Positions 1 to 64,000 of a stretch of DNA of 64,000 nucleotides are shown one piece after another. The position numbers and the translations under genes were made by a program. The DNA comes from a virus. Where the stretch lies: IMG/VR virus record IMGVR_UViG_3300045922_000503, positions 35,250 through 99,249 of that record. One strand, given 5' to 3'. Position 1 is the stretch's first letter. Every line of letters begins with the position of its first letter. The notes under the pieces were generated by a model. That model ran no database searches. It was given only the letters and a program-made list of their open reading frames with translations, and was not told the origin of the DNA.

Positions 1-24
1 CAGGAAGAGGAGCGGCGGCGCATC

Positions 25-3000
25 ATGAGGTCCCTTGAGGACCCTCGCGACATGGCGAGAGACGTCGTGAACAAGACCGTCTCCGCGCTGGACCGAACGT
101 TCGCAGACCCCATCTCCGGCGGTCGGTACCGGGTAGAGCGCGTGGGAGATCTCATCGTAGAGGACATCCCTGACCCTTGGGACCACGCCGCCGTTGCTGA
201 CACCATCGCCAGGGACGGGACCTACGGGCCGCTCGTCAAGGGCAGATTCCGCATCCTCGACACCAAGGAGACGGACGCCGACGGGAACCCCAAGGTGGTC
301 AAGGAGCAGGTCATCAACCTGGCCCGAGTGCCCACGCCAACGGCAGACCGGGCCTACGTGGTAGGCGGAAAGAAGCGGGCCATGATGAGCCAGTTCCGGC
401 GACTCCCCGGCGTGTTTACCCGGACCAACGCTAAGGGGGAGACGGAGCTCGAGGCCAACCTGGACCCGTCGACTTCGTCTCAGCTCCCCAGCTTCAAGGT
501 GGTCTTGGACCGAACGACCAATGACACAGCCACCCCGTTCAAGATGCGCATCGGGACCATGAAGTCCGGGGACGCGTGGCAGGTGGCCAAGCTCCTGGGA
601 GCTGACGCGAAGGACCTGAAGGAGGCCGTGGGGGAGGAGACGGCGGCCAAGATCCTCAAGACGGACTCCAAGGATCGTTACGAGCGCGAGATGCGCAAGC
701 TGTACGGTAAGATCCATGCTGCCGACCGCGGGGGCATGGGCAAGACCAACGCCAAGCACCTACCTCTGGGGGAGATCGAGGCTGACCTCATGAAACAGTT
801 CACCACGTCCTACATCTCCCCGGAGGTCAGCAAGATGACCTTGGGGAAAGAGACGGACCGCGTGGACAAAGACGTGCTTCTCACTGGGTTCCGACGTCTC
901 CAGGCTGTGGCGTCCGGTGATGAAGAAGAAGACGACCGTGAGTCGCTCGCGCTGAAGCAGGTCATGGGGCCAGCCGACCTGATCGCGGAGTCCGTAGGCC
1001 GGTCCTCAACGGTGGAGAAGAACCGGCGCGCCATGTCGTCTAAGCTGAGGGCGCTGACTTTCAACAAGGACGCCAACCCGAACCTGGCGCAAATCGTCGG
1101 GCCACGCTTTCGCAAGGCCATCGAGGCAAAGACCTCCACCTCGATGGAGCAGCGGACTCTGGACTCCACGACCCCTATCGACACCATCGCCCAGGCTACT
1201 ACGACCACCATCCTGGGAGCAGGCGCCATCGGCAGCGAGCAGGCCATTCCTGATGAAGCCAAGCTGCTGAACAGTGGCGGCTTCGGTTTCCTGGACCCTC
1301 TTCACACGCCGGAGAGCGCGCGGTCGGGCGTGGTGCTTCACAAGCCCATGAGGACCGGGGTCAAGACAGTCGAGACGGGGAGAGCCTCTCAGCCGACGAT
1401 CAACGTCTTGACGTCCGAGTTCCTCGACCGGAGCGGGAAGCCACTGGAGCTCTCCTCTGCGGAGGTGAAGGGCAAGCCCATTGGGCTCTTCGACCAATAC
1501 GACCGGGGCGAAGACGGGAAAATCAAGCCTAAGAACCTCCCCGGCGGCGTGGTCAAGGCACTGGTGGACGGTCAGGTCAAGCTGGTTGACCCCAAAGAGA
1601 TCAGCGTGTGGGCCCAGGACGCTGGGCAGGCGTTTGACATCAACTCCAGCCTCATCCCTTTCGCCAACTCCATCTCCGGCGGGCGCGTCGGCTACTCCAG
1701 CAAGCAGACTCAACAATCACTGCCCCTGAAGTACCGGGAAGCGCCGTTGGTGCAGGTCCGCGCTCCTGGTTCCGCCAACTCGATGGAGGCCCTGCTGGGA
1801 GAAGAGGCAGGCGCGGTCAACTCTCCTGTAGACGGCACCATCGTCGACATAGTGGACACGCCCAAGAAGAGGACGGTGACCATCAAGCCGAAAGATGGGG
1901 GCAAGGACATCACCCTCTCCGTCCCCCACAACATCGCCATGCCTGGTGGCTCGCTGATGGACAGTGAGATGAAGGTCAAGCAGGGTGACTCCGTCTCAAG
2001 GGGGCAGCTCATCGCGGACTCTACCTTTACCAAGGATGGAGTCATGGCTGCAGGGACGAACCTGCGGGTCGCCTACCTCCCCTACTACACGTCGACCTTC
2101 GAGGACGCCATCGTCCTCAGCAAGTCGGCGGCTGACAAACTCACGTCCCTTCACATGTACGAAGAGAAGGTGAGGGGCAAGGGCGTGGATCTGGGCAAGA
2201 GCCTGTACGTAACTCGCACAGGTACTCCGCTGTCCAAGGAGGAGGACGATAGCATTGGGGACGACGGAATCGTCAAGGTGGGGACGCGCGTCAAGCCAGG
2301 GCAGCTGCTGGTCGCCGGCTCTCGCTCTCAAGCCATGACCGGGTCTGACATTGAGACCGCGGCTGCACTGCTGGGTCTATACGGGACCAAGAACAAGCGA
2401 GGCGTCACCACCCGAGTCGCGGAGTTTGAGCAGCGCTGGGATCACCCCGTCGAAGGGACAGTGAAGCGGGTGGAGCCCATCGTGAAGGGAGGCAAGACGG
2501 TAGGAGCCACGGTCTACGTCGAGGCGGAGGAGCCCTTCGAGGTGGGAGACAAGATCTTCGGCCGCCACGGGAACAAGGGCATCGTCACAGAGATCATTCC
2601 TGACGATAAGATGCCCAGGACGAAGGACGGCAAGGCCATGGACGTGCTGCTGAACCCGGCCGGTGTCGTGGGGCGAATCAACCCGTCTCAGAACTTCGAG
2701 AACTTTCTCGGGAAGGTCGCGGAGAAGAAGGGGTCTCCCGAGGTTGTCGACAACTGGAAGTACCAGGACAACTGGCAGCATGTGAAAGACACCCTCGAGA
2801 AGGAAGGCGTGGCCGACGCCGAGGACCTCATCGACCCTGTCACAGGACGGGTGCTGAAGTCTGTTGGCTTCGGCAACCAGTACATCCTGAAGGCCAAGCA
2901 ACAGGTGGAGCATAAGTCCTTGGCACGCGGCGTGGGGACGTTCTCTGAGTCAGGCAGCGTGGTGAAGGGTGACGACGGCGCACAGGCGCTGGGCGAGCTC

Positions 3001-6000
3001 GGAGTCTACGCGCTCCTGGCGCAGGACGCCCGTGAGTTCCTGCGGGACGCCCAGCTCAACAAGTCCGAGGACCGCCCCGAAGTGTGGGATGCTCTTCGGC
3101 GGGGGTCTCCCATCCCGCCGGCGGTGCAGCCACCTGAGCAGTTCCAACGCTTCCAGGACTACCTCACCGCCGCCGGCGTTGTCATGGAGCGCAAGGGTGA
3201 CAAGATGAAGCTCACCCGCCCCGTGACCGATGATGAGGTCAAGGCTACGGCGCAGACGTTCGGGAAGGACAACGTCCTGACGGAGCCTTGGAAAACGGTT
3301 CGGGTCAAAGCCAAGGACAGCGCGGAAGACGGGGTGTCCCGCACCGAAATCATGGAGAAAGGAGGGCTATTCGACCCGGACGCTACGGCCGGGTTCCAAG
3401 GGACGAAGTGGTCCAGGTTCAGCCTCTCCACGCCCATCCCCAACCCGACTTACGAGCAGCCCATCATGGACCTGCTCGGCATGAGCGCCAAAGAATACGA
3501 GGATCTCCGTACAGGCGTCCGAGCGGTCGAGGTAGACGGGAAGAAGCTTACAGGAGCACGTGCCGTCGACACCCTGCTGAGCAAAGTGAACGTCGACGCC
3601 ATCGAGGCAGAGACAAAGACTATCTTGGAGCAGAGCAAGGACAAGTCTGAGAGAAACCGGGCGTACCGGCTCGCCAGAAACATCAAGATGCTCAAGGAGA
3701 ACAACCTTGACCCGCAGAAGGCGTACATGCGGCAGGAGGTCCTCGTGCTGCCTGCCCGGATGAGGGGAGTCTCAAAGGACGAATCCACCGGCGATCTGGT
3801 CATCGGGGACATCAACTACCTCTACCGGGACATTGCCCTTACTGAGAAGGCTCTTCGGGATGCCAAGGCTCAGAATCTCCCGGACACGATCATCAGTGAG
3901 CTGGAAACGGGGCTCTACGAGGGGGTCCGGGCGCTCAACCAGGTGCAGAAGTCCGAGCCGCTCAGTCCCGGCTCGACCTACCAGGGCATCTTTGGCATTC
4001 TCGCAGGCCGGATCCCGACTGGCGACGGCGGAGAGGTGTCAGACGTCAAGTCCAGCTTCGCCAAGAAGAACCTACTGGAGCGCCGGCAGGTCATGAGCGC
4101 CCGGACCGTCCTGACGCCCAAGGATGACTTGGATATGGACGAGGTAGGTGTCCCCCGGCGGGTGGCCGCCGCGGTCTTTGAGCCTTTGCTCGAAGCGGAG
4201 TTCCACCGGAACCACGACATGCAGTCGACTCGTGGGCGGGAGGAATTCAAGCAGTTCCGGGATAGACTGCAGGAGTACAAGGCGACCAACACGCCCGACG
4301 AGATGATCGACAGGTACCTGGACCGGGTAGTGGCGGACAGGTACGTCGCTGTGAAGCGGGACCCTGCTCTTCACATGTTCAGCTTTCAAGGGTTCAAGCC
4401 CGTGCTCAGCCGGGAGAAGACTGTCAACTTGAACCCCCTCGTGTACGCTGGCTTCAATGCGGATAACGACGGCGACTCCGTACTTGGTCGGGTGACTTTG
4501 TTCATCGGAGACGGCGGCGAAGTCGAGCCTACGACTATGGACATCTCCTGCTTCCCCCATGTGCCGGGGTCAGAGCGCGTGTCTGAGAAGGGGACGCGGG
4601 TCTACGACGTTCCTGCTGGCATCCGGGTGCCTGCTATCCACCCGGATGGAACCGAAGTGCTGGCAGAGGTCACAGAGTGGTCTGTCCACGAGGACGTGGA
4701 CACCTACTTCGTGCGGTTGGCGTCAGGCCGGTCCATGATTGTGTCCGGAGACCATAGCCTGTGCACTCTCAGCCTGGACACCATGCAGGTGGAGAAGACT
4801 CGGCCCCAGGATGCAGTGGGTCGTGCGGTGCCCGTGCAGGTGCAGTACGATTGCGCCAACGGCGCAGAGGAGCACCCGGCGTTCGGTGCGCCGTCGTTCC
4901 TTCGCACGGATGAGGACACCGGGTGGCTGATCGGTATCATTCTGTCGCAGGGATGGATTGGGGCGGACGCCAGAGGGCGGCCTCACCGCATCCAGCTGCC
5001 GTGGCACGACGCACAGGCGCCTTCTATCCAGGGTGTCCACGACGACATCAAGCGTATCGTGAGCACGTACACCCTGAACGCGTTCACCTTCCAGGATGTC
5101 AGATGGGCACCACGGGCAGCAGCGGCGAGGCTGGGCGGGTCCAGGGCATTGATCCTGGAACCCGACCTGGCGGCTGCGGTGGCTGACGCCGTCCAGTGGC
5201 AGCCCGAGGACAGCGCGCGCGGGTATCGCTTGGCCCCGTGGGTGTTTACAGCTTCACGCTCCTTCCGGCGAGGTCTGCTGTCGGGCATCTTCGACGGCCG
5301 GGGGGGCGTCCCCCACGGCGCCCACCGGAAGGATGCAACCAGCCTGCTGATCACGATCCCGCCGGACTACCCCGACGCTCCAGGCCTTGCCCGGGACGTC
5401 GCGCTCCTCGCGGAGTCACTGGGTGCGGGGGCAACGATGACCAACAATGCCCGGGGTCAGTACCTGGTCACAATGGCCAACGTCGCCCCAGTCCTCCGCC
5501 CACGCCACCCGGAGACGAAGGAACGCGTCGATGTCATTCTGGCGTACAGCCGAAAGATTCTGGGCGATGCAGACCCCGTTCGCATTCCTGTGCCATCATC
5601 CGTCCGTAAGGACCTGATCCACGCTCTGTCCTCCTTGGGGGCTACATCCCCCCGACGACGAAAGAACGAAGAGGTGTCTGCCGCGGCAGCTATTTGGTAC
5701 TGGGCGGTCAAGAACCGCACAGCGCAGGGGGGGTGGCCGACCCGGAAGTTTCTGGCCGAGCTGTTGGAGTTCTTGCTGGAGCACGCCCAGGAGGACCAGA
5801 CTGCCCTGCTGAGAGACGCGACCAGGTGGTGTGAGTCGGTGCACCAGTCGTCTGTCTCATGGGACGAAGTGGTTGAAGTGAAGAGCCTCAACCAGAAGAC
5901 GACCATGTACGACCTCACTGTTCCCGGGCCGTACACCTTCGCCATGGCGACAGGTGCCTACGTATGGGACACGCTGGCCATTTACGCGCCGGTGAGCCCG

Positions 6001-8064
6001 GAAGCCAACCGGGAGATCCGGGACAAGATGCTGCCCAGCAAGAACCTGTTCTCTCATGCCAGCCACCAGGTTGAGCACGGTATCAGTCACGAGGCCATCC
6101 TGGGCCTCGCGCGCATGACGAAGCCGCCGACGGGAGACATGAGCAAGCCCAAAGCGAAGTTTGCCAGCGTCGCGGAGGCGGAAAAGGCATTCAACGCCAA
6201 CGAGATCGATGTTACCGATCCCATCTCTATTGGCGGGCAGAACACGACGCTTGGGAGGGCGCTTATCAACGCGGCTCTGCCGGCGGGCACCACCTTGGAG
6301 AGCCTGCAGGCGGCTGGGGTCATCTCCGCGCAGGGAGACTTCGGCATCGACAAGAAGAGCGTGGGGAATATCAACCGCTGGCTCGCTGTTGAGCATCCCA
6401 ACGCCTATTCCCAGGTGGCCAACACGCTGCGAAAGACTGGGCAGAAGTACGCCACCCTCACCGGCTCCTCCATCCGGCTCGACGACCTCAAGCCCATCGT
6501 GAAGCAGGAGCGGGAAGAGGCTGAACAGGCCATCTTCAAAGCCGTGGCGGAGATCAACAAGGAGACTGCCCCCAACTCCAAGGAGAGGAAGGACCGAACG
6601 GCAGGCGTGTTCTCAGAGTGGATCAACAAGGTCAACGCGTCCGCTAAGCCAGTCATTCATGCCGCCACGGATAACGTCAACGTCGAGCTGACGGTCACCG
6701 GCGCTCGCATCAAGCCTACCCAGCTTCAGCAGGTCATCCAAGCCCCTATGGCAATGACGGACACCAAGGGGGACGTCATTCCTTCGCCAGTGATGCGCTC
6801 ATACTCAGAAGGGCTGGATGGCGGTGGGTATATGGCATCCCTGCCTGGAGCCCGGTCCGGCACGGTCGCGAAGGTCCAGCAGGTGCAGGAGCCCGGCTAC
6901 CTCACCAAGCAGGTCGTCAACACCGTCATCGACCAGACGGTAGCAGAAGAGGACTGCGGCACCACCCGAGGGGTGGAAGTTGACCTGAGCAGGCCCAGCC
7001 AGGACACAACGAATCGCTACCTCGCTCGCGATGTGCAGGTCGGAGGGACCACGTACCCCAGAAACACGCTCCTGACGGAACAGCTCACGTCTGAGATCAG
7101 TCGACAGAGCTCTGGCGTTGCCAAGGTGCTCGTCCGGTCCCCGCTCACGTGCCAGACCAGGGGAGGGGGCGTCTGCCAGAAATGTACAGGTACCTTGCCC
7201 GGCGGTAAGGCGATGCCTGTGGGACACAACTTCGGCATCACTTCCGCTCAGGCCATTGGGGAGCGCTCCACGCAGATGATGCTGAGCCTCTTCCACGAGG
7301 GCGGAGTCTTCAACCCTAACGCGGGCACTGGCGCCCGCGATGTCTACAAGCAGGCGTCTGCTTTTCTTCGGATGCCCAAGGGGATGAACGGGATGGAGGC
7401 AGTGGTGAGCGACCGGGACGCTACGGTCACGATGGTCAAGGAGAACAAGTCCAAGGGAGGCATTGACGTTCACTTCGACTCTGGGCGCCCCATGTTCTTC
7501 AAGAACGAAGTGAAGTCTCCATCCGGCGGCGACATTCGAGACTTCCTCTCCGTGGGCAAGAAGGTGACCAAGGGGGAAATCCTGACTGAAGGCGTCGCCA
7601 ACCCCAAGGTCTTGTTGGAGGCTACAGGAGACATGGGGAGGGTGCAGAACTACATCGTCGACAACCTCGGGGAGCTCTACGCTGGCACGGGGGTCAAGCG
7701 ACGAAACGTAGAAGCGCTGGTCCGGGGCATCACGGGCACCGTAGAGGTGACGAGTGCTGGACGTAGCAACTACATGCCTGGCCAGCGTATCTCTGCGGTC
7801 GAAGCGGAGGACATGGCGGCAAAGGACCGTCAATTCAAGTTCAAGCCTGTTCTCATGGGAGTCGACGTGGCCCCTAAGGAGGCACGAGAGGACTTCCTGG
7901 CTCACCTCAACTTCAACGACATCCGCCGGCAGTTGGTCACGGGGGCAGCCATCGGCGCGGAGAGCGATCTGCACGGAACTAACCCTATCCCGGGGCTCTT
8001 CTATGGTGTAGAGTTCAATCGGCAGTTCCAGTTCGGGCCTGCCTCCACTGACGGAACCTACTGA
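25..8064 (+). CDS. rpoBC: Phage DNA-directed RNA polymerase, fused beta-beta' polypeptide, intein-containing (may extend upstream of the window)
   Basis: Beta motifs in order: QFRRLPGV, FLDPLHTPES, LIPF..S..QQSLPL, GTNLRVAYLPY..FEDAI, GDKIFGRHGNKG, LNPAGVVGRINPSQ, GAQALGELGVYAL. Then beta' motifs: GGLFD, DINYLYR, NLLERRQVMSARTV, KRDPALH, FNADNDGD, GYLTKQVV, EDCGT, VRSPLTC..VCQKC, AQAIGERSTQMMLSLFHEGG. The frame is open from base 1, so the true start may be earlier. Confidence 0.96.
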   Translation: MRSLEDPRDMARDVVNKTVSALDRTFADPISGGRYRVERVGDLIVEDIPDPWDHAAVADTIARDGTYGPLVKGRFRILDTKETDADGNPKVVKEQVINLARVPTPTADRAYVVGGKKRAMMSQFRRLPGVFTRTNAKGETELEANLDPSTSSQLPSFKVVLDRTTNDTATPFKMRIGTMKSGDAWQVAKLLGADAKDLKEAVGEETAAKILKTDSKDRYEREMRKLYGKIHAADRGGMGKTNAKHLPLGEIEADLMKQFTTSYISPEVSKMTLGKETDRVDKDVLLTGFRRLQAVASGDEEEDDRESLALKQVMGPADLIAESVGRSSTVEKNRRAMSSKLRALTFNKDANPNLAQIVGPRFRKAIEAKTSTSMEQRTLDSTTPIDTIAQATTTTILGAGAIGSEQAIPDEAKLLNSGGFGFLDPLHTPESARSGVVLHKPMRTGVKTVETGRASQPTINVLTSEFLDRSGKPLELSSAEVKGKPIGLFDQYDRGEDGKIKPKNLPGGVVKALVDGQVKLVDPKEISVWAQDAGQAFDINSSLIPFANSISGGRVGYSSKQTQQSLPLKYREAPLVQVRAPGSANSMEALLGEEAGAVNSPVDGTIVDIVDTPKKRTVTIKPKDGGKDITLSVPHNIAMPGGSLMDSEMKVKQGDSVSRGQLIADSTFTKDGVMAAGTNLRVAYLPYYTSTFEDAIVLSKSAADKLTSLHMYEEKVRGKGVDLGKSLYVTRTGTPLSKEEDDSIGDDGIVKVGTRVKPGQLLVAGSRSQAMTGSDIETAAALLGLYGTKNKRGVTTRVAEFEQRWDHPVEGTVKRVEPIVKGGKTVGATVYVEAEEPFEVGDKIFGRHGNKGIVTEIIPDDKMPRTKDGKAMDVLLNPAGVVGRINPSQNFENFLGKVAEKKGSPEVVDNWKYQDNWQHVKDTLEKEGVADAEDLIDPVTGRVLKSVGFGNQYILKAKQQVEHKSLARGVGTFSESGSVVKGDDGAQALGELGVYALLAQDAREFLRDAQLNKSEDRPEVWDALRRGSPIPPAVQPPEQFQRFQDYLTAAGVVMERKGDKMKLTRPVTDDEVKATAQTFGKDNVLTEPWKTVRVKAKDSAEDGVSRTEIMEKGGLFDPDATAGFQGTKWSRFSLSTPIPNPTYEQPIMDLLGMSAKEYEDLRTGVRAVEVDGKKLTGARAVDTLLSKVNVDAIEAETKTILEQSKDKSERNRAYRLARNIKMLKENNLDPQKAYMRQEVLVLPARMRGVSKDESTGDLVIGDINYLYRDIALTEKALRDAKAQNLPDTIISELETGLYEGVRALNQVQKSEPLSPGSTYQGIFGILAGRIPTGDGGEVSDVKSSFAKKNLLERRQVMSARTVLTPKDDLDMDEVGVPRRVAAAVFEPLLEAEFHRNHDMQSTRGREEFKQFRDRLQEYKATNTPDEMIDRYLDRVVADRYVAVKRDPALHMFSFQGFKPVLSREKTVNLNPLVYAGFNADNDGDSVLGRVTLFIGDGGEVEPTTMDISCFPHVPGSERVSEKGTRVYDVPAGIRVPAIHPDGTEVLAEVTEWSVHEDVDTYFVRLASGRSMIVSGDHSLCTLSLDTMQVEKTRPQDAVGRAVPVQVQYDCANGAEEHPAFGAPSFLRTDEDTGWLIGIILSQGWIGADARGRPHRIQLPWHDAQAPSIQGVHDDIKRIVSTYTLNAFTFQDVRWAPRAAAARLGGSRALILEPDLAAAVADAVQWQPEDSARGYRLAPWVFTASRSFRRGLLSGIFDGRGGVPHGAHRKDATSLLITIPPDYPDAPGLARDVALLAESLGAGATMTNNARGQYLVTMANVAPVLRPRHPETKERVDVILAYSRKILGDADPVRIPVPSSVRKDLIHALSSLGATSPRRRKNEEVSAAAAIWYWAVKNRTAQGGWPTRKFLAELLEFLLEHAQEDQTALLRDATRWCESVHQSSVSWDEVVEVKSLNQKTTMYDLTVPGPYTFAMATGAYVWDTLAIYAPVSPEANREIRDKMLPSKNLFSHASHQVEHGISHEAILGLARMTKPPTGDMSKPKAKFASVAEAEKAFNANEIDVTDPISIGGQNTTLGRALINAALPAGTTLESLQAAGVISAQGDFGIDKKSVGNINRWLAVEHPNAYSQVANTLRKTGQKYATLTGSSIRLDDLKPIVKQEREEAEQAIFKAVAEINKETAPNSKERKDRTAGVFSEWINKVNASAKPVIHAATDNVNVELTVTGARIKPTQLQQVIQAPMAMTDTKGDVIPSPVMRSYSEGLDGGGYMASLPGARSGTVAKVQQVQEPGYLTKQVVNTVIDQTVAEEDCGTTRGVEVDLSRPSQDTTNRYLARDVQVGGTTYPRNTLLTEQLTSEISRQSSGVAKVLVRSPLTCQTRGGGVCQKCTGTLPGGKAMPVGHNFGITSAQAIGERSTQMMLSLFHEGGVFNPNAGTGARDVYKQASAFLRMPKGMNGMEAVVSDRDATVTMVKENKSKGGIDVHFDSGRPMFFKNEVKSPSGGDIRDFLSVGKKVTKGEILTEGVANPKVLLEATGDMGRVQNYIVDNLGELYAGTGVKRRNVEALVRGITGTVEVTSAGRSNYMPGQRISAVEAEDMAAKDRQFKFKPVLMGVDVAPKEAREDFLAHLNFNDIRRQLVTGAAIGAESDLHGTNPIPGLFYGVEFNRQFQFGPASTDGTY
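4477..5970 (+). mobile_element. Intein (498 aa) with degenerate LAGLIDADG-like homing endonuclease, inserted directly after the RNAP catalytic motif
   Basis: Removing S(VLG)...(VW)D rejoins NADNDGD|TLAIYAP, matching canonical NADFDGD-QMAVHVP. Block B SGDH; block F/G WDEVVEV..MYDLTVPGPYTF..GAYVWD; endonuclease-like GWLIGIILSQG and GLLSGIFDGRG. Confidence 0.9.
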
Positions 8065-8081
8065 CCCGCAAGGAAATCACG

Positions 8082-8717
8082 ATGGGCCCCTGTCTTCGGC
8101 GCTATTCCATCCAGAAGGTTTCGTCCTTTCAGGACGCAGCGGGGCTCGGCGTAGTGGGGGCTGGTGTTGGCGCCCTGTCTGCAGCCAGCTTGCCTTCGGA
8201 AACCAACCGTCTTGCAGCGAGCACCCGCGCTGAGTGGCAGCGGGCATCACAGAGTTTGGATGGCCTGAGGTCAAGCTACTACAGGGATCTGGCAGAGCAC
8301 GAAAGGGTGAAGCCAGCCGCCCTTCGAGCTTACGAGGACAAGCTCACACAGGCCACTAGTGATCTCGACGCAGCCAGGCCGCGGGCCATGCAGGAAATCA
8401 AGAGGCTGGAGGGGTTCGCATTCTCTCCTAAAGAGAGGGCTCGACGTCTCGAGGGGATATCAAAAGCTCGGGGCGAAATAGGCGACCTAGTCGCCAGGCA
8501 ACGCGCTGCAGAAAAGTCCCTGAGGGACGCACGGCTGGCTTTCGATGGTACAGAGGCTGTTCTTGCCTCCCGAAAGATGGCGATTCCTACCGCCGAAGCG
8601 GCGGTTGAACAGGCTGCGCAAGCGATGCAAAGGTCTCAAATGGCAAGGCGCGTACGGATCGCCGCTACCGCAGGCAGCACTGGTGCTGCTGTCGGCGCCC
8701 TTGGGTTTTCACTATGA
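8082..8717 (+). CDS. Glycine-zipper/coiled-coil protein with K-x-S leader; putative internal virion protein
   Basis: Leader MGPCLRRYSIQKVS; GxxxG helices at both ends flank a coiled coil; SD AAGGA. Confidence 0.7.
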   Translation: MGPCLRRYSIQKVSSFQDAAGLGVVGAGVGALSAASLPSETNRLAASTRAEWQRASQSLDGLRSSYYRDLAEHERVKPAALRAYEDKLTQATSDLDAARPRAMQEIKRLEGFAFSPKERARRLEGISKARGEIGDLVARQRAAEKSLRDARLAFDGTEAVLASRKMAIPTAEAAVEQAAQAMQRSQMARRVRIAATAGSTGAAVGALGFSL

Positions 8718-8726
8718 CGGTGGCCG

Positions 8727-8981
8727 ATGACCCCCTGTCTACGAGTTTATGTCATGACCAAGCTCTCCGGCCCGGACGATATCGCTTGGAACGCCATGTC
8801 CGGAGCGGTTCTTGGCATGGGCGGCGGACACCGAATCGCACAGGAGGTAGTGAATCGGATGGGCGCAGACCCGCTCACGCCTTCATTTGCCCGTCGAGCT
8901 TCTAGGATTCGCGCAGCAGGGTCGACGCTAGGAGCGCTTGGGCTCGGGGTCGTGGGGGCAGGAGTGGGGGTGCGCGCATGA
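8727..8981 (+). CDS. Small glycine-zipper protein with K-x-S leader
   Basis: Leader MTPCLRVYVMTKLS; C-terminal GALGLGVVGAGVG; ATGA overlap with next gene. Confidence 0.65.
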   Translation: MTPCLRVYVMTKLSGPDDIAWNAMSGAVLGMGGGHRIAQEVVNRMGADPLTPSFARRASRIRAAGSTLGALGLGVVGAGVGVRA

Positions 8982-9703
8982 GCAATGACACAGACGCCTT
9001 CATCGCCTCCGTTCTGCTCCCTACGGGCTTGGCTACATCGACAGGATCGGTGGGAGGCGCTCTACTCGGAGGAAAGGCTATGGACGCGCTGGCGCGACGC
9101 GTCCTTCCCGAAGTCGGAAAAGCAGCTAACGCAGTCACTGCCCAGGTGGATGACATCCGGTCGCGCCTGCGGTCCGTAGGCAGCGTGATGGATGATACTG
9201 CCAGCGGGCTGGAGTCGTTGTCTCGAGGGGCGGCCAGAGCTCAGCAGGCCGCGGCGCCGGTGGTGACTGCCATTCACAGACTCCGCGGGAGTGCCCCTCC
9301 TGCTCCGGTCCCCTCGTTTGACCCTGCCGTAGACGCTCTTAGGGCTGCCCGTGCGCAGGTTGGGGGGTACGACGCAGCATTGGGTGCCGCACAGCGCGCC
9401 TTGGAGGACACCTTCAGTTCCGAGTCGTTGGGGAGACTCGGTCGCCGGTCTGTGGTGGGAGGGCGTATTGTCGGGGGAGTCGTTGGGGCGGGCGCGCTGG
9501 GGGTGCCGGTAGCCTCCGTCGCTACCGGTCTCTATTTTCTACGGGCCCTAAGGGATGCCTCTGCCGGATCAGGGAGTCTATCTAATGCAGGCGTGGAGAA
9601 AGCCTCTTCCACGGCGCTAACCCGACACATGCTGCGCAAGATGTCCTTCAGCCCCAAGGAGCGAATCACATGGGGGCGTGGGGAGGGCTACTTTCGGGCC
9701 TGA
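8978..9703 (+). CDS. Glycine-zipper protein with C-terminal leader-like segment
   Basis: GSVGGALLGG and GGVVGAGALG helices; C-terminal EKASSTALTRHMLRKMS. Confidence 0.7.
   Translation: MSNDTDAFIASVLLPTGLATSTGSVGGALLGGKAMDALARRVLPEVGKAANAVTAQVDDIRSRLRSVGSVMDDTASGLESLSRGAARAQQAAAPVVTAIHRLRGSAPPAPVPSFDPAVDALRAARAQVGGYDAALGAAQRALEDTFSSESLGRLGRRSVVGGRIVGGVVGAGALGVPVASVATGLYFLRALRDASAGSGSLSNAGVEKASSTALTRHMLRKMSFSPKERITWGRGEGYFRA
9257..9309 (+). repeat. 53-bp dispersed repeat, copy 1 (copy 2 at 13515-13567)
   Basis: ccggtggtgactgcca[t/c]tcacagactccgcgggagtgcccctcctgctccggt; one mismatch; encodes PVVTA(I/T)[11 protein letters not shown] in both genes. Confidence 0.9.
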
Positions 9704-9758
9704 CCTTACCTACGTGATGGACTACCTGAGGTAGCGCAGTGAGCGCGGTCAGCGCAGG

Positions 9759-9787
9759 TTGTCATCCGCATCTCGAAGTAGTATCCT
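9759..9787 (+). promoter_or_regulatory. sigma70-like promoter TTGTCA-N17-TATCCT
   Basis: Lies in the 9704-9839 intergenic gap, with exact 17-nt spacing, about 50 nt upstream of ORF 9840. Confidence 0.6.
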
Positions 9788-9839
9788 ATCCTAGCGGGTC
9801 CCTACTTCTCTTCCATCCGTCACGAGCGAGCTAGGTCAC

Positions 9840-10217
9840 ATGACTCCTTCTCTCCGTCTCTACACGTTTCAGAAGATGTCGCTCTCCCACGACGTGGTAA
9901 CTGGAGGATCGATTGGGGGATCGATTGGGCTGGTCGGCGGCGGCCTCGGCGGGGCACTAATCGGGCAGATCGGGGTGGCCGAGGCTAGAGATAGGTTGCA
10001 GCGCAGCGCAGACGAGCTTGCACGGGTAAAAGCTTCTCCTGTCCCTTCTTTTGCGGCACTAGACTGGGCAAAGAAGGAGCTTATGGACTCTGAAGACTGG
10101 CTGAAAACAGCCCGTAGGTATCGACGGGCCGGCATCGGCGCCGCTGGCATTGGCGCTGGACTCGTGGGCGCCGGCGTGGGCGCCCTAGCGGGCGCCCTTT
10201 CTAGGAAAACCCCATGA
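9840..10217 (+). CDS. Glycine-zipper protein with K-x-S leader
   Basis: Leader MTPSLRLYTFQKMS; two long GxxxG repeats. Confidence 0.72.
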   Translation: MTPSLRLYTFQKMSLSHDVVTGGSIGGSIGLVGGGLGGALIGQIGVAEARDRLQRSADELARVKASPVPSFAALDWAKKELMDSEDWLKTARRYRRAGIGAAGIGAGLVGAGVGALAGALSRKTP

Positions 10218-11767
10218 CCTCTGCACTCCAGCGCCACATCCTGGCCAAGCTCTCCGAGGTGGTCACCGATCTGCAGCCTCATCAGTTGAGAGTTCGGGAG
10301 CGCCTTCGTGAGTCCCCAGGGTTGGTCATCGCCCATGGTCTAGGGTCAGGAAAGACGCTTTCCGCCTTAGCCATCGCGGATGATGTAGGGGGGGACGCCA
10401 CCTTTATCGTCCCGGCGTCCTTGAAGTCGAACCTGGATAAGGAAAGGCGCAGGCACCTGCAGGACGAGAACTTCATCGCGGCTATAGACTCACTGCAGCG
10501 CACAGGTTTGCAGCGGGGGGACAACCTCCCTGGAGGAGATGTCCTTGTCGTCGATGAGGCTCACCGCATCCGGGAGCAAGGGGAGGCTCAATCGGCGCTG
10601 CGCCGCCGTAGGAGAGACTACCGCAAGGCTGCACTCCTGACCGCCACTCCTGTGTTCAATCGACCGTCCGACATCGCACCGTTGGTCAACATCGCCGCAG
10701 GGTCGCGAATCCTCCCAGAAGGCCAGGAGTTCGACGCGCAGTATGTTAGGGAGGAGGTCGTCAAGCCTTCTCTTTGGGGTAAAATAAGAGGCGTCGCGCC
10801 CGGCACCCGCAAGACCCTGACCAACAGGCAAGATCTCCGGCAGAGGCTTCGGCAGTGGGTGGACTACCACGCCAACTCGACGGAAGGTTTCCCGGAGCGG
10901 GTGGATGAGGAGGTGCTGGTGCCACTGACAGGCAAGCAGCGACAGACCTACGACGCCGTCATGGGGCAAGCACCAGCCTGGGTGCAGTACAAGGTCAGAA
11001 GTGGGCTTCCGCCATCGAAATCAGAAGCGAAGCAGCTGAACGCATTCCTATCTGCAGCGAGACAGACAGCCACATCCGAGTTCGGCTTCAACACGGGTCT
11101 GACAGCTGTCGAGGCCGCGCAGCGGTCCGGGAAGATTACGGCAGCAGTCAACCGGCTGCAGAAGCAGATCCAAGACGACCCCACTCACAAGTCCGTCATC
11201 TACAGCAACTTCCTGGACGCCGGCCTAGAGCCCACCGCCGCCGCGCTAGACCAAGCTGGTATTCCTTTTGCCCGGTTCACGGGGAAGGAGAAGCCCAAAG
11301 ATCGGGATGCTGCAATCAAGGCGTACAACGAAGGAAGGGTCGCAGCCTTGCTGGTGTCCAGCGCAGGAGGCGAGGGCCTGGACCTCAAGGGAACTCGCTC
11401 TATCAAGGTGCTGGAGCCCCACTGGAATGATCCTAAGCTGGACCAGGTGATCGGCCGAGGCATCCGGTTCGGTAGCCACGCGCACCTACCGGAGGACCAA
11501 CGAAACGTGGTGGTAGAGCGGTACCTGTCCCGCAACCCCGATACGCTCGGGACTCGAACGGGCAGGTTCTTCCATGGGATCGGGAAGGCGGTCGGCCTCA
11601 CGTCTGGGGAGTACCGAGGGCCTTTGACTGTTGATCAGTACCTCAGTCAGCTGAGCGCGGAGAAGAAGGCACTGACAGATGACTTGACTAGCATTCTGGC
11701 CGAAGGCACGTCAGACTACGAAAGGTACCGTGCCGCCCGGGCCGCCGTCGAGAGGGTGTCGCCGTGA
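10214..11767 (+). CDS. SNF2-family / NPH-I (D6/D11)-like SF2 helicase-ATPase carrying the K-x-S leader
   Basis: LQPHQ, HGLGSGKT (Walker A), VVDEAH, LTATP, SAGGEGLDL, EPHWN, QVIGRGIRFGSH; N-terminus MTSALQRHILAKLS. Confidence 0.9.
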   Translation: MTSALQRHILAKLSEVVTDLQPHQLRVRERLRESPGLVIAHGLGSGKTLSALAIADDVGGDATFIVPASLKSNLDKERRRHLQDENFIAAIDSLQRTGLQRGDNLPGGDVLVVDEAHRIREQGEAQSALRRRRRDYRKAALLTATPVFNRPSDIAPLVNIAAGSRILPEGQEFDAQYVREEVVKPSLWGKIRGVAPGTRKTLTNRQDLRQRLRQWVDYHANSTEGFPERVDEEVLVPLTGKQRQTYDAVMGQAPAWVQYKVRSGLPPSKSEAKQLNAFLSAARQTATSEFGFNTGLTAVEAAQRSGKITAAVNRLQKQIQDDPTHKSVIYSNFLDAGLEPTAAALDQAGIPFARFTGKEKPKDRDAAIKAYNEGRVAALLVSSAGGEGLDLKGTRSIKVLEPHWNDPKLDQVIGRGIRFGSHAHLPEDQRNVVVERYLSRNPDTLGTRTGRFFHGIGKAVGLTSGEYRGPLTVDQYLSQLSAEKKALTDDLTSILAEGTSDYERYRAARAAVERVSP

Positions 11768-11769
11768 CC

Positions 11770-12159
11770 ATGAGCAACGTCAGCATGTCCTACGCGCTGG
11801 AAAAGCTATCCAGAATCGGTAACTACGGGATCAACTGGGAGAAGGAGGCAAACCGTCTGGCAGCGGATGAGGCTGCAGCAAGGAGAGTCAGTCTCTGGCT
11901 GAAAGCGAATAATGCACTCCCGTTCGAGGTCAAGATGAAGGGAGCGGCCCCGACGCCCAGTAGCGTTGCGCCGCAACTCCCACCGGCTGCTGTGCGGTCG
12001 AGGTGGGGGCGGTTTGGGGCTATCGGGGCCGGTGTAGGGTTGCTGGGTGCAGCGGGCGCCGGTGGGTATGCAGTCGGGGGTAAGCACGGGTACGGCAGGG
12101 CTGAACAGGACATCTACGACGCCATCACGCAGCAGCAGTCTCGACAGTACTCAGGGTGA
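11770..12159 (+). CDS. K-x-S leader protein with C-terminal glycine-rich membrane anchor
   Basis: MSNVSMSYALEKLS; RWGRFGAIGAGVGLLGAAGAGGY. Confidence 0.7.
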   Translation: MSNVSMSYALEKLSRIGNYGINWEKEANRLAADEAAARRVSLWLKANNALPFEVKMKGAAPTPSSVAPQLPPAAVRSRWGRFGAIGAGVGLLGAAGAGGYAVGGKHGYGRAEQDIYDAITQQQSRQYSG

Positions 12160-12168
12160 CCGGCCGTG

Positions 12169-12633
12169 ATGAAGGTATCCCATAGATGCGCCCTGCGGAA
12201 GCTGTCCGCTCTGTACCGAAACGGGCAGCCTCTGTCGCTAGAGCAGGGTAAACAGTGGACAGACCTGGACGTCGATGCGCTAGAGCGGAAGATGGTGGCG
12301 GAGGGCAGGCCTCCATTTACAGAGGAACAGCGGCGACGAGCATCGCCCCGTCGCACCCGCTCCGTGCCTCAGCCTCCTGTGGTATCGACAGCTTCGCCTT
12401 TGCAAGATACAGTAGCACCGACACGGGCTGCACCAGCGCCCGTTTCAGTTACGGCTCCTCCGGCGGCTGTTCCCACCCCAGGTACGATGGCACCCCCTAC
12501 TCCCCAGTCAGCGGGAACCGCGACTGCTAGTCGAGTCTCTCCCCACATGCCAGGTAGGTGGAGACCCTACGCAGCTGCAGGAGCGCTCGGGTTAGGAGCT
12601 GGGTATCTAGGCGGACGATTGGTAGGAGGATGA
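12169..12633 (+). CDS. K-x-S leader protein with Pro/Thr-rich linker and C-terminal glycine anchor
   Basis: MKVSHRCALRKLS; ends YAAAGALGLGAGYLGG. Confidence 0.7.
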   Translation: MKVSHRCALRKLSALYRNGQPLSLEQGKQWTDLDVDALERKMVAEGRPPFTEEQRRRASPRRTRSVPQPPVVSTASPLQDTVAPTRAAPAPVSVTAPPAAVPTPGTMAPPTPQSAGTATASRVSPHMPGRWRPYAAAGALGLGAGYLGGRLVGG

Positions 12634-12637
12634 CACA

Positions 12638-12715
12638 ATGAACCCTCGTAGCCGATGCGCCCTAGCAACAGATCTTTCCCCCAAGAGGCCACATGGCAAT
12701 GAACTCGTCTCTTAG
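12638..12715 (+). pseudogene. Truncated leader-only remnant ORF (MNPRSRCAL...)
   Basis: Strong SD AGGAGG; start resembles MKVSHRCALRKLS and MNARSCLIKLAS but lacks K-x-S and stops after 25 codons inside the next gene. Confidence 0.35.
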
Positions 12716-13154
12716 ACTCTACGCCCTATCGAAGGTTTCTTCTCTCTCGGAGGCAGCTACCTATGGGGGTGTAGGCCTTCATGCTGGCGTTTTGGGAGGC
12801 GCTGCGCTCGGATACGCATCACCGGAGAGCGCCAAGGCACGGGCAGGTCTGAAGGCTGAACGTGCCGCCAACGCCGCAGCTTTGGCCGCGGGCCCGACGG
12901 ACGATAGACTGCTCCAGAAGGGCCTAGCTATGACCTTCGACAAGAACGCGCCCGGTGCCCTAACCGATAAAATGGTAGACGCTCTCTATAACCCTGCGTC
13001 TAGTCAGGTTGACCTCCGTCGTGTCGACCGGCTATTGGATACGAACAACGCGGCTCAAGCGTACCGTAGGGTGTACGGCCAGATGGGCAGATATGGGGCG
13101 GCAGGGGCTCTGGGGCTTGGAGCTCTTGGGGCAGGCGTCGGGCTTTTCTCGTAA
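12693..13154 (+). CDS. Glycine-zipper protein with K-x-S leader
   Basis: MNSSLRLYALSKVSS; glycine helices at both ends; GAGGCCAC-ATG start context. Confidence 0.72.
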   Translation: MAMNSSLRLYALSKVSSLSEAATYGGVGLHAGVLGGAALGYASPESAKARAGLKAERAANAAALAAGPTDDRLLQKGLAMTFDKNAPGALTDKMVDALYNPASSQVDLRRVDRLLDTNNAAQAYRRVYGQMGRYGAAGALGLGALGAGVGLFS

Positions 13155-13163
13155 AGGTGGGAC

Positions 13164-14057
<894 letters not shown>

Positions 14058-14220
14058 CCCGGTAGCACCCATGGGTACCGCGTCCCAACGCTGAAACCGT
14101 CGTACGTGTCAAAGAAGCAACCTGCCCCGAATACGTCGGCCTGCGCAAGAGGGTACTTGGCAGGCCGGCGGTAACGTGACATCATCACGAGAGTCAGCAC
14201 CCACCTCTGAGAGCGACACC

Positions 14221-14955
14221 ATGAATGCACGGTCCTGTTTGATCAAGCTGGCCTCGGAAAGCGAGGAAGAGGAGCGGCGGCGCCGCCTCCGAGCCGCCGC
14301 CAATATGACCAAGGACGTAGCTGTTCCCACCGCGGTAGGTGCAGGAGCAGGTCTACTGGCTGGCGCAGTCGGAGGCAGCGCCATTGGAGCTGGCATGGGG
14401 GCCCTAAGCGTGGGAGGCCTGGGGTATGGAGTTCGCCAGGCCCTCCGAAATAGCCCGAACCCCCAAGCCGCCAGCATCCTATCCGCTATCCCTCGTCGTA
14501 CCCTAGCGGTCGGCACAGCACTGGGCGCCTTGGCTGGTGGCGCTGGAGGAGCACTTATGGGGGCTCAGACACTCCTGCCGCTGGGCGCCTTGGCAGGCGC
14601 AGGCGTGGGCGGTCTCAACGTCGCCAACAAAGCCGCGACGGGCCAGTACAAGGGGTCTTCCCCGGGGTACGTGGAGTACAATGGGTACGAAGAGCCTCCC
14701 AGTGTCCTCGGAGGTACGGCACGCGGCGCCTTGGGAGGCGCAGCCATCGGCGCCGGAGTCGGGGCAGCACTGCTAGGTGCACGAGGTCTTGCGCGTAGGT
14801 TCGGGGGTGAATCTGTCCGCGAAATGGCAGAGCTTTCGCGCCTCTCGAACCCAGCAAGACCCGTCCTAGGGATCTCCACTCTGGGGTTCGCTACCCCGGG
14901 CGCGATCTACGGCGGAGTCTCCGCCTCGCGTGATCGACGGCGGAGAGGGTACTGA
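14221..14955 (+). CDS. Multi-glycine-zipper protein
   Basis: MNARSCLIKLAS leader; at least five GxxxG helices. Confidence 0.72.
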   Translation: MNARSCLIKLASESEEEERRRRLRAAANMTKDVAVPTAVGAGAGLLAGAVGGSAIGAGMGALSVGGLGYGVRQALRNSPNPQAASILSAIPRRTLAVGTALGALAGGAGGALMGAQTLLPLGALAGAGVGGLNVANKAATGQYKGSSPGYVEYNGYEEPPSVLGGTARGALGGAAIGAGVGAALLGARGLARRFGGESVREMAELSRLSNPARPVLGISTLGFATPGAIYGGVSASRDRRRRGY

Positions 14956-15735
14956 ATGAAGCGGTCCTCCGCGCTACCTCCTGACCATCCTGAGTACTCG
15001 AGTGCAGGAGCCCGACTCTCCAAGGGCGGTGCGCTCGTAGGTTCGGGACTAGGGATGGTAGGCGGGTTAGGTATTGGGGCGTTGTCCAACCGAATCGGAG
15101 GATTCTCTAAAGTTCCTGCCCGACTCAACCTGGCCGCGTCTACCGCAGTCGGGACTCTGGCAGCGGGGGGATCCGGCGGGGCACATGGGTACATGGCCGG
15201 GCAGTTGGGCTCGGCTGCGTTTCCAGATGCCTCCCTCTTTGACCAGGCCGTAGTAGGCCGTGCTACCATTGGAGCAGCCAAGTCTACCGGGCTGGGCCCT
15301 GTTTTCGCTGCTATTGGAGGGGCTGTAGGTGCGCTACGAGGCGCAGCGGATGCCGGGGCTACCCACCTGGTTGAGAAGTTCTCTCAGGAGATGGAGGGGA
15401 CTCCTGCCCTCGACAGCCCGGACGCCGTGGAAGAAGAAGCCCCTAAATGGAAGATTCGCATGCCCTCCCCTGCGGCACAGGGGGTGCGATCCGGGTCGAC
15501 GCTGGGGGCCTTGGCCGGCGCAGGAATCATGGGGGTCGTAGGCGCTCGACGCCACGGCATGGAGGCTCCTTTGTGGGCTGCCTTTGACACATTCAGGGGT
15601 GGGGTCGCTGGGGGAGCTCTTGGAGGCATTGCAGGCGGAGTGGTCGGCGGGATACGTGGCAAGCAGTCGTCCGCGGCTCGTACGGCTCTGGAAATCGCAG
15701 CTGACTTTACGAGGCGCAGGCAGACGGGGGTGTAA
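14956..15735 (+). CDS. Multi-glycine-zipper protein
   Basis: GxxxG helices; KRSS, EKFS and KQSS motifs. Confidence 0.7.
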   Translation: MKRSSALPPDHPEYSSAGARLSKGGALVGSGLGMVGGLGIGALSNRIGGFSKVPARLNLAASTAVGTLAAGGSGGAHGYMAGQLGSAAFPDASLFDQAVVGRATIGAAKSTGLGPVFAAIGGAVGALRGAADAGATHLVEKFSQEMEGTPALDSPDAVEEEAPKWKIRMPSPAAQGVRSGSTLGALAGAGIMGVVGARRHGMEAPLWAAFDTFRGGVAGGALGGIAGGVVGGIRGKQSSAARTALEIAADFTRRRQTGV

Positions 15736-16259
15736 TGGCGACCTCTCGCAGCCGCCCTATCGCCCCTCCGCCCCCCGCACCGGCGACTCCTCATGAGGTT
15801 GGGATGCAGCTGGCGTGGAGTGGTGCCACCCAGGGCGCGGGAGGGGGGGCAATGGCTCTGCCCACTGCAGCTAGACTGTCATTCTCTACAGGCTGGCTGC
15901 CTAAGACTCAAAAGGGCAGGTCGTTGGCTGCTACTGGGCTGATGGGGGTAGGCGGATTGCTGGGGACCGCCCAAGGGTACCTGGGGGGGCAGATCGGAGC
16001 GAGAATCGCCCCAAACGCTAACATTCGGGACCAGTCGACCTTGGGGCACGCGGCTCTGTACGCGGCTCCCTTTGCCCTATTGCCCCCCGTAGCGATAGCC
16101 GCCGGGGTAGCAGGAGCGGTGGCGGGGGTCGGTACAGGGTTGGCGGCCGAGGCGTATGCGGACCCACAGATCGAAAAGGTATCGCAGGCCCCTCGCACGT
16201 CTGATGTGCTGAGAGGCTGGTGCGTCTACTCACTGGCCATTGGGGCGGGTCAGCAGTAA
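15735..16259 (+). CDS. Glycine-zipper protein
   Basis: TAATG overlap; paralogous core with the previous gene (GYLGGQIG vs GYMAGQLG); EKVS before a C-terminal tail. Confidence 0.68.
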   Translation: MATSRSRPIAPPPPAPATPHEVGMQLAWSGATQGAGGGAMALPTAARLSFSTGWLPKTQKGRSLAATGLMGVGGLLGTAQGYLGGQIGARIAPNANIRDQSTLGHAALYAAPFALLPPVAIAAGVAGAVAGVGTGLAAEAYADPQIEKVSQAPRTSDVLRGWCVYSLAIGAGQQ

Positions 16260-16456
16260 TCCGTACCGGGCGCTGCGTCCTCGATCTCTTTGTCCCAGAG
16301 GGCAGGCTTCTCCTGCTCGGGGGTCGTCTTGGCGGCGGGAAGACGGATCTGTCGAGCTGCGGCGGCAGCATCGCCGGAGGGTGGGGGCAATGGAATCACG
16401 GACAGGAGGGCCTGAACAGCGGGGTGGCAGGTAGCGTTCTCTGCGTTGGTAGGCAC
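16250..16456 (-). CDS. Hypothetical protein
   Basis: Fills the gap between + strand genes, directly downstream of the 16705 minus gene. Confidence 0.4.
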   Translation of the reverse strand: MPTNAENATCHPAVQALLSVIPLPPPSGDAAAAARQIRLPAAKTTPEQEKPALWDKEIEDAAPGTDYC

Positions 16457-16465
16457 GGTAGCCTC

Positions 16466-16705
16466 TCAGGAAAGACTCAAGATGTAAGCGTGGACGACTG
16501 GCCAGGCTCCAACCTTGATGGTGATAGGGGGTTGGGATGATGGGTGGCGCTCTACCACCCACTGCCCGTCGGGAAGGTCAGGATCTGGGGAGGTCAAGCA
16601 CCCGACTACGTAGGTACTATCAGGCGATTTCCATCCAGGACGGCTCACCGTCTTCGACCATGCCCGCGCAGTGAAGAACTCAAGAGGGGTAGGTACTGCA
16701 GTCAT
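16466..16705 (-). CDS. Hypothetical protein (putative early gene)
   Basis: Globular-looking ORF MTAVPTPLEFF...; GGACATAA motif variant 38 nt upstream. Confidence 0.45.
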   Translation of the reverse strand: MTAVPTPLEFFTARAWSKTVSRPGWKSPDSTYVVGCLTSPDPDLPDGQWVVERHPSSQPPITIKVGAWPVVHAYILSLS

Positions 16706-16834
16706 TCGATGTCCAGGGGCAGAGGAAAGAGGTATCGCAGCCCTTATGTCCAACAACGAGGAACTTGTCCACGCCTGTCCCTCGTGCTACCCTCAGGAGA
16801 GGCGCCCCCGCCACCTCAGACAAGCAGAGGCCAC

Positions 16835-17638
16835 ATGCGTCCCTACTACAAGAGATCTTCCCTTCAAGAAGTTGCCGACCTGGCGCAACAAAAGTCCGTG
16901 CTCCCTCTAGGCCTCATCGGGGCCGGAGCAGGCGGGCTGGCAGGTCTTGGACTAGGAAGCCTCGTTGGCAAAGCAATTGGAAGGCGGGTCAGCCCTGTGA
17001 CGCATACGCTTATGGCGCTGGGCGCGGCAGGGTCGGGCGCGAGCGTTGGTGTAGACTGGGCTAACCGGAATGCTATCGCAGATGCTCGCGACCAGGTCAT
17101 TGGCCGGATGAGTGACGACGATCTGTCGAGGGCAAGGTCACTGATGGCCCTCGAGCATGCGTACACTACGGGGAGGATGGGAGTAGACGCAACGGACAGG
17201 TACGAGCGTATGTACGAGGAACTCCCTGTCGACCCGTACGACGGGCCAATCAACGCGCGGGGAGCGCGCGCAGCTATGCTCGGGGCCCAGGCATTGGGGG
17301 CGGCTGGTCTAGTCGGAGCCATCAACCCGTTCGGGGCACAAGGCGTTAGAAGGGCGGCGGCACCATTGGCAGCAGCGCTCGGCGTGACCGGTATCGGTCT
17401 GATGAGAGACCCTTCCGGTAGACTCCCGAAGGGAGACAGGGACCATATGCGTAAGATGGGCCCTATGGTTATTGGCGGCGGTCCCGGCAATCGCGTGGCA
17501 CCGCCGCTCCGGTCTACTCAGACTGCATTTGATGCGGCGGACAACGAGTTCAACCTGCGGAATGCTCTGCGAGGTCTATCCAAGCAGTCGTCAGCTCCTC
17601 TCCTTCGCCGCGGAGCCGACTATCTCTACTGGGGCTAA
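16835..17638 (+). CDS. Glycine-zipper protein
   Basis: Start reassigned to GAGGCCAC-ATG at 16835 (MRPYYKRSS); GxxxG helices; C-terminal KQSS tail. Confidence 0.7.
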   Translation: MRPYYKRSSLQEVADLAQQKSVLPLGLIGAGAGGLAGLGLGSLVGKAIGRRVSPVTHTLMALGAAGSGASVGVDWANRNAIADARDQVIGRMSDDDLSRARSLMALEHAYTTGRMGVDATDRYERMYEELPVDPYDGPINARGARAAMLGAQALGAAGLVGAINPFGAQGVRRAAAPLAAALGVTGIGLMRDPSGRLPKGDRDHMRKMGPMVIGGGPGNRVAPPLRSTQTAFDAADNEFNLRNALRGLSKQSSAPLLRRGADYLYWG

Positions 17639-17642
17639 AACA

Positions 17643-17667
17643 AGGCCCCGCTGCTACAGCGGGGCCT
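17643..17667 (-). terminator. Intrinsic terminator between convergent genes
   Basis: 11-bp perfect stem aggccccgctg/cagcggggcct; followed by TGTTTT on the minus strand. Confidence 0.7.
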
Positions 17668-17713
17668 CCCTCACGCGCCTAGACGCGCAATCACCGGCGG
17701 CGCGGTCTTCCAA

Positions 17714-18385
17714 TCAGGCACGTACCTCCGAGGAGACAGCCTCCTGACTCACGGCCCGGGCGATGTCCTCCCACATTTCGTCGATCAAGCTCAGCCGAGC
17801 ACGCTCAGCTGCCCTGCGGAAGTAGCCCTCATGCGCCATACGGAGTCTCCGTACGTGGTCCTTATCCCCTGTTGCCCCGCACACGCGGTGGAACAGGGCG
17901 TCGTCTTTGCCCCCACAGGAGCCCCGCAGCAGCCGTAAAGCGTCCTCTTTTACTCGACGTTCTACGCCCGCCGCTACGGCAGCCACGACTACCTGGTCCT
18001 CCTCTTCCCGACTCAGGGAAAGGCCCATCGCTGCAAGCGTGTTCCGACAGGCGAGAGCGCCCCATCGGTCCCACGCCTGGGAAGCCATGCTCTTGGGGAC
18101 AGGCCCGTCATGGCTATGATCTTTCCACGCCTGCTCCGGGTTGTTGGAGCAGAAGTTGGACCAGTGGGGGTTTCCAAAGGTCATACCCCACGCCCTGTCG
18201 CTGGGGACCAAAGGCGTTTCCCCTGCAAGCACCACCGTCCAAGGACGGTAGTACACCTCCTCCCTTTCGGGGGAGATAACCACCCTTGCTGCCGGAAAGG
18301 CAGTCTTCACGACTGCCACTGCGGCGCTGGCGTCAAAGCTCTTCACTTCCTTCTCCAGAACGACGATGCGCGTAACTGCCACCAT
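17714..18385 (-). CDS. Hypothetical protein (putative early gene)
   Basis: SD AGGAG; GGCCATAA motif about 50 nt upstream; terminator downstream. Confidence 0.75.
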   Translation of the reverse strand: MVAVTRIVVLEKEVKSFDASAAVAVVKTAFPAARVVISPEREEVYYRPWTVVLAGETPLVPSDRAWGMTFGNPHWSNFCSNNPEQAWKDHSHDGPVPKSMASQAWDRWGALACRNTLAAMGLSLSREEEDQVVVAAVAAGVERRVKEDALRLLRGSCGGKDDALFHRVCGATGDKDHVRRLRMAHEGYFRRAAERARLSLIDEMWEDIARAVSQEAVSSEVRA

Positions 18386-18434
18386 GACGGATCTCCTGTG
18401 CTTTTGGGAACCTCCATGGTTCCTCCTGGTTATG

Positions 18435-18442
18435 TTATGGCC
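18435..18442 (-). promoter_or_regulatory. GGCCATAA putative phage promoter motif
   Basis: Recurrent motif upstream of non-structural genes. Confidence 0.6.
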
Positions 18443-18731
18443 GCGTAAGTACTTCAGAAGACTAACAAAACCTGCCTCTGCGGAGGACGATTATCCTACA
18501 CAGAGGCAGGTTTGCCGATGTCGTCTTTGCCCCTCAGACGCCATGCCCCCGTCCGTTAGAAACTTCTCGGCGGTATCCCTTAGACTCGGGTCCGCCTCTT
18601 CGACGCACCCTCCCCAGCCGTCTGCGTAGTAGCCCGGACATGCTCGTTGCTCGTGCGCTCCTCTGGGTGTAGATGGAGGTAGACTACCTGCCCCCCGCCG
18701 TGGCTATGGCCATTCTCAGCAGGAGACGCCC

Positions 18732-20426
18732 GTGAGAACCAGAATCAGAGTGGCTAAGATCCTAGACGTCGACCCGGCGAAGTTCACCGCTACGATTCAG
18801 TACTTGGGCTCCGAGGGTGTGGTGGGAGATGTCCCCATCAGTTCCCCCTTCCTCGACATCGAGGGAGGGGCGCACAGCGGGGGGATGCCGAGGGCTGGAT
18901 CCTTCTACTTGGTCGTGTTTCCGGAGAACGCTTCTCAGCCGGTGGTGTGGGGAGGATACCCGCTCCCCACCCCCGATGTCGGGCAGGCAGAGGGGATGGA
19001 AGACCGCGAAAGCGCCGCAGGCCCCCGAGACGACTTCTCCAGCTCCAGGGCTTTCATGGCTCCAGGGGACCAAGGCCTGTTCGGGTATGATGGAGCCAAG
19101 GTGGCACTCAGGTCTTCTGGCGTGCTAGAGCTATTCATGGATGAGATGTGCTGGACCCGGTACTTCATGGACCAGCACGCCATCCGGAGCATGGCCCGAG
19201 CGGTGATGCACTCCGGATGGTGGGGAGCTGTCGAGGGCTTCGTCCTCGACGACAACCTGGCGGAAGACGCAGAAGGGGCGCCCACGGGGGCGAGAGTCAT
19301 CATCAAGAACAGGACTCAGGGCGCAGCGCACGTTCTCATGGAGGCAGGGTCCATCCCGGACGAGGCTGGCGTGCAGCTCGCTGGCGTACCCGTACAGGAT
19401 CAGGGGACTCTGTCCGAGGTTTGCATGCGTCTTCTGGTGTACGACCAGGAGACCGCTGACGCCTACCATGACATGGGGCAGTTCCCGCCGGCTGAGCAGG
19501 CTCGGGTCATGATCAAGGTCGACCAGGAGGGCAACTCCCAGGTGCGCCTCATGGGCATGCTTGACCTCATGGTGAAGAGGCTCCTGCTCTCTGTAGAGGA
19601 ACGCGTCGTGGCTGAAGTGCACGGGGCCACGCAGATGATTCTCAACGGGTTGGACATTGAGTCATCCGCGGATGCCCGTGTCGTTTCCGACACCGGCATC
19701 CTTCTCAAGAGCCGGGGGGACGTCCGCATCAGGGCGAGGCGCTTCATCGTCGAGGCGCTCAACGACATCATCGCAACAGAGGGTGCCTGGGGCGTGGACG
19801 CCGGGGGAGCAGTGAGCATCGCCGGCGCCAGCGGGCTCAACCTGCGCTCGGGCCGGGATCTGACGGTCACTGCAGCAGGAGACCGTGCGGACTCCACGGC
19901 AGGGCGCCTCGATGTGCTGGTGTCAGGCCAGGGGCCGCCGTCGTGGAAGACTACAGACACCCCTACGCACAGGACTAGGCTCAGAGAGGGCAAGATGGTG
20001 CTGGAGACTCACAAGGGCTCCGTGGAAATGAAGCTCAACCCCTCCGGGTCTCCGGCCGCGCCGCCCCTATCCGCCATCCGCATCGTCGGGGATCCGACCC
20101 AGCCACACCTGTTAGGGCGTGTTGAGGTCTTGGCCGGCATCCTGGGCACGGGGCTCGTCGCAGATGTCTCCGGCCTCGTCAGCGTCGGCAACGTTGCCGG
20201 AGGCGTACTCATTGACCCTACAGGTCGGGTGCAGCTGGGACTCAGACAAGGCGTGGTGGGGAACGTCGTGACCAGCACCAGCCATCTGGACTACATGACT
20301 GGGCTTCCGCTGAGAGGTGCCCCCGAGGTCGTAGTGGTCAGTGCTCTTCCGGGCATCCCTGCACCCGGCGTCCCGGTAGTCCCGCCGCTCCCCTTCATCC
20401 CTACTCCTGACCTGATCGGCGCATGA
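18732..20426 (+). CDS. Baseplate central spike / gpV-gp5-like protein
   Basis: N-terminal OB-fold-like pattern (KILDVDP..ATIQY..DVPISSP..GMPRAGS.YLVVF); beta-helix-like repeats; C-terminal HLDYMTGLP apex-like segment; SD AGGAG. Confidence 0.6.
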   Translation: MRTRIRVAKILDVDPAKFTATIQYLGSEGVVGDVPISSPFLDIEGGAHSGGMPRAGSFYLVVFPENASQPVVWGGYPLPTPDVGQAEGMEDRESAAGPRDDFSSSRAFMAPGDQGLFGYDGAKVALRSSGVLELFMDEMCWTRYFMDQHAIRSMARAVMHSGWWGAVEGFVLDDNLAEDAEGAPTGARVIIKNRTQGAAHVLMEAGSIPDEAGVQLAGVPVQDQGTLSEVCMRLLVYDQETADAYHDMGQFPPAEQARVMIKVDQEGNSQVRLMGMLDLMVKRLLLSVEERVVAEVHGATQMILNGLDIESSADARVVSDTGILLKSRGDVRIRARRFIVEALNDIIATEGAWGVDAGGAVSIAGASGLNLRSGRDLTVTAAGDRADSTAGRLDVLVSGQGPPSWKTTDTPTHRTRLREGKMVLETHKGSVEMKLNPSGSPAAPPLSAIRIVGDPTQPHLLGRVEVLAGILGTGLVADVSGLVSVGNVAGGVLIDPTGRVQLGLRQGVVGNVVTSTSHLDYMTGLPLRGAPEVVVVSALPGIPAPGVPVVPPLPFIPTPDLIGA

Positions 20427-23400
20427 CAGCACCACTTCGATGGGATCAGGCCGGCGGTGACATCGGCAACCCAGCTGCCCTGCGGGCCGTCATCGGCGGC
20501 CTGCAACAGGCGAGGGACGCGCTTGAAGCGTCCCGCATCCCTGCTCAGATTGTCGCCACGCTGGCAGAGGTGCAGTACTGGCTCGACCTTGCCATGACGC
20601 TGGCCTCGGGGCAGCGGGTCATAGGCATTGCACTGGGTCAGATCCTGATCGACCTCGTTCGGCCCTACCTCAGCGACGGTGCGTACATCCTGGCTCACAC
20701 CAATGTCGCGGATGTCATTCAGCAGCGGGGACTCAGGACTCTGTTGCAGCACGGGCAGGATCCCTTTGCAACCGCAGGGGACCCGCCGCCCTACGCAGGC
20801 GATGTGTTCACAGACCCGCAGTCCCGCCTTCTTGCTGGCGTGCGTGGCAGTTTCTCCTTCGCTCGACAGGTGCGTCGCGTCTCATCTCCCTTGGCACGCA
20901 ACCCTGTTGTCCAGGAGATCCTGACCACCCTAGCCGGAGAGCCACAGCAGAACTTTGACACCTGGCTGCAGGACTTTCTGAACGCGTTCTACGACGAAGC
21001 TGACCCCCTGCGCCCGGTGCTGTACGAGAGCACTGGTCCTCTGACTCCCGGGCAGAGATTCGAGGTTGGTCCCCCGGAGTTCGGCGGGTATATCTTCACC
21101 GTGGAGACAACGGACCCTACTGTGCTGTTTCGCACACTCGGGCAACTGAGGGACTTGTTCCGGACGAGCTCCCCGTCTTTTGTCAACCCGATCTCCATCA
21201 TTCCGCTGGGGGAGGACGAGGAGTACGACTGGAGGCGGGACCTTGCGAACTTCGCCATGTTCAGAGGGCCAGCAAGAGAGCGAATCCGCATGGTGAGCTC
21301 CACGCCGGACTTCCAGCGCCTCTCCACCGCCGACCTGATGCCGCTGGTCGACAGATTCGCCAACCTGCTCAACATCGCGGCTGGATTCGTCGGACCTCCG
21401 CTGCTGGTCAACGTCAACCTCGACTCCATCATCCAGAGTCTGACAGAAACGTACCTGCGCATCCTTCGTATGCTCGACCTGATCATCAGCACCCTGACGC
21501 AGCTTCAAATGCTGCTGTCTGTGCCAGGGGTCAGCATGCTTCGGATCCCGCTCTCCCGCGCCAGCCTCGACAACTTCGTCGCCGACATCTACCGAGCGTC
21601 AAGCACCAGAGACGATCTAGTCCGAGTCGAGGCAACTCCTCCGCTGTTCCGTGAAGGGGCCGTAGACGACCCTACCGTTGAGAACCCTACCGAGTTGGCA
21701 ATCGCCGGTATGCCAGTCGCGTTCGCCAACAGGGCTGTCGACAACTTCCGTCGCACCTGGGCCCGAGGGACGCTCATCCGGGACCGCCGTGTAGAGCAGG
21801 TCCACGGGTCCTATGTGGGCCGGGGCACCATCATGCGACGAAGCGAGGCCCAACGCATTGCAGCTGCCGTGCCCGAGTTTCGGTTCGGGCCCGTCCACAA
21901 CCTGCTCGTGGGGGGTTTGGGAGTCTTCTACCAGCGAGGCCCCCTGTCTCAGTTCCTTGACGGCCTCTTCAACAGAAGCCGGCGCGGGGGAGGTACGGAA
22001 GAGGACCCAGCTTCACCTGAAGACATTGTCGACGAGCTTCGGCAAGTGCAGTCCGCGCTGTCCTCCGCAGTCACTGCTTCTATCCCCCGGCTTAGCGCGG
22101 CCCCGACAGCTCCTGCAGGGTCGCGGGCCAGCGTGGCGGCAGCGCGGGGGCCTGGCAGGGATTCCTTCAGGCTCGATGACCAAGAGACAGACAGGTTCTC
22201 CGACTCGGGCCGCGCCGCCGGCGCGGAGGACGGAGCGGCAGCAGCACAGTTATCCTCCCCTTTGGGGGTGGTGTCGAGGCCTGCCGTAGACACGGCAGTC
22301 TCGGGGGCAGGCACTGGCTTCAGGCGTTGGGGAGCTGTGGCGGTAGACGCTGCCTCAGGGGCAGACCCCGGCACAGACGCCAACGTGGTCGTTGCGGGGT
22401 CTTGGCGACGAGTCGGCAGGATGCTGCCTGAGCGCCCAGATCTTGAGGTTCCGGCTGTCACTGGAGACGGCCCCCCTCTCGGGGCTCCGGGAGGACCCGA
22501 CGACGTTCCTGCGTCGGGGCGGGTCGCGTCGCGCCTGTGGAAACACAGCGCTGTCTCTCAGGTCATCAGCGTGACCGGGGCCAGCTTGGACGGCCCGGTG
22601 CTGACCTGCCCTGGGTTTGGCCCTGCGTTCAGTATGCCGGACAACCCTGGCGCGGGGGATTACCTTTTGGCGGTAGATCTGCGGCTTCGTATTGAGGCGA
22701 CAGCGGAAGAAGTCCGCGTCCGTACGTCGTTGGTCAAGGTGCTTGGCGCCGATCGGTACCTGCTGTCCCACTGCCCGCCCTCTCCCCCTCTCGCCACGCT
22801 GCTCGGGATCACAGTCGTCGAGCGGGCCGACAACTTCCACCCCGCAGACGAGTACCTGGAGGTCGACGCAAGCGGTATGTCTCCAGACGACGTGCTGGCG
22901 GTCTCCGCGTGCGGCCGAAAGGTTCCTCGACCTGGCTTTGCCACCGCCGCTGCCGCAGAAGATGATCGAATCGGCGTGCTCTCCGCTTCCATCATCGTGG
23001 GGACGTACGTCGCCGCAACTTCTCCGGCACTTCCTTCTTCAATGACAGGCCCCTTGGGAGTGCTGGCAGGGCCAGTGAACTCCCCCACGCAGTCTCTGTC
23101 GACATCTTGGGCGACGGGGTCCAAGGTCCGAAGCTGGTCACCAGACGGAGAGCCATCCCCCAGCACAGACCGGCGCATCGCTGCCTCGCAGACGCCTATC
23201 ACGCAGTGGCGGTTCTCTGGAAACTGGGCAAGCGCCATGGCAGTGCTTCCCCTGGCGGGAGGAGTGGTCCTTGGAGCTGGATCTCCCGCCGTGAACGCGC
23301 TGGTCTATGCCCCCTCGAACCCGGCCACTGGCAACCTCTCCACGCTCGGGGCGGTAGTAACTGTTCGGGTGGGCGGGGAGACAACGTGGTCTGGTCCTCT

Positions 23401-24346
23401 TGGGGAAGCGCTGGACGTAGTCCCCCGGACGTCGCATGGGTTCGCTGCGGAGGACCCGGTGACAGTCCTTCAGTGGAAGAGCAGTCTGCCCTTCGACCTT
23501 GCAGGGGCGACCGCTACGGTATGGCTGCCGTCGCGAGACGCCCTGACAGCCACCCCAGGCGCACTCCTCGCCGTCGTGTCGGCCGAGGTAGGGGTGGAGG
23601 TCGAGGAGTTTCGCTCGAGCCAGACTAACCAGGCCGCGTGGGAGCGGCTCCCCTCTACGGTCACGGTAGGGGCGGTGCCTCCGACCCCAGAAGCGGCTGT
23701 CGCCGCCGGGGCTGCCCACAGGCACGCAGACCGGCTCTGGGTGCCAGCTGGCGGCCTTCGAGGTACAGACGTGTTTGCCGGGTCCCCTGCAGGCAATGGC
23801 CGGAGATGGTCCGTGTGCGTCCGGTCCCCAGCGCACTCCGCATCATGGCCGGCAGGCACCCACAGGGTCCTGACCTTGCAGGACAGCTACGTGGACGTGC
23901 AGATCCCTCAGCAGGGAGCCCCTGTCTTCCGCCTAGGAGTTGATGAGAGCGCGGTCTTGTTCCAGGAGATGGAAGTGCCGCTTCGCCCACAGGACTACCT
24001 GCACGTAGGCGTTCGCACAGGCCTGGCAGATCAGGGCCAGTACCGCTGGGGCCTGTTCCTGATGGTGTCAGACCGCACAGACCCGGAGGATGAAGACGCG
24101 AACGTTCTCTGGCAGGCGGAGGTGCTGTCGGACGAGACGCAGAGCGAGCCTATCCTCTCAAGAGCGTGCGAGGGCGGTTCCGTCCTGATGGGAGCGCTGT
24201 ACCCTCTGGGGGAGGACCCGGACGTCAGTGGACACCCTGCCACCTCGCTGGTATCGTCAGACGCGACGCCGGCACTCTCTCATAGCAGCCGGTCTGCCCT
24301 TAGCTGGGTCGTCTACGCAACCCGTACTGTGATCCTCGAGGACTGA
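20423..24346 (+). CDS. Large putative tail/baseplate structural protein
   Basis: ATGA-coupled to the spike gene; beta-strand-rich C-terminal half; very Lys-poor like the other tail proteins. Confidence 0.5.
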   Translation: MTAPLRWDQAGGDIGNPAALRAVIGGLQQARDALEASRIPAQIVATLAEVQYWLDLAMTLASGQRVIGIALGQILIDLVRPYLSDGAYILAHTNVADVIQQRGLRTLLQHGQDPFATAGDPPPYAGDVFTDPQSRLLAGVRGSFSFARQVRRVSSPLARNPVVQEILTTLAGEPQQNFDTWLQDFLNAFYDEADPLRPVLYESTGPLTPGQRFEVGPPEFGGYIFTVETTDPTVLFRTLGQLRDLFRTSSPSFVNPISIIPLGEDEEYDWRRDLANFAMFRGPARERIRMVSSTPDFQRLSTADLMPLVDRFANLLNIAAGFVGPPLLVNVNLDSIIQSLTETYLRILRMLDLIISTLTQLQMLLSVPGVSMLRIPLSRASLDNFVADIYRASSTRDDLVRVEATPPLFREGAVDDPTVENPTELAIAGMPVAFANRAVDNFRRTWARGTLIRDRRVEQVHGSYVGRGTIMRRSEAQRIAAAVPEFRFGPVHNLLVGGLGVFYQRGPLSQFLDGLFNRSRRGGGTEEDPASPEDIVDELRQVQSALSSAVTASIPRLSAAPTAPAGSRASVAAARGPGRDSFRLDDQETDRFSDSGRAAGAEDGAAAAQLSSPLGVVSRPAVDTAVSGAGTGFRRWGAVAVDAASGADPGTDANVVVAGSWRRVGRMLPERPDLEVPAVTGDGPPLGAPGGPDDVPASGRVASRLWKHSAVSQVISVTGASLDGPVLTCPGFGPAFSMPDNPGAGDYLLAVDLRLRIEATAEEVRVRTSLVKVLGADRYLLSHCPPSPPLATLLGITVVERADNFHPADEYLEVDASGMSPDDVLAVSACGRKVPRPGFATAAAAEDDRIGVLSASIIVGTYVAATSPALPSSMTGPLGVLAGPVNSPTQSLSTSWATGSKVRSWSPDGEPSPSTDRRIAASQTPITQWRFSGNWASAMAVLPLAGGVVLGAGSPAVNALVYAPSNPATGNLSTLGAVVTVRVGGETTWSGPLGEALDVVPRTSHGFAAEDPVTVLQWKSSLPFDLAGATATVWLPSRDALTATPGALLAVVSAEVGVEVEEFRSSQTNQAAWERLPSTVTVGAVPPTPEAAVAAGAAHRHADRLWVPAGGLRGTDVFAGSPAGNGRRWSVCVRSPAHSASWPAGTHRVLTLQDSYVDVQIPQQGAPVFRLGVDESAVLFQEMEVPLRPQDYLHVGVRTGLADQGQYRWGLFLMVSDRTDPEDEDANVLWQAEVLSDETQSEPILSRACEGGSVLMGALYPLGEDPDVSGHPATSLVSSDATPALSHSSRSALSWVVYATRTVILED

Positions 24347-24348
24347 CA

Positions 24349-26607
24349 ATGCTCAGGCTCCGTGACTACGCCGCATCCTTTCTCCCCCGCACGAAGACGT
24401 CTCAGTACCACCGCGTCGACATGGGGGAGAGCGTCGAATCCTGGGGGCAAAGGGCGGGGGAATCGCTCCGACGCCAGCACCCGTGGACGGGCAAGTACGA
24501 TGTTCGGGTCGAGATTACGACCACGGACGACGTGGCCAACGCCATCGGGTACTTCTACCTTCTGCCCCGGCAGATCCCCCCGAATATGATCGGCATGGAC
24601 ACCCTGCCATCCGTGCGGGTGCCCATCATCATCGCAGACCGCAAACTTCTCCCTCTGGACACCTACATTCACCAAGAGACGTTCCTTCCGCTCAGTGAAG
24701 ACCGGGTGCGCTCGATTCTGTCCACTGGTGACATCTTCATGCCGGTCACCCACCACGAGGTCGAGCAGATCCGCGACGCAGAGCTCGGCCTGCGCGGGGT
24801 ATCTTCCTCTTCCGTCTTCGGAGGAGCGGGCGGCATGCTGCTGGGGCACTCCGTCAAGTCGGCGTCCGTGAGCATGGAGACCGCCGAGCGGCTTGGAATG
24901 GGGCACTTGCTGGCCTGGGCGCGAGAGCTTCCATCCAGCCACGTGCTCAACGACGTCCTGACGCCGGAGGAGGCGGGCAACCCATGGGTCCGCGCGCAGG
25001 TGCACGCCAAGACAAGCTCGGCGGCTCAGAACATTCCTTTCTCCGCAGAAGACAGCATTCGGGTCTGGGCGCGCAACGCCAACAGCCCCAGCCGGATGCA
25101 GCCGCTGCTGGAGAAGATGAGCCAGCTTCGTGGCTATGAGGTCCGGCGCTCTGGCGTCGACGGAGTGATGTCGTACCGGCCCATCTGGGCAGTGTCCCCA
25201 GTCGACGGCAAAGCGGGCTACGGGGACTGGACCAAGACCTCCATGGCCCGACTTTCCGAGTTGGTCGGACCCAGCTCGCTGGAGCGCGCCCTACCCGTGC
25301 TGGCGGAAATCGGCCAGACCACCATCCCGTGCCCTGAATCGGACACGACTACCCCCCTGCGTGACCTCACTGTTCAGCTGCTGCAGCACGAGCGCGACGC
25401 GGACCTCTGGCTCAAGACGTCGGCGGTAGCCATTCCCGAATCCTCTATCCGCCGGGGAGACGTAGTCCTGTTCGAGGAGGGAGAGTCGAAGTTCTTTCCC
25501 GGCATCAAGATCAGCCAGGTGTTCGGCAACGGGACGTCAGGCGCGACTTACGTCCTAGACGTCTCGACAGAGACCCCTGTCCTACGTGAGGCCCACAGTA
25601 CACTGCGCCCGCTGCTGGTTGCTGGCACAGCCAAGCTCTCCGCCATTCACGCCCCAGCCGGCACCCTTCTAGGTTACAGAAAGGACACGGGTGAGTTGGT
25701 AGCAGCTTTCCTGGACCCCCGCGTGATGACCAAGACATCGTCAGGAGCCACGGCAGCCCTGAAGGACGGCGCTGGGTCTGTGACTCTGACAGGCCCCAGT
25801 AGTGGAGTCATTCAGGCAGGAGGTTGGACGCTGCACGTTGATGACGTCTGTGACGTGGTGTCTGTCCCGTCGACCAAGACGTCGGCCTTCGCGGACAAGT
25901 ACCAAGGGCTGACGCATGCGCTGGCCCGCGCGAAGTCCTCTGCGGCACTGCTCGCCGAGGTACAGCCAAAGCTGCGCTTCATGACCTTCAACGCGAAGGA
26001 CGGCACGTTCAACTTCGACACCGACCTGCCCCTAGAGTACCTCTCTCGCGGAAGCGTGAAGGGGTCCAGTGCCCCCGAAGCAGCGGCGACGCTGCTCTGT
26101 ATGGGCATGGGCGCGCACGATGCCCTGGCCTGCGTCAAGCTCGCTGCCGAAGAAGGCAGGAGCCTTTTCCGGTTCTCAGACGCCCCCCTGCGAGCGCAGG
26201 AGGTTCTGCGGAATGGCGACGCGGCCCTTCGAGCGGTCATCGAGACAGCCGAGAGCGTGGCGGAGAAAATCAGCATGGCTCGGGGCGCTGCTACGTCGGC
26301 TACTCTTCAAGCTCTGGCCGTCATGGCGACCTATGACAGCAGCGTGCTCGCGAAGACGAGCTCCACCGGCTCTGGAACGTCACTGGACGTATTGTTGTCT
26401 CTGGACTTCCTGAGCAGGGACAACATTCTGAAGTTCGCCAACTTTCTGCCTATCATCGAGCAGTGCCAGGGGTACCTCTGCGCCCTGCGCATCGCCAGTC
26501 GACTTGGCCTTGACGAAGTCTCCGAATCAGCGTGTACCAGTGCCATTGACTCCATGGAGCCCATCATCTTCGGGCTCAGGTCGATTAGGCACGTACTTCG
26601 GAGCTGA
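24349..26607 (+). CDS. Putative head/core protein rich in K-x-S sites
   Basis: About 13 K-x-S/A sites (KTSQ, KTSS x3, KMSQ, KTSM, KTSA x2, KLSA, KSSA, KISM); helical C-terminal domain. Confidence 0.65.
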   Translation: MLRLRDYAASFLPRTKTSQYHRVDMGESVESWGQRAGESLRRQHPWTGKYDVRVEITTTDDVANAIGYFYLLPRQIPPNMIGMDTLPSVRVPIIIADRKLLPLDTYIHQETFLPLSEDRVRSILSTGDIFMPVTHHEVEQIRDAELGLRGVSSSSVFGGAGGMLLGHSVKSASVSMETAERLGMGHLLAWARELPSSHVLNDVLTPEEAGNPWVRAQVHAKTSSAAQNIPFSAEDSIRVWARNANSPSRMQPLLEKMSQLRGYEVRRSGVDGVMSYRPIWAVSPVDGKAGYGDWTKTSMARLSELVGPSSLERALPVLAEIGQTTIPCPESDTTTPLRDLTVQLLQHERDADLWLKTSAVAIPESSIRRGDVVLFEEGESKFFPGIKISQVFGNGTSGATYVLDVSTETPVLREAHSTLRPLLVAGTAKLSAIHAPAGTLLGYRKDTGELVAAFLDPRVMTKTSSGATAALKDGAGSVTLTGPSSGVIQAGGWTLHVDDVCDVVSVPSTKTSAFADKYQGLTHALARAKSSAALLAEVQPKLRFMTFNAKDGTFNFDTDLPLEYLSRGSVKGSSAPEAAATLLCMGMGAHDALACVKLAAEEGRSLFRFSDAPLRAQEVLRNGDAALRAVIETAESVAEKISMARGAATSATLQALAVMATYDSSVLAKTSSTGSGTSLDVLLSLDFLSRDNILKFANFLPIIEQCQGYLCALRIASRLGLDEVSESACTSAIDSMEPIIFGLRSIRHVLRS

Positions 26608-26609
26608 GG

Positions 26610-27737
26610 ATGGCGAGATCCGCAGGGACGCCCTTTCACATTCAGGTCAAGGCGCTGCTCTACCGAGGGGAGAGCGACGAGGCCATCGAAGCGGTCTTTC
26701 GGCACACCGTTGGCACCGCCATGACGACCTTCATCATGACTGAAGTAGCTGATCTTCGTCGGTGGGGCCGGGTGCCTAACCACATCGAGGCGCAGCAGGG
26801 CGCGCCCGCTACATGGCCCAAGGTCAGTGCGCTGGACGCCCGCCAGTTTGTGGACGTGGCTGACCCAGAGCTCCGCCCTTGGCAGTACGCCTACAGATAC
26901 AACCTGCCTCATTGGGCTACCGCTGCAGGCAAAGCGCAGTGGGGTAGAGCGAGCCAGCTGTGGGCCAATTCAGACGTGAGGCAGCTTCTGTGCACGCTGC
27001 TGCTGTGCAGGGATGTGGACGACAGCAAGGCACTGGCCACCGCCAAGCTCTACTACCCGTACGTGATGTCGCGGTACAATAAGGCCGACGTCTCTGCATT
27101 CCGGACGCTGTACTGGGACTTCTCCGGCTGGAGCATGTCTACGCTTCTCTCGTTCTTGGAAGTCGACGCTGACTTCAAAGGGGCGCGGTACGCGGTCGCC
27201 CTGGGGAAGGAAGCAGCGCTTTTCGCCTTGGGGCTCATCTCCTTGGACATGCGGCATGAGCAGATGTTCCAAGCGGTGCGCAACCACTCCTACCTCCATC
27301 TCACCAAGATGGCGGTGCTGGACGACAGGTTCAACCCTCGGGACTACAAGGAGATGTACGCTGTCTTCCAGTCTGCGGTGCAGTACCTGGACGGCAAGAT
27401 GGACAATGACGAGTTGCCGTTCGAGGAATACGTGAGCAACATGAAGCTCATCGAGGAGGAGGACTTTGCATCCTTGGACGAGATCGTAGCGGGCGCCAGC
27501 CGTGGCGCTGACCAAGAGCTTGTCCTGTTGGCGAGGCGCAACGGTCGCTTGACGGAGTCCGATGCCGCCTACCACATGATCGCAATTGAAAAGGGCGCGT
27601 GGCCGGACCGCCACAGGCAGCACGTCCGTTCTCTTCTGTCTCTTGACGACGAGCCTGAAGACACAGCAGACGTACCGTTGGCCACTCCGGTTCGGAAGGC
27701 TAAGAAAATGGGTACCAAGAGAAGGAGCGCAGGATGA
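26610..27737 (+). CDS. Hypothetical protein (possible terminase small subunit)
   Basis: Long coupled helical ORF upstream of terL; function suggested by position only. Confidence 0.55.
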   Translation: MARSAGTPFHIQVKALLYRGESDEAIEAVFRHTVGTAMTTFIMTEVADLRRWGRVPNHIEAQQGAPATWPKVSALDARQFVDVADPELRPWQYAYRYNLPHWATAAGKAQWGRASQLWANSDVRQLLCTLLLCRDVDDSKALATAKLYYPYVMSRYNKADVSAFRTLYWDFSGWSMSTLLSFLEVDADFKGARYAVALGKEAALFALGLISLDMRHEQMFQAVRNHSYLHLTKMAVLDDRFNPRDYKEMYAVFQSAVQYLDGKMDNDELPFEEYVSNMKLIEEEDFASLDEIVAGASRGADQELVLLARRNGRLTESDAAYHMIAIEKGAWPDRHRQHVRSLLSLDDEPEDTADVPLATPVRKAKKMGTKRRSAG

Positions 27738-28321
27738 GCGGAATCATACTGGACAGGACAGGCGCTACGTCCACGGGCCTGAGGAGTGCAGAGGAGATGT
27801 CAAATCTCTTCAACGCAGGGAGTGACATCCTGGATTACCGCCCGGACCTGGCAGCCAGCGTCGTGCAGGTGGACGACAGGTTCGTCGCCACGGGGGCGAT
27901 GGCGAACCTGTCGATGAGCGTGTGGGTGGAGGGCGAGGCTGACGTGTTCATCCAGTTCTTCCCCAAGGATCGAGTCAAGCAGTTCTCCTTCCGTTTGGAG
28001 ACCTTTGCGAGGGACAGCGACCGCATCGCCCAAGAGGTTCTGGTCAACGCCATGGGACGGGAAGCCCGGGCGGTCGCGGACTTCTTCCCTGCCTCGGTAG
28101 GGCACATGAGGGAAGCTGTTGGGGCGCGGGGGCTCAACGGCGGCAGGGCTGCGAGGCACCAGGGGATGGACCTCCATCAGGTCACAGTCCTCGGGTTGTT
28201 TCGTCGGCTGAACACGAAGTCGCTGGCGACGGGTAACAGCCGGTGGGCCGAGGTGACGCTGGAGTTCATCCAGCGTCACGACCGCCTAGCCGGAGAGCTC
28301 CAACAGCGCGTTGGTCAGTGA
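27734..28321 (+). CDS. Hypothetical protein
   Basis: ATGA overlap; SD AAGGAG. Confidence 0.65.
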   Translation: MSGIILDRTGATSTGLRSAEEMSNLFNAGSDILDYRPDLAASVVQVDDRFVATGAMANLSMSVWVEGEADVFIQFFPKDRVKQFSFRLETFARDSDRIAQEVLVNAMGREARAVADFFPASVGHMREAVGARGLNGGRAARHQGMDLHQVTVLGLFRRLNTKSLATGNSRWAEVTLEFIQRHDRLAGELQQRVGQ

Positions 28322-28810
28322 CCTCCTGCCGTTCGGGCAGGACGCGCAGTTGGCCTGCGCGTAGCAGGACCACGTCCCCAAGGTGCCCCTGACAGCGGCC
28401 TTGACGCCCTCCCTGGCGGGGGAATCGACCCGCATGTCCTGGTTTTCTTTCACCAGAGTCATGAGGGTGCTCAGCGCCTGCCCCACGGAGCAGCTCACCG
28501 GAAACTGCCTGTTGGGGCCTGTCGCCGCATACTCTGCCAGCAGCGACGACGCAGCGCCCAGATCCAGGTTGAACCCGAGGGCGCGCTCCGCGTCCTCCAG
28601 GAAAAGGTCCCTGCCCCTGCTACACTCCAGGCAGCTGCTCATGGACCGGCAGGCGTCTTCCTCCCCTGGCAAAAGAGTAAGTCCTGCGTTCAATCTGCTG
28701 CCGTCTGGGCAGCCAGGGAAGAACACCCGGTTTTGCCCGTGCTGGATGGAATCCAGCAGCAAGTCCAGCGTCAGCTGGACACGATCTTCTGGCTGGTGGT
28801 ACTTGTGCAC
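28286..28810 (-). CDS. Cys-rich hypothetical protein (putative early gene)
   Basis: SD AGGAGG before GTG; two CxxC motifs; GGCCATAA 33 nt upstream. Confidence 0.65.
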   Translation of the reverse strand: MHKYHQPEDRVQLTLDLLLDSIQHGQNRVFFPGCPDGSRLNAGLTLLPGEEDACRSMSSCLECSRGRDLFLEDAERALGFNLDLGAASSLLAEYAATGPNRQFPVSCSVGQALSTLMTLVKENQDMRVDSPAREGVKAAVRGTLGTWSCYAQANCASCPNGRRSLTNALLELSG

Positions 28811-28843
28811 TCGGCCTCCTGTACGACGTCGTCCTCACAGGTA

Positions 28844-28851
28844 TTATGGCC
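28844..28851 (-). promoter_or_regulatory. GGCCATAA putative phage promoter motif
   Basis: Intergenic, 33 nt upstream of the 28810 start. Confidence 0.6.
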
Positions 28852-28876
28852 ACCCCGGTCCCATCAGATGTGATCC

Positions 28877-30766
28877 ATGGCTAACCTGTACCCCACTGTC
28901 GCCTTGGTCCCCAAGGCCCGCGCAGTGCTCAAGCCGACGGCGCTGTCTGTTCACGCAGGCGAGGTAGAGCGCGTCCGCGCCGGCTTGACGACGCTCGACT
29001 CTAGAATCTCCGATGACGAGAAGAGACAGATAGAGGCCCTGGTAAAACTGCACCAGATGCAGCGGCAGGACTCTGGAGAACGCAAAGCGCTTGCTGACGT
29101 TCGGGACATCGCCAGCTTCGTGGAGTACCGCATGAGGTACGACCTAGGCGCGCCGATGACGTTCAACCTGCGACCGTGGCAGCGGGCCATCTACAACAGC
29201 GAGTTCGCGATTCGCAGGGCGGACAAGTTTGGCCAAAGGTACCCGCGCCGACGTACCCTGCTGGTGACGGCTCGCCAGTGCGAGAAGTCTACCAACCTGG
29301 GCAACAAGGCATTGGCCCTTACGGCCCTTATCAGCAACTTCACCTTCCTCTACGTCACCACTGCTGACCTGAACTTGATGGAGTTCATTGACGAGCGCGT
29401 CGAGAACGTCATCCGCATCAGCCCGCACATGGCGGAGTACATCGGGAAGTTCTTGTCCTTCTCCCGCTACTTGAAGCGCTTCGGAAGGAACAATTCCAAG
29501 ATCGTGGCCCGGTCAGCCAACCTCCACGCGGATCGCACCCGAGGCATCGCTGCGGACGGTCTGGGGCTGGACGAGTTTCAGAACATGCAGCTCTCCATCA
29601 TCCCTGTCATCACGGCGACGCTCAACAACTCACCATTGGAGCACGGGCCCATCCAGATCTGGGCGGGTACCCCCTTGTCCTTGGACAACCCTACTGCCAT
29701 CTACTGGCGCAACGAGTCGACACAGAACAAGTGGATGACCCGTTGCGACAGGTGCACGGAGTGGAACCCCCCGGGCTGGGAGCAGGTAGGGCCCAAGGGA
29801 ATGATCTGCTCAAAGTGCGGAAACGGGTTGAACCCGCTTCTCGGGCGCTGGGTCCGGCACGGCAACCCGGATGCCTCCTTCGAGGGGTTTCATCTTTCCC
29901 GTGTCCTCATGCCCTACACCGTCTCCAACAAGCCGGCGCAGTTCGAGACGAGGTGGCGGGATCTCTATAGGGACATCAACTCACCCACGGCGGAGGAGGC
30001 GTCCATCCGGAACGAAATCCTCGGAGAGCCTTTCGACTCAGGAAGAAAGGCCATCAAGGAGGACGAGCTCCGCGTCCACTGTCACCCAGGTCTGTTGATC
30101 TCCGAGGAGCTTCCACCCGAGGTGGTGGGGCACCCAGGGTGGCCGGTCTACGCCGGCATCGACTGGGGAGAAGGGGGAGGAGGGTACACGGTCATCGCCC
30201 TCGGGTTCTTCAACGGCAACAAGTTCCAGGTCAGCTACTTGCACCGCTACGTCGGGCGGGAGAACGACCCGACTTTCATCAAGCGGGACATCATCCGGCT
30301 TCTCCTCAAGAACCGGGTCAACTTTGGCATTGGGGACGCAGGCATGGGGTTCGGGCTCAACGACGACGTCCAGGAACGCCTTGACGACGCACATGGTCCG
30401 GGTGCCGGCCGGCGAATGTTCCACACGATGCGGTACAGCGGCAACGTAGGAGAGATCATCAGCGTCGAGGAGGAGCGCATGTGCTACACCGTCCACCGTA
30501 CCAGGTGGATGGCCAGGGTGTTCTCCCTCATCAAGAAGGGCCGATGGATCCTACCACGATGGCAGGATTTCGGCGGCCCCCGGGAGCACTCCACTGGCTT
30601 CGCTGCGGACTTTACATCCATCTTCAGAGAGCTCTCCGCCGGCGGTAAGCAGATCATCTTCAACCACACTGACCCAGACGACGCATTTCATGCCTGCCTC
30701 TACTGCTACACGGCGGGGCTCCTGCACCAGGGAGACATGAGCGAGTTCCACGCAGCCAACGTGTAA
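28877..30766 (+). CDS. terL: Terminase large subunit (lambda GpA-type)
   Basis: LRPWQ; Walker A TARQCEKST; RTRGIAADGLGLDEFQ (Walker B); GTP motif III; CxxC..CxxC; GIDWG nuclease; C-terminal DDAFHA. Confidence 0.92.
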   Translation: MANLYPTVALVPKARAVLKPTALSVHAGEVERVRAGLTTLDSRISDDEKRQIEALVKLHQMQRQDSGERKALADVRDIASFVEYRMRYDLGAPMTFNLRPWQRAIYNSEFAIRRADKFGQRYPRRRTLLVTARQCEKSTNLGNKALALTALISNFTFLYVTTADLNLMEFIDERVENVIRISPHMAEYIGKFLSFSRYLKRFGRNNSKIVARSANLHADRTRGIAADGLGLDEFQNMQLSIIPVITATLNNSPLEHGPIQIWAGTPLSLDNPTAIYWRNESTQNKWMTRCDRCTEWNPPGWEQVGPKGMICSKCGNGLNPLLGRWVRHGNPDASFEGFHLSRVLMPYTVSNKPAQFETRWRDLYRDINSPTAEEASIRNEILGEPFDSGRKAIKEDELRVHCHPGLLISEELPPEVVGHPGWPVYAGIDWGEGGGGYTVIALGFFNGNKFQVSYLHRYVGRENDPTFIKRDIIRLLLKNRVNFGIGDAGMGFGLNDDVQERLDDAHGPGAGRRMFHTMRYSGNVGEIISVEEERMCYTVHRTRWMARVFSLIKKGRWILPRWQDFGGPREHSTGFAADFTSIFRELSAGGKQIIFNHTDPDDAFHACLYCYTAGLLHQGDMSEFHAANV

Positions 30767-30833
30767 CGCCGGATCCCGGAGGCTAAGTGCCGAGCCATTT
30801 GTACCCCGCCCCCAGCAGTGGGGCGGCGGGCGG

Positions 30834-31250
30834 CTACGTCTCGTCGTCTTCCCGAGTTTCCTCGAGAAGACTTGCTACGACCACACTCAGCTCCTGCAAG
30901 CGGTCGGTATCCACTCCCTTGCCGCCGCGGGACCGGGCTGCACGTCTTGAGAACCGGGCTGCCTGCCTCGCCTCTCGGTACCCGGCGACGCCTACCGCTA
31001 CCCCCGCGCCGCTCAGCATGGTCAACAGCAGTCCGATGGCGCTCATCCGCTTGAACTGCTGCTCAGTGCGAGCTTGGTTGTACCGCATTTCTTGCGAGAG
31101 GTTGTCGAACAGCGCTCTGTCTACGCTGTCCCGGTACTCGGCCGCCTGGGTGGCCAGCTGCTCTGCGTGCGCTTGAACCGCACGCACGGCTTCCTGCATC
31201 TCTCGATTGACTGCCGCACGCACAGCAGCATCGAGGAACTCATCGGTCAT
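30834..31250 (-). CDS. Coiled-coil protein with one transmembrane helix
   Basis: SD AAGGAGG; TM segment IGLLLTMLSGAGVAVGVAGY; divergent from the palindromic promoter. Confidence 0.7.
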   Translation of the reverse strand: MTDEFLDAAVRAAVNREMQEAVRAVQAHAEQLATQAAEYRDSVDRALFDNLSQEMRYNQARTEQQFKRMSAIGLLLTMLSGAGVAVGVAGYREARQAARFSRRAARSRGGKGVDTDRLQELSVVVASLLEETREDDET

Positions 31251-31287
31251 GGTGGCCTCCTTATCTGTAAAGTGGGGTGGACATTGA

Positions 31288-31303
31288 TGTTATGGCCATA
31301 ACA
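31288..31303. promoter_or_regulatory. Perfect palindrome TGTTATGGCCATAACA, two overlapping divergent GGCCATAA motifs
   Basis: Between divergent genes; motif cores 39 nt and 33 nt from the two start codons. Confidence 0.7.
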
Positions 31304-31334
31304 GCTGTGACCCCCCACAACTGGAGACGTACAG

Positions 31335-32132
31335 ATGACGGTCTTTCCTGAAAGCGCTCTCCTATCGGCCGCTGCAGCAGTCGAGCAGGAGTGTAACCCT
31401 CCACCGAAGCTGGATACAGGCCAGCGCTCTGACTGCAGGCAGGAGTTGTATCTTCTGCATCGCGCCCTAGAGGAAATCTGTAGCATGGTGCGGACGACCC
31501 GCAACCTCCCTGACCCGGTGGACAGATACGCCGTGGGGCAAGACATCAAAGTAAGAGTCGGGCGCATCGCCCGGATCATGCAAACGTTCGAGAAGCGGGG
31601 CCTCCTAGCCGAGGCATCCGAGGAGGTAGCCGCCGTGTTGGAAGCTCAGGACCCTGTGACTCGGGGAGAAGTACACCGGTTGCTGGAGGAGGCAGCGGCC
31701 CCCTCGCGACCTGCGGAAGGCACGACCGTTCGACCGTACAACACGGGAGTCAGCCAGACGCTGTTCCCGGCGAAGCCGATGCCCCCGGCACCTTATCAGT
31801 CGATGCATGTCGGCGGAGGGACGCCGACCCCACGGCCGCCTATGCCGCCCCCTACCGGGTACAACCAGACAGCCCCCGCCGGCGGGGGCGGCGGGTACGG
31901 GGGCGGCTTCAGTATCCCCGTGGTTGGAGGCAAACAGATGCCTACGGGTCCGGCGCACCTACACGCCGACCTGTTTCGGACGCTGCCGCCACCAAGGCCT
32001 CCTCAGATGGAGCCGGGGCTGCTTGACGACATGGTCGGCGCAGGCTGGGCGGGCGTGGCCATGTTCATGCAGGCCTTCGCTGCCTACTTCACAGGCCGTA
32101 TCATCGGCCAGGGCCACCGCCCTTGGGGCTGA
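31335..32132 (+). CDS. Hypothetical protein, Pro-rich with hydrophobic C-terminal helix
   Basis: SD GGAG; ORF fills the space downstream of the palindrome. Confidence 0.65.
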   Translation: MTVFPESALLSAAAAVEQECNPPPKLDTGQRSDCRQELYLLHRALEEICSMVRTTRNLPDPVDRYAVGQDIKVRVGRIARIMQTFEKRGLLAEASEEVAAVLEAQDPVTRGEVHRLLEEAAAPSRPAEGTTVRPYNTGVSQTLFPAKPMPPAPYQSMHVGGGTPTPRPPMPPPTGYNQTAPAGGGGGYGGGFSIPVVGGKQMPTGPAHLHADLFRTLPPPRPPQMEPGLLDDMVGAGWAGVAMFMQAFAAYFTGRIIGQGHRPWG

Positions 32133-32829
32133 CACGCCCCCCGACCCGCGCCAGCGCTGGCGCGGGTGCTTCAGGGGTGACAGCCCTTAGCCACTCCCGA
32201 ATGATGCTGCGCTCAAGAGGTGCAGCGCCGAACGGAACACGGTCTGCATCCATCAAGCCAGCTTGCGCAGCACAGGCTGTCGCTACGTAGTGAATGGAGG
32301 AGAGCCAATGTCGACATCGTGACAGGAGATGAGAGGAGGAGGAGTCAGACACTGGATCTGCGGCCCGCACGACGTCGACCGCGCGGGCGAACACTGACAG
32401 TGCCATTGCCTTCGTTGTCTGATCTTCCTGGACGAGCTCTGCCAGCAGTGCCGCACCCAGAGTGTCTGCCGCGATTACCAGGTGGTTGACCTCTTCCAGT
32501 GCATCAGGTCCTCCTCTTTTGTCGATTGCTCGCAGGTCTGACAGTGCCCTTTGCGCAGACGCTTTGGCGCTGGGGACTGCAGCGATGGCGTCTGCCGCCT
32601 TGCCCCCTCGCATGCCGTGCAGCGCTACTTCCATGGCTCCCACCCGAGCGGCCAGCTCGTCGACGTCCACGGGTAGAGAAGGAGGAGCGTCTCTGACCAG
32701 GGCTTCCCCCTCCGCGGAGTAAGTCATCTCCAGGAGTCCAGCACGGACCTGGCGTTGGGTCTCCTCCATCGTCAGACCCCGCTGGGTCATCATTGTCTTG
32801 ACGGGGGTCCATCTGCTACCCTGAGCCAT
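32101..32829 (-). CDS. Hypothetical protein, possible N-terminal HTH-like DNA-binding domain
   Basis: Start reassigned to MAQGSRW (SD GGAG); TQRQVRAGLLEM resembles MerR/excisionase-type HTH. Confidence 0.5.
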   Translation of the reverse strand: MAQGSRWTPVKTMMTQRGLTMEETQRQVRAGLLEMTYSAEGEALVRDAPPSLPVDVDELAARVGAMEVALHGMRGGKAADAIAAVPSAKASAQRALSDLRAIDKRGGPDALEEVNHLVIAADTLGAALLAELVQEDQTTKAMALSVFARAVDVVRAADPVSDSSSSHLLSRCRHWLSSIHYVATACAAQAGLMDADRVPFGAAPLERSIIREWLRAVTPEAPAPALARVGGRVSPKGGGPGR

Positions 32830-32854
32830 CGAGGTCTCCATCCGAGGAAAGATC

Positions 32855-33838
32855 ATGTACAGGACGAGCCCACAGGCCAAAGAGCTCGAGAGCCTGGGAG
32901 TTTCTGCGTCAGAGCGGGCTTTGCAGAAGAAGAGCAAAGACCTGCAGGCCGAAGTCATCGACGGCCTCAGAGGCAAGGGTATGTCAAGGGTCAAGGTCTC
33001 CAGGGTTTGCGAGTTCGCCAACCGCCACATGATTTCCCACCTGAAGAAGGAGAGCGCCGTCAGGCACTCCCATCGGTTCAAGACCGCCAAGCCCGAGGAG
33101 GTGGCAGCAGCCCTCGGTGCCGAGAGTGCTGGCAAGACATCGAGTGCAGTTGCAGCTCCGCGCAGTCAGGGGGACGGCATGCAGAAGGAATCGTCAGGTT
33201 CGACCGACTTTCAATCTCTCCTCCGCGATGGGCGGCTGCCCAGCTACGGCCCAGTGCCTGGTAAGGTAGTCGAGTCCGCCGCGCCACAGACAGAAGATCC
33301 AGACGAGCCGCTCCTTGACCGGATGCAGGTCCTGCGAATCGACCTGGAGGGCGCGGCTGAGGCAACGTTGATCAAGGCGTCCTCAGCGCTGGAGGCCGTC
33401 AAGTCTGCTGCGGGCACAGTGGTTCGAGAGGTCGATCGCCTACAGAAGGATAGACCTGACCTGTCGCCGGGGGAACTCGTGGTCACGTGTTATACGTGGG
33501 CGGCGCAGAAAGTCTCGGCAGCCGCTCCAGGAGAAGATTCCAGCGCCCAGTGGCGCAAGCTCTTCTCTGAGAACGTAGCCCGGTGGGTGTACAGCGACGT
33601 CGACATGAGAAGCGCACAGGACCTGGCTAAGCACTCCCAGGTGCGGCCTGCGACGGTCTCTGACCTGACGGAGACTCTCTCGGCTGGACAGGACATCCTG
33701 CCCCTGGCCCAAGCATTGACCAAGATGGCGAGTGCCACAGTAGACTACCTCGCGTGGCTAAGAGGGCACCAGAAGACAGTCCACCAGCTCTCAGAGCTAA
33801 GCATGGCTACTTTCCAGACGCGGCGCGAGGGTCCGTGA
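32855..33838 (+). CDS. Putative head core/scaffold-associated protein, K-x-S rich
   Basis: KESA, KTSS, KESS, KASS, KVSA, KHSQ, KMAS; first gene of the head operon. Confidence 0.65.
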   Translation: MYRTSPQAKELESLGVSASERALQKKSKDLQAEVIDGLRGKGMSRVKVSRVCEFANRHMISHLKKESAVRHSHRFKTAKPEEVAAALGAESAGKTSSAVAAPRSQGDGMQKESSGSTDFQSLLRDGRLPSYGPVPGKVVESAAPQTEDPDEPLLDRMQVLRIDLEGAAEATLIKASSALEAVKSAAGTVVREVDRLQKDRPDLSPGELVVTCYTWAAQKVSAAAPGEDSSAQWRKLFSENVARWVYSDVDMRSAQDLAKHSQVRPATVSDLTETLSAGQDILPLAQALTKMASATVDYLAWLRGHQKTVHQLSELSMATFQTRREGP

Positions 33839-35340
33839 GTCAGTCCCCCAACAGATACCAGGGAGAGTACGACGACGTACAGTTCCAGCAGCCTGCTGGC
33901 GGGTCGTTTCTCAATTCGCCGGGCAGGCCGATGCCCTCGGGCGCGCGCGCCGTGCAGATGTATGACGGAGGAAGCGACACCGAGCAGTACCAAGCTGACA
34001 TGACCAAAGCCATCGGGAGGGACACCATGGGTGTCCTTGCCTCCTCCATGGGGGGAATGGCTCTGGGGAGCATCGTCAAGCCGCTGGCTGTCCCGGCTCG
34101 AGCATTGGGGGCCACTGGCACGGTGGCGTACGGGGGGAGCCCCCACACCGCCGCCATGGACTCCCGTAACATGAGGAACAAGATCATCAACGCGCGTGGG
34201 GTAGACCGCGCGAGGAGCTACAAGATGTCCGAACACCATCTCGCTCTCGCCTTGGCCGTGAACGCAGTAGTGGCTTGCCGCCGACAGGGCCTGCCCCTCC
34301 ACAGCCGTGTCAAGGCGTCCTCAGCCCGGCTGAGTCTGCAGGCGGGGCAGTTTGAAAAGCTGTGCGCCAGGTTCGTGGATGTTAGCGAGCTCCCGAAAAC
34401 AGACCTCCGCAGGCTTGCTTTGCAGAAAGATCGTGCGTGGGTCCCCAGCGACGACATTGATCGGTTGATGGGGTTCCACGCGACCGCTGCGCCATCCGGA
34501 ACATCTGGGGTTGCCGGAGTAGGCTTCACCCCCGCGGGCCCGCTCTCTGCCGCGGATGTGGAGGCAGAGGTCTCCAGATACAATCGTCCGAAGCCGATGC
34601 AGGGTATGCTGTCCCCTCCGGAAGATCTGTTAGGCCGCGCGTCTCTCGACGATGTCGTAGACAATGCAATCTACGCGGGGGAGCGAGCAAGCCCCACTGC
34701 TGGGGGGCACGGATTGCGTCGAGAGCTGTCTATCCCCACGGCTGACGGTACTCAGAAGACGCTCAGAGTCATCCACGCCAGTGACCCCGCCCCGGCGCCG
34801 CCGGCGCGTGGCTTGATGGACAAGCTGAGGGGCATCGGCACGGAGGCTATTCACGGGCAGGGCAAACGCCGCTTTGGCGGCCCCCTTGGCCTAGCGCTCA
34901 AGACAACCGCAGGAGTGGGTTCTGTCCTGGCCGCCGGGTCTTTGTACTCCAAGGCTCGTTCGGGTATTCAGCGACGAGGGGCAGACGGCCGCTTCACCTC
35001 GGCCATGGAACTCCTCGACAACGACGCTACCTCGTCTCTCTACATGGAAGACGCGGCGCGGCGGGCCCAAGGCCACTTCGACCCTGACCTGCGCCGAGCA
35101 AAGTTCAGGGAAGCGTTCACGCTGGTGGACAAGTACGCGCCCACTGTTGCGAAAGACCCCCAGCTCCTTGCTACCTACATGGCCAAGCTGACTCCCGACA
35201 TCGGACGCACGCTCCAAGGCGACGAGATTGTGAAGCGGGTCGACGAGCTGTCTCGGCTGGAGGCGAGCCTACGGAAGAACACGCCGTCTCTCGTTCAAGA
35301 CGCCGCGCCGGCTCTTCTTTCCCAGTTCTTGGGGGGCTGA
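33835..35340 (+). CDS. Putative internal head protein with glycine-rich helices
   Basis: GTGA overlap start; KMSE and KASS; hydrophobic glycine-rich segments. Confidence 0.6.
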   Translation: MSQSPNRYQGEYDDVQFQQPAGGSFLNSPGRPMPSGARAVQMYDGGSDTEQYQADMTKAIGRDTMGVLASSMGGMALGSIVKPLAVPARALGATGTVAYGGSPHTAAMDSRNMRNKIINARGVDRARSYKMSEHHLALALAVNAVVACRRQGLPLHSRVKASSARLSLQAGQFEKLCARFVDVSELPKTDLRRLALQKDRAWVPSDDIDRLMGFHATAAPSGTSGVAGVGFTPAGPLSAADVEAEVSRYNRPKPMQGMLSPPEDLLGRASLDDVVDNAIYAGERASPTAGGHGLRRELSIPTADGTQKTLRVIHASDPAPAPPARGLMDKLRGIGTEAIHGQGKRRFGGPLGLALKTTAGVGSVLAAGSLYSKARSGIQRRGADGRFTSAMELLDNDATSSLYMEDAARRAQGHFDPDLRRAKFREAFTLVDKYAPTVAKDPQLLATYMAKLTPDIGRTLQGDEIVKRVDELSRLEASLRKNTPSLVQDAAPALLSQFLGG

Positions 35341-35341
35341 G

Positions 35342-36946
35342 ATGTTGAAGTTTATCAAGGCTTCATACGGGGGCGCAGAGGCCATGCTCCCCTTGGAGAA
35401 GAGCTCTTCGGCGTCGGACCAAGTTCAGCAGCTCGTGTCATCCGGGCAGATCATGCCTGAGATTCAGGAGTGGATCCGACGAAATCCACTCGACCACGAC
35501 ACCTACGCGTACAGCATCGTCGTGCCCGTGGGGGCGTGCGAGTCGTGGGGGGAGACCCTCAACGGAGACGGGTTCGAGCGCTCCGAAATCTCCCCTTCAA
35601 CGACTGAGTACGGGCACAAGACGTTCGAGACAGAGGGCAGAGCGTACGCGCACCACCAGAACAAGGGGGACGCTTACGCATTCGGGGACACGCCGATGAT
35701 GTGCTGGAACCCGGAGATGGACCGGGTGGAGGGCATCTGGAGGCTCAACCGGGCGCAGGCTAAACAGAAGGGAGCCGGGCATTTCGTGGATAAGCTCGAC
35801 CAAGGGCGCCCTGTCGAGATCTCCATGGGGTGCCATGTCCCCTATGACGTCTGCACCATGTGCGGCAACCAGGCACGTACCCGGGAGGAGTGGTGCACCC
35901 ACACCCGAGATCCTGGCTTCGGGAGCATCGACCCTATCTCGATGATCCGGATGATGGTGCTGAACCCCAAGCCGAGGTTCTTCGACCTGTCCGGCGTGCT
36001 GGCGCCTGCCGCCCCGGAAGCACTTACGCTTGGCCCCATCAGCTACGCGATGGAGGCCGCCATTCGCGACATGCAGAAGTGCTCTGGCGTTCGGTCCTAT
36101 CGGATGGTGGTCCCCAGCGCGGTCATCGGAGAAGCTCTCTACCGGGGAGACGGACTGATGAAAGTGGCATCCCGTGCTACCCCCATGGAAGTTCAGTCCA
36201 TGATCAAGCAGGTTCCTGCCTTGACTGTGGCGGTACTCAACCCTGTGGACGACGACGAGATGGACGTCGACGCAGAAGATGCACTGCGCGCGAAGAAGAG
36301 CGGGTGCTCACTCCCCCAGTGGCTCAGTACGCTTGCTGCCCTAGGCGTTGTTCTTAGGCCGTGGGAGTTTCTGGCGTCCCACCGAGTCTTCTCCGACCGG
36401 CCCTACAACGGAGGAGACACCTTATCGGCGTCTTCCATCCATGCCCACCTGGATGACCCTCGGTCGGTAGACGCGTGCCCCATGTCTCCTTTGGCCTTCC
36501 ACCATGGGCTGGCCCACGGGGCGATGGCGGCTGGACTCATCGAAGACCGCAGCGCGACACTGCTGCCCCTTACTGCAAGAGCGGCTCACGCGCTGGAGAC
36601 AGATGCTGTGCATCGAAGCTGCAGACCCAAGCCCGCTGGAACCCGGATCACTGTCGAAGTGACAGGCCCGGAGGCCCGTGCGTACGCCGGGTACATCCGC
36701 ACGCTTCTTCTGAAGCTGCCCGAGTTCATCCGACACGGAACATCCAACAACGCGCTCGTGTCCTCATCGCTCACCTGTCCCACCAAGCTTTCGTCGCACC
36801 CGGCGCCCCTGCAGCTGGTACTTCCGTCTGCGTACATCTTGGCAAAGGCCAGCGCCACAGGTAACGTCAGACTGCTGAAGGAGTCTGTGGACGCGTTCTC
36901 GTCCTCCGACGTATCCGCTATCCTCACGGGAGCCGTTCGGCCATGA
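35342..36946 (+). CDS. Prohead (capsid maturation) protease with Zn-finger insert
   Basis: LNGDGF, AHHQN, ISMGCHVPYDVCTMCGN..C.H, NPKPRFFDLSGVLAPA pattern of HK97/assemblin-fold phage proteases; upstream of scaffold and capsid genes. Confidence 0.85.
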   Translation: MLKFIKASYGGAEAMLPLEKSSSASDQVQQLVSSGQIMPEIQEWIRRNPLDHDTYAYSIVVPVGACESWGETLNGDGFERSEISPSTTEYGHKTFETEGRAYAHHQNKGDAYAFGDTPMMCWNPEMDRVEGIWRLNRAQAKQKGAGHFVDKLDQGRPVEISMGCHVPYDVCTMCGNQARTREEWCTHTRDPGFGSIDPISMIRMMVLNPKPRFFDLSGVLAPAAPEALTLGPISYAMEAAIRDMQKCSGVRSYRMVVPSAVIGEALYRGDGLMKVASRATPMEVQSMIKQVPALTVAVLNPVDDDEMDVDAEDALRAKKSGCSLPQWLSTLAALGVVLRPWEFLASHRVFSDRPYNGGDTLSASSIHAHLDDPRSVDACPMSPLAFHHGLAHGAMAAGLIEDRSATLLPLTARAAHALETDAVHRSCRPKPAGTRITVEVTGPEARAYAGYIRTLLLKLPEFIRHGTSNNALVSSSLTCPTKLSSHPAPLQLVLPSAYILAKASATGNVRLLKESVDAFSSSDVSAILTGAVRP

Positions 36947-37260
36947 CACAGCACAACAAGTCCCTGATGCAGTTCCTGCAGTCAGCGTCTGCGGGAGCAG
37001 ACGCTGCTGCCAGAGTGGACGCCATTCTGGACGAAGCGTACCGCAGGGGATCTGAGGCCGGAGAACAGCGCCTCCGAGCCAAGGAATCTGCGGTTGCGGA
37101 GATGACAGGAGCCGCCGCTTTTCACGCAGCCGCACGGTTTCTGCAGCGCGCCAAGACGTCTGCGGCCCAAGGTCTGTGCTGGGATTGCGGCGAGCGCGCC
37201 CCTCACGATGCCTCCCCATACGGGCGGTGCGTCGTCTGCGACTACCACGACCCCAACTGA
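36943..37260 (+). CDS. Small K-x-S protein with C-terminal CxxC-CxxC
   Basis: KESA, KTSA; CWDC..CVVC. Confidence 0.6.
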   Translation: MTQHNKSLMQFLQSASAGADAAARVDAILDEAYRRGSEAGEQRLRAKESAVAEMTGAAAFHAAARFLQRAKTSAAQGLCWDCGERAPHDASPYGRCVVCDYHDPN

Positions 37261-37275
37261 CCCAAAGGTACTCCC

Positions 37276-38913
37276 ATGTCGACCGACCATCAGCGGCTCC
37301 TTGAGCAGATCCTCGCAGAATCCCAGGCCACTCTTCGTCGGGCAGAGGCTACGAAGACGTCGTCCGCTGCTCCCCGGCAGACTACGCACCGCGACCAGAT
37401 GAAGGTCCTGAGCAACCTGCAGAAGAAGACGAGTGAGTGGGCCAGCCTGGGTCAGCTCCTCACCGACATCGGCCGGACAGGGCTTGAGAAAGTCGCCTTC
37501 GAGGAGCTCCACGGTATGGACGACCACGTAGAGGTTATCCCTCTCAGCGGTCGGGAGGACTTTGACGGCGGGGAGAAGGTCATGCCGGTCAGCCCCGAAG
37601 CGCAGCCGCTGTCAATCGACCAGGCCAACCTGTCCAGCCTCGACCACCCCGCTAGAGACTCTGACGGAGCTCCCATGCCGGTACGGACTCACGTCCTCGG
37701 CAAGGACCCGTACCACGCTGCGGCGCACGAAGTCTCTGAGGTCGGGGAAGGCGTCACCAAGGAAAGCCAGATCCGGGTGGCCAAGGTGTTCGCCAAGCTC
37801 TCCGCCGGCCGCCGGCTCTCGGACCCCCAAGGCACGCGCAAGATCTGCAGCCGCATGGGAGTCGGTACTCCTGTCGACGCCATCCGCATGTTCAAGCGGT
37901 CCGCCGCTCGCTGGGGATGCAGCCTCGATCAGGTGTTCCGGGTGCTGGACATCGCAAATCCGTCGCGCCTCGACATGCTTTACAAGGCGTCTGAGGCGAC
38001 GATTCAGAGCGGGGACCCCTCTGACCAGATCGAGCAGTGCAAGAAGGCCACCATGGCCATCGTCAAGGCGGACCAGTCGCTGCCCACCGCAGCTGAGGTT
38101 ATCGAGGTCACAGGATGCAGCGCGCTGGCAGCCAACGCTGCCATCCAGGAAGTGGCAGAGTTCATCGCTGCGGTGAACGGCGAGGTGATGAGCTCGGACG
38201 CCGCGGCGATGGGAGCCGCGCCTCCCATGCCCCCGGCTATGGGCCCCGCTGACCTCGGCATGCCGCCCCAGGAGGCAGTGATGCCTCCGCCGCCGATGCC
38301 GCCCCCTGCGCCCCCGATGCCAATGGACCCTGCTGCGGCAGGGGGAGCCCCGCCTCCAATGCCTATGGAAGATCCGGCCGCGATGGGCGCGCCTCCTCCG
38401 GGCATGCAGGTGCAGTCGAGCGCCGCTCCCCTGGAAGATCGTATCTGGGGAGCGCTGATGGCCATGAAGCTGTCCGGAGAAGATTACGGGATCGGGGACT
38501 TCTCCGACGACCCCACCAACCCGAACAAGCACAAGCCACCGACAGGAGATGGGCACGACCAGGTCGCGCAGTCCATTCCTGATCACGGCAGCGAAGTGGT
38601 AGACGCCGTTGCGGACTCCGCGATGGAGATGCCCCAGGGCGACGAAGGCCACCTCGAGGGGATGTTCGACAACTACCGCCACCGCAAGACGCGATACACG
38701 ATCTCGGTGGACGAAGACAGCTCCGTGAGCCCTGAGTCTATCGCAGGCCTCTCCTACGAAGAAGCACAGACGAAGCTGCTGAACATTACAGAGAACGCCG
38801 ACGCAGATGCAGGGGGCGTGCCTTCCCCTACCCCGTCCAAGACATCCACTGCATACCGCACTCCAGGGCTCGAAGACCTGCGAGCATCTCTACTGGGGCT
38901 GGCCGGCTCATAA
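37276..38913 (+). CDS. Putative scaffolding protein
   Basis: Acidic, with a Pro/Met-rich disordered segment; many K-x-S sites; between protease and capsid genes. Confidence 0.6.
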   Translation: MSTDHQRLLEQILAESQATLRRAEATKTSSAAPRQTTHRDQMKVLSNLQKKTSEWASLGQLLTDIGRTGLEKVAFEELHGMDDHVEVIPLSGREDFDGGEKVMPVSPEAQPLSIDQANLSSLDHPARDSDGAPMPVRTHVLGKDPYHAAAHEVSEVGEGVTKESQIRVAKVFAKLSAGRRLSDPQGTRKICSRMGVGTPVDAIRMFKRSAARWGCSLDQVFRVLDIANPSRLDMLYKASEATIQSGDPSDQIEQCKKATMAIVKADQSLPTAAEVIEVTGCSALAANAAIQEVAEFIAAVNGEVMSSDAAAMGAAPPMPPAMGPADLGMPPQEAVMPPPPMPPPAPPMPMDPAAAGGAPPPMPMEDPAAMGAPPPGMQVQSSAAPLEDRIWGALMAMKLSGEDYGIGDFSDDPTNPNKHKPPTGDGHDQVAQSIPDHGSEVVDAVADSAMEMPQGDEGHLEGMFDNYRHRKTRYTISVDEDSSVSPESIAGLSYEEAQTKLLNITENADADAGGVPSPTPSKTSTAYRTPGLEDLRASLLGLAGS

Positions 38914-38986
38914 TCGACCCACGGGGCTTGCCAAGAGCCCGTTTTCCTTACAACATGACCTGAGTCGACCTCACCGAGGAACACCC

Positions 38987-39322
38987 ATGAAGTCCCCCTC
39001 CATCCGTCGGCGCATCTATGCGCCCAACACCAAGACCAGCCAGACCAACCAGCTCCTGCTGGCTGCTGGGCAGCAGATGACCAAGATGGCCCAGGTCATC
39101 AACAAGCTGACGGAGCTCCAGCAGGCGACCGTGTTGAAAACCTCTCAGCTGGAGCGCAGGGAGGCATTCTACCGAGTCGCAGAGGACCTGCACCGCCGGG
39201 GTCTTCAGAAGATCGCATCGGTACCTGACTGGGTGGATGCGAAGATGAAGGGCAACGAGGATCCGCAGACTGTGCTTCAGATCCAGCTGGCTGCCGCCCA
39301 GCAGCGCAACCTCCACTCCTGA
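38987..39322 (+). CDS. Small coiled-coil scaffold-like protein
   Basis: SD GAGGA; KTSQ x2, KMAQ, KIAS. Confidence 0.6.
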   Translation: MKSPSIRRRIYAPNTKTSQTNQLLLAAGQQMTKMAQVINKLTELQQATVLKTSQLERREAFYRVAEDLHRRGLQKIASVPDWVDAKMKGNEDPQTVLQIQLAAAQQRNLHS

Positions 39323-39350
39323 TCTCTGACCCCATCCTCGAGGAACTACA

Positions 39351-39923
39351 ATGGCGACCAAGTTCAACCAGCCCGGCTCCACCAACGTCGCATCCGACGT
39401 GTTCATGGTGCTTGAGCACTTCGACCGCAACGACATCTGGCCCTACAAGACCGTGGCCGGAGGGGCGACTCCCGGGAACCCTGCCTACATCCAGGAGGGC
39501 GACCCGGTGGTACCCGATACTACGGATGCCGTGCACCCGCGCTTCCGCCTCCCGACGGTGGACGAACTGACCCCTGGCGATGAGGATGAGATCACGCCCG
39601 GAGCGCTGCTCTACGTCTACGGCCACCCGAAGACGTACGATGCACAGGTGGCCGGCACGCGGTCCATCCTTCGTAAGAATCCGGTGACCTTCCTGACTCG
39701 CAAGTGGGACCGCACCCAGGCTGCGAGCATGGGGTTCAACGCACGGGTTCGCTGGGAGTATGCCTCCACGGACGCACTTTCGAGTGACCTTCGCCTCACG
39801 CTGTCGGGGCCAGGGGAGCGCTACGACGCTGTCGTGCAGAAGCCCCCCACGGCCGACGACTGGCTGGAAATTCGCACCATCCACGGTCGCCTGTTCCCTG
39901 AGCTCGAGGAAGGCGGCGACTAA
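39351..39923 (+). CDS. Putative capsid decoration/cement protein
   Basis: Beta-rich 190 aa directly upstream of the capsid gene; SD GAGGA; optimal codon usage. Confidence 0.55.
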   Translation: MATKFNQPGSTNVASDVFMVLEHFDRNDIWPYKTVAGGATPGNPAYIQEGDPVVPDTTDAVHPRFRLPTVDELTPGDEDEITPGALLYVYGHPKTYDAQVAGTRSILRKNPVTFLTRKWDRTQAASMGFNARVRWEYASTDALSSDLRLTLSGPGERYDAVVQKPPTADDWLEIRTIHGRLFPELEEGGD

Positions 39924-39977
39924 TCCCTCCGATCCCCTCGCCGACTGATCTTCTCTCAACCTCTCGGAGTCCATATC

Positions 39978-41114
39978 ATGACCTCTCCCACTCTGCGCCA
40001 GGTCGTCGACGCCAACCAGCGCTACTACCAGGACCTTGCCAACCCGGTCGCACGCACGACGAAGGTGTCGTCGCTCAACGACCAGGTGTCGGGCTTCCTG
40101 AAGGAAGCGTCGGTGTTCAACACCATCATCCCGCCCAAGCCGATCTCGCCTGAAAACTGCGAGGTCGACGAGACTTACGACACGCTCCGCTACCGCATCC
40201 ACGACGTGCCTCGCACGAGCGTCGGCATGGGGTCTATGGACGCCATGGCAGGTCAGGTGCGCGAGCCGTACCTGGCCCGCATCTTTGGGTCCTTTCTGAT
40301 GCTTCAGACCCCTCGGTACCAGTTCAATGAGTACCGCATGATGGCCTACCGGTTCCCCGTGGCCGAACAGGTAAAGTCGCAGATCGGCATCGACTTCCAG
40401 GAAGCGCGCGACTGGGTCATCCACGGGACGCTGGACGAAATGCTGCAGGCGTACCGCGGCGTCTACAACAACGTCTTCAAGGGTGAGAACGTCACCGCCG
40501 CTGGCAACTCGGGCGACGGTACCCGCGTACCCATCGCCCGTAACGACTTCTCGCGCCTCAAGCAGTACTACGCTAACAAGCGCGCCCGACTGGCTCGCGT
40601 GCTCATCCCCGAACAGAACTTCCTGCAGATCGAGCAGTTCAAGCTCGAAGACAACGGGGACCAGCTGATGGGGGAGGTGACTGTCGAGGGCTACACCAAG
40701 AGCAAGCTTCTGGGTGTAGAGATGATCCGTACCATCAAGACAGATAGCCTTCATGGCGACGTCTTCCGCGCGGACAACATCTACGGCTTCGCGGACGCGG
40801 ACAACCTCGGGCGTCAGTACGACTTCCAGGGCATCCGCCACGACGTCGAGGTCGAGGCCCAGTTCCTCCGCATGTCGGCCCGGATGGTGTTCTCCTACCT
40901 CTGGTTCTCGCCCGCGTACGTCTCGAAGATCGAGCTCTACCAGGCGGGACTCGACGTGGATGGAGAAACTGTCCTCTCCGGTACGGTCTCTCAGAAGGGC
41001 AACACGTACGGGGTATCCGACCGGCTCTTCTCCGACTCGGAGTCGTTCATGGAGCGCGATTTCCTGAACATCCGGGAAGGACACAACCGCCCCCGGATCG
41101 TGATCGGCGCGTAA
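39978..41114 (+). CDS. Major capsid protein (HK97 fold)
   Basis: 378 aa, strongly biased codons, position after protease/scaffold/decoration; FLKEASVFNTIIP..E-loop..spine helix QIGIDFQEARD pattern; KVSS at about residue 30. Confidence 0.75.
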   Translation: MTSPTLRQVVDANQRYYQDLANPVARTTKVSSLNDQVSGFLKEASVFNTIIPPKPISPENCEVDETYDTLRYRIHDVPRTSVGMGSMDAMAGQVREPYLARIFGSFLMLQTPRYQFNEYRMMAYRFPVAEQVKSQIGIDFQEARDWVIHGTLDEMLQAYRGVYNNVFKGENVTAAGNSGDGTRVPIARNDFSRLKQYYANKRARLARVLIPEQNFLQIEQFKLEDNGDQLMGEVTVEGYTKSKLLGVEMIRTIKTDSLHGDVFRADNIYGFADADNLGRQYDFQGIRHDVEVEAQFLRMSARMVFSYLWFSPAYVSKIELYQAGLDVDGETVLSGTVSQKGNTYGVSDRLFSDSESFMERDFLNIREGHNRPRIVIGA

Positions 41115-41136
41115 TCCTGCTGCTCTGGAGGGCTGC

Positions 41137-41853
41137 ATGGCTCGCTACCTTGTCAACATCACGCGCCAAGCACTTCGTCGGTCCGCCCCCAACGGCGGCA
41201 AGGTAGTGGTTCCTGGCGCGTTCATGCATAGCCCCTACCCTCTTCGCCGCCGCGCCGGCGGAGAGGGGGGAGCCGTGGTGTCCGTGCGGGGCACGCATTG
41301 CGTCAGTTTTGAGCACTTGCGACGCGACGGAGTCCTGCCTTACGTCGAGGGGTTGCTGCACAGCCATGATGAGTATGACGTCCTCTGCCTGACTCCAGGC
41401 GTCCTGGCACTCGATCTACCGAGTGCCCCCGGCGCCACGACAGCCGTGCTGGTGGACTTGAATCCTGCTCGCCATGATCTTCCTGAGCCCGACGCTACAC
41501 AGCTCGGGGAAGACGCGGGGCTCGCGGCCCAGGAACCCATTCCACCCACCGAAATGGAGATGTCCGCGGACGCGGTGGGGGAGTCTGCAGACGAGCGTGA
41601 ACAGCCTCTGGAAGTAGTACCTCCTGGCCCTCCTGCGATCGAGGAGCACTCGACTTCCTCTGATGCTCTACCCGAAGATACGAGCGTGGCCGAGGAGGTT
41701 GCTGCCTCTTCTACCCACTACCCGTGGAATCGGGAGGAGCTGGAAGCGATGTCCCTGGCGGACCTCCGCGGCCTTGCCGCCGACGCAGGGCTGACCCTTC
41801 GATCCCGGCTGAAGGAAGACTTCGTTGTTGCTCTGCTTCAGCAGGCAGAGTGA
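41137..41853 (+). CDS. Protein with C-terminal Rho-N/HeH-like helical domain
   Basis: WNREELEAMSLADLRGLAADAGL..SRLKEDFVVALL after an acidic linker; a common gene type downstream of capsid genes. Confidence 0.6.
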   Translation: MARYLVNITRQALRRSAPNGGKVVVPGAFMHSPYPLRRRAGGEGGAVVSVRGTHCVSFEHLRRDGVLPYVEGLLHSHDEYDVLCLTPGVLALDLPSAPGATTAVLVDLNPARHDLPEPDATQLGEDAGLAAQEPIPPTEMEMSADAVGESADEREQPLEVVPPGPPAIEEHSTSSDALPEDTSVAEEVAASSTHYPWNREELEAMSLADLRGLAADAGLTLRSRLKEDFVVALLQQAE

Positions 41854-41854
41854 C

Positions 41855-42361
41855 ATGCGCCGACCGCGCCTACAGACAGACGTGGACGCGGAGCGCCGTG
41901 CGCGGCTCATCTTCGTCAACCGGGTGAGGGAGTACATGCGTGACCACGCAGAGCTCAACACCCTTATCGAGGGCGAAGAGAACAGTGACCGGCTGATCGA
42001 GATCGCTACGGAGACCGTTCTTGAGGACTTCTCCGCGACCCCGCCCATTATCGGCCAGTTCGGGGTTCGCAACTTTCCCGACTACTCTCTCCTGCAGGAG
42101 GGAGTAGTGGCACACCTGATGATGAGCGCTGCTATCCTGTTCACGCGTAACGACCTCGACTTTGCTGCCGGGTCAATGCAGGTGTCCATGCGGCATCCTC
42201 AGACGTACCTTCAGCTTGCGCAGATGCACAGGCAAGGGTATGAGATGAAGAAGAGGTCTACCAAGGTGGCCCTCAACATGGATCAGGCTGCACGCTCCGT
42301 GCAGCACATCAACAGCGAGTTCGCCCGGGCACACGGCTCGGGTCATATCCCCGGCCACTGA
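41855..42361 (+). CDS. Putative head-tail adaptor (neck) protein
   Basis: Helical 168 aa (VREYMRD..SD..IEIA) after the capsid gene. Confidence 0.55.
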   Translation: MRRPRLQTDVDAERRARLIFVNRVREYMRDHAELNTLIEGEENSDRLIEIATETVLEDFSATPPIIGQFGVRNFPDYSLLQEGVVAHLMMSAAILFTRNDLDFAAGSMQVSMRHPQTYLQLAQMHRQGYEMKKRSTKVALNMDQAARSVQHINSEFARAHGSGHIPGH

Positions 42362-42378
42362 CCCCCCACGAGGAAGCG

Positions 42379-43053
42379 ATGAACGGTTTCATCCCCACCA
42401 ATCAGGTCCAGCATATCGCCGCTCATGCCCAGCCGTCTCAGGAGCAAATCATGGCGGCTGTCCAGCAGATTGCCCGCGAGGAGATTCTCCGCGTCAAGCA
42501 GTCTGAGGCTGCAGTGGTGGAGCGAGTGCAGCACGCGGAGTCCATTCGGCAGGAAGCCGTACATTACGGCATGTCGAAGATCTCCGCTATCGTCGAGGTC
42601 GCCAAGGCCGAGACGCTTCTGGCCAACAACATCAACCCGGGCGACCACTACCTGCAGAACCGGGACCAGTACCTTGCTCTGGCAAAGATGAGCGAAGAGG
42701 AACTGGCGGACGAAATGGCGGACGGCGCGCTGGCAGAGGCCGCCATGGAGTCCGACATGCTTCAGGCTGCGATTGAAGACCCGGAGCTGGCCGCGGAGAT
42801 CATCTCCGAGGAGACCGGCACCCCGGTCTCCGCTGAGGAGGTCGAGAGTGCCGTCAAGGCACTGGCCACTGCAGCCGTCTCGGAGGAGATGGGAGAGCCC
42901 GCAGACCTCGACGTCAAGGTGTCGTCGAGCATCGGCTTCTACCATCAGCAGGGGTGGGTGAAGTCTGCCGCAGTGCTGGCTGGGGCTGCAGACCTGCGGG
43001 CGGCGCTGGCCATCCAGCACATCGTCGAGCAGCAGATGGGCCGACGCTATTGA
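42379..43053 (+). CDS. Acidic K-x-S head protein
   Basis: KQSE, KISA, KMSE, KVSS, KSAA; SD GAGGA. Confidence 0.6.
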   Translation: MNGFIPTNQVQHIAAHAQPSQEQIMAAVQQIAREEILRVKQSEAAVVERVQHAESIRQEAVHYGMSKISAIVEVAKAETLLANNINPGDHYLQNRDQYLALAKMSEEELADEMADGALAEAAMESDMLQAAIEDPELAAEIISEETGTPVSAEEVESAVKALATAAVSEEMGEPADLDVKVSSSIGFYHQQGWVKSAAVLAGAADLRAALAIQHIVEQQMGRRY

Positions 43054-43125
43054 TCAGGCTGCGCCGCCGGGCGCTGCTCAGCCTGGCGGCAGACCTCTCC
43101 ACCTCTGCCGCCACAGGTTGCCCCC

Positions 43126-44679
43126 ATGAACATCTGGCTTGCCCAACAGTTTGGGACTCTCAACACGCTGCTCGACTTTGAGACAGTGGAGCCAGCGATC
43201 CCTGCACAGGCGAGGAAGCTCTCCTCCGCCCCTCCGGCGAGCTCCAGAGTTATCCAGACTGCCACACGTGTCGGGGAGTCGATGGCGCGTGAGTTCATCA
43301 AGCGGTCCATGGCCCCTCACCGTGCTGGAGTATCGACCCGTGCACGTGTCAGTCACGGGCCCAGCAAGGAGTCTGCTGCTGACGACTCCGAAGATCGCCG
43401 GGAAGGTGACAGGTGGGGACCTGAAAAGTTTCTGTCGCGCATGTCTCCCAGAGCAGTGCTGGAAGGAGAAGTGACGGCGCACGCGCTTCGCGACCTGCCA
43501 TTTGGCGACCGCGTGGCCATGTTGGCTGACAGCAGGGAAAGGCAAGCTGACCCGCTCTACCAGAACACGCAGAGAGCCAAGGCGCTGGGGATAGCAGCAG
43601 GAGCAGGCGGTCTTGGGTACTTCATGGGGCCGTCAGCACTCCACTTTGCGGTGAGCAAGTCAGGGTGGGACCCCGAGGCAGTAAATCGCCTAGCAACACC
43701 GCTCCTGGTGAACCGAGTCAACCAAGTGTACGACGCCGTTCTGACGGGGGAGGCACTGAAGAACGTGAAGGGGGTGGACATTGCAACTTCTGACTCAGCT
43801 CGCAGGGTAGCAGATGCGATCGTATCCGGGATACAAGCGGACAAGCGACTCGTTTTCCCAGAAGGCGTCAGCCCCCATGTGACAGGGGGGCTGTACCTTC
43901 GATCCAATCTTCCTAAGGCGCGCAACGCGGTAACAGCGGCTGCCAGTATGGGGCTGCTGGACGCTGGGCTTAGCCCGCAAGACGCAGCGCGAGTCCTTTT
44001 AGACCCCAACGAAAAGGGGTACCGTCCCGGGGCGTTTCTGGATACGCCGAAAGGTGTCAGGGCGCTGTTCCAGCGAGCTACCCCCAAGCTAACTCCCGGC
44101 GGTCCGGAAGCAAAAAGCCTGCTCGCTCACGCTACCGCGGCCAGGGAAGCCCAGCACGCTGCCGCTGTCATAGCCGACCAGGCTCGAATCCCCCGTACCG
44201 TAGAGGGGGCGATCCTTCGAGCTGGGCGGTGGTACGGCAAGTTGGACATCCCCGGAACGATCAGCGCTCCTCTCGGGTTTGGGGCATCAGCAGCGGATGC
44301 GACAACCGGCTTGGCGGGGGTCCTGAAGAAGCGAGGCATCACCAATCGGCTGCTGTTCGGTCTTGCAGGTGCCTCGGCAGCCGGGGCGTACTCTCTCCCG
44401 AGACTCCGTGCCATGGCGGACCGAGCCGGCCGGCCCCGGGACATGGAGTCCCTGGCAGATGAGCTCAGGGGGGATGACCAGAGGGCAGAAGCTATTGAGT
44501 ACGCCGCCGCGGTAGAGAGTAGGATGGCGGCAGAGAGGAACAGGGCTGCCGGCAAGTTGACGGTGTCCCCCTCTGATTTCGCCAGCGCGGTCAAAAGCAA
44601 GTCCCCTCTGTTCTACCAGGGAGTCGTCCCGACGCCTGGGGCCATCGATGCCGCCGGCATCCTTCCTTCGGGGGATTGA
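43126..44679 (+). CDS. K-x-S protein with glycine-rich membrane-like helices
   Basis: KLSS, KRSM, KESA near the N-terminus; ALGIAAGAGGLGYF and LLFGLAGASAAGAY. Confidence 0.6.
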   Translation: MNIWLAQQFGTLNTLLDFETVEPAIPAQARKLSSAPPASSRVIQTATRVGESMAREFIKRSMAPHRAGVSTRARVSHGPSKESAADDSEDRREGDRWGPEKFLSRMSPRAVLEGEVTAHALRDLPFGDRVAMLADSRERQADPLYQNTQRAKALGIAAGAGGLGYFMGPSALHFAVSKSGWDPEAVNRLATPLLVNRVNQVYDAVLTGEALKNVKGVDIATSDSARRVADAIVSGIQADKRLVFPEGVSPHVTGGLYLRSNLPKARNAVTAAASMGLLDAGLSPQDAARVLLDPNEKGYRPGAFLDTPKGVRALFQRATPKLTPGGPEAKSLLAHATAAREAQHAAAVIADQARIPRTVEGAILRAGRWYGKLDIPGTISAPLGFGASAADATTGLAGVLKKRGITNRLLFGLAGASAAGAYSLPRLRAMADRAGRPRDMESLADELRGDDQRAEAIEYAAAVESRMAAERNRAAGKLTVSPSDFASAVKSKSPLFYQGVVPTPGAIDAAGILPSGD

Positions 44680-45806
44680 CCGTGCGGGACTCCATCTTCC
44701 TCAGCGCAGATGCACGGCAGCGCCCTGTCGACCTCGAGAGGAGTGGAGCGTCATCTCCCTTCGGACGATGGCGGCTCAACGTCGTCATCGAGGCCGGGTC
44801 TACCGCAGTGCTCCGCTGGCGGCCTCTGTCTTCCCCCCCGCACGTCTTCTCTGTAGAGGAGGAGGACGAAGGATCGTCGACGGAACGCAAGTGGATGGTG
44901 GAGTCGGCAGGGAGCCCTGGGGGGCCGTTCTTTCTGCTTTCGGACACGGTGCACGTCTCTTCCAGGCAGTACGTCGATGGATCCATTCGGCGCGACAAGC
45001 TGGACGACCTTCGTCGGTACTACCGAGTCACGCTACTGGAGCGTGCTGACGGGGAGTCAGAGTGGGCGCCCTCCCTGCAGATTGGTTACCACCCGGAATG
45101 GTGGGCTGGAACTGCGGCGGACGGAGGCGTCTTCGGAGTGGGGTGGGGCGCGGGCGACAAGCTGCAAGAAGAGGCTCCACCGATTGTAGTTACCGCTCGG
45201 TCCCGGATCAGCACGATGCTCCGCACGCGGTCAGCAGAGGCCTGCTACCTCTACCGCCCGGAGTCGGAGCACGAGTTCTCGTCAGAACACGTAGACCCCC
45301 TCACTGGTACAGTGATGGGGGATGATTTCACGTCAGCGCAGAGCACGTTCGGCTCGCCAACGTACAGCCCTCAAGGGTACTACGCTCCCATGGCCACCTT
45401 CATCTCCATGTCTCCTGTACAAGGAAAGGGGATGGGGGTGACTGCCCCAGGGGTAATGCCCCATTGGCCTCCGCCCCAGATCGGGGACCGGCTGAGGATG
45501 GTCTCAGATGCCAGCGTCATGGAGGTGGTGGCATCCACTCCTAATCACGCCTACGGGTTTGTGACCCACTGGACGGTCGTCCTGATGCACCTGGAGACGT
45601 CCGACCCCATCACCAACATTCCCATGCCCATCGACCACCCTTTTACCAGTGGGCACGCGCGTCGGCAGATGGCCAGGGCCGCCAATCTGGAGTCCTTCTA
45701 CCAGAGCCAGGAGCATGGTAGGATGAGTCGAGCCACCCCCGACCTGCCTCCGTGGCAGGGAGGGCCCGGCCCCGCCAGCGCGGGCGGGAGAGGGTGGGAC
45801 GAGTGA
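44676..45806 (+). CDS. Putative neck/head-closure protein
   Basis: Position before terminator and sheath genes; beta-rich C-terminal domain (PQIGDRLR). Confidence 0.5.
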   Translation: MTVRDSIFLSADARQRPVDLERSGASSPFGRWRLNVVIEAGSTAVLRWRPLSSPPHVFSVEEEDEGSSTERKWMVESAGSPGGPFFLLSDTVHVSSRQYVDGSIRRDKLDDLRRYYRVTLLERADGESEWAPSLQIGYHPEWWAGTAADGGVFGVGWGAGDKLQEEAPPIVVTARSRISTMLRTRSAEACYLYRPESEHEFSSEHVDPLTGTVMGDDFTSAQSTFGSPTYSPQGYYAPMATFISMSPVQGKGMGVTAPGVMPHWPPPQIGDRLRMVSDASVMEVVASTPNHAYGFVTHWTVVLMHLETSDPITNIPMPIDHPFTSGHARRQMARAANLESFYQSQEHGRMSRATPDLPPWQGGPGPASAGGRGWDE

Positions 45807-45820
45807 CCACCTGAGGAGCG

Positions 45821-46795
45821 ATGCCCAACGAGCCCGTGAAGAAGACGCACCTGCGGGCCGACGACGATCTTCGGTTGAGAGAGGACCTGGTTCGGTACGC
45901 GCGGCTCCTAGAAGAGCGCAGCCGCGCTCGGGCTGGCCAGGCGACTTGGAGCGACGGGGCACTCTCCATCATCGAGCACGAGTACGAGACGCAGCCCTAT
46001 GCAGGGTCGGCAGCGCTCGACACCATGGTCTACATCGTCCGGGGACTTCGAGAGATATTCGGACAGGATCCCGTGTTCACCTGGGTGGGGGAAGCTAACG
46101 GCATGGCAAACCCACAGGCCACCCGTATCAACATCTACAACGCGCTGGCGCCAATCAACGCGCCTCGAAACCCGCAAGCCCCCGACGTCATCATCCGCTG
46201 CTCGACGGCCGGGTTTCCCCCATCCATGCTCGGCAACCTGGCCGGCTTCAACATGGTTGACGGGACGAAGACGCACGCCGGTATCATCCCCATCGGGTGC
46301 CAGATCGAGGTGTCTGCCTCGTCTCCAGCCACGACCTCCCGGCTTGCCGAGCATGTTGCCACCATCTTCCGGGCCGGGTGGCGACAGTGGACCAAGTTCA
46401 GGATCTTCGACATCCGTGACATTCAGCTCCAGGACATGGGGACCAGGAACAACACTCCTCAGGCGCAGAACGCTCAGTCAGACCTTCGGACCACCTGCAT
46501 GGTCGGGCTCACCATGCTCCGCGCGTGGGTCACTACTGACCGCCCTAACCCTGCCTACCATGAGAAGGCCCGCGCCTTGGCGATGACGGACAACCAGGCC
46601 CCCATCGACGGGCAGCCCCCGACGGGCCGAAGGGCTACAGACTCCTCGTTCCGCGCCCAGGACGTGGAGATGGGACTGGCGAGCGGCGCACGGCCTGCTA
46701 TGCTCAGTGTGACCGAGTTCATGGTCGGCGGCGAAGACCCACCGGCCATCCACGTCACCCGACCAGAAGCCCCCGTCGAGGAACATGACGACTGA
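45821..46795 (+). CDS. Putative tail terminator/completion protein
   Basis: Directly upstream of the sheath; alternating alpha/beta pattern; SD GAGGAG. Confidence 0.5.
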   Translation: MPNEPVKKTHLRADDDLRLREDLVRYARLLEERSRARAGQATWSDGALSIIEHEYETQPYAGSAALDTMVYIVRGLREIFGQDPVFTWVGEANGMANPQATRINIYNALAPINAPRNPQAPDVIIRCSTAGFPPSMLGNLAGFNMVDGTKTHAGIIPIGCQIEVSASSPATTSRLAEHVATIFRAGWRQWTKFRIFDIRDIQLQDMGTRNNTPQAQNAQSDLRTTCMVGLTMLRAWVTTDRPNPAYHEKARALAMTDNQAPIDGQPPTGRRATDSSFRAQDVEMGLASGARPAMLSVTEFMVGGEDPPAIHVTRPEAPVEEHDD

Positions 46796-49700
46796 TACCT
46801 TCCGCCGCATCGAGCCGCCCGGCATCGCGGAGTTCTACACGGTCACCATTCAGCCTGCGAATGTGCCCGAAGAAGAGCTCCCCATCGCGCTGATCATGCC
46901 GCACTACGACGTGCAGGACGCCTTCGGGCCCGACGGCGCCGCGCTCGAGAGCGCCGAGGTTGGGGCGTACACCACCAGCCAGGTGGACTGGCTGTACGAG
47001 CGGGTCTTGGACGAGAAGCTCTCCTTCCCTCTGGAGGCGGTAGACGCTGCCCGTCTCGTGAACCCCGACGAAGTGCGCGTGTTCGGCACCTTCGGGACCG
47101 GGCGCTCGTTCTCTCTGGCCAGTGCGGATGAGCCGCGCGTGCTGCGCAGGGGAACGGCAGCTATCGAGCGCTCGCCGGGCCAGCCGTTCATGCTGCTCCA
47201 AGACAACGGCGCCAACTTTCGGAAGCTTTTGGAGCGTCAGCAGGTCCCCAACGAGCCCCCCGACTTCCGCCGGCCTCTGCTGGCCGTCCGACTGGTCAAC
47301 GAAGGGGGGGACGTGCTCCTTCCGGTCGACGTCCAGGCCACGCTCAGCCTCGGGACGGACAGGACAATCGTCGTCTACGGGGACATGACCTTCGGTCGGA
47401 TGTTCTCCGGGCAGCAAGACACCCGCCGAGCCACCAACATCGACTATGAGCTCGTCCTTCGACCTCGGACGGTGGATGTTTCCAACGCGCGCCAGCGAGC
47501 TGCTGCTGCCCTGGCATGCGCGGAGTACACTGGGGGCATTGAGATCCCTCTGACGCGTCCTCAAGTCATTGAGGAGCCGGACCTGTTCCGGTTCTTTGTT
47601 GTGGGCGTCGGCAACATCTCCCTTCAGTTCTCGAACACGACCGGCCCTCTCGATGTAAGCGTGACCAATAGTGGTAGAACCATCACGATCGACTTGGGAG
47701 ATGAGGGACCCGTGCAGGTTTCCGCCCTGAACGCTGCTATCGTGGCCGCCTACGCAGGCAGCGTGCCGGCGGGGTACTTCGATGAAGCGTACACCTCGAC
47801 TCTTGATGCCACTAATGTCTCCGGTACGTTCAACACCTTCAGCATGGCGGTCACCGTAACCGCTCGCGTTGTGAACACGGACCCGCTCTTCAGTGGGCAG
47901 GTGCGCGTGACGCCCCCCGGCAACACGCTCGTGCCCGCAGTTGTGACCAGTGGCAGTTCCGGAGGCATTTTCGGCTTGGGGTTGCCCGGCCGAAACGGCC
48001 TCATCCTCCCAGGGCTGACTGCCGCAGATCTCGCTGCGTCGCTAACGGATGCCAGTAATTACGGCCAGGCTCGTCCGCAGGTTGGCATGCAGTCGGACCC
48101 TTACCGTTTGCAGCTACCTGTCGAAGTACAGTCGGACCCTAGTGCCTGGATGTTGCTGACCCCCGCAGAAACTAACCCGGCGACGTTCCTGACGGAGTAC
48201 GACCCGGCTGTACTGCCGCCGGCACGGATTATCGCACTGGCCGAAATCCGGTACCGGACGCCTGGCCCAGTAGGGAACCAGTTTTCGATCCGCATCGAGA
48301 GCTCGATGCAGGACGGCATTCGCATCGAAGACGACGGAAGTCTCGTCATTGAAGACAATGGGGGGTCGCTACGCGATCTGGCGCAGCGCCTCGAAGGGAC
48401 GGCGTATGAGCTGACCAACGTGCGTGCCCTGCGACCTATCGGCTCGGGGGACAACTTCGAGGTCATGGTTCCCATGGAAGACCCGGACGACTGGCCAGGC
48501 GCCGAGATCGCGCATTTCCCGTTTCAGGAGGAGGGCACTCGAGTCCGGTCGGGTGGCTCCGTAGGTCAGTATCGGGAGATCCCCAACTTCTCTGCTCGGG
48601 AAGTTCAGCTGCAGGGAGGGTCTAACCGCGCACGTCTGCTGCTCAGTCGGGATGAGCTGGTTTCTCCTGCTAACGGCATCAACATCCGGCTGCTTGCTGA
48701 CTACCGTGCACTGAGGATCGATACGTCCGCAGCGACTACCGTGACTGCCTTCGGGCGCGCCCCCGACTTCATCCCGGTCAACCGGAGCAACTACCAGGCC
48801 ATCGCTGGGAGGCCGTCTCTGCGGAACCCTATGGCGTTCGAGCTGGAGCAGTTCTTCCGCGTTGCCCCCGCGGCAACGATCAACATCCTGTCCGTATCCG
48901 AGGTTTCCTCGGCGTTTCCCTACGGAACCCCGGCGGCAATCTCGGAGGCTCTCAGCTTGCTGGAGCGCCGGCGGCCCTACTTCTTGGGCATGGCGGCTCA
49001 CGGGCAGGACATTCAGAACGCCGTCTACGATTGGCTGATCAGCTTGGGAGGGGACGTGCCGTCCCGACTGCGCAAAATGGTCAACGTGTTCCTGCCCGTC
49101 AAGAACCCGACCGACGAGCCAGTGATCCAGCTCACAGATGGCGTGGCAGCCAGCGTCGATCTAAGCGAGTTCGACGACCTGCCGTCCACTCTGGTTGTCT
49201 CGAATGTCGACATCGCGGATGACGTTCGACTGTCGGCGGTTCTGGAGGCCGGCCGGTTGGTGTTGGTGGCTACGCAGTTCCCCACGGCCTCTGACGCTCC
49301 AGTTGCCCTTTCGGACGGAAGACGGGGGTGGCCGGTGCTCGGCACTGGCCTTCTGGGCAACCCGTTTGCATTCATGGTGGGAGGGGCGTCTGCCTCCTTC
49401 TACCTCTCCAGCTTCGGTGACTTCACGCTGGTGGACCGCGGGGAGTCGCTGGTAACTCCTACAGGTGGGTACCGGTCGGCTGAGGGTGCGCGGGCACTGG
49501 CGATGCGGGAGCAGCAGACTCCGCATAAGTTCCTCAGCAAGATTCTGGGGGATACCGTTACGGTCACGTCGGCCGGCCGTACCGTGACTGTGCCACACGA
49601 ACTCGTCGTAATCGCGCAGGTGCTGGCCATGCTGGCGGTCATGCCTGGTGACCGGACCCGCAGTCTGACAGACAACGTGTTCCCTGGGATCAACCGGTAC

Positions 49701-50147
49701 ACGGGGACCAGTGACATCTACGACGCTGATGGGCTCAACATCATCCGCGGCGCTGGCGTCATCATCCCCGTACAGCCTGGCGGACCTAACACCCCTGTGG
49801 ATCTGAGCCGCGATCTCACGTCAGACGTGACGAATACGTACACGCAGAAGCGCGCTGCTCACGTGCTCGACCACCTGCTGAGCCTTCGTATCCGTCGCCG
49901 TGTCCGCCCGCTGCTGGGGCCCAATGACATCACCCCGCAGTTGCTGGACACAATCGGCATCGCCATCAACACTGAGATCGATGCCCTGCGTGACCGGTAC
50001 GAGATCCTCAGCCTGCGCACCATTCGCCCCGTCACAGCGGAGGACCGGGCGCGCTACGGCGTGCAGGACACCGGCGTTTACGTGGCGCTGGAACGGAAGC
50101 ACCGAGAGGAGGCTTCCGTCATGATTCTCGAGAACTTCATCGTCTGA
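46785..50147 (+). CDS. Contractile tail sheath protein (large, with inserted domains)
   Basis: N-terminal PPGI.E; C-terminal LNIIRGAGV..RDLTSD..LDHLL..IRRRVRPLLG..ITPQLLDTI; followed by the tube gene. Confidence 0.75.
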   Translation: MTTDTFRRIEPPGIAEFYTVTIQPANVPEEELPIALIMPHYDVQDAFGPDGAALESAEVGAYTTSQVDWLYERVLDEKLSFPLEAVDAARLVNPDEVRVFGTFGTGRSFSLASADEPRVLRRGTAAIERSPGQPFMLLQDNGANFRKLLERQQVPNEPPDFRRPLLAVRLVNEGGDVLLPVDVQATLSLGTDRTIVVYGDMTFGRMFSGQQDTRRATNIDYELVLRPRTVDVSNARQRAAAALACAEYTGGIEIPLTRPQVIEEPDLFRFFVVGVGNISLQFSNTTGPLDVSVTNSGRTITIDLGDEGPVQVSALNAAIVAAYAGSVPAGYFDEAYTSTLDATNVSGTFNTFSMAVTVTARVVNTDPLFSGQVRVTPPGNTLVPAVVTSGSSGGIFGLGLPGRNGLILPGLTAADLAASLTDASNYGQARPQVGMQSDPYRLQLPVEVQSDPSAWMLLTPAETNPATFLTEYDPAVLPPARIIALAEIRYRTPGPVGNQFSIRIESSMQDGIRIEDDGSLVIEDNGGSLRDLAQRLEGTAYELTNVRALRPIGSGDNFEVMVPMEDPDDWPGAEIAHFPFQEEGTRVRSGGSVGQYREIPNFSAREVQLQGGSNRARLLLSRDELVSPANGINIRLLADYRALRIDTSAATTVTAFGRAPDFIPVNRSNYQAIAGRPSLRNPMAFELEQFFRVAPAATINILSVSEVSSAFPYGTPAAISEALSLLERRRPYFLGMAAHGQDIQNAVYDWLISLGGDVPSRLRKMVNVFLPVKNPTDEPVIQLTDGVAASVDLSEFDDLPSTLVVSNVDIADDVRLSAVLEAGRLVLVATQFPTASDAPVALSDGRRGWPVLGTGLLGNPFAFMVGGASASFYLSSFGDFTLVDRGESLVTPTGGYRSAEGARALAMREQQTPHKFLSKILGDTVTVTSAGRTVTVPHELVVIAQVLAMLAVMPGDRTRSLTDNVFPGINRYTGTSDIYDADGLNIIRGAGVIIPVQPGGPNTPVDLSRDLTSDVTNTYTQKRAAHVLDHLLSLRIRRRVRPLLGPNDITPQLLDTIGIAINTEIDALRDRYEILSLRTIRPVTAEDRARYGVQDTGVYVALERKHREEASVMILENFIV

Positions 50148-50166
50148 TCCACCCCCACGAGGCCAC

Positions 50167-51048
50167 ATGGCGACGCTTACCGACTGGAACTTCTACGACC
50201 GGAATGTACAGTCCGGGCTGACCGAGGGCCAGTTCATCAACTCCAACTCGATCTTCTTGGGCGCAGGTCCCCCGTTCCTGCAGTCTACGTCTACGGCTGT
50301 CCGGCAGCGGGTGACCGAGAGCATCCTTCCCAACGCAGAAGAAGACCTTGCGGTCCCCGAGGTCACAGAAGAGGCGGAGATCGTTTTCGGGTTGGGCACT
50401 ACTCAGCAGTTCGCGATGTCGCAGAACACCGCGATGATTCCGGTCACCGAGATCGGGTCGTACCAGCGGTACATCGTCCGCGGCAACACGGACGGGGGCG
50501 CGCAGCTGCAGAAGATTCTGGTTCACGGGCCTAGCATCCTGCGCGCCCTGCACGCGTACAAGGGCATCAAGGACCCTTCGTCCGCCGGAGGGGTGTTCGA
50601 CCCCCTGATTCGGAACTCGGACGCCACCTACGCCGGATACCCCAAGAACCGACTCTTCGAGAGCCCCGGCCACGAGAACTTCTGGATCAACCTGGCGTCC
50701 GACGTGTTCACCGCAGGCTTTGGCCTGCTGGTCTACATCGAGGACTCCGGTGTGGAAGGTTACGGGGCCTTCTACCTCGAGCAGGTCTTCAGCAACGCTC
50801 ACCAGTTCTCGTTTGCTCCTGGTCAAACGGTGGTGGCGGAGTCCGTGTCCTGCATGTTCGGCCGCGTTCGGCCAGTCAAGCTGACTCGGGCTGTGCCTCT
50901 TATCGGTCGGTCTGATACCGCTGGGCGCATCGCCTTGGCCGGTGGCCCCAACACGCTCCCGCAGGATGGCCTCAGCCGGCCTGCAGATTCCGTCAACCGG
51001 GCGGCACCGGGTGGCTTCGCTCCGATCCCCACTCGGTCCAACCGGTAA
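50167..51048 (+). CDS. Tail tube protein
   Basis: Follows the sheath; GTTQQFAMSQN..PVTEIGS and YLEQV..HQFS..VAESVS tube-like strands. Confidence 0.7.
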   Translation: MATLTDWNFYDRNVQSGLTEGQFINSNSIFLGAGPPFLQSTSTAVRQRVTESILPNAEEDLAVPEVTEEAEIVFGLGTTQQFAMSQNTAMIPVTEIGSYQRYIVRGNTDGGAQLQKILVHGPSILRALHAYKGIKDPSSAGGVFDPLIRNSDATYAGYPKNRLFESPGHENFWINLASDVFTAGFGLLVYIEDSGVEGYGAFYLEQVFSNAHQFSFAPGQTVVAESVSCMFGRVRPVKLTRAVPLIGRSDTAGRIALAGGPNTLPQDGLSRPADSVNRAAPGGFAPIPTRSNR

Positions 51049-51051
51049 GGC

Positions 51052-51387
51052 ATGCTCCCTGCTTCGGCAAAGGAAGCCCCCACCAGCAGCGCCGTCAGCG
51101 CTCTGGCTTCCATGGGCGGGGCTGCCTTCATCGAGTCCGTGCACAGGGCCACCGCATGCGACCCGGTGCACGGGCAGTCCAGCCCCAGCTCGCTGGTGGC
51201 GGTCAAGCTCCCTGCCCGGGCCGTCTCGGCGCTACGCCGACGGGCGCAGGCAGCGTCGGTGGTCAAGGCCATCAACGTTGGGCCCGGCGCACCCGGAGCC
51301 CACATGCCCTACTCCGTCGAGGAGCTCATTCGAGACGTAATTATCGCGTACCTACGCGAAGCAGACGAGTTGGGAGACAGTCCGTGA
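51052..51387 (+). CDS. Possible ribbon-helix-helix protein
   Basis: VAVKLP..VSALRRRA...SVEELIRDVIIAYL pattern. Confidence 0.4.
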   Translation: MLPASAKEAPTSSAVSALASMGGAAFIESVHRATACDPVHGQSSPSSLVAVKLPARAVSALRRRAQAASVVKAINVGPGAPGAHMPYSVEELIRDVIIAYLREADELGDSP

Positions 51388-51800
51388 GCGGCACCGCGCC
51401 ACTATCTTCTCGCTGGGGAGCGTTTCGCCGGCGACCCGATGACCGTGTTCTGCGCACGTCGCCTTCAAGTCCTACCCCGCCTGTATCTGCGCCGACGGCG
51501 TCCCCGCTCGACGTCTTCAAGCTCAAGCCAGCGGAGCAGGTTACCCGCACCGTAAAAGTGCCCCTGCTGCCGCTGGAGGACGCCGTAATGGCAGTCATCA
51601 AGTCGGCCGGAGGCGCCCCCATTCTAGGTGGTGACCTGGTAGCAAAGTCGCTGCTGGCACACTCCGAGGCAGACGCCATCAAGGCTATCCCAGATGAACT
51701 TGCAGGGATGGCAACGCAGATGCTGGTTCGAGTCGCCAGGTCTATGGCCGTCGCCACCCTGTCGGTTTCTATTCAGCTTCCTCTGCCGACCGGGCCATAA
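51384..51800 (+). CDS. Hypothetical protein
   Basis: GTGA overlap start; fills the gap. Confidence 0.5.
   Translation: MSGTAPLSSRWGAFRRRPDDRVLRTSPSSPTPPVSAPTASPLDVFKLKPAEQVTRTVKVPLLPLEDAVMAVIKSAGGAPILGGDLVAKSLLAHSEADAIKAIPDELAGMATQMLVRVARSMAVATLSVSIQLPLPTGP
51793..51800 (+). promoter_or_regulatory. GGCCATAA putative phage promoter motif
   Basis: 57 nt upstream of the DUF932 gene; overlaps the TAA stop of the previous gene. Confidence 0.55.
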
Positions 51801-51857
51801 GACCTCTGCGCAGATGACCCGGGCCATGTCGGATCCCGGCACGCGCAGGAGGACAGG

Positions 51858-53045
51858 ATGGCTCATGAGGTAGAGACAATGGCCTACGCCGCGGCAAATG
51901 GACCGCCGTGGCACCAGCGTATGACGAAGGACGCCAGCGTCGGGGTTGAGGAGGGAAGCCTGACTTTGGAGTCCATGCTCCGGGCTGCGCGCCTCGACTG
52001 GAAGGTTGAGCTCGAGCCCGTCCAATACGTCAGCCAGCCAGGCTCAGCGCCCGAGGCAGTACCGGACGCTCAGTTCGTAGTGCGCGTCGAGAACGACGGC
52101 ACCCGGTCACACCTGGCGACGGTGGGCAGCAGGTTCACCCCCGTCCAGAACGAGGAGGTCGGGCGTCTTGCTCTCGACCTGCTGCAGAGCGATGACGTGG
52201 AGTTTGAGACGGCAGGAAGTCTCAAGGGAGGTCGGCAGATCTGGTTCCTGGCGCGGCTTTCCGGGGGAGTTGCCCTCGACGGCAGGCCAGTAGACAGGTT
52301 CGACAAGTACCTGCTGCTGCTCAACGGGCACGACGGGTCAATGGCCCAGATCTTCAAGTTCACGACCGTCAGGGTCGTGTGCAGCAACACCAAGATCGCG
52401 GCCCTCCGGGGAGAGGGGGCGTCTTTCAGGGTCAAGCACACCAAGAGCATCCTCTCTACGGGTCTGATCGTCGAGCGCGCTCTCTCGGGGGCAAACGAGG
52501 CGTTCGCGGCACACCTGGAGTTTGCCAGGAGAGCGCGCCGTGCGCAGTGGGCCGACGCGCAGCTCCACAACATGACTCTGGCCCTCGTGGTTCCAGATAT
52601 CTTCGACGCCGAGGTCGGATCTCGACTCACGAAGGCCAAGAACTCTCTTACGTCCGCTGCCCATTCCGCAGTGGCCCGAGGGGCTGGCAGCGCAGATGCG
52701 AGAGAGTCCGCGCTCATGGCAGCGGCGCGCGTTCACGTGGCCATGGGTCTGGACTTCGAGGTCAGCGCAGAAGAAGCGGCCAGCCAGAGCAAGGAGAGGA
52801 TGAACTTTATCCTCGATGCGGCGGCGGAGGAGCGACGAGTCCAGTCTCAGTGGCCGGATGGAGACCGCAAGCCCGGGTCTAAGGTCCGCTTCAGCGCATG
52901 GGACTGGTACAACGCGGTCACAGGGGCTGCAACGCATTACAGGCAGACCGACAAAGACGCAGAGGCGCGGATGCAGATCGCCCTCGGCTCCGGCGCCCAG
53001 ACGATTGCTACCGCAGAGAAGATGCTGGCAGTTGCTGGAGCCTGA
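51858..53045 (+). CDS. DUF932/DUF945 family phage-plasmid protein
   Basis: MAHEVETMAY..PWH, VQNEE, ETAGSLKGGRQIW, YLLLLNGHDGS, VRVVCSNT, KHT, W..YNAVT; SD AGGAGG. Confidence 0.9.
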   Translation: MAHEVETMAYAAANGPPWHQRMTKDASVGVEEGSLTLESMLRAARLDWKVELEPVQYVSQPGSAPEAVPDAQFVVRVENDGTRSHLATVGSRFTPVQNEEVGRLALDLLQSDDVEFETAGSLKGGRQIWFLARLSGGVALDGRPVDRFDKYLLLLNGHDGSMAQIFKFTTVRVVCSNTKIAALRGEGASFRVKHTKSILSTGLIVERALSGANEAFAAHLEFARRARRAQWADAQLHNMTLALVVPDIFDAEVGSRLTKAKNSLTSAAHSAVARGAGSADARESALMAAARVHVAMGLDFEVSAEEAASQSKERMNFILDAAAEERRVQSQWPDGDRKPGSKVRFSAWDWYNAVTGAATHYRQTDKDAEARMQIALGSGAQTIATAEKMLAVAGA

Positions 53046-53400
53046 TCAGCGCATCAGTTTTCCGAAGCGCCCGTGCCAGTGCCCCAACCCGCACGATTTG
53101 CTGCGAGACAGGAGCAATGGGTAATGGGTTGAGTGCCAGCTTGGCGAGCGCCAGCGATGTCATAGGCAACCCGACCCGCATGGCCCAGTATCCCCCCAAT
53201 CCGTCCGTGGGTCTGCGTACCGGAACTCCGGAGGCCATGGCCTGCCTTTCGCTTAGCCATCCGTCCAGCCTGGCAGGAGCCGGCGAGCCCAGTTGGAATC
53301 GGACGTCATGCGGCAAGCTCCACGTCTCGTTCCTGACCCCTGTCAGGTGCACAGGGATTCCAGGTCCAGGCGTGAAAGGGTTGGCAGGATAGGAGTTCAT
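53008..53400 (-). CDS. Hypothetical protein
   Basis: ATGA-coupled to the upstream minus ORF. Confidence 0.55.
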   Translation of the reverse strand: MNSYPANPFTPGPGIPVHLTGVRNETWSLPHDVRFQLGSPAPARLDGWLSERQAMASGVPVRRPTDGLGGYWAMRVGLPMTSLALAKLALNPLPIAPVSQQIVRVGALARALRKTDALIRLQQLPASSLR

Positions 53401-53886
53401 ACCGGCTTTACGTAGAAGATGGAGTCGAACGCTTCCCGATTCCTTTCGTACTCTTCGAGCGCCTTATCGACCATGTCGTCCGCCGGCGGCGGCAGGTGGG
53501 GCAGGATGTGTTTGTGCGCGAGGTAGAGCAGGGCTTCACTCCGAGCCTGTGCTTCCTTCAAGGCGGATGGCTCCAGTTTTGCGGAGTCCTGCCGGGAAAG
53601 CGTGGCCTGTACCAGCGCAAGGTACATGGAATGGGCCTGCATGGCTAGGTCCCGGGACTGTTCGTGCAGGCGTTTCTGTCGCTGCAGTCGATAGTAGCCG
53701 GCCAGCCGCAACGAGTAGTTGGATTTCGTTGCTGGAGGGATGCGGCTGACGCGGCCGCGTGCCCTGGTAGCCTCTTCCCCAGGGATGCGGAACATCACCG
53801 GCGCTTTCATCTTCCTCTCGAGGTCTGTCTCCTTCTCCCACAGCATGCTCAGGGAGCCGAAGTACTGCTCAGACCTCGTCAGTCTT
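53397..53886 (-). CDS. Probable frameshift-extended part of tail assembly chaperone (gpGT-like)
   Basis: Open -1 frame overlapping the end of the upstream gene at CTA AAA G; no SD-preceded start of its own. Confidence 0.5.
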
Positions 53887-54700
53887 TTAGTCCGTTCTCG
53901 ATGAAGTTCTCGTCTGAGAGAGCCTTCCTCACCATTGCGGCCGCGGCGTTGTAGTAGACGCTCCATTCGATGAGCACGTTCTGGCTGCGTCGGAGCCACG
54001 CCCTGGCGCTCTCCATGATCTTCTGGATGCGAGCGTCTCGATTGGGCTCCCCCAGGATGTCCAGCGAGGAAGGAGCATGCGGAGGGCCAGCGGGAGTGGC
54101 GGACGCCTTGCTGTCGGGAGGCCCACTGTAGGTGCCGACGACTGTCGTCGCCAGGTACGCAGCCTGTTGGATGCTGCGCCTCGCTGCTACCGCGATGTCG
54201 AACTCTGTCTGCATCGCGTTGTTGGCCTTGATCCTGCTGACGAGGTCAGCCCCCAGCTGCTCCTCGAGGAGGCGCTGGACGGCGACCTGGACGTCTACCT
54301 CGACTTCCGCTGGCAGGGTCTGGATGCGCATGCTGTTCCCCCGCATGAACGGGAGGTCGATGGTCGCCTGCTCCTCAATCATCAGGCGCAGTGGGTCCAG
54401 CGGAAGCGCGTGCTCCGTGAGGTACTTGATCTTGGCGGTCAGCGCGTTGAAAAGCTGCCCGACCTCCCCGGCGGCTGCTGAGGCCGTCCCTTCCGGCACC
54501 GCCGCCGCCCTGGCAGCGATCGCGAGGTCGTTTGCCTCCTGAATGGTGATCTCCGGCGGGGAGTCCGGGGCATATACCTCCTTCTTGGCCTCAGCAACAG
54601 CCTCTGCTATGCCGGCACCTGGGCCGCTGCTCTGCTGGTTCTTACGCCGCACTGCGGCTTCGAGGTCCTGTGCGGCCTTGACATCAGATGGCGTTCCCAT
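53879..54700 (-). CDS. Probable tail assembly chaperone (gpG-like)
   Basis: Start reassigned to MGTPSD (SD AGGA); lies between tube and tape-measure genes; ends ENGLKD at an A-run. Confidence 0.55.
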   Translation of the reverse strand: MGTPSDVKAAQDLEAAVRRKNQQSSGPGAGIAEAVAEAKKEVYAPDSPPEITIQEANDLAIAARAAAVPEGTASAAAGEVGQLFNALTAKIKYLTEHALPLDPLRLMIEEQATIDLPFMRGNSMRIQTLPAEVEVDVQVAVQRLLEEQLGADLVSRIKANNAMQTEFDIAVAARRSIQQAAYLATTVVGTYSGPPDSKASATPAGPPHAPSSLDILGEPNRDARIQKIMESARAWLRRSQNVLIEWSVYYNAAAAMVRKALSDENFIENGLKD

Positions 54701-54770
54701 GGTGGTCCTGGTGGCGAAGAGAGCAAAGAGCAGGCGGAGGGTACTGCTGACGATCACCGCTTGCGCTCGG

Positions 54771-54799
54771 GAGCTATCCGTGCCGGTGGCAATCGTCAA
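54771..54799 (-). promoter_or_regulatory. sigma70-like promoter TTGACG-N17-TAGCTC
   Basis: Intergenic, upstream of the chaperone operon; the -10 lacks the final T. Confidence 0.4.
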
Positions 54800-54910
54800 G
54801 AGGGTCTTGACAGGGTGCCCTTGGCTATGTTCCACGGCAGCTAAGAGAGGTGCGGCGTGTATCGACTCCGCTAACCTTCCGTTTCTTCGACTACTGATCC
54901 AGGAGGTCTC

Positions 54911-55837
54911 GTGGAGGTCTCAGAGCGGCTGATTGGAGACATGCTCAATCCTGAGCTGCACAACTCTGAAGTCAAGAAGCCCTACCTGCACACCGCTCAC
55001 GCGGTCAAAACCCGTGAGGCGACCATCTTACCCTGGGCGCAGCAGCGACGCCTTGAGGCAGCCTTGGCAGCTTGGTTGCACAACGTTACCGACTTCAACC
55101 GCTTCGGGTCCGAACAGTACCCGTCGTTCCCGTTGGACAGCATTCACGTCAAGCTCGACGCATTTGTCCGCACGTTCAACGGCATCTGCGACAAACTCAA
55201 GCTGACCCCCAGGCAGTCAGTCGTCGCGCTCAACAAGTTCCTGTACCGCGCGGTCATTGATGAAGAAACCGCCGGCTCGTTCCGAACGAACGAGGCACGT
55301 CACGCCGAGTACTCCGACCTCTACGCCAAGACGGTCGAGTGGATCAGTCAGTATGACAAGCAGTCTTCCTTCCCCCATCAACCGGAGTCCACCGTGTCTC
55401 AGTTCTTCACCGACATCAACGCCGCTCGCAACGCCAACGACACGATCCAGTCGCGAGTGGGAGCTCTGACCCCGGAGGGCAATCACATCCGGGGGTTCAA
55501 CCCAACTCCGGGGCGGAACCCGGCTTCGGAGACCCCGGGAGTCCTCGTGCGCTACCAGTCGGTAGACGGGTCAGAGTACAGCCTTTGTGTCGCGGGCACT
55601 CATCATCGGCCCGACGGCTCCAAGGTGAGCGCCTCCCCGGCGGGAATGGCCATTCACGTTGCAGTGGAGCTGGCCAAGGGCGGGTCTGCGTCCTCCATCC
55701 TGGAGGCCCTGGAGGCTGCCAACGTGCAGTTCACCGACGCGGAGGGTAAGCCCATCCTGTACCGCATCCTCTCTGCCGCAGCTTCTCCTTCGGGAGACAG
55801 TTCCATGGAGGACGCAGGGTTCTCCATCGGCGGGTGA
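54911..55837 (+). CDS. Hypothetical protein
   Basis: SD AGGAGG before GTG; good codon bias. Confidence 0.75.
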   Translation: MEVSERLIGDMLNPELHNSEVKKPYLHTAHAVKTREATILPWAQQRRLEAALAAWLHNVTDFNRFGSEQYPSFPLDSIHVKLDAFVRTFNGICDKLKLTPRQSVVALNKFLYRAVIDEETAGSFRTNEARHAEYSDLYAKTVEWISQYDKQSSFPHQPESTVSQFFTDINAARNANDTIQSRVGALTPEGNHIRGFNPTPGRNPASETPGVLVRYQSVDGSEYSLCVAGTHHRPDGSKVSASPAGMAIHVAVELAKGGSASSILEALEAANVQFTDAEGKPILYRILSAAASPSGDSSMEDAGFSIGG

Positions 55838-55841
55838 CCGG

Positions 55842-56723
55842 ATGGATAAACTTCACCCACACGGCCCTGTTCCCGAGGGCGCCCGAGGCGGGGACCGCCT
55901 TGGGATCTTTGTTGACAGCAAGGGCAACCCCCTCAGCCTCGAGGCCAGAGTGGCCAGCGGGCGGGAGTTCACGCGAAGGGTACTATCGGGCGGCGTGACG
56001 GCGGGTGACCCGCTGAACTACATCCCCAGCAAGGACCCCAGGCTTCCATCCTACGTCGTCGGGGCAGCTGACGACCTGGCGGAGCAGATGAAGACCCAGC
56101 GCAAGGGTCGGTGGTCTATTGACGCACAGGTCGTGCTGTCCCGGCAGCGGCGCCTTCGCATGTTCGGGGCCGCGCTCTTTAGTCCTCACTGGAGACCCCT
56201 GCCAGACGACGTCAAAACCCACTCGGAGCTACTCTCCTGGCAGCATGAGAACAAGCAGGTCAACTCCAACCACGTGAAGTCCGTGCACCGGGTCCTCGCA
56301 GAAGAGGACGTACTCGTCCACGGGAAACCCGACCATCGGGCCTTGGAGCTGCACACCGTCGAGGAGCGCGCCCGTGCCAGATCCTACTGGGATGAGGCGG
56401 GTGTCACGGTGAGCGGAGCCCTTCGGGTTCTGGACGACCTGCTCCGGCACTCTGACCGGACCCACGGAGCGGTTCGAGGGTCCGTCCTGATCCGCCTGGT
56501 CGCGCTGGGGGGAGTGGCGATTATTTTCTCCAGCGAGAACCTTCAGAACGCAGACGACCGAGCGTTCATCGGACGCTGGCTGCAGGACATCGTGGACACG
56601 ACGAAAGGGGACAACCGGATGTTGGAGTACGACATGAGGGCCCGAGTCTTCCGCCGCATCGCCGTCGAACGGGATGAAGACACCCGTACCCTCGAGCAGC
56701 TGGACGCAGATGCTGACCGCTGA
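55842..56723 (+). CDS. Hypothetical protein with possible degenerate DnaC/IstB-like AAA+ fold
   Basis: VLVHGKPD (broken Walker A), LRVLDDL (Walker B-like), IIFSSEN (sensor-1-like). Confidence 0.45.
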   Translation: MDKLHPHGPVPEGARGGDRLGIFVDSKGNPLSLEARVASGREFTRRVLSGGVTAGDPLNYIPSKDPRLPSYVVGAADDLAEQMKTQRKGRWSIDAQVVLSRQRRLRMFGAALFSPHWRPLPDDVKTHSELLSWQHENKQVNSNHVKSVHRVLAEEDVLVHGKPDHRALELHTVEERARARSYWDEAGVTVSGALRVLDDLLRHSDRTHGAVRGSVLIRLVALGGVAIIFSSENLQNADDRAFIGRWLQDIVDTTKGDNRMLEYDMRARVFRRIAVERDEDTRTLEQLDADADR

Positions 56724-57060
56724 ACAAGTGAAGCAGGTCACCGCGTCTGCAGAATACGACCGAGCACTTCGACAGGCGCTGTACGGCGCCGGAGTCTCTG
56801 TAGTCGTTGCCCGGGTTGATGTGCGGGACCTGCTCGGGCTTCCGGAAGATGATGTCATCGAGGGCACCGCCATCCGCATCGTGGAGGCGTTCGAGCGGGA
56901 CCTGAACGCAGACCGCCCCGAGAGGGTGTCTACCAGACTGACGAGTATGGAGCGTAAGACGCTTCGGCAGTTCGTCGCCTGGATGATGAAGGAGCAGCGT
57001 AGGGATGACATCGCAGGCTCTCCCGAGCTCAAGAAGCTGCTTGCTCTGACGGCGGGCTGA
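56710..57060 (+). CDS. Hypothetical protein
   Basis: Overlap-coupled ORF. Confidence 0.6.
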   Translation: MLTAEQVKQVTASAEYDRALRQALYGAGVSVVVARVDVRDLLGLPEDDVIEGTAIRIVEAFERDLNADRPERVSTRLTSMERKTLRQFVAWMMKEQRRDDIAGSPELKKLLALTAG

Positions 57061-57061
57061 C

Positions 57062-57469
57062 ATGCCCGGAATGCTGGATTTCTCTACGTGGTCTCCTGAA
57101 ACGCAGCAGCGCGTCTTGGCGCTCGCACGAGCTCGCTGCTTCATCGTGACCAAGCCCGGGTACATCAGGTTTCGACGGCCAGACCTGCTTCCCAACCAGC
57201 AGCAGGACAGCGCGGCGTACCCCGTCGTCAGGCCCCGGGACATCGTCGGCATTGATGAGGGGACGGTGATTTACGTCCCGAAGTACGCAAGCGACTTCAC
57301 AGACCACCCCCAGGCCATGATCAGCATCGAAGTCGCCATCCTGACTCACGTCAGGATGTCCATGCTCTCCAAGGGGATCCCCCTGTTCGCCCTGAGAGAT
57401 GCAGTAGTGAAAGAGATCGAGGCCGGAAAACAAGAAGAGGCCGACATCCTTCGGTTGCTGGGCCGGTAG
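57062..57469 (+). CDS. Hypothetical protein
   Basis: Coupled ORF with globular-looking sequence. Confidence 0.6.
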   Translation: MPGMLDFSTWSPETQQRVLALARARCFIVTKPGYIRFRRPDLLPNQQQDSAAYPVVRPRDIVGIDEGTVIYVPKYASDFTDHPQAMISIEVAILTHVRMSMLSKGIPLFALRDAVVKEIEAGKQEEADILRLLGR

Positions 57470-57515
57470 AAGATCAAGGAGCGTAGTGGTATAGGTCCCT
57501 GCACCCGTCTCCCCG

Positions 57516-60500
57516 GTGACGTCGATGGACCAGAACGCAGCCATGATGCAGGCCGCCTACCAGGCTGGTACGCTTCCTATCCAGCAGCCTACGATGCTGC
57601 CCACTTACAACCTGGCCCACGAGGAGCAAGCGGCCAGCGGAGTAGCGGCCGGGCTAGGAGCGGCGGCCACCATACCAGGCATGCTGGTAACCGTCCCGAC
57701 GATCGGTTCCATGGTGCTACCCCAGAGAATCGCCAACTCCACGCTGTTCCATACACTAGCTTCGCCCTTTGACCCTGTATCGGCCGTGACCCTGTCCTGG
57801 CGAGGTGGAGCTGTCAATCAGGCCGCATGGAACAGCATGACCCTGCGGCAGCAGGCAGGGAACATGTTCGCCAGGAGCGGTACCGCCCTCCGAGCGGCAG
57901 CGCCGGCCATCGCCATCGGCACGTTGGCTTACATGTCTGCACAGCAGGCTGCAGACCAGGCGGCTGAAGGCGCGCGGGACTACGTGGCGACCCGACAGCT
58001 GCTGCGCGAGTTGCCGATGATGGGGTTTGGCCCCAACTCCATCCTCAACCCCGGCATCCCAGCTGGCGGGTTCAACTATTCACCCCAGTCCATTTCGTCC
58101 CTCAATCAGGACCTGCGCGGTATCGGGGTGGCGCACGGGCTGGACATCGGTCAGACCCGCAATCTGGTGAGCGATCTTGGTAGTTCCGGCCTAATCACAG
58201 CTTCTTCCAACCCTAAGCAGGTAGCAGAGAGGCTCAAGAAGACGCTAGCCGACCTGAAGCAGGTCAGTGAGATCACGCAGTCCACGCTGGACGAGGCTCT
58301 GCAGACGTACCAGGCGCTGGACTCGTTCGGTCTGCGTGGCCACAGCCAGCGGATGACCGTCCTGAATCAAGCGTCCGCGCTCTCCTCAATGACGGGTCGG
58401 CCGCTCACGCAGGTCATGGGCACGGCCCAGCTTGCCTTAGGGCTCGGGCAGCAGATGGGGGTATCTCCCCTAGACTCCATCGGCATGGGCATGCGAGCCA
58501 TGGCCACAGGGGCGATGCTTGAGCAGTCTGGTGGTCTATCGAGCCGGTACCTGAACCGCGTGGGAGGGTACGATGGCGTCGTCGGGCGCATGCTGGAACT
58601 TCAGATGGGCCTAGGGCAAAGCCAGGGCGCGCTGAACATGATGGCGGCTGCCTACAACCCGGACGGCTCTCTGACAGGAAGAGGGGACTACGGAAGCAGG
58701 CGCAGAGAAGCCAACGCACATCGCTTCTTCAACGAGGTGGACCCGTACCAGATCGAGAGCATGCGGGAGGAGACCCGTGTCCGAGCTCCTGCCATGCTCA
58801 TGTCTCGAGTGGCCTCCATCCAGGAGCGGTACTCCCACGACCCTGCGCGCGCCAATCGAGAGCAGTACCGATATCTTGCGTCCATGGGGATTGAGGATCC
58901 ACAGGAGCAGCTTGCATTCCTAGAGTTCACACGGCAGCAGAGTACCGCTGATTTCCAGATCGCCAGACAGTCCGTCACTGACCGCATGACCATGATGACG
59001 GCCGCCGCCCCCGAGCGCGCCGCCGGACTCAGTGACCGATTGAGCCGGGACGCGTCGACCCTCTCCAGGAGGCTTGACGCCATCCAAAAAGAGCTTGGCA
59101 GAGCGTTCAACGACCTGGGGGAGGGACTACAGCGGGCAGCAGAACGCGTCACGCGCCGCATCAGTTCCAGCTCGTACGCAGCTAGCTACTACACCCCGTC
59201 TTCGTCTGGAGTCACGACGGCAGACCTGTCGGCCTACGCCACGTCGGTACTGAACGGGCAGGTCGACCTGTACGGCGGCAACCTGCTGAGTGACACGTAC
59301 TCCATGATGAACCGCCACGCCGACGCGCTTTTCCGCGGGATGGCCAGCAACCTCGGCATGTCGGGGATTACTAGGCAGCAGTCCAGGGACATGTTGAGGA
59401 GCCCGTTTGAGAGGGCTTACGTCAGTACCATGATCGACTTCCCCAGAGCCATGGGTCGGATTGTTCCGGGAGCTATGGGGTTTGACTCGGTCGTTGACCC
59501 TGGGGGGCTGTCGAGGGCTGCAGGTTACGCTAGGCGCGCTGGGGCAGCAGACACAGGGAGCGCCAGTCTAGGGAGGACTGCCCGAGGTCCCGTGTCAGTA
59601 GACGACCTCTTCACGCGAATGGCGGCAGAGCGTGGGATGGTGTTCGACCCGGTCACCCAGTCACTCATCACGGAGCAAGACGCCAGGGAAGACGCCGAGC
59701 GGCTGCTGTCAGTCGCCGGCGTCAGAGAGCGTATCGCGGAGACGGCGCAGCAGATCCGTGGGGAGATGTCAGGTCAGGGAGAGTCGTACACGCTGGCCAA
59801 TGAGATTGGCAACTTCGGCCTACTCGTTGCCGACACCCTGACGCTTGGGGCCTTGGGGACGGGGTGGTCGGCGACTCGACTGGCGGCTACTGGAGACATC
59901 AATGAATCGCGTCTGTACCGGGGGCAGAGCCACTACGTCGCGTCTCTGGCCATGGGCAAAGGGCTCGGGGACGAGTTCGTCTATCAGGCGCAGTCTATGG
60001 CTGCGCCCTTCGCCCGGATGGGGCGAGCGCTGACGCGTTACCTGGGCGTCGAGACCCCAGAGGCTCAGCTCACCGCGGCAGGGCAGCGACTCTTTCAGGG
60101 CAACGACACGCCGGAAGCTCGGGCGGCGATGAACAGGTTTGCGGCAGCAGCGTTCAATGGACGGTCGTTTGCAGACCTAGATATCCGAGAGCGAACGGCG
60201 CTGCGGGCGTCTCTCCGGGCAGAATCTGCAGGGGCTGATTTCGCTGTGCTGGGTGGGCCAGCCATTCTTGACGGTACTGAGGGGATGCTTGCTGGCGTGA
60301 TGACGGGGGTTGCCCGGGACCTAGCTGTGTCCAGCATCTTCGTGCAGGAGGACGAAGCCCGCGCGGTTGAAATTCAGGCGCAGCGCGATGCAGCCAGACG
60401 GAACCAGGCCATGTTCAGCGCCGTAGAAGAGCGCGCAAGGCTTTTGCGGGAGGAGATGAGCATCGCCGCAGAGGAAAATCGGCTTCAGCAGCAGCTCGCG

Positions 60501-62189
60501 CGCGACCGTCGAAATCAAGTAGGGACGACTCAAGAAGATTACGCCTATGGTGCTATCACTAACAGAGCGATGTTGCGCCCTGCCGCTCAACGACAGGCAA
60601 CTTTGGAGAGACTGCAGGCTAGGAGGCAGGAACTGAATGAGCGCATGGGTGCCAGCGCCACCTCTGGCATCCTGGCCAACGCGGGCATCTCCGACCTAGA
60701 GGTGTTGAATCTGTCCCAGGTGATGCAGGGCTACAACCCCACCATGGGCACACGGTCCGAGTACCTTAGGCAGTTCGCTAACGAAGGCTATGGGCGAAAC
60801 AGAAGGTTCCTTCGGGGGTCCCTCGATTACTTGGACGCCAACGACATGGCGTCACAACGGAGCCGTGACGCTTTCTTGACTGGCAGAGTCAGCCTGCCTG
60901 ACCGAATGGGGATCAGCGACCTGGATGGAAGTACGCAGGCTGCGCTGATGGAGGCGATGTCCGCCTTCCGAATTGAGGCGGAAGCCCAGGAGTTCATGCC
61001 TGGGTCGGGTCAGACGGATATGGGTATCGCGCTCTTCGAGCATGCGTTCTCGATGCAACGGTCCGATGACCCGACACAGCAGACTGCATCCCGGGCAGCG
61101 ATGGGAGTACTGGGCGGGTACATCCGCGCCAGCGGGGGCCTCGACCAGTTCCTGGCAAGCAGCGGTCTGACAGGCGAACGCGCTCGGTTCGCGCGGGATG
61201 CCATGGGCATGGTTCCTGCGGGGTTGAGTGCACTGTCTGGTCAAGAGCTGTTGACCACTCTCGGCAGCTTGAACACCTTGGTCGGCGGCAGCGTCCGAGG
61301 CGGTACCAGGGGTGACGAACTGGTGCAGGCCGAAGAAGCGTTCCGTGCTGCCCGGGAGATGGAGATCGCCACGGAGTTTCACAACGCTTCCCAGGAGCAG
61401 GCGTACCGCAACATCGAGCAGATGCGGGCTGCCGACGACCAATCCACCAGAGACTACTTGCGGATGCTGGGTGCTTCTCAAGGTGGGATGGACGGGGTGG
61501 ACCTCAGCAGTAACATCTACGAGGGGGACAACCAGCGTTCCATCCTGACGGCCTTGTCAAGGCGGAGGGAGAGCCTGATGAACGCGGCAGCCAGCGGGTC
61601 CCCTGAGCAGCGCCGGCGGGCCGAGATGGACTTGCGGGAACTAGAGTACAGGGAGATGCTGCTGGGCGGAGACAGGGAGAACGCCAGGGAGAACATTACC
61701 CACTACGCGCTCAACAGAATGTTCGACGGAGACTCCTTCAACGCGTCCGTTGTTGAAGAGATCATCGGGCGCATCGGCGCAAGTCCAGAGAGTGCACGGG
61801 GCATTCAGGCCCTGGGGCAGACCCTTACGTCCGGAAACGCGGGAGACATCCGTAGACTCCTCCAGGACGATGGAATGTTCGAGCGCGTCAGGGGCGCTCT
61901 GGGGCCAGGCATGGAAGGCAGCAGCCGGGAGGAGGTCCTGAGGGCTCTGACTACCGGGGGTCGAGGAGGAGAGGCTGCTCGACAGATTATTGAGCGCATC
62001 CTTGCTTCAGGGCCGCTGGCTGAGTCCACAGAGCAGGATAGGAACCTCCAGAGAGACAGCCAGCAGGCAATGATCCGTGTCAGGGATCTGCTGGAAGGAA
62101 TGACCACCACAGCAGTCCCGACCAGTCTTCCCGCGCTGCGTGTCACCTCAAGCTTCGGCAGCTTCGCAGACGACCCCTCCGGCCCCTAA
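57516..62189 (+). CDS. Tape-measure-like protein (start GTG 57516 or ATG 57525)
   Basis: 1557 aa, Ala/Gly/Met/Arg-rich and helical, hydrophobic N-terminal segments; downstream of tube and chaperone genes. Confidence 0.65.
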   Translation: MTSMDQNAAMMQAAYQAGTLPIQQPTMLPTYNLAHEEQAASGVAAGLGAAATIPGMLVTVPTIGSMVLPQRIANSTLFHTLASPFDPVSAVTLSWRGGAVNQAAWNSMTLRQQAGNMFARSGTALRAAAPAIAIGTLAYMSAQQAADQAAEGARDYVATRQLLRELPMMGFGPNSILNPGIPAGGFNYSPQSISSLNQDLRGIGVAHGLDIGQTRNLVSDLGSSGLITASSNPKQVAERLKKTLADLKQVSEITQSTLDEALQTYQALDSFGLRGHSQRMTVLNQASALSSMTGRPLTQVMGTAQLALGLGQQMGVSPLDSIGMGMRAMATGAMLEQSGGLSSRYLNRVGGYDGVVGRMLELQMGLGQSQGALNMMAAAYNPDGSLTGRGDYGSRRREANAHRFFNEVDPYQIESMREETRVRAPAMLMSRVASIQERYSHDPARANREQYRYLASMGIEDPQEQLAFLEFTRQQSTADFQIARQSVTDRMTMMTAAAPERAAGLSDRLSRDASTLSRRLDAIQKELGRAFNDLGEGLQRAAERVTRRISSSSYAASYYTPSSSGVTTADLSAYATSVLNGQVDLYGGNLLSDTYSMMNRHADALFRGMASNLGMSGITRQQSRDMLRSPFERAYVSTMIDFPRAMGRIVPGAMGFDSVVDPGGLSRAAGYARRAGAADTGSASLGRTARGPVSVDDLFTRMAAERGMVFDPVTQSLITEQDAREDAERLLSVAGVRERIAETAQQIRGEMSGQGESYTLANEIGNFGLLVADTLTLGALGTGWSATRLAATGDINESRLYRGQSHYVASLAMGKGLGDEFVYQAQSMAAPFARMGRALTRYLGVETPEAQLTAAGQRLFQGNDTPEARAAMNRFAAAAFNGRSFADLDIRERTALRASLRAESAGADFAVLGGPAILDGTEGMLAGVMTGVARDLAVSSIFVQEDEARAVEIQAQRDAARRNQAMFSAVEERARLLREEMSIAAEENRLQQQLARDRRNQVGTTQEDYAYGAITNRAMLRPAAQRQATLERLQARRQELNERMGASATSGILANAGISDLEVLNLSQVMQGYNPTMGTRSEYLRQFANEGYGRNRRFLRGSLDYLDANDMASQRSRDAFLTGRVSLPDRMGISDLDGSTQAALMEAMSAFRIEAEAQEFMPGSGQTDMGIALFEHAFSMQRSDDPTQQTASRAAMGVLGGYIRASGGLDQFLASSGLTGERARFARDAMGMVPAGLSALSGQELLTTLGSLNTLVGGSVRGGTRGDELVQAEEAFRAAREMEIATEFHNASQEQAYRNIEQMRAADDQSTRDYLRMLGASQGGMDGVDLSSNIYEGDNQRSILTALSRRRESLMNAAASGSPEQRRRAEMDLRELEYREMLLGGDRENARENITHYALNRMFDGDSFNASVVEEIIGRIGASPESARGIQALGQTLTSGNAGDIRRLLQDDGMFERVRGALGPGMEGSSREEVLRALTTGGRGGEAARQIIERILASGPLAESTEQDRNLQRDSQQAMIRVRDLLEGMTTTAVPTSLPALRVTSSFGSFADDPSGP

Positions 62190-62208
62190 CCTACCTTGGA
62201 GAAGCCGC

Positions 62209-62439
62209 ATGACACAGACTGACGCAGCCCCTGGAGAGGTGGTGTCTACCTTCACGGAGACCACCGGGACCGAGACGCTCACAAAGACGGTGTTCGCCCG
62301 CATCGGGCCTGACGCGGTACTCTGGCAGCAGGCGGAGGCTGTACTCAGCGCACGTGTGACGCAGTCTGAGTTGGCAAAGGGGGCAGGGTTGCTTCCAAGA
62401 AGGTGGAGAAAGTTCCTGGCTAGATCCCGGCACTCGTGA
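62209..62439 (+). CDS. Hypothetical protein
   Basis: SD GGAG before MTQTD. Confidence 0.45.
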   Translation: MTQTDAAPGEVVSTFTETTGTETLTKTVFARIGPDAVLWQQAEAVLSARVTQSELAKGAGLLPRRWRKFLARSRHS

Positions 62440-62446
62440 GGTACCC

Positions 62447-63727
62447 ATGGCCCGTAACAGAACCAGCGATGCAACGAGGACCCAGCGCCGAGCAGACCGC
62501 GCCGACAGGCGGGAACAGTTGGCGAGGGCAAGTGGCCTTCAGAGCACTGCAGCAGCGTCTTCGTTCTCGTCCATCCGTGTCGTGCCTGGCCGAGGGCCAA
62601 TCTCGGCTGTAGCCCCAACACAAGGCATCCCAGTCCGTCGTCCCCTATTTGGTCTGTCGAAGTTTCGGCCAGGCACAGAGTGCAAGCTTGTGCTGCTGGA
62701 GCAGGACGGCACCCCTGTGCCCATGCTGAACTCGTCAGATCCCAGTGGCACGTTCAATGGGACTGCCAACTTCTTCGTATCCCAGTGGGTAAGAAACGCA
62801 GGAGACCCAGCGCCTCCCATCACCAGGACGTTCAGTGGCTACCATATCAGCGTCAACAGTGAAGGCCCTCCAACTTATCAGGTCACTCTGACGATGCCAG
62901 ACACCTACAACTTCCCGTGGGTGACAGAGTGGATTCAGAACTTTACTGCCCTCACTGGCCCACTGGCGACAATTCCTCGGCGTCGAAAGGTACAGATCCA
63001 CATCGACAACAGAATCATCACTGGGACCCTGATCTCCCCTGTCATCGCATCCATGGGGCCAGAGACGTGGGGGATGTACCAGATGACCACAGGTCTTATC
63101 GTCGATAGCGAGAGACCAGACGATGCCCTTGACGTAGCAGCTGCAGCAGCCAGAGGTCGTAGCAGTGTCCTGGACTTCTATGCCTCAGAGGCCAACAGGG
63201 ATGAGCTGGGAGTTGATATCGCTGCTGCCTCTGCCGCGGAAACGGACGCCCGGATCACGATGGCCTACGAGACCGTCTCTGGGCAGGGATCAGGAGGGTT
63301 GCTCAATGTCGACATCACGCTGACCCGTGAGCTGAATCCAGGGGGAGACATCATTCCTCCTGACGTGGAAGGAGCACTTCGCATGGCTGCTGCTGCCAAC
63401 AGAAGGCTGGGCCGTAACGCGTATGACCTGAACCAGACGCGCAGGGGCGTGTTGGCCAGAGCAGCAGGAGACATCCTCGACTGGTCAGGGTCTTCTCATC
63501 CCCTGGGGTCGTATTTTACTGGGTCAGATCCTGAAGAGATCGAGGCTTTCCTGAGAGGAGCCAGGGTTCGCGAGACCACCTTAGACAGTGCTCTTGTAAG
63601 TGTTGCTGCCGCCTTCGGAGGCACCACGTACGGACGCTCTGTTGGAGCAAGAGCACGCCCACAAGCTCCTTCGACTTCAGCAGCGGGGGACAGGGCCGGT
63701 GACACCGTCCGTACCGTCTTCTCCTGA
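62447..63727 (+). CDS. Putative baseplate hub / tube-initiator-like protein
   Basis: Follows the tape measure; tube-like beta pattern (NFFVSQW..TRTFSGY..YQVTL). Confidence 0.45.
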   Translation: MARNRTSDATRTQRRADRADRREQLARASGLQSTAAASSFSSIRVVPGRGPISAVAPTQGIPVRRPLFGLSKFRPGTECKLVLLEQDGTPVPMLNSSDPSGTFNGTANFFVSQWVRNAGDPAPPITRTFSGYHISVNSEGPPTYQVTLTMPDTYNFPWVTEWIQNFTALTGPLATIPRRRKVQIHIDNRIITGTLISPVIASMGPETWGMYQMTTGLIVDSERPDDALDVAAAAARGRSSVLDFYASEANRDELGVDIAAASAAETDARITMAYETVSGQGSGGLLNVDITLTRELNPGGDIIPPDVEGALRMAAAANRRLGRNAYDLNQTRRGVLARAAGDILDWSGSSHPLGSYFTGSDPEEIEAFLRGARVRETTLDSALVSVAAAFGGTTYGRSVGARARPQAPSTSAAGDRAGDTVRTVFS

Positions 63728-63752
63728 CCAAAGGCTAAAGACTAACGCAGAA

Positions 63753-63793
63753 GCGCTCTCCCCCACCGGCCTTTCGGCCGGCGGGGGGAGCGC
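63753..63793. terminator. GC-rich hairpin terminator between convergent genes
   Basis: gcgctctcccccaccggcc-tttc-ggccggcggggggagcgc. Confidence 0.65.
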
Positions 63794-63794
63794 C

Positions 63795-64000
63795 TCACAG
63801 GCCGACCAGGGGGTCGGGCTGGGCCTCGGCGGCGGCGGCGGGCTCGGCCGTGGGCTCGGCCGCCTCGGCGGCGGTGGCCGCGCGGCGGCGGCGGACCGCC
63901 ACGGCCACGGCCGCGGCGCCGCCCAGGACGGACGCCGCCGCCATAACGGCGGTGGCCTTTTCAAGGAACGTCCACGCGCGGCGCGGCGCGGGGGTGGGGG
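63795..64000 (-). CDS. 3' end of a membrane-anchored hypothetical protein (start outside the window; not in the ORF track)
   Basis: Minus frame reads ..RAWTFLEKATAVMAAASVLGGAAAVAVAVRRRRAATAAEAAEP..DPLVGL* and stops just before the hairpin. Confidence 0.55.
   Translation of the reverse strand, partial: PTPAPRRAWTFLEKATAVMAAASVLGGAAAVAVAVRRRRAATAAEAAEPTAEPAAAAEAQPDPLVGL

Follow-up and report, generated by a model that had tools for sequence, protein, structure and literature searches.

Fusions of the two large subunits of RNA polymerase (RNAP) exist in Helicobacter and Wolbachia, where the C-terminus of beta is joined to the N-terminus of beta-prime (RpoBC). These cellular proteins form core enzymes in which alpha and omega are retained. 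Beta-prime also tolerates being cut, as seen in cyanobacteria and plastids, where it is divided into gamma and beta-prime roughly at the place where Arash-type phages cut it; this divides one subunit rather than joining two, and again concerns cellular enzymes with alpha and omega. Phages of the phiKZ/AR9 type encode relatives of beta and beta-prime without alpha and omega, one set being virion-borne (PMC7598289). Their enzymes consist of four or five polypeptides, with two sets per genome and no recognisable sigma. Among the closest described systems are those of Salmonella phage Arash and the Vibrio phages D69, D148 and D181. Arash has beta joined to the beginning of beta-prime, and in both Arash and D69 beta-prime is cut into two genes, with resulting chains of ~1525 aa and ~606 aa. 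In Arash, the gene next to the one for the C-terminal part of beta-prime is that of the helicase gp217, and virions contain gp206, gp216 and gp217 in abundance, as top mass-spectrometry hits (PMC10585845).

Here we report that both large bacterial-type RNAP subunits are one protein in an uncultured hot-spring phage. The subunits follow the same order as in the RpoBC of Helicobacter and Wolbachia; unlike these, the phage chain is much shorter (2245 aa after the predicted splicing), lacks the N-terminal zinc ribbon of beta-prime, and comes from a family with neither an alpha nor an omega gene. In contrast to phiKZ/AR9-type phages, the family has a fused enzyme, one RNAP per genome and, in relatives, a sigma-70-like partner. 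Arash gp206 and gp216 belong to the same family (phmmer E 1.5e-122 and 6.5e-37; identity ~27-30%) and in Arash beta meets the start of beta-prime at the same joint, whereas all of beta-prime stays on the chain in the phage described here.

The window, the whole stretch of DNA analysed, comprises 64,000 nucleotides of the 99 kb contig IMGVR_UViG_3300045922_000503 (Table 1). Its ORF 25..8064 (+), of 2679 aa, is a single open frame with beta domains followed by beta-prime domains, as had been noticed in a preliminary description made from the letters alone. The profile scan proposed there recovered the domains in the order Rpb2_6, Rpb1_1, Rpb1_2, Rpb1_3, Rpb1_5 (Pfam), with clear scores for Rpb2_6 (PF00562; E 2.4e-44, 152 bits, cut-off 23.4), Rpb1_2 (PF00623; aa 1354-1485, 58 bits) and Rpb1_5 (aa 2263-2581, 58 bits); the Rpb1_3 match (22 bits) fell under its cut-off and Rpb1_1 was weak. 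The protein is a bacterial-type two-barrel (two double-psi beta-barrel) catalytic core in which beta runs straight into beta-prime. The Mg motif NADNDGD (nt 4456-4476, aa 1478-1484) closes the N-terminal part of beta-prime. The landmark motifs do occur in order, as had been claimed, but those of beta-prime are interrupted after NADNDGD by an insert of 498 aa. The second zinc site of beta-prime is present as four Cys (aa 2311, 2376, 2384 and 2387; nt 6955-7185). The segment of the N-terminal zinc ribbon is missing in comparison with Salmonella rpoC, and no Cys occurs anywhere before the insert. The frame remains open upstream of the window, where an ATG at window position -167, accompanied by a Shine-Dalgarno-like site (GGAGAGG), is the best candidate start; the database gene call for the full product (P0002) has 2743 aa. 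Neither this start, ~167 nt before the window, nor the insert figured in the preliminary description.

Table 1. Coordinates of the features in the window (position 1 is the first nucleotide of the window).
Feature	Position	Strand	Remarks
Fused beta-beta-prime RNAP gene	1..8064	+	5' end cut by window; stop 8062-8064
Beta-like part (P0001 aa 1 to ~1061)	25..3207	+	Rpb2 domain 6 at aa 670-974
Beta/beta-prime joint	3151..3240	+	alignment and structure model
Beta-prime N-terminal part (N-extein end)	3208..4476	+	clamp-helix region and Rpb1 domain 2
Predicted intein, 498 aa	4477..5970	+	Ser1 ... Trp-Asp, then Thr+1; HINT and LAGLIDADG endonuclease domain
LAGLIDADG motif 1	4921..4962	+	catalytic acid replaced by Gln: LSQGW, against GDGW in relatives
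LAGLIDADG motif 2	5266..5310	+	catalytic acid replaced by Arg: FDGRGG, against LDTDGS in relatives
Beta-prime C-terminal part (C-extein)	5971..8061	+	begins TLAIYAPVS; Rpb1 domains 3 and 5
SNF2-family ATPase	10214..11767	+	Arash gp217 homologue, E 7.5e-93
Four large genes, function unassigned (564, 1307, 752 and 375 aa)	18732..27737	+	homologues directly follow RNAP in G005
Large terminase subunit	28877..30766	+	viral identity marker
Homologue of Arash structural protein gp222	35342..36946	+	

The junction had been placed near 3160-3250, and alignment with the termini of the two Salmonella subunits at this joint bears this out at nt ~3150-3240; the two strings then quoted for the end of beta and the start of beta-prime lie at aa 1043 and 1062 (nt 3151 and 3208). 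Bacterial beta chains align as far as aa ~1072-1089 of the phage protein, which correspond to their own C-termini. Structure prediction, suggested at the time as a check, gave an ordered joint: a model of the junction (mean pLDDT 86.7) can be superposed on the beta-prime and beta chains of bacteria, its best structural match being the cyanobacterial gamma subunit (9dvs_D). In this model VVMERK, the final strand of beta, and KMKLTRP, the opening strand of beta-prime, make one hairpin around the two-residue turn GD at pLDDT ~90, and there is no linker between the two subunits.

This DNA occurs in two sequencing runs of equal size, probably one source sample deposited twice, and none of the runs listed for it is of RNA. 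Over nt 2800-6300 an independent assembly of this probable source sample agrees letter for letter, which excludes an assembler artefact only. Stronger support for the fusion comes from related loci: of the best 80, 78 read through this joint without a break, and ~130 of the 150 top-ranked representative clusters span it. That a frameshift or mis-assembly joined rpoB and rpoC, or that a cellular rpoBC sits on a misclassified contig, is hardly credible: at read level the data consist of contigs of the probable source sample only, but the continuity across independent loci contradicts an artefact, and a cellular origin is contradicted by an identity of only ~25-27% to bacterial beta and beta-prime and by the large terminase, portal and phage structural homologues, which, together with the IMG/VR virus record, identify the contig as that of a phage and the gene as a phage gene, as it had been called from the start.

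The contig also shares the SNF2 ATPase, portal, terminase and structural homologues with Arash. No tRNA genes were found in the window. The RNR gene, which looked over-long, encodes a class II enzyme that carries a TSCPD domain and lacks an intein.

Relatives of the fused RNAP are encoded on at least 516 IMG/VR stretches, and the family amounts to hundreds of clusters at 50% identity. Related loci were recovered with a family alignment as query, whereas a single-protein query gave none; a megablast search of the RNAP gene against cultured phages gave no match. The genomes of the relatives measure ~180-200 kb, and all seven near-complete ones have a single RNAP. The split, Arash-type forms make up a separate clade on the RNAP tree; with one long-branched bacterial outgroup, this tree does not show the order in which full fusion and split arose. 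Cellular fusions had been described as rare; within this very large phage family the fused layout is the norm. A search of open-access papers and bioRxiv found no paper describing its architecture.

The insert in beta-prime has the features of an intein. It is placed directly after NADNDGD, between the last Asp of the motif and the following Thr, and the motif joins the next beta-prime segment only once the insert is removed. Two intein-free alleles (P0004 and P0006), in which NADNDGD is followed immediately by T, fix the exact insertion point. The fold matches PI-PfuI (1dq3; E 8.5e-19) and also the TliVMA intein and PI-SceI (7qss and 1vde; Foldseek). The splicing residues are kept: Ser1, the S-x-x-H of block B (S-G-D-H), the Asp of block F (M-Y-D-L) and Thr+1. 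The insert shares with LAGLIDADG inteins of the PI-PfuI, TliVMA and PI-SceI type the fold and the location at a conserved catalytic site, but differs from them in ending with Trp-Asp and not His-Asn, and in having lost the endonuclease acids. In block F, position 13 of the intein is Tyr rather than His. The terminal Asp is part of the intein, as seen in L033. Inteins that end in Asp splice by the class-1 route, and cyclisation of a terminal Asp or Gln instead of Asn is a known variant (PMC4031507). From its residues, its fold and the intein-free alleles, we predict a class-1-type intein with a LAGLIDADG domain that is able to splice. The RNAP would be translated as a 2743-aa precursor and would be inactive until the intein excises itself. 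In this reaction Ser1 would attack, the chain would pass to Thr+1 and the terminal Asp would cyclise; the mature chain would have 2245 aa.

The same site carries an insert in at least 15 of 84 relatives, belonging to at least three intein lineages, with a patchy distribution on the RNAP tree; Arash gp206, by contrast, is annotated without an intein. Inteins typically sit at highly conserved catalytic sites, and the RNAP intein sites described in the same work are all in second-largest subunits (PMC1635734), so that neither the Mg-motif site of beta-prime nor this host protein is among them. The catalytic Asp/Asp pair of the endonuclease is retained in 9 of the 12 other inteins that share the site, whereas here both acids are replaced (Table 1); in a relative with 80% identity (P0003) they are Thr and Cys. 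Since both catalytic acids are lost, the intein of this lineage has probably ceased to move.

Could the insert instead be an intein in decay that has lost the ability to splice, with this polymerase either inactive or tolerating it as an extra domain? The replacement of His-Asn by Trp-Asp, the dead endonuclease and a Pfam Intein_splicing score of 32.7 bits, under the gathering cut-off of 35.8, would fit such a decay. Nevertheless, the lineage of this intein keeps the Trp-Asp end, a Ser or Cys as first residue and the +1 nucleophile although the RNAPs that carry it share only ~30% identity, the frame is intact over 8 kb, and the insert interrupts the Mg-binding loop in the only RNAP that the family has. 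We therefore regard decay as very unlikely and retain the reading of a splicing intein.

Alpha (PF01000, PF01193) was found neither on the contig nor in 12 family genomes, seven of them at least 90% complete, and omega (PF01192) neither on the contig nor in the seven near-complete relatives; the same profiles matched 14 of 14 cellular genomes used as controls. The absence of a recognisable alpha gene, remarked upon before, thus extends to the family. No accessory subunit was detected by Pfam and PHROGs among ~25 flanking ORFs, including three ORFs of ~330 aa directly upstream of the RNAP and two just downstream. While the absence of the genes is observed, the covalent fusion may stand in for the role that alpha and omega have in the assembly of the cellular enzyme. 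The alpha subunit of the host may also be used.

The situation for sigma is different. Searches of the contig by four methods (Pfam region 2 and region 4, Arash gp10, and a five-member profile through two search routes) gave no sigma, in agreement with the preliminary description, which had found none nearby; a region-4 match of 11.6 bits inside the SNF2 gene is noise. Nothing follows from this absence, since the contig is ~55% complete and includes only 35 kb of sequence on the 5' side of the RNAP gene. In that direction the contig is not collinear with G005, the closest large relative, so that the position of a sigma gene is not predictable from gene order. On the other hand, homologues of the sigma-like Arash gp10 are present in all four complete fused relatives and in G005, and all five proteins pass Pfam Sigma70_r3.

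The preliminary description had gone further and suggested that assembly and promoter recognition may be independent of alpha and sigma. Spelled out, this would be a self-sufficient RNAP with no alpha or sigma-like factor that reads its promoters alone or via an unrelated factor, as in phiKZ/AR9. The lack of any detectable alpha, omega or sigma on the 99-kb contig would agree with it, and phiKZ-type RNAPs, without alpha, omega or recognisable sigma, provide a precedent (PMC7598289). The sigma-70-like genes of the relatives argue against this extension of the claim, as do the incompleteness of the contig and the clamp-helix region of the phage RNAP, which aligns with that of bacterial beta-prime. 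In bacteria, the clamp-helix region is the docking place of sigma. We consider such a self-sufficient enzyme unlikely; promoters would most likely be recognised by a phage sigma-70-like factor, for which the clamp-helix region is kept.

The RNAP and SNF2 genes described here are homologues of the genes for the abundant Arash virion proteins, and the RNAP gene lies within or adjoining structural and packaging genes in Arash, in G005 and here. By analogy with Arash, the RNAP and its SNF2 partner are probably packed in the virion and injected to begin transcription. The model for packaging is one cultured phage, whose RNAP is ~27-30% identical and cut differently. The portal gene does not adjoin the RNAP gene here, unlike in Arash and G005, which counts against the analogy.

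The alternative that survives best is an RNAP made after infection and absent from the virion, with the early genes read by the host RNAP and the sigma-like factor of the phage possibly serving that enzyme. Direct evidence of the RNAP in virions comes from Arash only, and not from the present phage or clade; the portal gene lies 22 kb from the RNAP gene and is inverted; and many large phages without an RNAP of their own encode sigma factors that redirect the host RNAP (PMC7598289). Against it stand the prominence of the Arash RNAP and SNF2 proteins in mass spectrometry of virions, the proximity to structural and packaging genes, and the single RNAP of each genome. An RNAP made only after infection is a real possibility, but not the one that we favour.

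We consider it likely overall that this fused protein is the only RNAP of the phage, that it matures by removal of a self-splicing intein, that the fusion replaces alpha and omega, and that the enzyme works with a sigma-70-like factor and is virion-borne. A bolder version, in which the spliced 2245-aa chain and one phage sigma-70-like protein form a complete, virion-carried holoenzyme free of alpha and omega, with the Asp-terminated intein acting as a slow or condition-dependent maturation timer, is speculative and we find it doubtful. A natural single-chain RNAP of bacterial type that needs neither alpha nor omega would show in minimal form how the two catalytic barrels assemble, and its compactness would be of use in structural and synthetic studies. 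The inteins ending in Trp-Asp provide a natural set of Asp-cyclising inteins to study, and the site that they share with other inteins in the Mg-binding loop illustrates that mobile elements aim at the most conserved point of the enzyme. With its subunits fused, the family has taken the opposite course to that of the phiKZ-type phages, which split them.

The frame at the left end of the window carries beta and beta-prime landmarks with no stop between them, and its Pfam domains follow one another in the expected order (see table). The fusion recognised in the preliminary description is thus correct, and the joint lies where it had been placed; however, the motif run contains an intein in beta-prime that was overlooked there. 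The window is the final 64 kb of a 99,249-bp IMG/VR virus record (completeness about 55% by CheckV; window GC about 62%) whose DNA came from a metagenome of hot-spring or microbial-mat origin. The frame stays open further 5', to an ATG at window position -167 preceded by GGAGAGG, and the public gene call for the locus (P0002) has 2743 aa, so the first 64 codons are lost at the window edge. Over nt 2800-6300 the sequence agrees fully with a separate assembly of what is probably its source sample.

Features of the RNAP gene and its surroundings (aa, residues of P0001, the translated window frame)
Feature	Position	Strand	Evidence or remark
Fused RNAP frame	window 25-8064	+	2679 open codons
Rpb2 domain 6	aa 670-974		Pfam, E 2.4e-44
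Rpb1 domain 1	between Rpb2 domain 6 and Rpb1 domain 2		Pfam, weak
Rpb1 domain 2	aa 1354-1485		Pfam
Intein insert	aa 1485-1982; nt 4477-5970		
Intein splicing domain	aa 1552-1973		Pfam, sub-threshold
Rpb1 domain 3	after intein domain		Pfam, below cut-off
Rpb1 domain 5	aa 2263-2581		Pfam
SNF2 ATPase	window 10214-11767		Arash gp217, E 7.5e-93
Large terminase	window 28877-30766		phrog_675, E 9e-36
Structural protein	window 35342-36946		Arash gp222 match
Portal homologue, 776 aa	genome 11128-13509 (L004:11125-13455), upstream of window	-	Arash portal, E 1e-23
Class II (B12-dependent) ribonucleotide reductase	genome 14788-18135 (L004), upstream of window		C-terminal TSCPD domain
DNA polymerase exonuclease subunit	upstream of window		

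At the joint, a 23-residue stretch from the end of Salmonella rpoB aligns with PEQFQRFQDYLTAAGVVMERKGDK of the RNAP chain, and rpoC IKIALASPDMIRSW aligns with MKLTRPVTDDEVKAT; there is no linker, and relative to Salmonella rpoC the beta-prime part lacks only about 17 residues at its N-terminus. Alignments with bacterial beta chains in PDB reach about aa 1072-1089, their own C-terminus, and about aa 1173 pairs with E. coli beta-prime residue 179. Structure prediction, proposed earlier as a check, was run on a segment of 785 aa spanning the joint, using an alignment of 51 family members (mean pLDDT 86.7, pTM 0.75). The joint is modelled as an ordered beta-hairpin (pLDDT about 90), and the segment superposes on both beta and beta-prime chains of bacteria. 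Since the chain has no cysteine anywhere N-terminal of the intein, it lacks the zinc ribbon of the beta-prime N-terminus; the second zinc site keeps all four Cys.

Full fusion is the norm in the Arash-like phage RNAP family. About 20 single-chain relatives, 2058-2764 aa long and on contigs of up to 210 kb, came from a word-indexed search; scanning IMG/VR with the family alignment turned up at least 516. Among the best 80 of these loci, nearly all have a single frame of at least 2000 aa across the entire match, and the joint is continuous in 78. When the joint-spanning segment was run by HMMER against the full set of 1.84 billion representatives, 1002 matches reached E <= 1e-30; the best 150 of them (all E < 1e-86, mostly 2000-3400 aa) cover the joint in one stretch in about 130 cases. 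In the cultured relatives Arash (a Salmonella phage) and Vibrio D69, beta-prime is divided between two genes, the first holding its front half together with beta, the second its back half. In a FastTree phylogeny such split forms are one clade, separate from the fully fused forms, and the window RNAP pairs with a relative's RNAP (P0003) within a well-supported eight-member fused subclade; because the outgroup was single and long-branched, the order of fusion and split is not readable from this tree. Two reviews of jumbo-phage RNAPs mention neither full fusion nor an intein, and targeted searches of open-access papers and bioRxiv returned no description of this family. The fused gene is real; it belongs, as an ordinary member, to a very large phage RNAP family for which no published description was found.

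Like phiKZ-type RNAPs, reported to lack alpha and omega (PMC7598289), this family has neither: profiles for alpha (PF01000, PF01193) and omega (PF01192), which match in 14/14 cellular genomes used as controls, found none on the window contig nor in near-complete relatives. The absence of alpha noted earlier is thus borne out, but independence from sigma is not supported, since relatives carry sigma-like genes. Homologues of Arash gp10, the sigma-like protein of that phage, occur in all four complete fused relatives (E 1e-16 to 1e-28) and in the closest large relative, G005 (E 2.3e-15), and all five gp10-like proteins pass Pfam Sigma70_r3. Judged from these genes, the family is not sigma-less. 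None was found on the window contig, about 55% complete and with just 35 kb upstream of the RNAP gene; in three of the four complete relatives and G005 the sigma gene lies about 41-67 kb upstream, and the 35 kb here show no collinearity with G005. The clamp-helix region of beta-prime can be aligned to the Thermus and E. coli chains, and the window RNAP probably uses a sigma-like factor.

By its gene content the contig is that of a phage. The majority of the remaining large ORFs match nothing, and the 64-kb window has no tRNA genes. In Arash, Vibrio D69 and G005 the portal gene immediately precedes the RNAP gene, whereas here it is 22 kb upstream on the opposite strand, so this lineage has undergone a rearrangement. 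Directly 5' of the RNAP gene are three successive same-strand ORFs of 328, 335 and 325 aa (L005:14041-17015; genome 32041-35015), none with a Pfam match. Window 8065-18630 (about 10.5 kb) separates the RNAP gene from a conserved downstream gene block, has no counterpart at the corresponding place in G005, and holds the SNF2 ATPase and about 12 ORFs without family match. In Arash virions the RNAP chain gp206 is the protein with most spectra, and gp216 (the other RNAP chain), gp217 and gp10 were likewise detected (PMC10585845). Since Arash is a distant relative and the portal does not adjoin here, we can only infer that the window RNAP would be packaged in the virion.

The intein lies in the catalytic loop. 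Intein-free relatives (P0004, P0006) read NADNDGD|T(L/M)AVFAP without interruption, and the window RNAP, P0003 and P0005 have about 500 additional residues exactly after NADNDGD. In isolation the insert scores slightly below the Pfam Intein_splicing cut-off (32.7 versus 35.8 bits); block F can be aligned with the Ssp DnaB mini-intein, and the AlphaFold model of the insert (pLDDT 75.7) matches PI-PfuI (E 8.5e-19), the TliVMA intein, PI-TkoII and PI-SceI. The modelled fold is that of a full-length LAGLIDADG intein. The RNAP inteins recorded in PMC1635734 sit in second-largest subunits. The insertion site is occupied in at least 15 of 84 family sequences and shared by at least three intein lineages: that of the window (Ser or Cys at position 1; Trp-Asp or Gln-Asp at the end; Thr, Cys or Ser at +1), one of canonical His-Asn type, and one starting QQIN and ending ILSN. 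Intein presence is patchy among close RNAP relatives, as expected of a mobile element. In L033 (frame 9704-18733) the insertion point of a Trp-Asp-type intein is shifted downstream by two residues, to between ...DGDAM and SVYLPITP; this makes the terminal Asp an intein residue, thereby fixing the boundaries, and places one lineage at two neighbouring positions of the loop.

The window intein retains Ser1, the block B S-G-D-H, the block F Asp and Thr+1. The class 1 route also serves inteins with terminal Asp, Gln or Glu, and some inteins can do without the penultimate His (PMC4031507). In place of the two LAGLIDADG catalytic acids the window intein has Gln and Arg, and that of P0003 Thr and Cys; the Asp/Asp pair is kept in nine of 12 other site-sharing inteins, the exceptions being two of QQIN type (Asn, motif 1) and L020 (Glu, motif 2). 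From these replacements, the endonuclease is probably dead in the window/P0003 lineage, with splicing probably retained. All seven near-complete family genomes have a single RNAP; with the insert inside the Mg-binding loop of this sole enzyme, RNAP function would have to depend on intein splicing.

QQIN/QQLN-type inteins (L015:2309-3817, L017:9903-11462, and aa 1387-1936 of a relative's RNAP, P0021) by their start have no Cys, Ser or Thr at position 1; their block B is without His (DDDERAV), and a canonical terminal Asn is followed by Thr. They may follow a non-class-1 splicing route. Further large RNAP inserts, which may be additional inteins, occur in L017 (frame 4734-13415) and L016 (frame 9743-18700); they measure about 341 aa in beta (around P0004 aa 433-464) and about 367 aa in the C-terminal part of beta-prime (around P0004 aa 1930-1954). 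At L018:14180-14203, within a complete 178-kb genome (G002), and identically at L011:4320-4343, the N-extein ends in NADFDGN instead of NADFDGD, and a Trp-Asp-type intein (CVDG...VVWD|T) follows immediately. After canonical splicing, the phage's only RNAP would carry Asn in place of the third Mg-binding Asp.

Follow-up and report, generated by a model that had tools for sequence, protein, structure and literature searches.

Bacterial promoters of the extended -10 type carry the sequence TGnTATAAT, which is read by regions 2 and 3 of sigma70, and several phages encode sigma factors that act on the host core enzyme, among them gp55 of T4 and gp28 and gp34 of SPO1. In the host enzyme, sigma70 requires a T at position -7, which is held in a dedicated pocket (PMC7598289). 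Packaging of an RNA polymerase (RNAP) in the virion is a trait of phiKZ and AR9; within the family of phages with a fused beta-beta' RNAP considered here, it is known only for Salmonella phage Arash, the virions of which were found by mass spectrometry to hold the RNAP subunits and the sigma-like protein gp10 (PMC10585845). The Arash study reports no promoter, and a search of the literature found no paper on the promoters of this RNAP family. Here, we describe a short motif that is probably a lineage-specific promoter read by the phage RNAP.

The sequence analysed, hereafter the window, has 64,000 nucleotides and runs from base 35250 to base 99249 of a contig that measures 99,249 bases, belongs to an uncultured hot-spring phage and is about 55% complete. 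The window opens with the presumed reader of the motif:

1..8064, plus strand: single-chain beta-beta' RNAP with an intein (Pfam Rpb2_6, Rpb1_1/2/3/5 and Intein_splicing; 2743-aa product P0001)

This open reading frame begins 167 bases before the window, and no copy of the motif stands in front of it. The family of fused beta-beta' RNAPs is very large: a relative is encoded by 216 pattern-matched viral contigs. A close relative, P0002, is 86% identical and is encoded on a 76-kb contig. The closest cultured carriers are Arash and the Vibrio phages D69, D148 and D181, with about 35% identity; for the RNAP of AR9 and PBS1, the match covers 63% of the query, the beta-subunit Rpb2_6 segment, at about 26% identity. 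No relative at the DNA level was found in the phage collection, and two metagenome scans and a viral scan with a 776-aa neighbour protein gave no matches. A search for a T7-type RNAP (PF00940) had no match, nor did the control of this search.

The motif was recognized as the 8-mer GGCCATAA. The window contains five exact copies, compared to 0.68 +/- 0.82 expected by chance, and none of 100 shuffled sequences reached five. A preliminary description of the window had listed these copies from a scan by eye; all coordinates and strands were correct, and no exact copy in the window had been overlooked. The entire contig carries 15 exact copies and none of the reversed control word; the ten additional copies are located upstream of the window, in the replication and metabolism region. 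A random distribution over the genome had been named as an argument against the motif: on the whole contig, about 10% of which is non-coding, all 15 copies are intergenic (binomial p = 4e-16), and GGCCATAA is the top intergenic word. Moreover, the motif is oriented like the adjoining gene in all six informative, i. e. non-divergent, contexts. Since copies with up to two mismatches are not enriched (31 seen vs 33.7 expected), the signal is sharp. The genes downstream of the copies on the contig include those for class II RNR, MoxR and VWA proteins. The sites in the window and the genes next to them are as follows:

16736..16751, minus strand: possible weak variant, GGACATAAGG-N4-CG; PWM score 11.3 bits, compared to 16-26 bits for the exact copies
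17714..18385, minus strand: 223-aa gene without Pfam or PHROG family, start codon at 18385, behind the 18442 copy
18427..18442, minus strand: candidate promoter GGCCATAACA-N4-CA; exact 8-mer 18435-18442, predicted +1 at 18427, leader of 42 nt, PWM score 16.2 bits
28286..28810, minus strand: 174-aa open reading frame without family, divergent from the large terminase gene
28836..28851, minus strand: candidate promoter GGCCATAATA-N4-TG with T at -7; 8-mer 28844-28851, predicted +1 at 28836, leader of 26 nt, PWM score 25.7 bits
28877-30766: large terminase gene (phrog_675, E = 9e-36)
30834..31250, minus strand: 138-aa open reading frame without family, behind the 31297 copy
31282..31297, minus strand: candidate promoter GGCCATAACA-N4-TG; 8-mer 31290-31297, predicted +1 at 31282, leader of 32 nt, PWM score 24.7 bits
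31294..31309, plus strand: candidate promoter GGCCATAACA-N4-TG; 8-mer 31294-31301, predicted +1 at 31309, leader of 26 nt, PWM score 26.5 bits, the best of the contig
31335..32132, plus strand: 265-aa gene without family, ATG at 31335, behind the 31294 copy
51793..51808, plus strand: candidate promoter GGCCATAAGA-N4-TG with G at -7, the base used by the relatives; 8-mer 51793-51800, predicted +1 at 51808, leader of 50 nt, PWM score 20.0 bits
51858..53045, plus strand: 395-aa DUF932 protein (PF06067, E = 3.9e-37; phrog_1221), behind the 51793 copy

The gaps between the 8-mers and the start codons are 49, 33, 39, 33 and 57 nt, in agreement with the range of 33-57 nt given in the preliminary description. 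Its proposal that the motif marks isolated non-structural genes held in part: the genes downstream of the copies are indeed co-oriented with them, but the minus-strand genes at 32101-32829 and 53397-54700 have no copy, and ten of the 15 copies lie outside the window. Thus, the motif is not the only route of expression for opposite-strand genes. Four of the five downstream genes have no recognisable family and one encodes a DUF932 protein, so that they can only be presumed to be non-structural. The end of the 223-aa gene is followed by a G+C-rich inverted repeat (17639-17713). The variant GGACATAA, also put forward earlier, is present at 16744-16751 on the minus strand, and the site containing it stands upstream of a 79-aa open reading frame, 31 nt from the ATG (16705) and with an 8-mer gap of 38 nt. 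The first nine bases of this site match the consensus of the related genome G001. A single copy is at the level of chance (at least one in 43 of 100 shuffled sequences), and as a promoter this variant is unproven. No enriched second motif was found before the virion genes of the phage, and no tRNA genes were detected.

The full signal comprises 16 bases, t-GGCCATAACA-N4-Y-R, around the core GGCCATAA. The base after the 8-mer varies in the window, as had been described (C, T, C, C and G in the five copies); of the 15 exact copies on the contig, 12 have C, two have T and one has G in this place, and in 14 the next base, position 10, is A. A pyrimidine at position 15 and a purine at position 16 are present in every copy, a pattern that suggests the purine as the predicted transcription start. 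If the core is read in the extended -10 register (G-14, C-12 A T A A C-7), this Y-R falls at exactly -1/+1. Counting position 16 as +1, all 15 copies have G-14, A-11 and T-10 A-9 A-8; position -15 is occupied by G rather than T, and T is common at -16 (9/15). The final T of a sigma70-type -10 hexamer, at -7, occurs in only two of the 15 exact copies, and a consistent -35 box is lacking, both as had been noted before: the best upstream word was found at five of the 15 sites, which equals the maximum of the random controls, and we therefore rejected a -35-like element. A sigma54 promoter (GG-N10-GC) was discarded on spacing, as the distance from the GG to the second conserved dinucleotide is 13 nt, and this dinucleotide is YG or YR, not GC. 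From the predicted +1 to the start codon, the leaders would span 26-50 nt, and a GGAG-type ribosome binding site precedes four of the five start codons.

The same core, with the same register and Y-R spacing, is the top or near-top intergenic word in six more genomes encoding this RNAP family. As defined in this analysis, the family motif consists of the core G-14, N, Y-12 A T A A S-7, with the Y-R exactly 5 nt further on. The core reads GGACATAAGA in G001, GGCATAAGA in G006 and G014, cGGTATAAG in G011, tGGTATAAG in Arash (31/31 sites intergenic) and tGTTATAAG in Vibrio phage D181 (17/18 intergenic); the latter two thus carry T-15 G-14. Over the seven genomes, with GC contents of 45-63%, the pyrimidine at position 15 is found in 91 and the purine at position 16 in all of 93 sites. 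The phage studied here shares the core and the spacing, with the Y-R in 15/15 copies, but differs at -7: its intergenic sites of this geometry have 13 C, 2 G and 2 T (n = 17), whereas the six relatives use G (94 G vs 7 T, n = 109 sites). Its C at -7 is a variant within the motif family. In Arash, the motif also heads each of the minus-strand islets gp200c-203c, gp207c-211c and gp214c inside the plus-strand virion/RNAP cluster. In G006, a GCAA-like word is located about 14 nt upstream of the motif.

Several other repeated words in the relatives were considered as promoters and rejected: in G001, the strongest genome-wide repeats represent a 15-nt tandem repeat within coding sequence; GGCTAAAA (G006) and GCTAGAAA (G014), candidates for a second promoter class, consist of a stop codon with a terminator hairpin behind it; and ACGTTGTAAC of Arash is part of repeat elements that come in pairs about 140 bp apart.

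We are confident that the motif is a promoter: it is strictly intergenic, co-oriented with the genes, followed by a fixed Y-R initiator 7 nt past the core and conserved throughout the lineage. One might instead regard it as the site of a phage regulator or as an element of the 5' leader RNA, such as a processing or translation signal. The position of the motif 26-100 nt before the start codons is compatible with this idea, and one site is an operator-like 16-bp palindrome, TGTTATGGCCATAACA (31286-31301). This palindrome, however, results from two divergent copies, 31297 on the minus and 31294 on the plus strand, that overlap by a shared GGCC, and the remaining 13 copies are non-palindromic and strictly gene-oriented. 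Moreover, the Y-R 7 nt downstream, fixed in 91-93 of 93 sites in seven genomes, is a hallmark of initiation sites. The leaders, at just 26-50 nt, are too short to accommodate a separate promoter behind the motif, and an RNA element at the divergent pairs would require another promoter upstream. No match to an Rfam family was obtained. Taken together, we judge a role other than that of a promoter to be very improbable.

As to the enzyme that reads this promoter, the host RNAP holoenzyme with its primary sigma factor might use it as an extended -10 element, and the conservation in the lineage would then reflect a common ancestral sequence. Indeed, G-14, A-11 T-10 A-9 A-8 and a start 7 nt downstream are the architecture of bacterial extended -10 promoters, Arash has TGGTATAAG with the canonical TG at -15/-14, and two copies in our phage read CATAAT. 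The resemblance is so close that use by a host holoenzyme is conceivable, above all for these two copies. On the other hand, T-7 is nearly absent (2/17 sites here and 7/109 in the relatives, as opposed to 94 with G), the same non-T core occurs in phages of Salmonella, of Vibrio and others with 45-63% GC, and no -35 box compensates for the missing T. A sigma70 scan called none of the motif sites of this phage, and TATAAT does not occur in the 99-kb contig. The host reading therefore appears unlikely to us. Since variants of the motif are present in every examined carrier of the RNAP, the phage's own machinery, not that of the host, is its most likely reader. That the motif serves the phage RNAP, as the preliminary description had it, is thus borne out indirectly, by the motif tracking the RNAP family through seven genomes of differing GC content and hosts and by its avoidance of T-7.

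A sigma-like specificity factor, which had no place in that first description, probably takes part. In the relatives, Pfam Sigma70_r3 was detected above the cut-off in Arash gp10, in proteins of G014 and G012 and in the extracted G011 protein, and G001 encodes a homolog found by BLAST that bears a K-L-S leader, as do virion-cargo proteins. On the contig studied here, about 55% complete, neither Pfam regions 2 and 3 nor tblastn with the proteins of three relatives, nor a four-sequence HMM on six-frame ORFs, nor hhalign against all called proteins revealed a sigma-like gene; Pfam detected no sigma domain in ten leader-tagged neighbours, and a search of G006, a relative with 91% completeness, was likewise negative. 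In a complex model, the G001 protein on the clamp region of the G001 RNAP scored 0.73, while the best of three controls scored 0.00. Among solved complexes, 58 of 80 attain the mark applied to this score, and among mismatched pairs 2 of 110 do so; these counts hold only roughly here since we used our own alignments. The runs share at least 44% of the contacts, with a pLDDT of the partner of at least 73, and the modelled interface is formed by the sigma2-like helices and, on the RNAP, by residues 1272-1323, which connect Rpb1 domain 1 with domain 2. Complexes of sigma factors with the beta' clamp helices have already been solved, and the outcome may therefore reflect likeness rather than binding. 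The modelled proteins are those of a relative (48% RNAP identity), and the result does not speak against a host core enzyme as the partner.

Such a factor could also recruit the host core RNAP to the motif, with the phage RNAP serving another class of genes. Conserved sigma-like proteins in the relatives are in line with this scenario, as is the second motif, CTAAAATA, of Arash and D181: it precedes plus-strand genes, including the second RNAP-subunit gene of Arash, and two promoter classes can thus be distinguished in these phages. CTAAAATA was not found among the virion genes of our contig. Against recruitment of the host core speak the packaging of Arash gp10 together with the RNAP subunits (PMC10585845), the cargo-like leader of the G001 protein and, with the reservation given above, its docking on the clamp helices of the phage RNAP. 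We consider this scenario to be quite improbable. We thus regard the specificity of the promoter as likely to be phage-encoded, and it is somewhat probable that the core enzyme is the phage RNAP. Overall, the data are best explained, with a fair degree of probability, by a single-box promoter of the extended -10 type that heads the presumably early, non-virion units and is read by lineage-specific machinery.

According to this preferred explanation, the core would be bound in the register G-15 G-14 C-13, C-12 A-11 T-10 A-9 A-8 C-7, the DNA would open from A-11, and RNA synthesis would start at the conserved purine 7 nt past the core (motif position 16). The reader would be the single-chain beta-beta' RNAP that the phage itself encodes. 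A small sigma-like subunit, of the kind found in the relatives, would most likely guide this enzyme and would accept G or C, not T, at -7. The presumably early phage genes would thereby be separated from the sigma70 programme of the host. It is tempting to speculate, although we regard this as doubtful, that, in this very large and hardly studied family of phages, a bacterial-type RNAP delivered by the virion and a small packaged sigma-like subunit that reads an extended -10 element constitute a private code, in which the -7 pocket was re-specified from T to G and then to C in the hot-spring lineage. If so, the early genes of the phage would be invisible to host sigma70 and the host promoters to the phage enzyme, and the switch from G to C would be a natural case of co-evolution of a promoter and a sigma pocket. 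In any case, our analysis supplies a precise promoter consensus with a predicted start that holds across the family, including the cultured phages Arash and D181; it indicates a sigma-like subunit as the probable reader, and it singles out -7 as the one informative base, by which phage and host promoters appear to be distinguished. For annotation, the motif divides the genomes into motif-driven (early or accessory) and motif-less (virion) units.

How does this promoter relate to those of other systems? With the bacterial extended -10 promoter it shares G-14, A-11 T-10 A-9 A-8, a pyrimidine at -12, independence of a -35 box, and a start, here predicted, at a purine 7 nt past the hexamer that is preceded by a pyrimidine. 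It differs by the C (G in the relatives) in place of the near-invariant T at -7 and the G in place of T at -15, and its ten contiguous, almost invariant bases go far beyond what is seen in host promoters. As with the late promoters of T4 that depend on gp55 (TATAAATA) and those read with SPO1 gp28 and gp34, a phage-private word of the -10 type, which differs from the host consensus, would redirect transcription to one class of phage genes; in T4 and SPO1, however, the host core is used, whereas here a phage RNAP is available as the likelier partner. A T4-type late promoter was rejected on sequence, since neither TATAAA nor TAAATA is present in the 99-kb contig.

The early promoters of the phiKZ and AR9 virion RNAPs (PMC7598289) are likewise marked near -10 by a highly conserved word, about 10 nt long, that can be found bioinformatically and that precedes early or non-structural operons of a phage with its own bacterial-type RNAP; the late promoters escape motif searches there as in our phage. 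In contrast, those RNAPs consist of several beta and beta' pieces and have no recognisable sigma-like subunit, whereas our phage has a single-chain enzyme that contains an intein. Their AT-rich promoters also bear no sequence relationship to the present motif, the core of which is half G+C with the extended -10 geometry of sigma70-type promoters. Arash (OQ632216) and the Vibrio phages D69, D148 and D181 have T at -12 and G at -7 and use CTAAAATA before plus-strand genes, unlike our phage, and the beta and beta' genes of Arash are separate; yet these phages share with it the motif itself, tGGTATAAG or tGTTATAAG followed by N5-Y-R, and the opposite-strand islets within the virion cluster.

The word GGCCATAA is clearly over-represented: It occurs five times in the window as compared to 0.68 expected copies, and none of 100 shuffles gave five. 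All five copies were found at the coordinates and on the strands claimed in the preliminary description; the variant GGACATAA is indeed present at 16744-16751(-), but as a single copy it does not exceed the chance level. The whole contig (99,249 bases from a hot-spring source, completeness about 55%) contains 15 exact copies and none of a reversed control word. All 15 are located in the non-coding part that makes up about 10% of the contig (p = 4e-16 with a crude self-trained gene map), GGCCATAA is the top intergenic-enriched word of its length, and its orientation matches that of the genes at all six sites flanked by two genes running the same way. Since allowing up to two mismatches gives no more copies than chance (31 observed versus 33.7 expected), the motif is sharply defined.

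When the 15 copies are aligned, the word grows to t-GGCCATAACA-N4-Y-G: Position 9 is C in 12 copies, position 10 is A in 14, position 15 is always a pyrimidine and position 16 always a purine (G in 14). If CATAAC is taken as the -10 hexamer (-12 to -7), GG is placed at -15/-14 and the Y-R step exactly at -1/+1, as in bacterial extended -10 promoters. No upstream box was detected, the best positional word being present in 5 of the 15 sites, as in the maximum of the random controls. The hexamers TATAAT, TATAAA and TAAATA are absent from both strands of the 99-kb contig. Rivals to the promoter reading would be a regulator site and an RNA element; the motif is, however, almost certainly a promoter, with position 16 as the predicted +1.

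Predicted starts and the large terminase gene in the window
18427, minus strand, predicted start, leader of 42 nt
28836, minus strand, predicted start, leader of 26 nt
28877-30766, large terminase gene
31282, minus strand, predicted start, leader of 32 nt
31309, plus strand, predicted start, leader of 26 nt
51808, plus strand, predicted start, leader of 50 nt

A GGAG-type ribosome site precedes the start codon in four of these five leaders. The palindrome at 31286-31301 is simply a pair of divergent motif copies with a common GGCC.

The idea that the motif is a promoter for the phage RNAP and marks isolated non-structural genes in the virion cluster is partly supported by our analysis. Among the five genes driven by the motif in the window, four lack a Pfam or PHROG family and one encodes a DUF932 protein; in the 35 kb upstream of the window, the motif precedes genes for VWA proteins, MoxR-type and ChlI-type ATPases, and others, and a gene for class II ribonucleotide reductase follows about 1.25 kb after the 13535(+) copy. 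The promoter would switch on non-virion genes. Neither the RNAP gene with which the window begins (a single-chain beta-beta' gene containing an intein) nor the long plus-strand virion gene arrays carry a motif copy, and no second enriched word was found before them on this contig. The minus-strand ORFs 32101-32829 and 53397-54700, located within the plus-strand cluster, lack the motif as well as a recognisable family; either they are expressed in another mode or they are not genuine genes. G+C-rich inverted repeats are present between convergent gene ends at 17639-17713 and 30767-30833, on the far side of two motif-driven minus-strand genes, and look like bidirectional terminators insulating the islets. 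Outside the window, one motif copy in the region 13535-13640 of the contig has no nearby ORF; 18 nt past its predicted start, a perfect 14-15-bp hairpin is followed by CUUCCUUU (-50 kcal/mol, z = -3.9), which may represent a short RNA, an attenuator or a shared terminator. Three direct repeats CTAG(T/C)CCAC (contig about 28330-28370, also outside the window) directly upstream of the copy at 28315-28322(-) border a 1.25-kb stretch without called genes; a role as a regulator site or as an origin is conceivable.

Many fused relatives of the RNAP exist, and 216 of the pattern-matched viral contigs code for such a relative. The identical intergenic word test was applied to six retrieved relative genomes, among them the cultured phages Arash (OQ632216) and D181 (OZ196140).

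Intergenic motifs in this phage and in six genomes with related RNAPs (RNAP identities of Arash and D181 refer only to the 366-residue beta segment used as query)
This phage: GC 63%, tGGCCATAACA
G001: RNAP identity 48%, GC 53%, GGACATAAGA
G006: RNAP identity about 31%, GC 62%, GGCATAAGA
G014: RNAP identity about 32%, GC 62%, GGCATAAGA
G011: RNAP identity about 31%, GC 57%, cGGTATAAG
Salmonella phage Arash: RNAP identity about 35%, GC 53%, tGGTATAAG, 31 of 31 copies intergenic
Vibrio phage D181: RNAP identity about 34%, GC 45%, tGTTATAAG, 17 of 18 copies intergenic

A word sharing the core in unchanged register was at or near the top rank in every genome examined. In the common frame of the intergenic sites, position 15 is a pyrimidine in 91 of 93 and position 16 a purine in all 93. 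G-14, A-11, T-10, A-9, A-8 and the Y-R initiator are invariant across the genomes, -12 is C or T, and -7 is G in each of the six relatives but C in this phage. The genome-wide repeat statistics of G001 are dominated by a gene of 15-nt tandem repeats at 5700-6400 (CGCCGGTGAGGTTGG-like units, pentapeptide-repeat-like). An element of this geometry might be read by the host holoenzyme; however, T at -7 is rare (2 of 17 sites in this phage, 7 of 109 in the relatives). As sigma70 has a dedicated pocket for T-7 (PMC7598289), the consistent avoidance of this base speaks against the host primary sigma, as does the persistence of the motif over differing hosts and base compositions. A simple sigma70 scan called none of the motif sites.

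In bacterial sigma70, region 3 contacts extended -10 elements. Pfam sigma70 region 3 is matched above cut-off by Arash gp10, by proteins of G014 and of the viral genome G012, and by an extracted G011 protein; some of them also match region 2 or 4 weakly. These sigma-like proteins are homologous to each other and have a homolog in G001 (71311-72363, minus strand), whose first residues, M-T-F-N-L-Q-D-A-F-A-K-L-S, precede an acidic linker roughly 100 residues long. The likeness of this leader to the K-x-S leaders of the presumed virion-cargo proteins of this phage suggests packaging of the sigma-like factor in the head. When the G001 protein was modelled in complex with the clamp region of the G001 RNAP, the score was 0.73, and the best of three controls scored 0.00. 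Among solved complexes 58 of 80 reach this mark, among mismatched pairs 2 of 110; these counts are only rough as our own alignments were used. The runs agreed in at least 44% of the contacts, the partner pLDDT was at least 73, and the modelled interface is the site where the clamp helices meet sigma region 2 in bacterial holoenzymes. Because many structures of such complexes have been solved, this result indicates likeness rather than proof. The model supports binding of the sigma-like protein to its own RNAP clamp region; a host core may be compatible as well. A phage sigma that reads the motif with the host core RNAP is a rival explanation. No sigma-like gene was found by any method on this contig (about 55% complete); the G001 gene lies in a segment without counterpart here, and the missing half of the genome may therefore hold one. 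G006 (91% complete) did not yield a sigma-like gene either. Most economically, the motif is read as a lineage-private promoter that the phage's own RNAP recognizes, probably via a sigma-like subunit.

In Arash, 30 of the 31 motif copies are on the minus strand, and one copy heads each of the minus-strand islets gp200c-203c, gp207c-211c and gp214c within the plus-strand portal/RNAP/virion cluster, the same layout as in the preliminary description of the window. Arash virions carry the sigma-like gp10 together with the two RNAP subunits, and the latter were among the proteins found in greatest abundance (PMC10585845). Promoters are not mentioned in that paper, and a full-text literature search with GGTATAAG, the core word of Arash, gave no pertinent hit among the listed papers. 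A second conserved word, CTAAAATA(TA), is present in Arash at 137630, 139406, 142676 and 173498 (+) and at 14 sites in D181, 16-77 nt before most plus-strand genes carrying it, including Arash gp212 and gp216, the gene for the second RNAP subunit of Arash. This word may represent a late promoter class of the family; the virion genes of this contig were not found to be preceded by it. The only CTAAAATA of the contig is at its left end, outside the window, where a near-copy of the motif, tGCCCATAATA-N4-TG (113-134(-), PWM 15.7 bits), follows after 13 nt. Arash also has five paired, facing copies of a repeat with ACGTTGTAAC, about 140 bp apart, at 26.6, 66.4, 100.1, 138.5 and 173.3 kb.

A large, unstudied RNAP family gains a testable promoter with cultured model phages. 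The motif adds to the known class of phage-polymerase-specific promoters, its assignment to the polymerase being predicted. A parallel is found in the early promoters of jumbo-phage virion RNAPs: these are conserved words, roughly 10 nt long and located near -10, and can be detected by motif search, whereas the late promoters escape it (PMC7598289). In contrast to those systems, the RNAP of this phage belongs to a different lineage, and its element has a sigma70-like geometry.
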